64,000 nucleotides of DNA from Ascidiella aspersa (Eukaryota): contig OZ004607.1 of NCBI GenBank assembly GCA_963924565.1, forward strand, positions 6,138,001 to 6,202,000, read 5' to 3'. The notes beneath the pieces are model-generated. The model saw only the letters and a list, made by a program, of their open reading frames with translations. It was not told the origin of the DNA and did not search any database. The position numbers were made by a program, and so were the translations under genes. Within the stretch, counting starts at the first letter, position 1; every line of letters starts with the position of its first letter. Positions 1 to 64,000 of the stretch are shown here, one piece after another.

Positions 1-2571
1 TTGTGCTGACGAAGCACAACATGACGATTTTTGTAAGTATACGAACACTTGCTTGGTTGAGTGTTACTTAACATGTGTTTAATGTACTGAAAAAAGGTGC
101 TAACTAACATGTACGTTAAGTGTACTGGGCGACAATAACTGGTCAGGAAGAAGCTGATTATGACAATATGGCTAGCAGTTGGGCCAAGGCAGTGTTTCGC
201 AACGTCAAAACATCGTACACAAAAAGTTTTATCAAGAAGCTTACCAATAAAGCAAAATATGGAATCCTAACTAAATTAGACTATCTTTCAACACCTTTGA
301 GAGGTAAAAATGGCACCCTAGAGTGCCGCAGCACCCCGGTTAATATCCACTGGACAAAGAGCTTATAGAAATAAACGAGTGGGTTGACTTTGGTACTGTC
401 CCGATGGATTTTTGCAAACTTATGGATCTGTAGGGTTTTGCCCATTTAGCCATGTTTGACATCTGTTAGTTCTCGACAAATCAAGTTTTTGCATCGATGA
501 AACTATCACGTTTATGCAGTAAAACTAAAATATCTAAACGATATATTTCAGAGCTACAACCAGTTATTACGTGAATAAAATTACAACGGTTTTGTCATTC
601 ATGCATCTCTGCCTTATATGGGTTTACGTTCATTAACTACAACAAAACGGTTATCATTTTAATGTTCGTTTGTTTAGAGTTGAAAAATAAAGCGAGGGTC
701 TATTTACTTTTCAGGTTAGTCCCAGGTTCCTTGTCGTAAATATTGGGAATCGAAACGTCCTTCAACTTCTGAGCAACCAAACAATGTCGAGGTTACGGGG
801 CGGGGTCAAGTTCGAGGTCAAGATCATTTCGAAACGAAGCTCTTTGTTCACCATTACGGTCGACATGTCTCTGCAGTTCCAGGTATACATTTTGACATCA
901 ATAGCAAAACTAAAATCGATTGAATGAACAGCACTGTCATTTGAAATCAGACTCGGTCAATCGCGATATGCAAGAAAAAATACATTTTGACAATAAGATG
1001 GCTTTACCGAAGAACCCCTCTCATAACTATTTTAATTTCCAGAACAATCTATCCCACAGACGATCTTGTATTTAGGAATACCAAATGGGTCGTTTTTTGA
1101 AGCGCGATGCTTCCAATTTTTAATTTGGGCTTCTTACTTTTCAACCAAAAAAATTATGTTTTCAAAGATATTGTGCATATTGTTCACCAACTGACGTGAT
1201 AGTTTTATGTAGGTGTTCGCCAAATTCCGACTATCCAAGCGCACGTTCCGCGACCACCTTGACTTTTCTGTGAGCAACAACAAGGGCTTGTCGAAAGCCG
1301 CTGGAGGCGTGCTCGGACAGTTTCCTCGGCGTGCTCGGACAGTTGCCCTCGACCTCAAGCCAAACTCAAGAACTGCAACGCTGAAGATGAGGTTTGTCCT
1401 TAATGGATCTAACAGATAAAGCAAAAAACACTAAAGCGGGCGTAGCAGTGTCTAAGTCAATCACTCTAGGGTGCCATTTTTAACGCTCAAGGGTGCCGAG
1501 AGATACTTTGAATTCTTTAGGATTCCAATTTTTGGTTTATTGGTGTTTTTTCAACCTTGTTGCACAGTTAATGCGCTGTTTTAATCTCGTTTTTTGCAAC
1601 GCTACTGTTAACCAGTCAGCAAAAATACGAGCAAGGGTGCTGCGAACTATTTATAATTTCTGTAGAGTGGCGCAAGCCAAAAAAGGTTGCGAAACACTGG
1701 TCAGCGATAGAGATTAACATTGGCAGTGTTTTATTGATGAAATGGTTTGGGATCCTGCGTATCTGTGGTTCTCAAACGTATAAGTTTTAGGCTATAACTT
1801 GAGGCCAAGTCAAGTGTGTTTTGTTTGTGGTAAGAAAGAATTAATCTAAAACTGAATTGAGAGTATCCTAAAGGCCCTAGATTTTCAATATTGTTTTGTT
1901 TTTTGGTAATTTTTTTTGTGCATAAAATTTGACATGTTTTCGGTGCTGTACACACAAAAATATGTTATTAAACTTTCATCAAGCTTTTTTGAAGGCACGG
2001 TACGGTTCATATTTACGGCATAGTCGCCAGCCTTACGGAATGGAGCACTTCAATAGGCATAAAGCTTAGGCAACAAAACAGAATCGTTACTTTTGCAGAT
2101 CTGTTATCGTGAATAGGAATATCCAATGCTTGACATTGTCCCGATACCCGATATTTTTGACAAAAAGTAAGGCGACCCTGAACCAGCTATGGTCAAAAAT
2201 GCAAAATAGATTAAATTGAAGCGTTCAAACGCCTTTTTCTAGGTTATTACGACAAAAAATATAGTTGCCCCAAGTTGTAAACCATGGCTGAAAATCCTAT
2301 ATTAATTTAGCATCTGGTCGACACCGATATACCACTCGGGTATATCGGACGAGCACCGATACACTCAGTATTGGATCCGATATTATCGAACATCCCATCG
2401 CGAACCTTTTTATTTTGCAGGAGCCACGCAACTCAAGTTGTGAACCACACGATGTACGACACCTACACGAAAGAACAGGTGAGCTGTTGGTTCGTCAGCA
2501 ACCTGTTCGAGATCACCGCCCACAATCAGACCGAGTACCAGGTTAAAGAAATATTTTCACACAAGAAATAA
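1..2571 (+). CDS. 3' end of an inverted paralog/duplicate of the ITIH-like gene (partial, continues left of window)
   Basis: Exons <1-32, 715-882, 1213-1391, 2421-2571 mirror 8818-8849, 7978-8145, 7469-7647, 6287-6437. GT-AG sites are intact and the frame is open to TAA at 2569-2571. I see one K/Q change and two synonymous changes. Confidence 0.8.
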
Positions 2572-2663
2572 AAGCGCTTTCGGGTGTGTTTTTGGTGTTA
2601 TGTAAGCTGCTTCCTTCTCTGATTGTGTCAAACGATTTCTTTCCATTTCTTAGTTCTTTAAAG

Positions 2664-3216
2664 CAGGGGTCGGCAACCTTTTTTTACACTGCGGACCGGT
2701 TTAAAACTGAAATTTTTTCGCGGACCGGCCTTAAAAACAGCAAATGTCCAGGAAAGGAAATTTACAACAACTTTTTTCAATGTACGAATTAAAATGCATG
2801 CGCTTTTTGAAAATTTCCATTGTTTATAAGCATTGTTTGATTCTATTGCACTTCTGTGTGGGCACGCTTGAACATCAAAAACACATTATATATGGTCCGT
2901 TTTTCATACATTGTATGTACCAGGAGTTAAATTTTACGATAAAAATGCATTTTTGGATGTTTTAAACGTGCTATGTAACTCATATGGTCACCTCACGAGT
3001 GCTTGATACTTTAGGATTTTTTTATAATACCAATCAACCATAAAGTATATTTCAACGAAAGATAATGTGTTTTGAATATAAAAATACATTTAATAGATTT
3101 TTAGGTTTTTTACGACCTTTTATGTACGCTTTTGGGTTTTGATCAAAATTTTAATCTGGCAACCCTGCTACGGACCAATAACTAACTCCTCGCGGACCGG
3201 CGGTTGCCGACCACTG
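2664..3216. mobile_element. hAT-type MITE (mirror copy at 5642-6194)
   Basis: TIR caggggtcggcaacc / ggttgccgaccactg, 8-bp TSD ctttaaag. Confidence 0.85.
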
Positions 3217-5641
3217 CTTTAAAGCACTCATGTTCCCTTGCACGCTTAGCGTCATGTTGGATTTCTGCCAGTAGTTCACTTTTGGCATTCGTGTTGATTT
3301 TTGTTTAACGACCACAATCAGTACAAATAGTTCTACTGTAAATTTCAATCACTTCTGCACAGTTCCATCCATGTAGAGACGTTTTGAATTTAGCAATGTT
3401 GGGTTTAAGCTACTCTGAAATACTACATTTCCGAGTCATGCTTTCAAAAATATCGTAGTCATTAAATAAATATATTGGAATCTACTGTTTGTTATTAGTA
3501 GTATGTCGAGGCAGGAAGTCAGAAATATTATGTCGGAAAACTAAACTCAATTTTAGAAAAATATCTTTGCCACGTTTAACAGCGGAGCACTCGGTTCAAT
3601 CTAACTAAAAAGTAAGAAAAGTCGAGTTTCGTGTATTGTGGCTAAACAGTTGCAGCATGTAAGCATAAATGTATTTATTTCGCCTCAGCACGTTTTAAGC
3701 GACATTGCGCTCTATGCTGACGCGTTGTAGGATATTACAACATCCGTTTGCGTGAAGGTAAGAAGTTTAAATAGCTCTAAACCAGCAGTTCTCAACCAGT
3801 GGGCCATCGCAACAATTTTAGGTGGGCCACAGAGAAATTTCAAAAAACTAGATTTGAAGAATTTGAATTCATTTGTGTCACTTCATTTTACACTTTACAG
3901 GAATAAAGGCAATGGGGAATTGAGATGGAAAGTTAATTTTGTGAAAATAAATTTATTGTTCAGCAGCAAATTACTCACTTATCCACAGTTGAATAAATAT
4001 TCTGTTTAAAATATATTTAGTTCTAAACCTATTTTATAGTTTTTTTTATCTTTCATAAAAAAATATTGAGCCACGGAATTATTGTGGCAACGAAAATGGG
4101 CCACGAAAGAAAAAAGGTAGTGAACCAATTCTCTAAATTATGTGACAAAACTGCCAAAACAAGTTGTCGAGGACTGAAAATTTCGTAATAACTGCTGCGT
4201 AAGTTCTAGAAAACTGAAAGCCACGCTAGACACGAAATGTTTCTTTGCAAAGAAGAAGTAGCTGCTACTGAGGACTCAAGTATGGAGTATAAACGACCCG
4301 ACTGGCGCTGGTATCGATGTAAGTTCAATGTCAAACGCAAGATCCGAAGTGTATTGCCGTTAATGTGCTTCTCCCTTTTTGCCAGCAACCTGTGAAAATT
4401 ATAAAATATATTTTCAAGGATGCATCTAAAAAGTAATTACAGCGTTTCCTTGCTAGTTAACAACAGATTTGTTGTTATCCTGACTGTTTTTGTTTTTTTA
4501 TGAAGAAAAAATAGAAGTGACGACGTACAATGTACAATTGTACATGCATATATTTAATAAAGCAGCATACTTGAGTCCTCAGTAGCAGCTACTTCTTTGC
4601 AAAGAAACATTTCGTGTCTAGCGTGGCTTTCAGTTTTCTAGAACTTACGCAGCAGTTATTACGAAATTTTCAGTCCTCGACAACTTGTTTTGGCAGTTTT
4701 GTCACATAATTTAGAGAATTGGTTCACTACCTTTTTTTCTTTCGTGGCCCATTTTCGTTGCCACTATAATTCCGTGGCTCAATATTTTTTTATGAAAGAT
4801 AAAAAAAACTATAAAATAGGTTTAGAACTAAATATATTTTAAACAGAATATTTATTCAACTGTGGATAAGTGAGTAATTTGCTGCTGAACAATTAATTTA
4901 TTTTCACAAAATTAACTTTCCATCTCAATTCCCCATTGCCTTTATTCCTGTAAAGTGTAAAATGAAGTGACACAAATGAATTCAAATTCTTCAAATCTAG
5001 TTTTTTGAAATTTCTCTGTGGCCCACCTAAAATTGTTGCGATGGCCCACTGGTTGAGAACTGCTGGTTTAGAGCTATTTAAACTTCTTACCTTTACGCAA
5101 ACGGATGTTGTAATATCCTACAACGCGTCAGCATAGAGCGCAATGTCGCTTAAAACGTGCTGAGGCGAAATAAATACATTTATGCTTACATGCTGCAACT
5201 GTTTAGCCACAATAAACGAAACTCGACTTTTCTTACTTTTTAGTTCTATCTAACCGAGTGCTCCGCTGTTAAACGTGGCAAAGATATTTTTCTAAAATTG
5301 AGTTTAGTTTTCCGACATAATATTTCTGACTTCCTGCCTCGACATACTACTAATAACAAACAGTAGATTCGAATATATTTATTTAATGACTACGATATTT
5401 TTGAAAGCATGACTCGGAAATGTAGTATTTCAGAGTAGCTTAAACCCAACATTGCTAAATTCAAAACGTCTCTGCACGTCTCTACATGGATGGAACTGTG
5501 CAGAAGTGATTGAAATTTACAGTAGAACTATTTGTACTGATTGTGGTCGTTAAACAAAAATCAACACGAATGCCAAAAGTGAACTACTGGCAGAAATCCA
5601 ACATGACGCTAAGCGTGCAAGGGAACATGAGTGCTTTAAAG

Positions 5642-6194
5642 CAGTGGTCGGCAACCGCCGGTCCGCGAGGAGTTCGTTACTGGTCCGTAGCAGGGTTGCC
5701 AGATTAAAATTTTGATCAAAACCCAAAAGCGTACATAAAAGGTCGTAAAAAACCTAAAAATCTATTAAATGTATTTTTATATTCAAAACACATTATCTTT
5801 CGTTGAAATATACTTTATGGTTGATTGGTATTATAAAAAAAAACCTAAAGTATCAAGCACTCGTGAGGGGACCATATGAGTTACATAGCACGTTTACAAC
5901 ATCCGAAAATGCATTTTTATCGTAAAATTTAATCCTGGTACATACAATATATGAAAAACGGACCATATATAATGTGTTTTTGATGTTCAAGCGTGCCCAC
6001 ACAGAAGTGCAATAGAATCAAACAATGCTTATAAACAATGGAAATTTTCAAAAAGCGCATGCATTTTAATTAGTACATTGAAAAAAGTTGTTGTAAATTT
6101 CCTTTCCTGGACATTTGCTGTTTTTAAGGCCGGTCCGCGAAAAAATTTCAGTTTTAAACCGGTCCGCAGTGTAAAAAAAGGTTGCCGACCCCTG
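5642..6194. mobile_element. hAT-type MITE, palindrome-arm copy
   Basis: Reverse complement of 2664-3216 with the same TSD. Confidence 0.85.
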
Positions 6195-6285
6195 CTTTAA
6201 AGAACTAAGAAATGGAAAGAAATCGTTTGACACAATCAGAGAAGGAAGCAGCTTACATAACACCAAAAACACACCCGAAAGCGCT

Positions 6286-6291
6286 TTTATT
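6286..6291 (-). promoter_or_regulatory. Poly(A) signal AATAAA overlapping the stop codon (mirror at 2567-2572 +)
   Basis: aag aAA TAA Aag followed within ~10-30 nt by a GT-rich tract (gggtgtgtttttggtgttatgt). Confidence 0.55.
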
Positions 6292-9200
6292 TCTTGTGTG
6301 AAAATATTTCTTTAACTTGGTACTCGGTCTGATTGTGGGCGGTGATCTCGAACAGGTTGCTGACGAACCAACAGCTCACCTGTTCTTTCGTGTAGGTGTC
6401 GTACATCGTGTGGTTCACAACTTGAGTTGCGTGGCTCCTGCAAAATAAAAAGGTTCGCGATGAGATGTTCGATAATATCGGATCTGATACTGAGTGTATC
6501 GGTGCTCGTCCGATATACCCGAGTGGTATATCGGTGTCGACCAGATGCTAAATTAATATAGGATTTTCAGCCATGGTTTACAACTTGGGGCAACTATATT
6601 TTTTGTCGTAATAACCTAGAAAAAGGCGTTTGAACGCTTCAATTTAATCTATTTTGCATTTTTGACCATAGCTGGTTCAGGGTCGCCTTACTTTTTGTCA
6701 AAAATATCGGGTATCGGAACAATGTCAAGCATTGGATATTCCTATTCACGATAACAGATCTGCAAAAGTAACGATTCTGTTTTGTTGCCTAAACTTTATG
6801 CCTATTGAAGTGCTCCATTCCGTAAGGCTGGCGACTATGCCGTAAATATGAACCGTACCGTGCCTTCAAAAAAGCTTGATGAAAGTTTAATAACATATTT
6901 TTGTGTGTACAGCACCGAAAACATGTCAAATTTTATGCACAAAAAAAATTACCGAAAAACAAAACAATATTGAAAATCTAGGGCCTTTAGGATACTCTCA
7001 ATTCAGTTTTAGATTAATTCTTTCTTACCACAAACAAAACACACTTGACTTGGCCTCAAGTTATAGCCTAAAACTTATACGTTTGAGAACCACAGATACG
7101 CAGGATCCCAAACCATTTTATCAATAAAACACTGCCAATGTTAATCTCTATCGCTTAGACCAGTGTTTCGCAACCTTTTTTGGCTTGCGCCACTCTACAG
7201 AAATTATAAATAGTTCGCAGCACCCTTGCTCGTATTTTTGCTGACTGGTTAACAGTAGCGTTGCAAAAAACGAGATTGAAACAGCGCATTAACTGTGCAA
7301 CAAGGTTGAAAAAACACCAATAAACCAAAAATTGGAATCCTAAAGAATTCAAAGTATCTCTCGGCACCCTTGAGCGTTAAAAATGGCACCCTAGAGTGAT
7401 TGACTTAGAACCTGCTGCGCCCGCTTTATTGTTTTTTGCTTTATCTGTTAAATCCATTAAGGACAAACCTCATCTTCAGCGTTGCAGTTCTTGAGTTTGG
7501 CTTGAGGTCGAGGGCAACTGTCCGAGCACGCCGAGGAAACTGTCCGAGCACGCCTCCAGCGGCTTGCGACAAGCCCTTGTTGTTGCTCACAGAAAAGTCA
7601 AGGTGGTCGCGGAACGTGCGCTTGGATAGTCGGAATTTGGCGAACACCTACATAAAACTATCACGTCAGTTCGTGAATGATATGCACAATATCTTTGAAA
7701 ACATACTTTTTTTGGTTGAAAAGTAAGAAGCCCAAATTAAAAATTGAAAGCATCGCGCTTCAAAAAACGACGCATTTGGTATTCATAAATACAAGATCGT
7801 CTGTGGGATAGATTGTTTTGGAAATTAAAATAGTTATGAGAGGGGTTCTTCGGTAAAGCCATCTTATTGTCAAAATGTATTTTTTCTTGCATATCGCGAT
7901 TGACCGAGTCTGATTTCAAATGACAGTGCTGTTCATTCAATCGATTTTAGTTTTGCTATTGATGTCAAAATGTATACCTGAAACTGCAGAGACATGTCGA
8001 CCGTAATGGTGAACAAAGAGCTTCGTTTCGAAATGATCTTGACCTCGAACTTGACCCCGCCCCGTAACCTCGACATTGTTTGGTTGCTCAGAAGTTGAAG
8101 GACGTTTCGATTCCCAATATTTACGACAAGGAACCTGGGACTAACCTGAAAAGTAAATAAACCCTCGCTTTATTTTTCAACTCTAAACAAACGAACATTA
8201 AAATGATAACTGTTTTGTTGTAGTTAATGAACGTAAACCCATATAAGGCAGAGATGCATGAATGACAAAACCGTTGTAATTTTATTCACGTAATAACTGG
8301 TTGTAGCTCTGAAATATATCGTTTAGATATTTTAGTTTTACTACATAAACGTCGATGGAATAATTTGATTTGTCGAGAACTTACAGATGTCAAACATGGC
8401 TAAATGGGTAAAACCCTAAAGATCCATAAGTTTGCAAAAATCCATCGGGACAGTACCAAAGTCAACCCACTCGTTTATTTCTATAAGCTCTTTGTCCAGT
8501 GGATATTAACCGGGGTGCTGCGGCACTCTAGGGTGCCATTTTCACCTCTCAAGGGTGTTGAAAGATAGTCTAATTTAGTTAGGATTCCATATTTTGCTTT
8601 ATTGGTAAGCTTCTTGATACAACTTTTTGTGTACGATGTTTTGACGTTGCGAAACACTGCCTTGGCCCAACTGCTAGCCATATTGTCATAATCAGCTTCT
8701 TCCTGATCAGTTATTGTCGCCCAGTACACTTAACGTACATGTTAGTTAGCACCTTTTTTCAGTACATTAAAACACGTGTTAAGCAACACTCAACCAAGCA
8801 AGTGTTCGTATACTTACAAAAATCGTCATGTTGTGCTTCGTCAGCACAATCCCGACTTCACCCAAGAAACTTGGTTTGGTCTTGTTACTGGCGCCTGGCA
8901 CGTCTAACAACTTTACGTTTACGAACACGCCAGAAGCCTTGTCGGCTATGATGTTGTACATCTGCGAATAAAATAAACGCATGTACACACGTTAAGTTAT
9001 GCATACGGCGTATACAAAATACGCTATGAAATTGTACCAAGGGCGTCGAATTGCAGGCATTTGAATGTACCTTAGATTTCAAAATTATAGTAAAAGCATT
9101 TAAAATTTACTCCTGAGATTAATTACTGCTACGAAGTATACTGTATAGCCAACTTAACTAAAGTATAAATCTTCTCGGTGCCCCCCTTTCATCGTTTACA

Positions 9201-12200
9201 TTGTTTTGTTATCTGTTCACTGCAGTGTTTCTCCAACTTGTTAAATCAGACCTCACTTTTGTCTATAAAATAAATGTCGGGCTCCACCAAACTGACTGCA
9301 TGTCGTTAAACATCTGCGTGGTCTGCCACTACGAAAACACCCATGCTCGGTATCACAGAACAATTTAAAGCAGGGTTGCGTAGTCGGAGTCGGGACTCGA
9401 GTAAGACTACATAAAATTACCCGAGTCCCGAGTCCGACGTGCGCATGAGCAGAACTAAATTTAAAACTGATAAGACAGCAAACTGTAAATTGTAAACGTG
9501 GAATAGCAAATGTGAGAATATTTTTCAACCATGTATTGTGAGTGGAAGAATTATGTGACATCATTATATGAATTGATTGTTTAATATCTACATTATTTTA
9601 TTACGTAAATTGGTGAAATACTTGCTGTAGCATAGAGTCGGAACCGGACTCGTACATTTAGCCTTTGTCGGACTCGGGATTAGGCAATCGGACTCGGGTT
9701 CCTTTTTGGGGGGCTTAAGTCGGACTCGATTTATTTTTAGACCAACTCCAGCCCTGATTTAAAGTGTAGTGATATCTCACCTCGCTATCCTTGCCGTGCC
9801 AGTTGAAGCAGATGGCGATATTTTCGTTCAGGTCGACCAGAATGTGCGGGTCGCCTGCTATTACCATTCGATCCCGCGACGAACCGGACACGGGTGGTCG
9901 GGCAATGGAAGGGGGTGGACGGGCGATTAGCGGGACAAAATCAACTGTGACTGGAGGTGGTTCCTCCCACGTAATAATCGTACCTGCAGATACGCCGCAA
10001 TGGTTAAGCGGTAATTTACATTACAGATAGTCAGTAGTTCTCCAAAACACCCAGGTGTGTATACTTAAAGCAAAACGTGCTGGGTCAAGCTTTGTCCTAA
10101 AACCCAAATTTGAAGACACGTGAAACAATTAAATGATTTGCTGAGCACAATTATAAAAGTATAGAAAGAGCATTAGGAAACGTTTATTATAGGCACATTT
10201 TTGACTAAAAAAAAAACACTTTCGAGAAAGAATTACAAAGCCTACATTGCAGCCAACACGGATAAATTAGGCGTATATGTTTTGGCAAGCTGTAATATAG
10301 TAGTATGCCGATCAACGGTTGCTTTTGTTTCCTTAGTTTTGTGCAAGGTGTCAAATGCCCTAAAAATGATTCAAGTTAATCATGCCTGGTGCAATGCTTA
10401 TGGGCCCGACCTTAGCGGTGAGGATCAGTAATTAAGTCAAGTCAACGCATTCACTAGGGTTGGCCAACATCAGTCTGTAGATTAACTGCGTTCGTAGTTT
10501 AGTATACCTAGGTCTTCAGTGTTCGCGAGAGTAAGCGATACTTCCAAACTGCATTCTATGAACCTGTTTGGCTTTTCGACAAACATATTTAGCTGAAGAA
10601 ACATTGGCGAAAACGGACTGATGAGTTATAAAAGGAACGGAAAATGGGGATGGATGTTGCAAGTCGCAGCAAAGACAGCATTCGTTCTGTAGTTTTTTCA
10701 TTTAAAATAAAGCTTTACGCTTTAAGTTACAAAGTATAACCGTTTCTAGTGAGAGCAGTTTTTGGAGTTCTATATCAGTTTCACTTTTTGATTTTTAAAA
10801 AGGTTTTTTTTTCGTTTTTTTTTTGTGGACAGCTTTAATAACAAATACTATCCGGTTACGGTAATCGTTTAAAATGTATCCGGATATCAGATGGCAAAAA
10901 AAGTCCTCGGTTAACTGGTTAGCCGCTATCCGGATAGCACAACTCTAGCCGTCACCTGATTAGACTTTACCGTGAAAATCTAACAGTTGTCACAAGCGAG
11001 AAACCAAAAAGTGTAGGCTAGAGCGATGGGGAATCTTACCGAACCCGCCAGCACCTACAACCAATGCTGCTAGCCTGGGAACAGACGTGAAGGCAATCGT
11101 TGTGGTAGTAGGAGCAGCTGTGGTGGTAAGGGCTTCTTCCAGCTCCTTGATGTCTTCCGGCTTAAGGACGATCATGGAAGTGATGCCGGGCGTCACAAAG
11201 TCGAACCTGAGGAGAAGTTGTTTTGTAAACACAAGTTTTGTAAAGAGTTCATTTTAAAATGAATTAAGTCCCAGAAAAATTAGGTCGAAGTCAAGTCCAT
11301 TTTAAAAGAACTTAAGTCCAAGTCAAGTCATTTTTAATAAATAACAAGTCAAGTCCTAGTCAAGTCATAATTAGAGCAAAGTCAATTTCTAGTCAAGTCC
11401 TTGTCATAAAAGTGAAACGTTAAACTATTTTAATTGGTAAACTACTCCTATTATGAGCAGTAACTAAAAAATAACACGAAACGCAACATAAAGCAAGCAA
11501 ATTGTTTTATGTTCAAAACTTGAGATAAATAACCCAATTTTATAATTAAAAAATCATTTCATTTGAACCCAAGTCATTTGTCAACACTTTTAAACAAATG
11601 GTATAGTTTGGCTGTTGGAACCTTGTTAATTGTGGTATTTTGAGGGGCACCGAAGCGACTTGTTAGAGTTTAGAGTTTAATTGTGTATATTTTGTTAGCG
11701 GATAAAAACTTCGGATCATAATGGTTGGAGGTATTTGTAGTAAGACGTAGTAAGAATATCAAAGCCCATACAGAAGTAGGAAGCATTATAAACGTTTCGA
11801 ATAACTCTTTATTCATTTTCAACATAGTCATGTTGAATCAATAAAACAATGTTGAAAATGAGTAAAGAGTTATTCCATTTGTTCAAAAAAACAAAACTGT
11901 TTACTAAATTCAGAGCCCGTGCGATGAACTTTTCAATTTTTAGAAAATTGCATCTAAATGCTTTACATGATTACATTAGCGCGAGGAAAGTGTTTTCTCT
12001 TCTTTTGAATGTTTATGAAGATATAATTTGGATAATTTCAAATTGTTTTTTAAGACCTACATATAAACACAGTATAAATGAGAGTATAATAGCAACATTA
12101 AAAACGTAAAATGTCACAGACACACTTCAGTTATTCGTTGAGTTAATTATTCGCAGATGCTTACTGCAAGGATCGGTTCAAAGCGATTTTCTTAAGGTTC

Positions 12201-15200
12201 TCCTCAATGGTTTTGTTTGTGGTCGCGTCGATTTGACGAAGAAGGTGTTTGAGTTGCATGAAAACATGTAAACGCTGAGTGAAATTCAACACCTGAGGAA
12301 ATAAACGTATTTCAGTCAATGTTGTAAAAGTCATTTTGATGACTTAAGTCCAATTCAAGTCTTTTCGAATAGTCCCATTTCGAAGTCATCGGTTGCCCGA
12401 GTCAAGTCCCAGTCAAGTCATAATTATGGCGAGTCAACTTCAAGTCAAGTCTGTGTCATAAACAATACTTTTATACTACTAAAACTGGTAAACTTCCAGA
12501 ATTATCTAGTTGTCCAAGGTTGCTTAGTAGGGCGTTTGTTGCGCGAAGTGCACAACCTTGTACGTGACTTTAGGTGACCTTGAGTGACCGAAAGTGTGCG
12601 AAAGTGTTCTGAAGCAAACAAATATATAACGTTGCATTTGTCAATGGAGTTTCGTTGGATTATGGCTATGCGTATTGTTGAATTTCAATTTCATTTCATG
12701 AAAGACAAACGTTTTTGGAATTTACGTAGAATTTTAGATTTTTATAATGACATAAATTATTTGAGAGGAATCAGGTGGCACTATGTAAAGACAAATTGTA
12801 TTGAATTCTCGACAAGCTTTCGTACAACCGTGCTCCATCAAGTAGAAATGAAAATAGCTAAAATGCACGTAAAAGCAAAAGCACTAGTAAAAGGCTATAA
12901 CAATATTGAAGACTAACATATCCATAAACATATGTTTGGAAAGACGTGTGCGACTGACGAAATAACAATACTAACAGGAGGTCTGCGCTTTAAACTACGT
13001 TGGCGATTGCGTGTAGTAAGGCGAGCTACGAGGCGTAATGTGACATAATTACACGCGCTTGTGCTTCAACGTGTATTTTAATTATTTTTATTTCTACTTT
13101 GACCTGATGAAGCACGGTTGTGCGAAAGCTTGTCGAGAATCCAATACAATTTGTCTTTACTTAGTTTATTAATGACCTAAGTTGTCTGGTGATTTACATA
13201 GAGCTGATTTCAAATCACTTTTATTCCTCGTTTTTATTGATTGGATATTAGGTGCTATATCATTTATTGGCTTCAAAACAACACAAAACACATATACTTC
13301 AAACCACATATACAACCACATTGTTTATACTTTGTTTAAACGAAATAAAGTTCATATACAAGTATTTGGAATGATTTATTTTACCATTTATCTCTATTTG
13401 GGTACACTTTTATCTCTATTTGGGTACATAGTATATTAGTCCTCATATTCGTCCTTCTATTCGTCAGTACAACGAAATACAACGAATCAATGTACACAGT
13501 TCAGGTGTTATGTATCAACTTGATTTATTTGAACATTATAGTGAACTGATTAGAGAAAGTGCTAGCATGGAACTTCAAAATAATTATGTTATCTGACAGT
13601 GGTCGTTAGGTTTAAATAACATTGTATTGCTCCATACGCACCCATGATATTAAATTGTAATTTGACGCTACTCATACGAACAGGACATTTTATTTTCCTA
13701 TACGAGTAGTCTATTCGAAAATGAATGTTGTGTGCAATATATGCGCCTAATTCAAAAATGAACGTAAATTCATTAGGGCTATAGCAAGTGATAGCTGCTA
13801 ATGCCTTCTCGTTATAACTCAGACCAAAGAGATTGTTAAAGTCTCTTTGCTCAGACTGATCATTTTGGTCTAATTGATTTTTAATTGCCTGTATAGCAGT
13901 GTACATTCTTCAGTTTGAAAACGATTTTAAGTGTTTATAAGCACTTTGAATTTGTAGCTGATAAGAAAGGCGATTATTTTTGGACCTAAAAATTAAGAAA
14001 TTTTGACAAATTTTACCTAAAAATAATTTATTTTGACAAAATTTTGACCTGTTAGAAATACATTGATTTAAATAACCTAGGCGTCTTTAATCACGTGTTT
14101 TTTATACCTTATATTGCTCCAATGAAGATATAATACGGTTAATGTGACTTTTGAATATAAATCAAAACTAATTTTTTGATGAAATTGAACAATAAATTAA
14201 AAAAAAAAACTGAACGACCAATTGCAAAAAGCTGACTATAGTTTTTCTTTTAATTTTGTAAACGATTGATGTGCATTTTTATTCGATTTTGACTTAAAAA
14301 AATTCTAACAAATTTTGACCTAATATGTAAATTTTGAAAGCATTAGAATTTGCACAACTTCGCAAACACACTCCTGACCTTAAGGCCGTAAAAATCAAAA
14401 TATTGTCTTCCGGAATGCCTAACCATGTCGTTTAACTGCTTGAGAATCTGACCTGTGATTGGTTAGTTTAAACTTACGGCTTCGAGTGTTTGGATTAAAC
14501 TACATTTTCATAAGTATTTGGTTGGTCAATTACAAGTACGTGTTTGTGTGGCAGATTTATTTGTTATTCGCATTTTGTGTCGAAGCAATGTTAAACTCAC
14601 CTTAGTGTTGTATATTAATCAGCGTTTTTCTTTTGAACATTTCCCTTTCGTGAGCCTTTGGGCTTGTGTATTTCAGACAAGCAATTCGCTTAAAAACTAC
14701 CCTTCTTTATTGTCCTAGAGTGCGCTGATATATTTGTAAGTGGCTTCTGCATTATGCTAACTGAGTGTTTCTCAGCCTTTTATGGCTAGCGGCACGCCTC
14801 AGAAATAATAAATAGATTGCGGCACCCGTACAAGATTTTTCTGTGGGTAATTTACTATAGTGTCACTTAATTAACTGAACTGGAACAACACACATCAACT
14901 CCACACAATGTAGTGGTTATAATTGGATTTATTTCACTCTAATCTTTTAAAAAAGTTGTAAGAGTTGAATAAAATCCGATTCTTAAAAATTCTCAAATTT
15001 CTCTTGGCACCCTTAAGCATTGGAAATGGCACCCCGGTTGAGAACCACTGTAGGCTACTAACTTGCTCCGCTGATCTATAGGTTAAAACTGGTTGTTCGT
15101 TCATCAATTAATACTATTCTAATCACCTTAGTCTATTGTGGTTGGCTCGCGAGTTAGTCACGCAACCTGGGTTTGGAGTCAAAAGAAAGTGTTAATTAGA

Positions 15201-18200
15201 ACGCCCTTCTATTGTATAAAGAACTTAAGTTCAACTAGCTGACTCGAGCCCCACACTACCTTGTCTTCGTCGTCGCAAACACCGATCGACCTCGGTTGAA
15301 TGTCCTCCGTAAAGACCTTCTCTGTTGTTCGTGTTCTTCCTGCAATTAATGCGAATATATTCTAGTATCGTACATAATTTGTTGGGCAATTATTTTTTGA
15401 CTTGGCAAAAAAGTAAGAACATTTTTTTATCATGTTAGGTCATAATTTTTCAAAATTATTTAGATAATGCACAAAAATGGAATATAAAATTACCAAAAAC
15501 TGTAATGTTTGCATATTAACAGACAGTAACAGCTGGATAATTCTAGTTTTCTAATTCAATAAATTAGAGCAAAATACGTCTAATATAATTCAGATTTTCT
15601 CGAAAATGCTACTTTGTCCAACAGCATTTTTTTATTATTTTACCTTTTCAAACAGCATTATTTCTCAATCATTACAAAGAATTTGAGTGATTTTTTCTGT
15701 CTAAAAAGCATATGCTATGCTAAAACATAAAATTAGCACACAAATATTACTCATTCCCATTATTATGACAATAAATTGCGACTTAAATCAAATTGATTGT
15801 GAATAGGCCTAATTAAGTGTAATTCGGTAATTCTAATTCTTAATCTAATTTGAAAAGGCTAAAAAATATCTAGTTGTCCAAGTCTTTAAATACAAGGATT
15901 ACAAAGAAATCTGGGATTATACATTTGTCGGAAAACATTTCCCTACAGACCAACGGAGAGCGACCAAGTAATGCCAAAAGCAAATATGGCCGAAAACTAT
16001 GTTATCTCTAACTGAATTTTACAATATGTTTTTATGAGCAACGAAACATGCACATACAAATGTGTGTTAACAACTGTGATCTAGCCCTTCTGAAGCTGTT
16101 TTTTGACCAACGATCACGGCTTTTAGAAACCTCAGTGCAGTTCTAACCTCACTGCAGGCTATTTGTTTTTCTAGCCTGTCCTGCTTGCATCATTGATCGA
16201 CAGATTCGGGGTGTATGTATTGCTCATAATGGCGTGAAATTGAACCTGACGCTCACCTTTAAAGCTATAGGAAATGGTGTCCTGAGAAACTTGCCGACGA
16301 TGGCGAGGCCTTGCCACTATGGTCACATCGTCGGTCTGCATCTGCCCACTAATGATGAGCTCGCCACCGGCGTAGTAAGCGGGGAAAGTGGTCTCGGTCG
16401 TCTCGATCAGCTTATCTCTCTCATACTCCACAACAACATCGGTCAGGATAGGGTTCGAGATCGACTCGAAAAAGGTGGCGATCTGGAAAACGCCGTCAAA
16501 AGCGTTGTGTGGTATTTTTATGTAGAAATAGACTTAAAATGATCTATATAGCTTCCGGAAGTGGTTTAAAATGCCTCATCAACCGTGTGGTAAATAAACA
16601 GTTTTAGTCGACCTTCAGGAGTTTAGTTGACCTTTAGGAGGAACCTGATCCTGTAGCTAAGGATTTTTCTCTTCTCTCTCCTCTATAACGTCTTCCAGGT
16701 GAGCCGGGATTTTAACCCCTGACCCTAGGAACTTGCATTGTTGCGTGGATGAGTTGGAAGTATTGTATTAGGGATGTCCGATAATATCGAATCGAAGACT
16801 ATTCCCGATACAGAGTTTAGTATCGGTACTCATCCGATACTAGGCTGGTACCGCTCCCGATCCGATACCAATTTAACATAGGAATTTCAGTTCTAATTGG
16901 ACATTAGGGTTGAAAATAACTAGGGAAGTTTGGATGTGCTTTAAAGCGTTCACGAACTAGATGTTGAAAAACGACAATGTGGTGCTTTAGCATACCTTTG
17001 TTATTTAATAGGTTTTTGGAAGTAAGGAATTTCCGCAGACAGAAAATGTAAAAAAAAAAATTCTGGCTTTCGTATCAGATGATGGTAAGAATGTTAATAA
17101 CAACAGATATAAAACAGAAACCTTATGAAATATAGGCATCATTAGTTGTTCGAAATATATATATTTGTAAAATTTACAGATCCAATTTAATTTTATATAA
17201 ATGTTTTTCTAAACAGTCTTAACATTATTTGTTATTTATTGGCAAACTTTGAATTGCAGAAAAAATAAAACATTGCCTAAATCTTCTTTTGCGGTATAAA
17301 CTGTGTAGGTCACCTTTATCAGGGGTGCCAAGCCGCATGAAAAAACAGCATGCCATTAAAACGTACCGTAAATTAAATAGCAAATAATAAAAATGCAAAT
17401 AAACCAAAAAGAACTGTCAACTCACTTGCACATGGGCATCAATGTCCATAAAAACTTGAGTTGAAAATCCTTTGTTTTGTGCAGCGATCTTTTTAAGCGA
17501 CTTCATGTCGACTAGACTTCCAAATCCGACAGTGTTGATTGCAAAGCTGTCACTGTAATATATAATCTATGTTAACGGATTATAGGAGATTATTGCTTCA
17601 GAATAACTATTTTTACATTTTCAAGGTAAAAGCTTTATAGGCCTTCATTGTAGAAAAATAATCACAGTTTGTTATATAACACGGAGGTATTGACGTTGCT
17701 TAATGTGTCTATAACCTCTGATCGGCGAAAAATAGGAAATAAAAAAAAAATAGGATAAACCACTGATAAAAGAAACACACGCTAGTTTTATTAAATAGAA
17801 GGTGCGTTTTTATTGACTCTAGAAACAATGTTGTATTGTATCAAGGCAGGGGTGGGCAGCCTTTTTCTAGTATCGGTCCACTATCGGTTAAACGGATAAA
17901 TTACTTGTTCAAGATGTAGACTCCCTTTTCAATAGTTCTGGGGTTTGTGATGCCAATGTTTGGGCGACCATCAGTTAACAGAAGAATCATGTCGGCTGCT
18001 GGGAGAAACCCAAGTGGTCCACCTAGAGCGGTGCCTGAAAAACAAAACCAACCTAAGTATCAGTAAAGAATAATTTTCTTGTATATACTCCGCAACTAAC
18101 TGTGGTAAACGTTGCAATTCAGTGAAAAGGGTACTTTGCGCAATATTCGTCACGTTTGAATTTTCCTATGTGCACCTTGTTTAAAGCTGTAAAATGAGTA

Positions 18201-21200
18201 ACGTTGTTTTGACACAATGTGAAAGGTAAACGGTGTTATCGAGAAATAGTTTTACTTTTTCATAGTAAATATTTAAATCGACTTTATTGGGATTATAGAG
18301 AAGGCCTAAACGTTTTTATCGAGTAATAATCGGTTAATTTGCTGAAATAAATTATTTTTTGTGTTATGTTTTTTGCTTAAAACGAATTAATCCTATGTAA
18401 TTTATTGATTCACTAAAAGTCTGCTTTTTGCGGTGAAAAGGGCCTTTGCCGCAGTTTTCCCGCTTTTCCGCGTAAAAGAGTCTTTAAACATTTAAGCTAA
18501 TGTAATAATATTTTTTTGCTTGAGATAGTTAGCTCCACTTCATTAGTGGGTAACAACCTTTTGGCTTGCGCACACTTGGTTAAATTCAGTTTTTGCTCTA
18601 TTTTCAAGCTTCTTTACACAATTGTTTATGTATCATTGTAGTGCATTTAGTATATATATATATATTCGAGTCTTCAAAGTTGGTATTTTAAATGGAGAGT
18701 TTTCATTTTTCGACTCACTGTCTCGCCCGATCGTTAAATTCGGCGAGATCAGTGGTGGAGCATGGCTCATCAATAATATATTTAGTCATAAATGTTGACC
18801 TAAATAGTGCGCACAAAACTTACATGATTGTTTTCAAGTAAAATATTTCAAGTTAAATTACATGAATTATTTCAAGTAAAATATCTATTGACTCAAAGTA
18901 ATATTAACTTTTCTTACCCTCAATTCCCTTTTTCACGTATTCCCTCAGCGTCAGGATAGCTTCGTATAGAGCTGCCTGTATATTCGTGCCCCCTCGAGGT
19001 CGAATTTCGGCGAGGAATTTGTTTGCCTTACCCACGTTTTCGGGGGTGACTGGAACCATTGTTACGTTGGGTCCGGCCGGTTCCCAGGGCGTCACGGTAC
19101 CGTTGAAAACTAGGATGCCGAAAGCGTCCTGAAAGAGACATGCGTAGCTTTAAATAACAGTGTTGTAAACAAGTCATTTTGAAATGACTAAAGTCCCAGT
19201 CAAGTCATTCGAAAATTTAAGTCCAAGTCAAGTCTTTTCAAATGAATAACAAGTCAAGTCCCAGTCCAAGTCATCGGTTGCCCAAGTCACGTCATAATTA
19301 GAGCAAGTCAACTTCAACTCAATTTCTTGCCTTAAAACTATTACGTCAAAGTGTTAGAACTGGTAAACTCGTCCGATTGTGAGTAATAACTCAAGTAAAA
19401 AAATAAATTAAATGCAAAATATAGCAAGAAAATTGTTTTATTTGCAAAAATTAAAATACATAACCAAATTTTAGATATAAAAATAAAAACACTTTATTTC
19501 AAGCCAATTCATTAGTCCAAAAGACTTAAGTCAAGTCTCAAGAAGCTCAAGTTAATGGTACTCCGACTGTGCAGGAAAAGTTTACAGTTACAATACGATG
19601 TCCGCATTATATTACAGCTGAAAAAAAATAGGCAACTTACAAGCGCTCCAAGATTGGCCAGGATACTGGCCATTGCTGATCTCACTTGATCCATCTTGTG
19701 GCCATACATAGATCCCGAAATGTCTAGAGCGAAGACAACTCTTTTCGGGATCGGCAAGCCTTCTGGGTTGATGAAATGTGCGAAGTAGCTGATAGGGGAG
19801 GAAACTTTCATAAGGTCAAGTAGGTATGGAAGACAACTACAAATTATTTTGGGCGACCCTGGATAAATGTTCACTGTGTACGAGAACTTGTGTATTGTGA
19901 GTTGGACTATAAATATGGAGAAGATTGTAAGCATAATAATTCAACATTGTTTTCCAGTTCTAAACCTGTGAGTTGATCAGATTTTGGCTAACTGCATAGA
20001 AAGTGTTTGGAATCTAGGGAATGATACATTGAACAAGAATAAACAAATAAGTTTATGTAGTTATCCAACTAGATTCTATTAAGAAAGGAGTCAACTATGA
20101 TTCGAGTGTAGGTGCGCATATTTGATTAGCGTCTGATCATAAAAATTGTAATGTTATACGTATTTTCTCAAAGGCTCAATTTATGTCAAAACACAACTAA
20201 AACACGAGACGACAAAACTAATACATTTATCTACGCACTCTTTATTATCCAATTATTGTTACTTTTAACATTAATGGGCAGCTCGAATCAATAACCACAA
20301 GGTATTTTAGCTATCCTAAATCTTGAATCTTGACGTTTTATCCTAAATATTTGTTGTCAGTTTTTAAAGCTATATTCTCGTGTTGAATTGTGTTTGGCGT
20401 TAAGTTCCTGATCATTACCTTCCGGCCAGTACAAAATCTCCCTTCTTTCTGCTCAACGTCAGGTTGTAATCGACTGAAAACTTCCCGTTGAGTCCGAACG
20501 GGGAGATTGCCTCCTGCTGGGTGACCGACGGCGAGTATCTGATTTCGGCCGTGCTCCTGCGCACATTTAACACGAATTAAGGGGCGTTTTCGGCATTGAT
20601 CCGTTGGTATTAGATCCATAGATAGGCAATCAAACTCAGGTCGAATTACGCATACCCTTTGTGGAATTGCAGTGTTTTTCGGATGAACTATAGTTTTTCT
20701 TTTTTACTTAGTGCAATTTCAATTAGTACAGTTTCAAATAAATAGCAGTGCAAAATGAAATTGATTGTTTAAACGTTGGGTTTGCTAGAACTAACGAAAC
20801 AAAGTTGCTGTAAAAGTTTGCAATTTACAACACCACGAAATGTCGATTTAGCTTCGCAATCTAAACTTGAGAAAAATCAGCTTATTTCGTTGGACGCCTT
20901 TGAACACTTCTTCAGGGCAATATAATTGCAACTATAGGCGAAAAAACATATACATGACATACCCGACAAGCCGTAAAAGAAAAACAACAAGGACCACGTT
21001 ATAACGTTGTAATTATATTTCCCTGCAGAAGATTGCCCGAACAGGTAGTCGAAACGTTTGTACATAAATAAGCCTTTGCCGTAAGTCTTTTTTTGTTGAA
21101 CATTAGAATATACTTTTCCTAATTACCTATTCTTCGACACGCTAACTCCGGGTACTTCGGTCGGTCCAGCCACTGCCGTTTGGTCTGTTTCGAAGCCGAG

Positions 21201-24200
21201 AACTCGGACAGACTCGATCACTTCAGTCTCACAAATGGAAACATCAATGCTGAAGAAGTCAACCGGTTGGAGCATGCGAACAGTGACGTCGTACAAGAAC
21301 CTTGACAAAAAGTGTACAGGAAGATGTCGTGTCAATAAGTATCAAAATGCAGTGCTTAGAGAACTGGGGTCCTAGTTTTAGCGTTTCCATTAGGGCCTAA
21401 TTAAAATATTAGTGTCAATTTTTTTTTTTTTTTTAAGAAAATAGATCATTAAAAAAAAACGGTTTCACTTTCACATTTTTGCACCGAAATCAGCTGATTT
21501 ATAAGGTCTATTTGCATTGTGACGTCAATTTATGACGTCCTTTTTTGATTTTTTGTTTGACTACCGTGGCCACGCGAAGCAGAAAAAAAAATCAAGAGGA
21601 CACGTTAAAAAAAGTTCAAGAACCCCTCGATTAGAGGTATGAAGCTATTGAACTGAACCAACAATGCGCGATCCACGTCAATTGCAAGTCAGGTCATTAG
21701 AATTCAAATACAACGATTTAAAATAAATAATAATCGATCAACCTGTTTTACCTATTTTACGTAGCAACTACCAAAACAAAACAAATAACCAGCAAACTGT
21801 TTTTCGCCAAATGTAAAGTGTATTTAACTAAAACTGTATTTAATTAATACCCTTAATTTTAATCTAAGTTATTTAATTTGTCGTTTGTCCAAAATCTATA
21901 TGTCAAGTCAAGTCATTTGAAAACGATGTTTTAAGTGCACTGAAGTCAAGATTTTAACTTGGGAACACTGATTGTCACTCAAAGTATGGCATGATCAGTC
22001 TATTTGACATAAAACATTCTCATTTAAAAGACACCATATCAACTAATTGGTCAAATTCCTGGCAATGCTTTATTTAAAATCCTCAAATGATGTGTTTTGA
22101 ATATCATAAAATTTACTCGTTGTAAAAATAAGACCAAATGTAAAGTGTTAGATTAAATGTGTTATTCACTCAAACTATCTATTGGCATTTGTAACAGAGG
22201 TTTGTTAGCTTACTTCAATAGACAAGTGTAACCATTTAAGAAGCCGCTCACCGAGTTTTTCAAGGTACGCTAAGCAACACTGTTCTTACTTGCCAAGCTT
22301 TCGCTGCAGCAGTTCCTGGTAGGTCAGAACGAAGGTAACCGTCTTCCTTGGTGCGAGGTTGACCGAGGTTTTGAAGACAGAATTCGATGTGTCTCTAGCG
22401 GCCACGTGACCAGCAGTCAGGTCCCGTTCCTGAGTTATGTAATTGCAGTGTCGTAAATAAGGCATTTTGAAATTACTCAAGTCCCAGTCAAGTCATTCGA
22501 AAAATAATTTAAGTCCTAGTAAGGTCTTTTTGAATAAATACACATTATAATTAGAGAAAGTCAATTCCAAGTCAAGTCTTTTGCAAAAACAACAAGTCAT
22601 CAATCAACAGCGTTGCAAACAAGTCCCAGTAAAGTCATTCGACGATAACTTAAGTGCAAGTCAAGTCACTTGTCCAAAAGACTTAAATCAAGTCAAGTTA
22701 TTTTGGTTAAACGACTTAAGTAAAGTCAAGTCATTTGGAAGCAGTGACATAAGTGCTCTTAAGTCAAGTCAATCAAGTCAATGACTTTACTCATTACAAC
22801 ACTATGCAATTATTATATCAACCTGTGTCACTATGATTACCAGGACTTAATCGAAGGGCGACCTGTTCGGATATTTGTAAACCCGGCGTATATTCGGTAT
22901 GGTGCTGATTATGTATTAAAAGAGATCGGCTAGTTTAGGGAAAGTTGCTTTTTTTATTTAAATTAAACTGGCATCGCGATAGAAGCCATATTCTATAACC
23001 TGTAATGTTATCAAACACTGTATAAAGCATTTTTGTCAAACGAAAAAGTGTTACCTCGGCGTTTTTTGAAATACAACATTCTACAAACGAAGCACTAGTA
23101 TATGTAAGTTACATTGAAGCCCGTCTCTTAAACTTGTAATATGGCTTACCCGAGCTAGGTTGAAAATACGTTTTGCCTCTTCTTTTTCTCGGATTGTTCC
23201 ATCGTACGTCTCACCATCAACAGTCATGCTGAAGGCTGTGATAAAAGCGTCCTTGGGAAGCAAGACGTAAAAGTCAGCCTTTCTACTCACGTCCGCACTG
23301 TAAAGCAAAAGAAGGGTTTTATTTTGTTAGGCTCCTGGTCCTGTAGCATTAGCCAGTGGCGTAGCCATCGGAAAATGTTGGGGGGGCTAAAAAGTTGTTT
23401 TTTGTTTAGCTTTTGTCAATGTATTAACTGCCGTAGCGACCACAAATAACAATGCTAGCAAACCACTTCGAGCAGCAACTGACTGAGTGTTAACGCAATA
23501 CTCAAAAAACAGTCAAAGAGCAAAAACTGTCTAAAAGTAGTAAAACTACATTATTGTATAGCAAACGTTATATTAACTGCATCGTTTGTGACGTAAAAAT
23601 GCATGACAATTGAAGGCGTGACATGCCTGTGATCGAATGTTGTGGTACTGCTCAGAAATGCTACAAAACAAATTATTAAGAGTAAAATATTTATAAATAT
23701 ATTTTTTGGAGGGGGGGGGCATGGCCCCTCAAGCCCCCCTGGCTACGCCTATGGTATTAGCACGTTACATAAACGCTCGAAAAATTTTGATCGAGTTACT
23801 TTTATTTTTCACAGCTTATTAAGTCTCATATAACTGTTTTACCATACCGTTTAAAGACAAACTTGTGTTAAGTATACGTCTCATAATTTTGTTTCAGTAA
23901 AAAAAAATTGTTTCCAGCTTCAACACAAACTTTTGCAACCAGGCACAGACATACAGAATAAGGTAAGTACAGAACTTAGTAAGCCGAAAAAAAAAGTTCT
24001 GTACTTCTTTTATTCTTTGTCATCGATGTCCAACCAGAATCGTTTGTTTTCACCATTTGGATTCAGGCAGATTTCGTTTTTCGAAAGAAAATTCTGATTA
24101 CAGGCACAGACATATGTTAATCAAAACTATATTTTACGTATGGCTTTCCGTGATTTAACTACCAACGTAGTCCCACAATGCGCCAATAAAAAACTGTTTA

Positions 24201-24450
24201 GAGTATGAACTACGTCTATCGAAAATTACTTCTGTTTTGCTGTCCCGCTAGAGATTTGTTTTAAAATGTGCGTCAAGATTTGTTTGACGAAAAAAACCTT
24301 TTAGTGCTACGTATAGCACATATCTGGCGTTATGTATATTGTATAGTCATATTAAATTTACCACTTACTCGTTCTGCACAAGACTTGTCATGGTCGTTTC
24401 CGCAAACCTCGAGTTGATTTTCGCCTTTACGGTGAAAGTTCCCACACGAG
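6287..24450 (-). CDS. ITIH-like module: VIT domain, vWA domain, T/P-rich linker, GDPH site, ITI heavy chain C-terminal domain
   Basis: VIT: INSRFAETTMTSLVQN, LLPKDAFITAFSMTVDG, TYQELLQRKLG. vWA: YFAHF..PKRVVFALDISGSMYG, GGTNI, LLTDGRPN, VGFG. Further motifs FVTPGITSMIV, AGDPHILV..AICFNW, DHLDF..GGVLGQF and VSCWFV..TEYQVKEIF-stop are all characteristic of ITIH chains. Confidence 0.9.
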
Positions 24451-27400
24451 GGCGCTCGAGCTGCCCGACCACCAACTCGCAGGTTTTGTAAAGCAAGGAA
24501 TTCGATGTTTTGCTCTTCGCTGCCAAGGAAAAAAGTTTTGTGTTGCTGCCAAAATCCTCCTGTAACACGCTAGATGACAGACATCTTTAACACATAAATT
24601 GCTCGCAACGAGTCATTCAATCTTGAGATTATAACTGCGCAGTGTCAGATGAAAATTAGACCTTAAGTTAATCTAACACAGCGCTTCTTAACCTTTTGTT
24701 CTTGCTGCAACACCTTTCAAATCACTAACCAATTCTCGCTTCCATTTCAATTCACCAACCAATTGTCGCAACCCCTTCTAGAATTGCTTAAATATCAAAA
24801 CCATTGTGATTTTATTGTTATACAACTAACTGATGATACAGTAACACAATAATAAAATCTCAGTTAGTTTAACATTGAACTGAGCATAAACATTACAGTA
24901 ATACATTTTCTTTGATTTAGCACCCCGTGGGTGGTGCGAGGGTAACAAACCCTGCTCTAACATTTAAACAAACAGTCATAAAAATGACTTGCTGCTACTA
25001 ACTGAAATATAACCTTAACTAAACTCAATGAGAATGATAACTTCCTCAAGTTACCTAGTGTGAGATCTACAATTTTAGGTAAAACTCACCTGATATGGTG
25101 ATCAATGTAACCGATCCAGCCAGGGCTTTTTCAGGAGCGGTAACCCCGAATGATGCTTCCGCGGTGCCACCGTTTGCGGCAAGTGTCACCGATGAGGGTG
25201 TCACAGCGTCACTGACGTACTCTTGGGTGTCACTCACTCCAAGTTGAAGTGACGTTGCTTTCTCAGCAGTGTTGGTGATCGCAAGGTTGAGTCGTATCGA
25301 GTCCCCGGGTCTGCGAAAGAGATGAATGGTGGAGGTTTAAGTTCATTTTAATTTGTTCGGTTTATTTCTGGTTCTTAAAATGTTACATAAAACGGTTCAG
25401 GTGGTTCAATTTAAATTATGTTCGACTTATTGCCTTAGCTAAATTCTATTTTTTGATATGGATTTTTAATTTTATAAATCTCAATGGAACACATTTTTTC
25501 TAAAAACACATTTTTTAGTATTATCTGTGCTAATCTAACAATGCATCTGCTACGAATCCATCTTGGCATGTAATTTAGAAAAAAATGTTCACTAAGACGT
25601 CAGTTACGCACGTAAGTAAAAATCAGCAGGACCTTTAATATGTTCGGTTGTAACATATATGTACCTCATTTACTTTTAACCATGTTGTCGTATAATTTTC
25701 ACGTAGTGGGCATTCAATAGCTCTTGAAAGAGAATTTTGGCCGAAACAAAAAAAATTGCCGACCACTGCTATGCAGCATCCACGTCTTGCTAATTAAAGC
25801 TAAGTAACTGTACGTGAAATGGTTTGGCAGTTTCTTTCAGCCTGCGTTAACCACTGCATAAAACGCTGAACTGACAAATCAGAGGGCCGCACCTAAATTT
25901 ATGGTCGTCTTATGTCTAACGCCTTATGTTTAATACAGCAACCATGCTGTACAGCATTCACGTATTGTTAATTTGAGCCAAGTTTGGTGTAGCATCCAAG
26001 TCTTGTTAATTAAACCTAAGTTTATTACAGCATCCATGTATTGTTAAATAGAGCTAAGTTTAACACAGCATTCTTGTCTTGTTCATTAAACCTAAGTTTA
26101 ACTCAGCACCCACTTCTGGTTGTTTAAAGCCAAGTAACTGTACGTGAAATCATTTAATAGTTCCCCAGCCTTCGCTACCCACTGCAAAACCACGCTCAAC
26201 TGACAAAACAGACGTCCCTACCTGAACACGGTCGTCTTGATGTCCGAGCACTGGATGCTGACATGCACGAACTCAATGGTCGTGGTCATGACGCGTGAGT
26301 AGGCCACACCTGAGAGGTCTGTCCCCTCTACTAACACGAGCACTGGGTCGGTGGGCGGGCGCACTATCGGGATTCGAAACTCCGGTGGTGGATTGGCCGT
26401 GACTCTGCGTTAAGTAAATACGAAAATCTGTTAATGTTAATAAGGTGTAATCACTAAATGGCCGCGCTTTAACATTTACAATTTGTTTAAGGCGTGTTGA
26501 CAGTGTTGTAATGACTTAAGTCAATGAGTTCATTTAAGTCACTATTCTCAAATGAATTGACTTGACTTAAGTTTTTTGGACAGTATGACTTGACTCGACT
26601 TAAGTCTTATGAGAAATATGACTTGACTTAAGTTTTGGACAAATGTCTTTGGTTGAAATAAAGTTTTAGTAGGGATTTTTTTTAATTGGGTTATTTATCT
26701 CAGTTTTTGCACATAAAACAAATTGCTTGCTATGTGTTGCGTTTTGTGTTATTTGTATGTGAGGTGTTGCTCATAATCAGACGAGTTCACCAATTTTAAT
26801 AGTTTAACGTTTAATTTTTATGACAAGGAGTTGGAACAGACTTGCTCTCATTATGGCTTGGACTTAACTCATTTCAAAATGGCTTGTTTACATCATTGTG
26901 TTTCGGTTGCTATTGCAGCTGTAATCAGTTTCAAGAAAATAAAACAAATGCCCAAAACATTTTCTATTTTTTCACTACTAAAATGTTTTCAGTATAGTAC
27001 TACAGCCAATAATATTTTTGTTGATGTACTTCGTAATCTGATTTAAAGTCCTCTGGCGTTCTTTTTCTTGGGGGTTAAACCAAGTTTGTTGTAAGCCTCA
27101 CATCTTTCAGGAAGAGTAATATTTTATTGAAATCATCGGCTGTGTTTTGTTCGGGCGATTTAACGGTACATTTTATACCTAGCAACTAAAAGAGGCATAT
27201 TTTCTATTTACGCTTCCGTTATGATGCGTATATCGTTTAAGTGCAAATCTACTTGAAGGTCCGTACGACCATCCCAGTGTCCTTGGAGATCAGCTTGACA
27301 GCTCGCACTCTTCCAAGCTTGTTTCCACCGTAAATGTTCAACAGCAAAGTAACTTGGTCCGAAAATAGTGGCTGACCTAAGAATCGATGACATAATATTA

Positions 27401-30400
27401 TTTTTAAAGTTTGGTCTATTGGCCTTCGGGGTAAGCCATGTGTTTGTGGTATATGCTACCATTTTACGTGGCGGACAGGGGCCGGATTAACCATAAGGGG
27501 CTACTAAGGCTATAGCCTAGCCCCGAAAAATTCGACCATAAACTTTTTTTAAGGTTAAATTTTCTTTTTCTTTCATGTATATACTTTTATTTTTTTAGCT
27601 TAGTTTGCAAAGTTAGGCTCTTCTTTAGTGAACAACCTTAGGCCTACAGTACCCTTATCCAGTCCTGGTGGCTTGTACAAAGATTTTTAGTTATCCAACA
27701 CCTTCAAGAAATTTTATCGTTCTGCAAGGTATAATCTTTTTTTACGGATACTCGATAAAATCTCCTGCCTTCAAATGTTTCATAAACCGCCGTTTCTCCG
27801 ATAACTGTAGTTTGCTTCGCCAAAGTCAACAGGAATCCTTCAGTCGAGCGTGCTACGGTCTAAAACAGGACAGATACTTGTAACGTTGGATTACTAACAG
27901 AGTTAAAATTAAAATTACATCTATATGTTTATTTTATCACTAGACGTTATATGGTTACCTTGACTGTACATGTTGTTAGCGCAGTAACGTTAACCATCCA
28001 ATCGCCATATTTGTCTCCAACCAGAATCTTGCCTTCATAGAAATTGCCTAATGAAACGGTATCCTAAAGAAACAAAATATATAAAACGGCGTATCTTTAT
28101 GGAATCCAAAACCATTGGCAGCAGGTTTCTGCTTGTCATCACTGTTTCGCTGGCGCGTATATTAACAATAAAACTCGCACTTTTAAAACCCGAGTAAAAC
28201 CAGGATCAGACATTCTTTTAAAGAAATAATAATATTCCTTTAAAAAACGTCTGATCCCATAGAAACAAATTCTAATTGACAAATTGCTATTTGGAAATAA
28301 CAGCAACACATTACAATTCAATGAGGTTAATTGAAAGGAAATAGCGCTTTCCATTGTGTTGGTCAGCAACAGAATAAGTCCTGTACTAAATTGAACTGTG
28401 AAATGACCTTAGGCTACCATAGGTTGTCAGTCACCAATGTGACTTTAATGATTCTAAAGCTATTATTGTAACTGTGATTAAACGCCAGTCAAGAGATCAA
28501 ACGTAGCTTGTAAAGCAATTTAGCTAATTTGTGATCTTGGTAAATGTTAACACTTACCTTCAAAGGAAGTATTTTGCCATTGTGGGTTATGGTGATGTCA
28601 CGGCAAGAGCCGAGAAATTGGAAGAACATTTCGGTCAAGGCAGTGTCGACGGGGACGGCAAAGTTTCGCGTTTCTTTGCCTGCAAAAGGGTGAAAAGAAA
28701 AAAGGAAATTAGGTATCCATCGTTAGACAGGGTGACTAGGCTTTCCGGCCGCGTACAACCCTATTTTTTTCAAGTTTGCTTAGCCTACGTGAATTTAAGC
28801 CGAAATTTGATTTAAAAAATTGAAGGTGTCACTTAGAAAATACAGTTTACGACAGCCGCAATAAATTTATTTCTTGGTTGCAACAGAATTATGTATCATC
28901 ATGAACGCGTCATCATGAAATTTATCATCATGAAATTGGTCCTGAATGGACGGTTAGCGTTGTAAACAAGTCATTTCGAAATGACTTAAGTCCAAGTCAA
29001 GTCATATGTAAAATAACTTAAGTCAAAATCAAGTCTTTCTGAATCAATAACAAATCGAATCCCAGTCAAGTCATAATCGAAGCAAGTCAATTTCAAGTCA
29101 TCCGTATCTTAAAAAGTATTGCTGGTAAAATTAGTAAACTCGTCCTACTATGAGCAACACCTTACTTGAAAATAACATGAACGTAAAAGAGAAAAAGAGC
29201 TCAGTCAAGTCATTTAAAAACAGTGACTCGAGTTATTACAACACTGTGGTTAGCCATATAGCAATGTGTATATAGCCTACATACGTGCATTTATGTCCTA
29301 CTTAAAGAAGACTCTACAAACAGTATTCATATCGTCTATCATATTTTTGACATACGTTCCGTACAAATATTTTGGGTTAAGAGCGTTATAATAAGGGCAT
29401 ATGCAAACATTTGTATCCAATATTGCCAAACGATTTTCGCAAAGTCTCGCAACGCACGTATGCTTCTTCATGCCTAATATAGCCTGAAGGTAGCAAAATC
29501 AACAGAAATGCGAGGTTGGAAACTTCAAGTGGAGACGGCGTAATTCGGGTTTTAGCATGCCAATTAGCTTTGAATTTTCCACCTCAAAAGGTGCCACGGC
29601 CGAATTTTCACTGTTGCTTCTCAGAGTTTTACAAACTTTCGTGTTAAAATTGTAATCACCACCGTGTCGTCAAATCTCAGTTAGTCAAAGTCAAGTTCAA
29701 ACGTAGCTTGGTTAATTTTCTAGGTTTGTTAATTTTCTAAGATGGTTTGAATGAATGACTATAATATTCCAAGATCGTGCATTGTTTAGTTTAACTTTTC
29801 AAACATCTCGCGGCAAAAAAGTAAACGGCTGACAATAAAAGTCTAATTATTGAAAGGTTTGTAAACATTTTTAAACATGGCTATATCCTTTTTTTATAAT
29901 TTTGGTTTGTTGTTGTATATTACAGCAAAGGGATCGCAAAAACGCGACCGGGGACCCACTTCGAATTTTCAAACGATTAATTTGCTCTTTTAGTAGTTCT
30001 AGCGGCGTTTCGATGAACAGAGAGAACCAACAGCTCAGCGTCATTTAGATTACTTCGAGAAAAACTGGACTGGTAATACGGCCAAACAAGTAATGCATTC
30101 AGCGAAGGAAAACAGAAGCAATGTAAAGAATAAAACATCACTAAGCGTAACGAAATGGATAATGCTGTTACACGGAGAAAATAAATACATGATTTATCGA
30201 TACGGAATGTCCATTCTTGCCTAATAGTCCTTTATCAAGAACTACCTTCAAGTTTAGTATTGGGCATAAAAAAACAGAAAATTTCTTGGCGGGCCGTCTC
30301 AAAAAAAGGGGATCTCGAATTCACATGATACAACTTGTGTATGCTTTCAAAAGATTTTTTAAACACCCTTGTCTTGACAAGCTGGTAAGAGTAGTAACAG

Positions 30401-33400
30401 GTGAGATGCCTTGTTACAAGTCTAATGTATTCAATAACAAATTCTGAAATCAATAAAACAAGGTTAAGGCTAATGTTTGCCGAAAAAGGTTTTATTGAAA
30501 ATTGATCGCGGGCGGATTATATTGCTTGGCAGGCCGGGTCGTAGTTTGCCTAGGTCTGTTATAGTTGCTTTAATACATCATTTAATTTTTATCGCAAAGC
30601 ACTTTTAGTTTGCGACCTTTGTATCGAGAACATAAATCATACATCGAAAAAAGATCTGTTCATCGCCGTTTTAAGCGACCTGGACGTAATTGGCGCGCCG
30701 AGATTGTTTTTGAGCAATAGCTCCGAAAGTTGTGCCTTTAATAAGCTAATTATTTTACATTCCTTGAATTGGCTTCAGCAAAGCAAACACACTTTTAGCG
30801 AAAAATACTTGTATATATTTCATGGAAATTAATATTCAGCCATATTAACACCTAATTGCCGAGATCTCTCGCTAAATTTTTCACGAAATAAATCGACATT
30901 CTCTGCAAAAAGAGTCATCGCTTGTCGTCAACATCAATCCGGCTATGTTTTTAATTTTCGATGTTAGCCCATGATAAAAATAGAGGTAAATGCTTAAAAC
31001 CCCGCCACCTACTCGAAAGAACCTCGAAGCTGATATCGACGACGCCCTGCTTGATCGTGCTGTCAATCACTTCGGTAGCGCTGAAAAAAGACGACTTGGA
31101 GACGACGAGGACGTTTCCACCAGTGCTTTCCGCCAGGTAGTTGTACAGCTCCCGGCCGAACTTGAACGAAGGAGTGTTGCAACGTCGATAGCCAAGCGAT
31201 CCCACGGGGCCGCTATACGTAAAACAACGGGGTGTTGTACTAAACATCGATTAGCTGATTAACCATCAAAACATTAACCATACGGGGCTACGTATGGATA
31301 CTGTGCCGTGCGTATTAACCTACTAAGGCTATACCCTTAGGCCCTTGAAAAATTCGGCCCTTTTTTAAGGTTACTTTTTGTTGCAGTCAATAATTTTAAT
31401 TTTTCATGCATGTACTTTATTTTTTATTACTTTTTATAGCTTAGTTTGCAAAACTAGTCCCTTTTCTATTAAACAGCCTTAGGCTTCACCGCTAATTCGG
31501 CCCTGAGTACGAGTAATGTCTATGTATATTTACCAGTGTTGTGATGACTGACTTGACTTAAGTGCACTTAAGTCACTGTTTTTAACTAACTTGACTTGAC
31601 TTAATTCAATTTTTTGAAAAAATGACTTGGATTGAAGTATTTTATTAAATAAAACTGAAAACAAGTTATTTTACAAAAAACTTGACTGGTACTTTATTTA
31701 AATAATTAGTTTACAACAACTGATATTTACTAATATCTGTATAGATTTAATTGACGGGCGGGTCTGGGATTTTTGTGTGCAGAATCATGAAGAATTTAAA
31801 AAACGACGTTACAAAGTTACGTCATAACGTGACGTCAGTATTCAAGTGCTTTTAATCCATTAGGCTCTGGTAACAAGTTTAGTGCAAGCATCAATTTCTT
31901 GAAGATACCGCACCCCACTGGATACACACACGTTCAGATATATGGGTGAAGGTTCGAATTCCCCAGGATATGCATTGTATTAAAAGTTAAAATCTACATA
32001 CTGTATATTCAACATCTAACTTTTTTAGTTTAATATTTTTTAAACCGTCATCCTAAAAATAGGGCTTAACGAAACCTAAAAATGTGATTTTATATATTTT
32101 AACAGCATTTAGGAAGAGTTAGAAAATAATTGGAACATCCAAGCCTATACAGAAGTTATCATTTTGAACGTTTCGAATAACTCTATATTCATTTTCAACA
32201 TCATGTTGGAAATATTTCTGTATGAGCTTTCATATTCTTACTACGCCTTACTACAACCTCGAACCATTACGCCCAAAGTTAGAAAGTAAATTTGCAATAT
32301 CTCATCACTTACGGATGGCTTCTTCCACTACACATGACTTTATAGATATTTTGTGTCAGTAGAAAAGTGATCTTGATATTTTTTCTCTTGGCTTGAGCCA
32401 CGACCAGATCCTGAAATAAAAAAATAAACAATGAGTTAACTTTAAATGCTTGTCTTTTTGGTTATCGTTTAAAATTAAAGCTTAAATAAGGTGTTTTCGT
32501 TTGGAAAGTAAAAGCCAAAGAATCGCGTAAAACTTAGGTCTGACCGAGGGTCGTGAGTTCGAACCTAACAGAAGGCTAGTTGTTTTTCTAGCCTGCCCTG
32601 CTTGCATCATTGATCGACAGATTCGGTGAGACTGCAATAATTTTCGGTGTACTAATGGTACGTAAGCTGTAGTCGTTGGTCCAAAAGCAGCTTTAGAAAA
32701 GCTAGATCTCACTTGTTAACACACATATGTGTGTGGATCTTTTATTGATAAACATAGGTCTGGAAGAAAATAAATTCCAACGTGAAGTCAACAAGATTCG
32801 TGCCCATCTCCACACGTCTCAGTTTTGTTATGGATCCTGAGGGCTTCTTCAATATGCTGTCTTAAATTCATGCGTAATTCGTGAGAATTCCTGTTCCTTG
32901 TAACCTCTAATATGGCGCGTTGGCAAACCGATCGCAAGATAGGATCGATACAGGAGACTGCCACTAACTTTTACGAAGTCCGACGAAAGGCCCGAGGCAG
33001 TTTCCATGCTTGTAGAAAAGGCGCTTAACCGGTTAATCTACTGGGCGGAGCGGAGTGCCGCCTGGGCGCTTAACCGGTTAATCTACTGGGCGGAGCGGAG
33101 TGCCGCCTGTATATTGCCACCGACACCCCCGCATCAAGCAATTCAAACATGAGCTAGATTATTATTTGATACAAGTACAGTAAACCTATAGGAGTCTACG
33201 GCATTTTATGGGTAGTTATGTGCATAAGAAACATAAAATCCGCATTAAAAACGTAAAATTTTTATTTCTTTGCTCAACCGATTCACAGACAAAAACAGGG
33301 TTCAGAAACGAATTAAAAAATCCAACGGTGCCGTTGGGGTAATACTATTATCTAGGAATATTTCATCTCAGTCGAAACCTGTAGTTCGATGTAGTTCCAC

Positions 33401-36400
33401 AGACAAAAACAGGGTCAAGGAAGGAATTAAATCATCCAACGGTGAAGTGGGGTAATACTATTAGTTATGTCATCGTGACTATCCAATGTTAGTCCAACCT
33501 GTAGTTCGATGTCCTTCGCCTCCGCATCGGTTATCACGAAGATAGTGGAGCCGAACCTGCTGTTTTCAACCGCTAACGAAATTCCCCGCATCGCCAGTTC
33601 AGGAGTGTCACCGCCGCCGTCAGCGTGAAGGCTGTGTGTAAAAAAATCTTGAAATAGTGGTTTCAATTACGGATGTACGATACTTGATATTACATTCCGA
33701 TACCGATATTTTGGACAAAAAGTATCGCGATCCGATCCAATACCAAATCTCGTAATTATCAAGGAAATATTTAGGTTCTAACGCGCTATATATTCCGAAC
33801 TGAAGATCTAACTGACAAAATTTCTCAGCATATACGTCGATTTATGACAAAAAGTTTTTTCATCACATAATATTCAAAAGGGGAGTTGGTAAGTTGTCAC
33901 GAGTCCAAATCACGATGGTTTCTAGGATACTTGTCTTATTAACTAGTTGATATTAACGTGACATCTGCAAAGATATTTTAACTGTAAAGTCGCTTGAACC
34001 GTTTGAAGTAAAACAATGCTCAGTTAAAAATATTCATTGCCTACAATATCTTGGTCTGAAAACGATTTATTCTAGCAAAATTAATGAAATCAAAACGTTC
34101 CATGATCATGTTTTTCAGATTAGTAAGCCCTAATTTGCTTTTAGTGAAAAAACGTTTATAGTTACCTCAAGATGTTAATCTATCACTTTTTTTTTGGATA
34201 GTAAACTAAGTCTGAAATTCCTATAGTAATTTGGTGTCTGATCGGTACCGATACTACAGCTGGGCGTCGGGTATCAGTTTTCGATCAGACTTGGACAACT
34301 AGATTTATTTTAGCTTTTTAAAATTAGATTAGAATTAGAATTAGATCATTTTGAGTTTTCTCAAATTAGATTAGAATTAGAATTACCGAATTCTTAAAAA
34401 AAACGAATTTGAACTACAATTGGAACTAGAATTACATTTGAATATTCACAATCAGTTTCAGTAAATCGCAAATTATTCTAATAAAAAAGTGAATGGTAAA
34501 TATGTGTGTGCTAATTGTGATGCCTTTTAGCATATATTATGCTTTTCAGACTGTGAAAATTACGTTCCAACCAAAGAGTTGGAATTCAATTTTTTTTTTC
34601 ACTGTAATAAGAAAGTAAAAATGCCGGTGGACAAAGTAGCATTTTTTGGTAAAATCCGAATTAGATTAGAACTAGAATGAGAGCGCACAAGCAATTTACA
34701 AATTAGATTAGAATTCAAATTAGCCGCATTTTGCTCTAATTCAATGAATTAGAAAACTAGAATTGTCCAGTTGTACAAGTCTGCTTTCGATATTATCGGA
34801 CATCCCTGAAACAACACCTTTACTGTTGTTTGTATACGAAGAAATTGTGTTGCTTTGTGGGGGTGAATATTTCAAGGAGCTTGGTAAAAACTCAGGTACG
34901 CATAATGTGAGTGGAAGTCTCGTAGTCTCGACCCTTTTTATGTTCACGTTCTCGTCAATCTCACTTTTCTATGGCTGCTGTGAAAACGTCCTGGTTGTTG
35001 GTGACCGTCAAGGGTCCGACACCGGGGTCGTTAAAAGGAACGAGAATAAAGTCCTGGGCCTGGTCCAACGATCCTTGCCGCTGACGAAGGATCATCTGTG
35101 AAAAATGTCATGAATATAAAATCTTTGGTAAATCGTTCGAACAAACAAAAACACAACATACCCAAAATAACGACCAGTAGCGTTTGGAACGTTATCTCTA
35201 ATTTATTTGGATTGGTCATTTAGGTCAATTGAGCTTGAAAAATACCGAAGTGATTCTACATTTGTTTTTTAATTTAACAAAAAGTGAAATCCGCTTTTCG
35301 CAAAGACCTCAAAACTTTGCAGCCCTGGTTGAAATATACGTAATACAAGCAACGTCCAACCTTGGCCCTTTCTTTGGCCGCCTCAATTTCGCCGTCCATG
35401 CTTCCCGTGTCGTCGACCACGAAGGCCAGGGTGGTGCCGGAGCCGAGGTCCAAGAACCGGCCGAACCTGAACTCGCCGATCTCGTTGCGAATCCTGCCGA
35501 AAAAACATGGACAACAGTCATAAGTGTGGAAATCCTTACTCAGAGCGTATTGTCACGTATCGCGTTTTGTCCGGGATTTAAACGCGGTGCGGCTGCAAGT
35601 CGATGGCTGTATATAGTTTCTAGAAATATTGCACTTCTGGTTGCCATAGAATAGAACTTTTTAAAATGAAGCGGAATAAATTAATTCTGACCACCAGTAT
35701 TAAATTTCTCATAAACACACAAACAACCTTGCCGTGAATCGTTTGAAAGTGCCCCAGTTTAAATTTAACCATGTCTCGATCAGCACGTCGGCATCTGTTT
35801 TGCTATGTTTACATATACATTTGACAAATGCCACTTGGCGCGAGAACGTCGAGAACTCCTCACGTTAGAAAATAGTCCGATGTTTCACACGCATGTAAAC
35901 TTTCGCAGGAAAAAAACACACGTCGTTAAATCTCACTTCTTATTTCGGTCCGATCAGTACCGATATAAACCTAGTTGCCGACGAGTAGCGATATTAACAC
36001 CATGTTATCGCGTATATCTTTTTTTCCCATTTCTCTCCCAACATTCGATTTCACATCAAAGCGACAGCGATCGAACGGTCGAGTTTAAAAACTTAAAAAA
36101 ACCTTTAATATCCCATTTCGCTTTTATCAAATTTTTCCCATTATCGCTTTTTTCTATTTTGCTTTTAACATTCGATTTCACACAAAAGGACAGAGATCAA
36201 ACAATTCAGTTCAAAACTTTAATCTCCCATTTCGCTGTTAACAAGCTTTTCTCATTTTCTCTTTTTCCCATTTCGCTTTAAACGAGATTCCCATTTTGCT
36301 TTCAACAGTCGATTTCATACAAAACAACAGCGTTCGAACGATCGAGTTAAAAGTTTAATCTCCCATTTCGCTTTAACAAGCTTTTCCTATTTTCGTTTAG

Positions 36401-36994
36401 AACATTTAGTTTAACACAAAATCGAACGATCGAGTTCAAAACTCACTTCTCCAGCTCGGTGACGACGAACGTCTCAGCGAGCTTCACGTATTGTTTGCGC
36501 AAGCAGCGCAAGCGCACCCAATCACGGGAGGCGCTGGCCAGGTCGGTCAGTCCCAGGTAAACCAGCACTCCGAACTTGCGCCTCGCCAGTTGCCAGCTCG
36601 ACGCCTGAGCGTAGGTGTAGATGTTGGAGCGCAGCTGGATCAGATTGCGGTCTTGGTCATCTGCCGGGCCGAAGCGTCCAGGGTCGGCGTAGTACATCTG
36701 CAGCAGGGCCTCCTTGAAGTTGGCCGGCGTGGCCGTGGTTCCGTAGAAGGCCTTAAAGAGGGCAGCCGGCGTCGGAGGGTCCACCATCCCCGGGTCTAGT
36801 GAGGTGCCGTTGCCGCGAGGGTTGTCGGCGAAGTAGGAGGCCGAGTACTGGACTGCGGTTCGCGTGAGGAAGTCGAGGAAGTTCTCGCAGCCGCGGATGC
36901 GAGTGTCCGGAGGAACCAACGCCGTGGAGAGGTTGATGATGAGGAGGAGAAGCAGAGGAAGAGCGAGCTTCTTCGCGACGAGCAAGTCACGCAT
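6287..36994 (-). CDS. Secreted VWA7-like / inter-alpha-trypsin inhibitor heavy chain (ITIH)-like fusion protein, ~30 exons, ~1640 aa
   Basis: Exons with consistent phases: 36447-36994, 35361-35493, 34965-35095, 33499-33631, 32313-32410, 31013-31239, 28558-28679, 27959-28063, 27752(or 27769)-27859, 27253-27371(or 27376), 26222-26404, 25090-25310, 24369-24519, 23150-23297, 22290-22429, 21127-21300, 20419-20556, 19641-19788, 18918-19128, 17905-18034, 17426-17552, 16257-16482, 15260-15339, 12165-12292, 11040-11206, 9781-9983, 8818-8961, 7978-8145, 7469-7647, 6287-6437. Signal peptide MRDLLVAKKLALPLLLLLIINLSTA; no internal stop after splicing. Confidence 0.85.
9371..9756. mobile_element. hAT-type MITE with GAGTCG subterminal repeats (related inverted copy ~42268-42670)
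   Basis: Ends cagggttgcg/ccagccctg, TSD atttaaag on both sides, internal repeated gagtcgg/ccgactc. Confidence 0.8.
12785..13160. mobile_element. Inverted repeat (~95-bp arms) carrying the hammerhead; probable Penelope-like retroelement terminal-repeat remnant
   Basis: 12785-12880 is the degenerate reverse complement of ~13060-13160. No convincing RT or GIY-YIG ORF remains. Confidence 0.5.
13098..13137 (+). ncRNA. Minimal type I hammerhead ribozyme (Penelope-like element type)
   Basis: tttgac-CTGATGA-a-gcac(ggtt)gtgc-GAAA-gctt-gtcgag: conserved core, 4-bp stem II, palindromic AAGCTT helix III, stem I tttgac/gtcgag with G-U pairs. Confidence 0.7.
24450..36994 (-). CDS. VWA7/hemicentin-type vWA module (N-terminal half of the fusion gene)
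   Basis: Spliced motifs LAFVVDDTGSMDGEIEAAK, FILVPFNDPGVGP, GGGDTPELAMRGISLA, IFVITDAEAKD, LYNYLAESTGG, FAVPVDTAL, VEGTDLSG..YSR and PGDSIRLNLAITN recall the VWA7 vWA domain (MIDAS DxTGS) and its downstream beta-sandwich domains. Confidence 0.8.
28955..29246. mobile_element. AAGTC-repeat-rich dispersed element (further copies near 11230-11580, 12320-12480, 19158-19550, 22480-22803, 26501-26890, 31535-31730, 44030-44285, 52377-53276)
   Basis: Recurrent cagtgttgtaa/ttacaacactg-like ends with arrays of aagtcaagtca; many diverged copies in introns. Confidence 0.7.
32540..32730 (+). mobile_element. Probable tRNA-derived SINE remnant (second copy ~16060-16235)
   Basis: B-box-like gagttcgaacct followed by ttttctagcctg(c/t)cctgcttgcatcattgatcgacagattcgg, shared with 16166-16210. 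Confidence 0.45.
33020..33109. repeat. 45-bp exact tandem duplication
   Basis: ggcgcttaaccggttaatctactgggcggagcggagtgccgcctg twice. Confidence 0.9.
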
Positions 36995-39112
36995 CGCGTT
37001 CGGTTTACAAGTTTAACTCTATATAATGGAAACCTGGTTCGTGGGATATAAATAGAGCTTATTTTAGAGTACATCACGCCTGAGCAAACTACGACCGACG
37101 GCTTATTTTTAATAAAACTTTCTAGACAAAAAATAGCCTTAATATATTATTCCTTGATTTCAGAAAATTTTATTGAATATATGACTCTTGAAGGCATCCT
37201 CAACTTTTCCTACTCTTACCAGCTTGTCAAAATAAGAATATTTGAAGATTCTTTTTAAATGAATCACACCTTGTATTATATATATTTTTTCGAATTAGGT
37301 TTTCAAGCAGAACTGGTGATGCATTTTGCGTAACTATTAGTATTTTGCTTTTTATAAATTACAAAATTTGTTTGTAGATCTTTTTCATACCCTTTGTGGT
37401 TCTGTTTGGACACTGTTTACCAACAAAAGAGTTGTCTAATATCCTGCCCATATTAAATAATTATTGATAATAAATATATTCATAGTTTAAAAAATCAAAA
37501 ATTCCCAAAATTTAGTTGAGTAAGAAAAAAAGACTTTTTTGTATCAATGGGCGTGATAATTGGTCAAATTCCGATTTATTGTAAACTATTCTAGAAAGAA
37601 TTTCGTTACTCATCAGCTTGCTCACTGTACTTTTCGAACGACAATGACGTCATTAGGTAAGTTATTGGAAACTTTTCGACACGAAAACAATTTAATATGA
37701 CGCGACTAGTGCGGTTTTGAAGCACTTTCTTTCATTAAAACACTTCATTTAATAGCAAAAAGTCCGACTTAAATATATGACAACACAGACTGACGCAAAA
37801 ATAGGAACTATAACACTCCGGACAATTTTTGTTTAACATGTATCAAATTGAGGTCGTCTTTGTTTATCTGCTCTGCCTATGTTTTTTATGAGTAGCCGTC
37901 GGGATAAATTAAAACCGTCCGAGAATATTTAAACGGTGAATATCCCGTAAAAGTATTTTTTCGGTTGGTCACTGGCAAATCAACCATATCCCGGCCCCCA
38001 TAGTCCGGTTAGCTCAACCATAAGGAACTGTAACGGTGACCAATATCATAATAATAAACTCGCAACTCTGAATTACCCTTAACCTCGTAATCGTCTGTGG
38101 AAAATACTACACGACGAAGACTGTCTCGTTCTTCTACAACTAAAAAACTCTTTGATTCTACGAAAACATTGCAATAATGGCCAGGAAAGTTGTACGCGTT
38201 GTCTTGTTATAAAGTTTTACTCTTCTTTTTCTATTCTGACGCTCGCAACAAGTAAAAGCGTCGAAACTTAAGCTTTTGTTGCCCGAAGGCACAGCGCTTA
38301 TTAATACGATTATATACTTGGGAACCACTCAAACGATCGTCCATCGCAAATAGCGTCTGACATTTGTTATTGCTGTCGTACAAGTCTACTGTTGTATCGG
38401 AAACTCCACTTTTGAGCTGCTAAGTTGATACTATTTCGGGTATTGCTATGTTACTGGTAAATATTAAATTAATTTTAAAGAGCAATAAATAAGATATGCA
38501 GTGTCCAAAAAAAAAAAATAAAGATGAAAAATCTATTTAATCTGTGAGATCCCATCAAATCTTGTTGGTTATTATAAAAAAACCTGTTGTAGAATAGTTT
38601 GTTAAATGCCTGTTTTCTAGTTGTAACCAAATAGTGAAATGTCTCGGCAAAAGTCCATCAAGAGTCTTAGATAGTACATCTACATCCTTCTATGAAAATC
38701 TGAAAGAAAAAGGGTTGCCGTCCTTTTAAAGGCGACCGGTGGTTCAGAAATATGGTACAAAACGATGTCTAAAATGTTCAGCGTCGCAAACGTGGAGGTC
38801 GAGTATTTATTTCAGTTTTTGAGCCCTGTCTAATTCGAAACCGGTTTATCCAGATCCATTTCCAGCCGTTTGGACCGACCTCAACAACATGGCCCAAGTG
38901 TATTTAAAGGCGGATTTTTACATCATCCACTTTGCTGCAGCCTTGGGCATTGTCGTGTGGTTTCGCTTATTCCAACTACGCTTTTGACGAAGTAGATTAG
39001 CGTAATTTAGGAAGAAAACTTTAATGAAATCGTATTTCAGAAACTTTTTATTCAATATTTTTTGCGTATATAATAATTATAAATCGTTACATTCAGCTAA
39101 CGAACAACTGAC

Positions 39113-39566
39113 CAGACTTGGACCACTAGATAATTCTAGTTTTCTTGGTGATCGACGATAAAATTTCTAGGATTTTCCAAAAATGCTACTTGTCCAACGG
39201 CATTTTTAGTCTTTTAGTCAAAACAAAGAGTTTGAATTAAAACCCATTGGTTGGAACGACTTGTATGTAATTTTTACAGTCTAAAAAGCATATGCTATGC
39301 TAAAAGTTATAAAATCAACACACAAATATTAACCATTTACATTCTTATTAGAATAATTCGCGATTTAAACGAAATTGGTTGTAAATAATTAAATGAAAAT
39401 CCAGTTCAAATTCGCTTTTTCAAGAATTCCGTAATTCTAATTCTAATATAATTTGTGAAAACTTGAACTGACCTAATTCGAATCTAATTTGTAAAAACTG
39501 AAATGCTTAATCTTTAATTCTAATTTAAATTTTAAAAGCTAAAATAAATCTAGTTGTCCAAGTCTG
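39113..39566. mobile_element. MITE with cagacttggac TIR (relatives at ~15530-15885, ~34266-34790, ~60715-61140)
   Basis: TIR cagacttggac(c/a)actagat, TSD caactgac, internal ttctaa repeats shared with the other copies. Confidence 0.82.
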
Positions 39567-40145
39567 CAACTGACCGCTTTCGGTGAAATTGAAGTCAAGT
39601 GTAGGTTTGATATCTCATTTACGTAACGTCACGTATTAGCTTTCTTCCAATTAGGACTACTTTGGGTTTTCTGAGGTGTGTAATATCCGTAGCTCGAGGC
39701 GCTTTTCATCGCTTGATAACTTAAAAAAGATGTTTGCCCTAAACACATAGGCCATTTCTCGGTGGAAACTTAACTCTCAAAAACATTTTCCGCACTAATT
39801 TACATAGTCCTCGATTCTTGTAGAATGCGCAGTTTATCTGAAAAGACTAATTCAGTGGTTCTCAAAGTTTTTTTCCATATTTCTCTCTTACAAGCGCAAA
39901 CCCGTCAATTCCTCCCCAGTGCGGTTAATAAAAGGTTTCAAACGAAACGACGCAGTTAAATGAATAATAAAGACCTTTAAAACACAAAACTATTTTCGAA
40001 CGCATTGAAACTATTTTTTTTATTAAAGCGCCAAAAAACGCATTACTTTATCCTTGTACAATGTATGGTACCGCAGTTTACCTAAAAAGAACTTTTCACG
40101 TAGCCTATATTGATGTCAGCATTGTACAAGCAGGAATATTTAGCG

Positions 40146-40550
40146 CAGGGGTCGGCAACCTTTTTAAAGTCGCGGACCAAAACCAAACTCAGAAAGGTCT
40201 CCGCGGGCCGCACAAAATTGATAACTAAGAATTGTGTTATTGAAATGTTAGAACAACTGTGAATTAGGCGGGCCTCGGATATTTTTTTAAAATGCTTTTT
40301 TTCGTTTTTCCGCGACGCACTTGACAGCCTTCCAAAGGCGCAACGGTAAAGAAGCGCTGATCTAGTTGTAAAAGCAGCATCAAAACGTAAACAAACCGGA
40401 CGTAGAATAAACATTCGCGCGAAGCGCTGAAATTTTCGCACTAGTAGTTAAAATAGTCAAAAAGTATGTGAAATGGACTCGTGTCTAGTTTGTCAAAGAG
40501 GCGGCGGGCCGGCCGAATCCTGCCCGCGGGCCGTAGGTTGCCGACCCCTG
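40146..40550. mobile_element. hAT-type MITE
   Basis: Perfect TIR caggggtcggcaacct / aggttgccgacccctg, TSD atttagcg. Confidence 0.88.
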
Positions 40551-43500
40551 ATTTAGCGCCAAACAACTATTGCTTTTGGATGTTTTTTACTACTGAGCAC
40601 AACAGAAAAACGCCGAAAATAATTTAGGCCATAGGCCTAATATACAATTATTATTATTTATGGCCAGCAGTTGCAAGAAACATTACCTTACTTTTGTTAT
40701 AAAGGTCGCCATGCTTTGCTTTCTTGATGTTCTCTGACTAAATGTACCTTCTACCAATATACCTTGATGCATTTACTTCTACAACAGTTTATTGAGCAGT
40801 AAACATTGGCCAACAAACTTTTTCAAGGAATTCGCATGACTTAAATTATCTTGCGACGTAAATTAGCCACCCAAAATACTAGTTTTCTAAATGAACTGCA
40901 AATCAGTTTTCGACACACAAAATATAACCCTTTTTTACAATATTCTAAAGAAAACTATATTTGCGAAATATATATTGGATTCATGTTTTTCTAAAACATT
41001 TCAGCAGCTAGAAGTATACATTCGAAAAAATCCACTGCGTTGCGCATGTTTTTAGTTTGGTTTTTCGATTTCCGTTGATGCAGTGCGTAAACGTGTTGTG
41101 ACGTAAGAAATGCCAAATCGGAAACAAAGAAGCCGACTCCATACCAGCTCTTGGGTCACGTGCATCGCAGCTTGTTTTGGTTCAAACTGATCAACAAATT
41201 CAGGAAGCCTTGCGAAAATCTTAAAGTTAGCGACACACTTTGGAGATTATTCTAACAAAGACATGCTTTGAAAGACGTTGTAACCTAAAAGTTTAACTGT
41301 TGTTAAAGTACGACACGATAGTTTGAACATAATTTTATTAATTATTTTTTGTAATTTTAAAGAAAAAACGTTATCAGCAAAGAGGCACGGAAATTAAAGG
41401 CTTAATATTGATATTAATAATATTTTTTGTAAATATGTTTAAAAAAATACGGTTTTTTATCGGATGCTGAAAGTAGAAATACTATTTTTTATCGGATGAT
41501 TTGAAAGAAGAAAACAGAAAAACAATTTTTTTAAGATTTAAAAGCTAAAAAAAAGATATTTTGGTAAATATTTAAAAGCAAGGCGAATCGCAGCGTATAG
41601 TGACATCGTTGGTAATCAACTAATCGAGGAAAAGCACACCAAAATTATAACGACAATATATATCGCAAAAAACAAAGATATACAAATTGAAGTAATGTAA
41701 TCTCGATTAGCCTAACTCTAACGAACACAAAACCGTTACCACAAGTTCTTAAAACTGGGGTCCATGGATCCTCCGGGGGGTTCGTGGACAAATCATAAAG
41801 GTTTATTAGAACCTTTGTGAATAACTTAAATAGAAAGATTTTTTAAATTTATACAAAAAAACGCTTTTGAATATCCTTAGGTGTATTTCGCCTCGATTTA
41901 AGTTTAATATTTGCACATTAATACGACCGAAACCGCAGGGTTCCAAAGTCCACCGTTATCATAACGCCATCAGTAGAAAAAAAATCATGTCCACCCTGGC
42001 CAACGCAAACCAAATTGGTCAGTGCGACAAAAATTTGAAGAACCCCTGCCGTAAACGGTCCTGAATTACTGTTAGGATTTTTTAGTAGATTTCCGGGAAA
42101 ACCCAAAAATCAACGGCGCCGCGTTCAGGTTGTACACATAGGAATGTAAAGCAAACGTCAAGACGCGACCCCGACCCCTTGAACTTGTTTTTGACTTTTA
42201 GCACATAAAGGTGTCGTAAAATCGGCTCGTAGCACATTACAATGTTTAGTAAAACGAAAATTCCGGCCAGGGCTGCGGAGTCGGTTAAAAACAACCCGAG
42301 TCCGACTCCCTAGTCCGACTTCGGCCCAAAAAATACACCCGAGTGCGAATCCCGAGTCCCGAGTCCGACTCCGGCCAAATGTAAGATTTTGTCGAGTCCC
42401 GAGTCCTGCTCCGACTCTACAGCCTGTATTTTACCCATTTACGCAGCTAAATTAAGGTGGATTTTCTGCAATCCACTCATATTGGTGTCAAAATTGGTCC
42501 GCCCGCATTACATGGCTTAAAAATATTTCACATTTGCAATTTTCACTTTTTTTTACTTACATTTTGCCGCCTTTACAGTTTTAAAATTTGATACTGCGCA
42601 TGCGCACGTCGGACTCGGGACTCGGGTAGTTTTACGCGGTCTTACTCGAGTCCCGAGTCCGACTCCGCAGCTCACATCCGATATTATTAGACATCGCTTT
42701 CTATATCTTATTCTCAAATAGAAGGCGTAAAAATTGCAGCAACTAGAAAACTCATGACGTTATTTACCTTTTAAAAATGTCAAGTTGATCGTTTAGTAAT
42801 TTTTTTGAAAGTCATATCGCTTCGCGAACATTTAAATGGAGGTATGGCGCGATTTGCGCAACAGGGCGCACTGCAATATTCATCGTATTTTCGGTAAAAT
42901 TTATCGACTATAGTCGCATACTTTTCGGGTCCATGCGTACAAAATAATAATATTTTTGCAATACAATTAAAGATTTCGGAAAAATATCTGATTTAGCTTT
43001 AGTTGGAATTTAAAGTGCCCAAAGAGCATATTTATGTTTAGGAGAGATCTCTTTGCAAATTATTGCAAAAATAAACTCGCACCAGAGAATGGTAATCGTA
43101 ATTGGAATGAATTAAATAGTTTATACTTCGTAATCTGCGTTTAATTAACGCACCGAAAGGACCGACAACCATGCGAGCAACAAAAAAAAAATAGTCGAAT
43201 ATAAGGAATAGGAATTAAGAGTAATCAGCGAAGAATATTTTTCTATCGAGAAATATAAATTACTGAAAAAAAAACACAATTCATTATTTACTGCGCATAG
43301 AAAAGGGAAAAATAATTCCTAAACAATCTTATAATTGTGTAAATTTGACCTAATTGTATGGTTTGCAGCATGCAACAGTCGAGGTTCAACAAATAAGATC
43401 ATAAATAAAAGTATAAAAGACAAAATACGTATATCGAACATCGGGCAATAAAAGGTGGCGTTATGGAATTATAATATTACATTAATCGTGTTGTGTGTGT

Positions 43501-43738
43501 GTGTGTGTTCAGCTCCAAGTTAATTGGTATATATTTATATGCCATAATTTCATGATATTGCCACTCGGAAATGTATCTAAATCTCAATCTGCATGTATTA
43601 CATTATTTGTGTTTAATTGTACCAAATTGCGATAGCCTTAAGTCAATTACTTAGGTGTAAAAATGTTAGATAAGGTAGTAAACCTAATACAGACTTGACA
43701 ATTACGTAACCTAGGATATTGGCTGCTATTTAGACGTG

Positions 43739-46700
43739 TCAGCTCGTGATTGGTTGACCGTACTTGATCACGTGACTGAGGGGGGCCACGTGACTTTGGT
43801 GCCTCGGAGCCTGCAAAAAATCGTGGATTTAAGTTTTACTTATCGCAAGGAAATACACTCTATTTTAGTTACAGAATAATGTAGCATGAATAAAAACTAA
43901 ATATTGTCGGTGAACACGCTTTAGCACGCAGGCATCACAAAAACTCAACATATACAGCAGGCGAGTTGTTTTATGTGCAAAAATTGGGACGAATCAATGA
44001 AAACACCTCATTTCAACCAGAGTTATTTGTCCAAAAGACTTAAGTCAAGTGAAATAATTTTGCTCGAACGATTTAAGTCAAGTCATTTTGCCCAAAAGAC
44101 TTAAGTCAAGTCAAATCATTTTGCCCAAACGACTTACGCCAAGTCATGTTAATTTGCCCAAAGACTTAAATCAACTACGGTCATTTCGCCCAAAAGACTT
44201 AAGTCAAGTACAGTCATTTCGCCCAAAAGACTTAAGTCAAGTCAAGTCATTGAAACACAGTGACGTAAGTGCATTGACTCGAGTCTTTAAATTCAATTTC
44301 GAAAAATCCACTTATCAAACGTATTTCTATATTTCCTGTGATGAGCCGAGCTTCAAGCTCGTAACTAATGATATTGTATTTAATTCATACAGATCTATAG
44401 CACCTTTTCGAATAGAAATTATAAGACAAGGCGCTTTCCTTGCAACTCATCGATTTACTCACCTCGTAAATGAGTACGATGGTGGACCCGAGTTTGAACT
44501 CGCCCACTGAGTCGCCCTTGCTGAAGGGTACGCCGTGCGAGTCGAACTCGTGGTCGTAGTAAGTTCCCGGTACGAAGTTAGGACGGTTGGTGCGTAGAGT
44601 CTGCAAAAATGAGCAACGCCTCGATTTAAACTTTTTTTTTTCACAAGACTTTATATGACGACCCTTTTCGGCGCCCGGTGGTGCCGTACACCTATAGCCA
44701 GGGTTACCATCTGCTAAGACCAAAAAACAAGCTAATACGAAAAAATAAAAAAGGCTACGGATGACTAGTCGAAGATACAGGATTTTTTTTTTTTGGGGGG
44801 TGGAGGGGACATACAAATATAAATAGTCCTGAAAACACTTGTTGTTCCGCGCCAAATGCAGCTTAATCGCAAAAATACGTGTATTTTGTGGAATTGGCAA
44901 AGCTTTTAATATAAAAGCAGACGTGACGCCTTCGTCCAGGGTTCATCAAAGTTTTTTCATAAAGGGCCGAATAATTGTAAGGCCTGACCATCGGAGGCCG
45001 GATAACTGTTAGGATTTACGATCGCGGGCCAGATATTTTTTGTCAAACTTTACTAAATTGATTATCGTTAAATATAAGAAACCATCTAACCATGCAATAC
45101 AAACTGTAGTGATAGTAAGGCTTAATCGATTCTAAAATCAGCCAAACTAAGCACATAACTAAAAACTAAGCACAGCACATCTTATAAATAAGCACATTAG
45201 TATTTTCTAAGGCACTGCAACCTGAATAAGCACAAATCTTAGAAATAAGCACAGTATGGTAACCCTGCCTATGGCCAAAGGTAATTTTAAACTTTCTTTT
45301 GAGATTATAGTGATGTTTGATAAAATAAAGTGGTAGTAATGGTAGGTACGATAACAAGTGTACTTGGGGGTTAATTGGCGAAACAAATTTTTGTGTTTCG
45401 ACCTTAAAAGGTCAATAATTATGAAGAAAAAAGTTTATAAAAGTGAAAATTATATCGAAAGCAAAAATCCCTAAACAAGTTTGCCCAAATTCCTAATAAG
45501 GGTTGCTAAAATCCCTAAATAAGTTTGCCCAAATTCCTAATAAGGGTTGCTAAAATCCCTAAATAAGTTTGCCCAAATTCCTAATAAGGGTTGCTAAAAT
45601 CCCTAAATAAGTTTGCCCAAATTCCTAATAAGGGTTGCTAAAATCCCTAAATAAGTTTGCCCAAATTCCTAATAAGGGTTGCTAAAATCCCTAAATAAGT
45701 TTGCCCAAATTCCTAATAAGGGTTGCTAAAATCCTTAAATAAGTTTGCCCAAATTCCTAATAAGGGTTGCTAAAATCCCTAAATAAGTTTGCCCAAATTC
45801 CTAATAAGGGTTGCTAAAATCCCTAAATAAGTTTGCCCAAATTCCTAATAAGGGTTGCTAAAATCCCTAAATAAGTTTGCCCAAATTCCTAATAAGGGTT
45901 GCTAAAATCCCTAAATAAGTTTGCCCAAATTCCTAATAAGGGTTGCTAAAATCCCTAAATAAGTTTGCCCAAATTCCTAATAAGGGTTGCTAAAATCCCT
46001 AAATAAGTTTGCCCAAATTCCTAATAAGGGTTGCTAAAATCCCTAAATAAGTTTGCCCAAATTCCTAATAAGGGTTGCTAAAATCCCTAAATAAGTTTGC
46101 CCAAATTCCTAATAAGGGTTGCTAAAATCCCTAAATAAGTTTGCCCAAATTCCTAATAAGGGTTGCTAAAATCCCTAAATAAGTTTGCCCAAATTCCTAA
46201 TAAGGGTTGCTAAAATCCCTAAATAAGTTTGCCCAAATTCCTAATAAGGGTTGCTAAAATCCCTAAATAAGTTTGCCCAAATTCCTAATAAGGGTTGCTA
46301 AAATCCCTAAATAAGTTTGCCCAAATTCCTAATAAGGGTTGCTAAAATCCCTAAATAAGTTTGCCCAAATTCCCAATAAGGGTTGCTAAAATCCCTAAAT
46401 AAGTTTGCCCAAATTCCTAATAAGGGTTGCTAAAATCCCTAAATAAGTTTGCCCAAATTCCTAATAAGGGTTGCTAAAATCCCTAAATAAGTTTGCCCAA
46501 ATTCCTAATAAGGGTTGCTAAAATCCCTAAATAAGTTTGCCCAAATTCCTAATAAGGGTTGCTAAAATCCCTAAATAAGTTTGTCCAAATTCCTAATAAG
46601 GGTTGCTAAAATCCCTAGATAAGTTTGCCCAAATTCCTAATAAGGGTTGCTAAAATCCCTAAATAAGTTTGCCCAAATTCCTAATAAGGGTTGCTAAAAT

Positions 46701-49700
46701 CCCTAAATAAGTTTGCCCAAATTCCTAATAAGGGTTGCCCAAATCCCTAAATAAGTTTGCCCAAATTCCTAATAAGGGTTGCCCAAATCCCTAAATAAGT
46801 TTGCCCAAATTCCTAATAAGGGTTGCTAAAATCCCTAAATAAGTTTGCCCAAATTCCTAATAAGGGTTGCTAAAATCCCTAAATAAGTTTGCCCAAATTC
46901 CTAATAAGGGTTGCTAAAATCCCTAAATAAGTTTGCCCAAATTCCTAATAAGGGTTGCTAAAATCCCTAAATAAGTTTGCCCAAATTCCTAATAAGGGTT
47001 GCTAAAATCCCTAAATAAGTTTGCCCAAATTCCTAATAAGGGTTGCTAAAATCCCTAAATAAGTTTGCCCAAATTCCTAATAAGGGTTGCTAAAATCCCT
47101 AAATAAGTTTGCCCAAATTCCTAATAAGGGTTGCTAAAATCCCTAAATAAGTTTGCCCAAATTCCTAATAAGGGTTGCTAAAATCCCTAAATAAGTTTGC
47201 CCAAATTCCTAATAAGGGTTGCTAAAATCCCTAAATAAGTTTGCCCAAATTCCCAATAAGGGTTGCTAAAATCCCTAAATAAGTTTGCCCAAATTCCTAA
47301 TAAGGGTTGCTAAAATCCCTAAATAAGTTTGCCCAAATTCCTAATAAGGGTTGCTAAAATCCCTAAATAAGTTTGCCCAAATTCCTAATAAGGGTTGCTA
47401 AAATCCCTAAATAAGTTTGCCCAAATTCCTAATAAGGGTTGCTAAAATCCCTAAATAAGTTTGCCCAAATTCCTAATAAGGGTTGCTAAAATCCCTAAAT
47501 AAGTTTGCCCAAATTCCTAATAAGGGTTGCTAAAATCCCTAAATAAGTTTGCCCAAATTCCTAATAAGGGTTGCTAAAATCCCTAAATAAGTTTGTCCAA
47601 ATTCCTAATAAGGGTTGCTAAAATCCCTAGATAAGTTTGCCCAAATTCCTAATAAGGGTTGCTAAAATCCCTAAATAAGTTTGCCCAAATTCCTAATAAG
47701 GGTTGCTAAAATCCCTAAATAAGTTTGCCCAAATCCCTAAATAAGTTTGCCCAAATTCCTAATAAGCTTGCCCAAATCTCTCAATTTCTTACCTGATCGC
47801 CGTACACCAGGATTGATCCCACGTTGGTGGCTCCCACCGCAGTCATAGAGAAGAAGCCGTGTTTCCAACTTCCGCTCAGCACCACTCGCTCATTGAGGAC
47901 GAAAAGGTCGGGAATCCAGGCCGCCAGACGCGGGTTGACGCTCAGTAGGTCACCTGGAGTGTGATGGTGGTAAAAGTGTTAAGGTTGGTTTACACAAGGG
48001 TTCACCAAACTTTTCTTATGAAGAGCCGGATAACTGTAAGACCTGACTATCGGGGAGCGGATAACTGTAAGACCTCTTTATTCATTTTCAATTTTTGAAT
48101 AGGCTATAATCAATTTACCCTAAATCTTTGTTTATAAAATCTGGCGTCGTCTAAAAATATTACGACAAAAATCAGATAAATATTTGGTACCAACAGCAAT
48201 TTTTTTCTTTAGTCATCTATAGGCATACCATGGCATTGTCGCATAGACGCCTTCAGCTAAAATAAAAACTTTTACATAAAATATAAGTGCAACTTTTTTG
48301 ATACTGCGATTGATATAAAAAAAGATAAATTATAAATCCAATTAAGTGTGTTCGGATGGCGTCATAAAAAGGCGTACCTTCGAGTTATTTTTATTATTTT
48401 TTACTCTTGCGATTTGTTCAAAACATGGAACGACAAACAGACTTAAAGTTTTGACAGGCCGCCTTAAAGCTCGCCAAGTCGCGAGGTAAACATTGCAGGC
48501 GTGATTATAACAAAAGACCTTGGGCGCCTGGGAATACGTTCCCTAGTCATTGTGGCAACAAAGTTTATGAAACCAGTAACCGCTCGTGTGTGAGGGATGG
48601 AGTATGGGGAAAGCTGGTAAACCGCGGCCTGTTAGGCTGAACCTGAACTATAAGCGCAAGTTGAAATCATTGTTAGCCATTGTAAGCAGATCTAAACGGT
48701 GATCCTATGCATTTTACCATGCGGGTGTAAAATACTTTGCAGGCACAAAGAGTCGGATTAGGTTAAAGGCAGTATGCTGGCGACTTGGCGACTATTTCGG
48801 CCGAAATCAGCCAGAAAACCGAAAAAATTGGTTCCAAAAAAATTGCATTTAAAAATAATTTTTTATTTTCTTCGCACAACCCTTTCGATCAATATTTTTC
48901 TGGGCGAACACAGCATTTAACTTTGACACGAGACTAAAAAACGAGGAATTTAAGCAAAAATGATAGTCGCCAAAATGCCGACAAGATTCTGCCAGTCCGG
49001 TTAAAAGTTAAATTTTCCACAGGGACATCAGTTTATATCCTTGTTAGAGTTACAAACACCGCAGTTGCAAACTTAAGAAACGTAACACGGACAAGCACCA
49101 GCAAAAAAAACTTTATGTTGAGGTATTCGTCCAAAGTAAACCGCGAAAGACAAAAAAATTAGACATTTATGTCGGTATACTTATATGCGATCGATAATTT
49201 TCACAAAATTAAACTGTATGCGTCGCCATCCTTGGAGCAGAGCTACAAATACTAAAATCAAAAAGCATTTCGAGCTGCTTTACAAGAGTAAATCTAAAAC
49301 CGAGGTTTTAGTTTCTAGCTTCAGAAGACTAACCACAAGTCAAAACGGAGTCGGGAATGTTCTATTGTGCGGATTTAACCGGAAACTTGTTTGCGTTACG
49401 CAACACTGAGACGCAAAGGCAAAGTGAGCAAATTGTCAATTAACGTCACTGTTATCAAAGGTAAGTAACGCCAAAATAAAAATCCAGATTTGGTAATTTT
49501 CCCTACTGCTTTCTTGTTACCAGTGCGTGAAAAGTTTTACCGAAGCTTAAAAAAACATAATTTTTGTTCAAAGAAAATTGGCGTCAGGCAAACGTTTGTG
49601 CAAAAAAATGAGGTTGGAAGGATTGCTACAGGATTCCATACGTCAGTTCACAGTCATTTAGTTTCACGCTTCAAAAATGACTCACATTTTTTTCTCGACT

Positions 49701-52700
49701 CTCTGTTAATTTTCCCATCTCGGCGGTTAGGGACCTCAGTTGCTTTAAATGGCCAGTTTAAACGATTATGAATATACTGTTGCAGCGGGGCATTCTTTCA
49801 ATAGTAAAATTGTTCTTTCGGCAAAATTGCGTTAAAGTGCCAGCGCTTCGATCACTTATCTGTCCAATCGTCTTCCGGGCAATATAATTGCAACTATAGG
49901 CGAAAAAAAATATATACCAGACAAACAATAAAGGAAAAACACAAAGGAGCCCGCTTAATCGATTATGGAGTGGAAAAAGCACGTGTAGTTGAGGCACAAA
50001 ATGGTCATAAGAAAAAGGCCATTTGCAATTGAAAAGCACTAATCAGTGTTTCGCAACCTTTTTTGACTTCACCCCAACAGAAATTATAAATAGTTCGCGG
50101 CACCCTTGCTCGTATTTTTGCTGAGTGGTTAAATGTAACTTTACAATGAACGAGATTGAAACAGCACATTAACTGTGCGGCAAGGTTGAAAAAACTTTTT
50201 TTTATTTTTAGCACTTTTATCGTACACAAAAAAATTATCAAGAAGCTTTCTAATAAAAAAAATTGAAAATCCTAAATAAGTTTAAATATCTCTCGGTACC
50301 CGCGTTAAAATGGCATCTTGGAGCCACTGCGCTAAGTGATTCAAAGTTGTACATTCCGAAGCTGGGTCGGAGATAAAATCCACCCTCGGCCTCCGGTGAC
50401 GCGGGTCAGGGGAGGCGTACGCTCGACTGGCATTGTTACGTCATATTGACACAAGCGCGATATAGGGACTGGAGCCGAATGAAGCGACCGTGAAGCAAGG
50501 GGCTAAAGAGATTTTCCACAAGCGCTGGCGACAGTGTTTGATGACTCTCCGTTTATAGCCAGTGTATAGAGACATGTGTAAAGACCAGAGTGTCCATCAA
50601 ACATAGCCAGATGGTGTATAAACTGTTCTTGTCAAGAGAGATGTTAAGTCAAGCCTTTCAAAAGATCGTAGAAATCTATTTTGATTAGGTAACTTTTTTG
50701 TTGTCCAATAATTTTGGCTCGAGCATATTTGTGGTGCTTCAAGGCATTTGTAGACCAGAATGTTCAGGCCTAGCCAGAAGTCGCACAAAGCTGTTTTTGT
50801 CAGAAACGATGTTATTTCAAGCATTTTAAAAACTCCTAAAAATCAATTTCGATAAAGCGGAATTTTAGGTAACTTCTTTGTTGTCCAAATATATTGGTTC
50901 GAGCTTTTTCCTGGTGTATCAAGGCATGCGTAGTTGCGTACACAAAGTTAGGCTGGTCGTAAACGCTAAAGACCAAGATTTTATTTCTTGTTGTTTGTCG
51001 AGCCACGAACTTCCCCAGATTTGATAAAGGTGTACAACTTTAACGTTCTGTGATTTACTAAACAGTCTTGATTTAGACGTTTCGACACGAACTTGTATAA
51101 TATTCAGTTAATGTGGCTGAAAGCAATTCAAGCATCACTTATAAAAGGCGGGACGCAATTCTTGTCATTCTGAGTTTTAATATGCAAGCTTGTATCGAAA
51201 CCTCCTAATAAAAATGATGTTGATCTACTCGACCTTTTTGGCTCTGCAATTCATTATAAAGATGTTTATATTTGGGAGAGTGTATCAAAGATGCTCTTCA
51301 CGCTTTTATCATACGCGTTCGGGCGACCGGGGTTAGGTCGCGCTGATAACTGCCACACAACTGCTTCCCAAGTTCGTCCAATTTGGTCCGAAAATACAAC
51401 AAAAAAACGACAAAGCGCTTCGTGGGTTCCATATCCCGACGACGACAACAATTCTTTCGGTGCGCGCGTATAAACTTTATGGAGTCGGGCACACAATCAA
51501 TCGGGCGTTGACAAAGAAACATCGATTTCTTTAAGGCCTTCTTGTTATCTCAGAGCCTTGTACAAATAAAAATGTCACCATTCGCTGCCCAGTTCGGTTA
51601 GCCAGAGGCGGCTCCAATACTGAGATTTCGAGTACAGAGAATTATCTGGGTTTTTTTTTCAAGAGGAAAGGTGAGCTTTATTGTAGGTACAGAAAGCGAT
51701 AAATAGAGATACTGCATCGGTATTGCCGAAATTAAAGTAAAACACTGCAAAGTATTGTTAAGAATGTCTGAAATCATGGCAAGCAGAGCATTGGCCGTAA
51801 AGATAAGGTTTGTAAAAAAGAGTCGCTATTGTTGGCAAGTGTGACATCTTAAGAAGCTGTTTCATGGTACAAATTATTTACTATGCTTTATTCCTCAACT
51901 GACGTGGTCTTTGTGCAAACGCAAAACATCTCTTTTAGGAAAAGGCAGCTTAAGGAAATCTCGAGTCCGAGCCTTTGGCTAACAAAAGAAACAGGAGGCC
52001 ACGTAGATTTTAGGCGGCGGAGCAAAATTCCCGCATAAATTTAAACCAAAGTTTATCGCCAAAGGCGGCGCCGGCCTTGACAATGGAACTTGCGTTTTCA
52101 TTTCGTCGGATTGTTGTTATTTCAATAAACATCGCGCACAATGCCTCGCTCCGATGTCACACGCGAAGTTCCACGTTGGCAAGCGACCGCCGCGACAACC
52201 TTCAAACGGGTAGCTGAAAATCGATTGAACCCCGAAAAGGCCGGATACTGTTTATCATTGGTTTTCGCCACGTCCTCCGTCGTCACGTTGACATTTTGAA
52301 AGTTTTTCAAAGCCAAGGTTATTCGATGGTTCGTTATTGATTTTCATCATTTTACTTGATTTAGAAATTGTAGGCGCAGTGTTGTAATGACTCCTAGTTT
52401 TTAACTGACTTTACTTAAGTCTTTTGGGCAAATAAATTGGGTTGAAATGAAGTGATTTCATTAGGCATTATTTTTGTAAAATCAGGTTCTTTATCTCAAT
52501 TTGTGCATGTTAAACTAGGGGTCACCGTGGCCCCCTTCGAAAGTTTTGAAAAATCAATGGTTCTCCCTATTTTTTTTAACCTTTTGAAAAAAATATGCTT
52601 TTTTTTAACCTTTTTAAAAAAAATGAAACGCCAATTTAATTAAAAACTTGTTAAAAGTATATCCGGGAGTTAGAATGATAAAATGATATAAGTACAACAC

Positions 52701-64000: not shown

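Follow-up and report, generated by a model that had tools for sequence, protein, structure and literature searches.

The window, by which we mean the whole stretch of 64,000 nucleotides of Ascidiella aspersa DNA analysed here (contig OZ004607.1, positions 6,138,001 to 6,202,000, assembly GCA_963924565.1), carries on its minus strand a gene in which a VWA7-like module runs on into an ITIH heavy chain, and on its plus strand the end of a second copy of that gene. The features, numbered within the window, are as follows.

6287-36994, minus strand: fused gene (copy D-), whole coding span; a stop-free exon chain with colinear tblastn matches of fused proteins
36995-40600, no strand assigned: upstream region, 94-97% shared with the spacers of head-to-head gene pairs in the array
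36447-36994, minus strand: exon 1; ATG, signal-peptide-like N-terminus (MRDLLVAKK followed by a Leu-rich core) and an N-domain of ~180 aa
33499-35493, minus strand: exons 2-4; VWA_4-type vWA domain with a MIDAS-like DDTGS (PF25106, per-exon E 7e-4 to 2e-15)
25090-25310, minus strand: exon 12; most of a VWA7-type Ig-like domain (PF23619 positions 13-83 of 104, E 6e-8)
24520-25089, minus strand: intron 12 (570 nt); stop soon on read-through, one AATAAA
24369-24519, minus strand: junction exon 13; last Ig strand (LLYKTCELVV), 8-residue linker (GQLERPRV), first VIT strand
22290-23297, minus strand: exons 14-15; remainder of VIT (PF08487 profile positions 30-76 and 78-111)
17426-19788, minus strand: exons 18-21; ITIH-type vWA domain with MIDAS DISGS (PF00092 and PF13768)
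15260-15339, minus strand: exon 23 (80 nt); needed by the model for frame, weak homology support
11040-11206, minus strand: exon 25; Thr/Ala/Pro-rich linker, its length varying among copies (net +18 nt in four)
9781-9983, minus strand: exon 26; GDPHILV then CFNW, putative ITIH Asp-Pro cleavage and transfer site
6287-8961, minus strand: exons 27-30; ITI_HC_C (PF06668) and stop TAA at 6289-6287
1-2571, plus strand: 3' end (exons 27-30) of copy C+, tail to tail with the window gene

Organisation of the gene

Using dynamic programming, we found that canonical GT-AG exons chain in a single frame, opened by the ATG at 36994 and closed by the TAA, with 0 internal stops, so that the run of about 30 exons from signal peptide to ITIH stop described in the initial annotation was recovered as 29-30 exons. 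When three tunicate fused proteins (from Clavelina, Ciona and Styela) were compared with the window by tblastn, the matches were colinear with these exons, with E-values down to 1e-49 for exon 1 and of 1e-11 to 3e-13 for the junction exon. The predicted protein contains the motifs DDTGS, DISGS and GDPH, the first two marking the pair of MIDAS-type vWA domains that had been proposed, and its signal-peptide-like N-terminus agrees with the proposal of a secreted product. Pfam domains were searched exon by exon, the joined spliced protein being used only in a local frame check, in the MAFFT alignment and in the tree.

The raw model comprised 30 exons and 1622 aa, and two corrections bring it to 29 exons and ~1590 aa. 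The raw model's exon 5 (32969-33037, minus strand) is probably no real exon: homologues lack any residue for it, three other copies of the gene conserve it at only 89-92%, with indels, and it is missing from one. The acceptor of exon 7 was moved from 31239 to 31212 after comparison of the array copies. Besides exon 5, the weakly supported members of the raw chain were exon 9 and exon 23, the latter matching a Phallusia protein at E 0.018 and being 95-98% conserved and free of indels in the other copies.

The junction between the two halves

The sequence of the junction exon, AKSKTSNSLLYKTCELVVGQLERPRVGTFTVKAKINSRFAETTMTSLVQN, agrees with that given in the initial annotation; the acceptor ttttttccttggcag lies directly before 24519 and a GTAAGT donor follows 24369. 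The upstream exon (25310-25090) stops one base into a codon (..TCA G, then gtgagt), and because this G and the following CG make an Ala codon, the phases match across intron 12. With the end of the Ig domain and the start of VIT sharing exon 24519-24369, the claim that the join is intra-exonic, its acceptor in phase with the upstream donor, holds. The 3' half of the exon encodes VIT profile positions 4-26 (Pfam), and its first half aligns with the final strand of fish VWA7. The alignment with human ITIH4 (E 4e-80) begins exactly at the junction, at ITIH4 residue 29, near its N-terminus. In the Ciona orthologue, as modelled by AlphaFold (pLDDT 79), the last Ig strand (P0019 residues 129-137) is followed by 7 linker residues and then by the first VIT strand (145-156). 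Both the AG acceptor and the GT donor of the junction exon are kept in 7/7 array copies, across which intron 12 has 56 gap columns and the flanking exons have none.

The boundaries usual in the two parent families are both absent here. Vertebrate ITIH chains, of ~900-1250 aa, carry their own signal peptide right before VIT, whereas in the fused chain a VWA7-like module of ~700 residues occupies that place; vertebrate VWA7 stops after its Ig domain, whereas the tunicate frame runs on into VIT within the same exon and so into the ITIH chain.

SL trans-splicing occurs in tunicates. The fused reading might instead be a modelling artefact created from two adjacent same-strand genes, one VWA7-like and one ITIH-like, possibly forming a tunicate operon. 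The acceptor at 24520 is strong enough for trans-splicing, and read-through past the exon-12 donor meets a TAG after 8 codons and then the single AATAAA at 24816. One AATAAA in 570 AT-rich bases is, however, close to chance expectation, no stop precedes the exon-12 donor, and the phases of intron 12 match. Nor does intron 12 provide a first exon for a separate ITIH gene, as no ORF with an ATG and a signal peptide was found in its 570 nt, and the first in-frame ATG past the acceptor sits within the first VIT strand and lacks a signal peptide. The exon that would have to open the ITIH gene also encodes the last Ig strand, and the junction peptide aligns gap-free in 13 proteins, including three on what appear to be transcript-sized, intron-free contigs (see below). 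Two separate genes are therefore, in our judgement, extremely unlikely. The reading as one gene, as opposed to a merge of two gene models, is upheld by the matching phases, by a frame that is open at the junction with neither a VWA7 stop codon nor a second signal peptide, and by the same architecture in other tunicates. Retention of intron 12, with its early stop and AATAAA, may give rise to a VWA7-only isoform.

The VWA7-like front half

The front half shares a VWA_4 domain with a DxTGS motif, Ig_VWA7 and probably GBD_Hemicentin with fish VWA7 (P0030, 941 aa; P0031, 1000 aa), to which it is 26-27% identical over ~510 residues. The DDTGS motif is kept in all homologues, its counterpart in fish VWA7 being DTTGS. 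In a scan of the Ascidiella genome, Ig_VWA7 (PF23619) was detected in 6/7 array copies, the final strand of the domain being the one in the junction exon. The galactose-binding-like domain (PF23560) matches the Clavelina and Ciona orthologues at E 3e-5, just under the cut-off, and is matched by no single window exon. The N-terminal region of hemicentin is built in a similar way, from VWA_4, GBD_Hemicentin and then an Ig domain, but it is a weaker match to the front half than VWA7 (E 5e-22 versus 2e-38), and what follows in hemicentin is a long series of Ig and EGF domains and no ITIH chain.

The description of this half as VWA7-like is thus borne out by VWA_4 and Ig_VWA7 but does not extend to the first 180 residues, where no Pfam VWA7_N is found. 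The exon 1 N-domain is rare and has no Pfam match at E<=1, and an exon 1 query returned only 16 matches among 1.84 billion representatives; VWA7_N (PF25107) and PF23610 were not detected in the Pfam sets of the tunicate fused proteins. Comparison of the tunicate N-domain with the N-terminus of fish VWA7 gave an hhalign probability of 2.3% and a weak shared motif only, and we do not claim homology between them.

The ITIH back half

The back half follows the order VIT, vWA with MIDAS, ITI_HC_C of vertebrate ITIH1-6 (6FPY, ITIH1; 9C4F, ITIH4), with PF00092 and PF13768 matches in exons 18-19, after VIT, and with DISGS aligned to the DxSGS of vertebrate ITIH2, ITIH3 and ITIH6. The orthologues show both VIT and vWA as complete domains. 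Three window exons match PF06668, with a best E of 3e-8, and the orthologues match it at E 1e-23 to 4e-38. A Foldseek comparison of the AlphaFold model of the Ciona orthologue with the ITIH1 crystal structure 6FPY gave E about 2e-46 to 3e-46 and a TM score of 0.72. The DPH cleavage motif of vertebrate ITIH1-6 and the CFN that follows it are both kept in the fused chain, and D, P, H and C-F-x-W are invariant across 10 fused proteins, which makes the GDPH of the window protein a putative ITIH-type Asp-Pro-His precursor cleavage site.

The same architecture in other tunicates

The N-domain, VWA_4, a probable GBD, Ig_VWA7, VIT, vWA and ITI_HC_C follow one another in full-length proteins of Ciona, Clavelina, Styela and Phallusia. 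A search with exon 1 by itself retrieves such full-length proteins from Clavelina (1602 aa) and Ciona (1586 aa), in which Ig_VWA7 ends at residues 704 and 698 and VIT begins at 715 and 708, respectively. The same Pfam set occurs in three further proteins of 1709, 1625 and 1591 aa, on contigs of 5761, 5457 and 5021 nt; because the protein lengths leave no room for introns, these contigs are probably intron-free and transcript-sized. The tunicate fused proteins (1586-1794 aa) resemble the window gene in their full architecture, with 40-47% identity over the whole length, and share with it the junction motif, both MIDAS motifs and GDPH. The window gene differs from them in its species, in being present in seven copies, and in that their database names cover the ITIH part only: in RefSeq/UniProt, fused proteins from at least four ascidian species are called ITIH3, ITIH3-like or ITIH5-like. 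In a tree of the ITIH halves, all fused proteins fall into one clade (SH-aLRT 99), within which the window gene groups with Phallusia as its sister (SH-aLRT 99), a topology that points to a single origin of the fusion.

The published Ciona tunic proteome contains fused-protein peptides at residues 41-51, 153-164, 438-454 and 1287-1296, the ITIH half being represented by one lower-confidence match only (PEP 0.086). With tunic peptides from both halves, the Ciona orthologue is expressed.

A literature search found no paper describing a VWA7-ITIH fusion, a search of the ESM Atlas returned generic VIT clusters only (scores 0.8), and in one metagenome scan only a distant VIT-vWA locus matched. The suggestion in the initial annotation of a lineage-specific architecture not described before consequently stands in part. 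Fused proteins are known from tunicates, in keeping with lineage specificity, and in the literature we found no description; in databases, by contrast, the architecture is already widespread, and the Ciona protein is listed in the tunic proteome. The window gene is a real fusion and belongs to a tunicate family that databases list but that no paper we found describes.

A seven-copy array and a diverged paralogue

The window gene belongs to an array of seven inverted and tandem copies with a regular period of ~70 kb, arranged as head-to-head and tail-to-tail pairs; window positions 1-4284 are the reverse complement of 8849-4566 at 98% identity. All four minus-strand copies are intact and show in-frame indel differences only, and all three plus-strand copies carry frameshifts, their other lesions being the loss of a donor or of an acceptor, or a stop. 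The copies, compared outside C1:6130001-6138000 (which holds exons 22-26 of copy C+), differ pairwise by 1.2-2.6%, with mosaic distances and an overall pN/pS of 0.26 (front half, 0.33; back half, 0.22). Exons 12-14 are free of indels among the copies, the neighbouring introns having 38-138 gap columns. The substitution pattern and the indel-free exons indicate that selection acts on the whole reading frame.

Given how little the copies differ, and that three of them are damaged, copy D- might be a silent or decaying recent duplicate within a fusion family that is itself real. This we consider unlikely: the ORF of copy D- is intact, all its splice sites are canonical, and ~3.6 kb of the shared upstream region is retained; D- is also one of the four minus-strand copies, in which only in-frame indels are seen and to which the low overall pN/pS also applies.

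We think it quite unlikely, too, that the array is an assembly artefact, produced by haplotigs or a mis-assembled repeat from what is truly one gene or one inverted pair. The high similarity of the copies would fit such an origin, as would a gap of 100 N between copies B+ and C- (C1:6068021-6068120), and mis-joins could produce the mosaic distances. Two haplotypes, however, cannot give seven copies, and neither the regular period nor the ordered head-to-head and tail-to-tail pairs suit an artefact. Particular plus-strand copies also share lesions, a changed 3' end of exon 2 being common to A+ and B+ and a -2 in exon 20 to B+ and C+, which fits inheritance through tandem duplication. An artefact of this kind would in any case leave the fusion itself untouched. 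In this array, the recent amplification of a gene, the decay of part of the copies and gene conversion can all be seen cleanly.

Across the genome, ITI_HC_C was detected at eight loci only, namely the seven copies and a diverged paralogue on contig C3. This paralogue, known from match coordinates and loci L008 and L016, is also fused, with its junction in one open stretch. Both observations agree with a single origin of the fusion.

Discussion

We put the probability at roughly 85% that the locus is one tunicate protein-coding gene for a secreted VWA7-ITIH fused protein of ~1,590 residues. According to this reading, an ITIH heavy chain (VIT, vWA with a DxSxS MIDAS, ITI_HC_C) would have given up its own signal peptide and acquired in its place a VWA7-like module, made up of a signal peptide, the N-domain of ~180 aa, VWA_4 with DDTGS, a putative galactose-binding-like domain and a VWA7-type Ig domain, with the two modules joined inside one exon through an 8-residue linker, GQxxRPxV. 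The fusion would be old in tunicates, predating the duplication into two paralogue groups that are both found in this genome, and the group-1 gene would later have been amplified here into the seven-copy array in which D- is an intact copy.

Judged from its domains and motifs, the fused protein may be a tunic or extracellular-matrix protein. By analogy with vertebrate heavy chains, the conserved Asp-Pro within GDPH might be its cleavage site, and the Asp could then be linked to a glycosaminoglycan; the Ig domain, the putative GBD and the pair of metal-dependent vWA sites would perhaps serve as extra binding surfaces for cross-linking. A Ciona stolon adhesive protein with vWFA domains was reportedly described by Li et al. 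in 2019. It is conceivable, though we find it doubtful, that the fused chain is the tunicates' only ITIH-type gene and a covalently attached tunic cross-linker, and that its seven-copy amplification is adaptive, in tunic building, adhesion or defence. In a bolder variant, the fused form may be ancestral to tunicates and vertebrates, with vertebrate VWA7 and ITIH having split from it.

To our knowledge, no proteins other than ITIH heavy chains are transferred covalently onto hyaluronan, and we know of no function for VWA7. Their natural fusion, conserved in tunicates as the sister group of vertebrates, suggests a role for both in the same extracellular process and offers a testable lead for VWA7 function. 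The fusion family is already catalogued and represents no new class of system, and database names such as "ITIH3-like" conceal half of the fused protein. Link-domain loci occur in the Ascidiella genome, an observation that is permissive, and nothing beyond that, for the predicted Asp-chondroitin sulphate/hyaluronan linkage.

Structure of the gene and its junction exon

The initial annotation had described a single gene joining a VWA7-like module to an ITIH chain with the join inside one exon, and the minus-strand sequence agrees with it in acceptor, exon limits, donor and phase: the acceptor ttttttccttggcag lies directly ahead of 24519, the junction exon (24519-24369) runs from AKSKTSNSLLYKTCELVVG to RVGTFTVKAKINSRFAETTMTS and is followed by GTAAGT, and the last base of the upstream exon (25310-25090) opens an Ala codon that the first two junction-exon bases complete. 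The exon chain was built with a dynamic-programming script that draws on splice weights and codon usage and favours tblastn cores with a bonus. The raw chain leads from an ATG at 36994 to a TAA at 6289-6287 through 30 canonical GT-AG exons and contains no internal stop, which bears out the proposed splicing in one frame from the start to the ITIH stop. By comparison with paralogous copies, exon 5 of the raw model is probably not real, and the acceptor of exon 7 is at 31212. The revised model is stop-free (29 exons, 4773 nt, 1590 aa); exons 9 and 23 are weakly supported, the latter an 80-nt exon that forms the sole interruption of the long non-coding stretch made up by introns 22 and 23 (12165-16257, minus strand). 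This joined model served to check the frame and went into the alignments and the tree; database searches were run per exon or with retrieved proteins.

A second signal peptide had been denied for the ITIH half, and indeed the 570-nt intron ahead of the junction exon holds no ORF able to supply a start codon and signal peptide. Reading through the exon-12 donor gives a TAG after 8 codons, and the one AATAAA in this intron is about what chance would yield.

Domains along the gene (Pfam scans of single exons; all minus strand)
Exon 1, N-terminus: signal-peptide-like sequence
Exons 2-4: VWA_4
Exon 12: Ig_VWA7, profile positions 13-83 of 104
24519-24369, junction exon, 3' half: start of VIT, Pfam positions 4-26
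Two exons after the junction exon: remainder of VIT, Pfam positions 30-111
After VIT: VWA
Last exons: ITI_HC_C

Two MIDAS-type motifs are present in the gene. Beyond its signal-peptide-like start, exon 1 has no Pfam match. The N-terminal domain of ~180 aa (36447-36994, minus strand) is very rare: a search of 1.84 billion representatives gave 16 matching proteins, almost all just the size of an exon, and the only feature it has in common with the VWA7 N-domain is a weak motif, AR...G.L..D..S.S..W.

Fused relatives in other tunicates

Two of the 16 exon-1 matches are full-length, a 1602-aa protein of Clavelina lepadiformis and a 1586-aa protein of Ciona intestinalis, named ITIH3 or ITIH3-like in the databases. 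Both carry VWA_4, GBD_Hemicentin, Ig_VWA7, VIT, VWA and ITI_HC_C, with ~10 residues between the end of Ig_VWA7 and the start of VIT. Second genes of Clavelina and Ciona carry the identical domain set, and it recurs in Phallusia mammillata and in several proteins of Styela clava. Three unnamed JGI proteins (1709, 1625 and 1591 aa) have it too; their contigs (5761, 5457 and 5021 nt, respectively) are so short that they leave no room for introns. Fish VWA7 and vertebrate ITIH proteins each match one half only. Word-based searches, too insensitive to exclude one, found no fused protein with a non-tunicate name.

The Clavelina, Ciona and Styela proteins give colinear tblastn matches to the window exons, the whole junction exon included. 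In MAFFT alignments the junction (..ITxTAK..S..LLYKxCxLVVGQxxRPxV..F.V...I.SRFAET..) is gap-free in every fused protein, and the 5' half of the junction exon lines up with the final Ig strand of fish VWA7; the alignment of human ITIH4 with the Ciona protein begins at ITIH4 residue 29, near the ITIH4 N-terminus and exactly at the junction. Modelled with AlphaFold (pLDDT 79), Ciona residues 561-1586 show a strand on LLYKPCHLI, then seven coil residues and the first VIT strand, and in a structure search the model comes closest to crystal structures of ITIH1 (E 2e-46, TM 0.72).

In a tree of the ITIH half, all fused proteins form one clade (SH-aLRT 99) of two subgroups, with the window gene sister to Phallusia and vertebrate ITIH2/3 and ITIH5/6 outside. 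This topology fits a single fusion event that would have taken place earlier than the tunicate duplication. We found no description of a VWA7-ITIH fusion in the literature, as the initial annotation had supposed, but the architecture is not new to databases: RefSeq and UniProt already list fused proteins, and we therefore regard the window gene as a new member of a catalogued, uncharacterised tunicate family.

A seven-copy array

The assembly spans 308.6 Mb, and the window is C1:6138001-6202000, C1 being contig OZ004607.1. Between 5.93 and 6.18 Mb of C1 there are seven occurrences each of exon 1, exon 12 and the junction exon. They mark an array of near-identical fused genes, seven in all, at C1:5930000-6175000, whose right end is window 1-36994; its members are paired head to head and tail to tail and repeat every ~70 kb, and a 100-N gap lies within it at C1:6068021-6068120. 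Wherever sequence was retrieved, the model exons are present in all copies, except the rejected exon 5, which is absent from the neighbouring copy C+. The four minus-strand copies, the studied gene among them, are intact, with in-frame indels as their only differences. The three on the plus strand have frameshifts, an altered end of exon 2 whose donor is gone, the loss of an acceptor and a single stop; some of the defects recur in more than one copy.

Divergence between copies is 1.2-2.6%, and the mosaic of distances suggests that gene conversion has occurred. In the model frame, pN/pS among copies comes to 0.26 over the full length, with 0.33 for the front half and 0.22 for the back half, and exons 12-14 contain no indels, with many in the flanking introns. 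The Thr/Ala/Pro-rich linker exon (11040-11206, minus strand), upstream of the GDPH site, differs in length between copies (net +18 nt in four). The other array units also have the ~3.6 kb upstream of the ATG in common. Window 1-4284, the inverted 3' end of C+, is the reverse complement of 8849-4566 (98% identical), a palindrome over 1-8849 that arises because the 3' ends of C+ and the studied gene face each other.

Other loci in the genome

A diverged paralogue at C3:17929264-17967099 (plus strand; loci L008 and L016) has exon 1, VWA_4, VIT and ITI_HC_C on one strand within 38 kb. It belongs to an "H5-like" group, its exon 1 is 39% identical and its domain order is likewise fused, the junction lying inside a single open stretch with a different following exon boundary. 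An exon-by-exon genome search, of limited sensitivity because of this mode of matching, placed ITI_HC_C at the eight fused loci only, and thus no stand-alone ITIH gene was found. The other VIT loci (C7:12.10 Mb, C1:25.89 Mb and C5:23.65 Mb) are not next to other VWA_4 loci (C4, C6 and C8).

Proposed processing and protein-level evidence

The GDPH-CFNW site is present and conserved. By analogy with vertebrate heavy chains, a chain secreted by way of its signal-peptide-like start would be cut at Asp-Pro and transferred through the GDPH Asp onto a glycosaminoglycan, and might cross-link tunic or matrix. Link (Xlink) domain exons occur at C2:28302336-28309977 and C1:462118-465777, so the genome has hyaladherin-type proteins besides its ITIH-like chains; for the proposed transfer these loci are only permissive.

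A supplement on Ciona tunic proteomics includes the 1586-aa protein A0A1W3JK15 with peptides at residues 41-51, 153-164, 438-454 and 1287-1296, only one of them, of lower confidence, from the ITIH half (PMC7401272). These peptide strings lie at exactly the stated positions in the Ciona protein that we retrieved.
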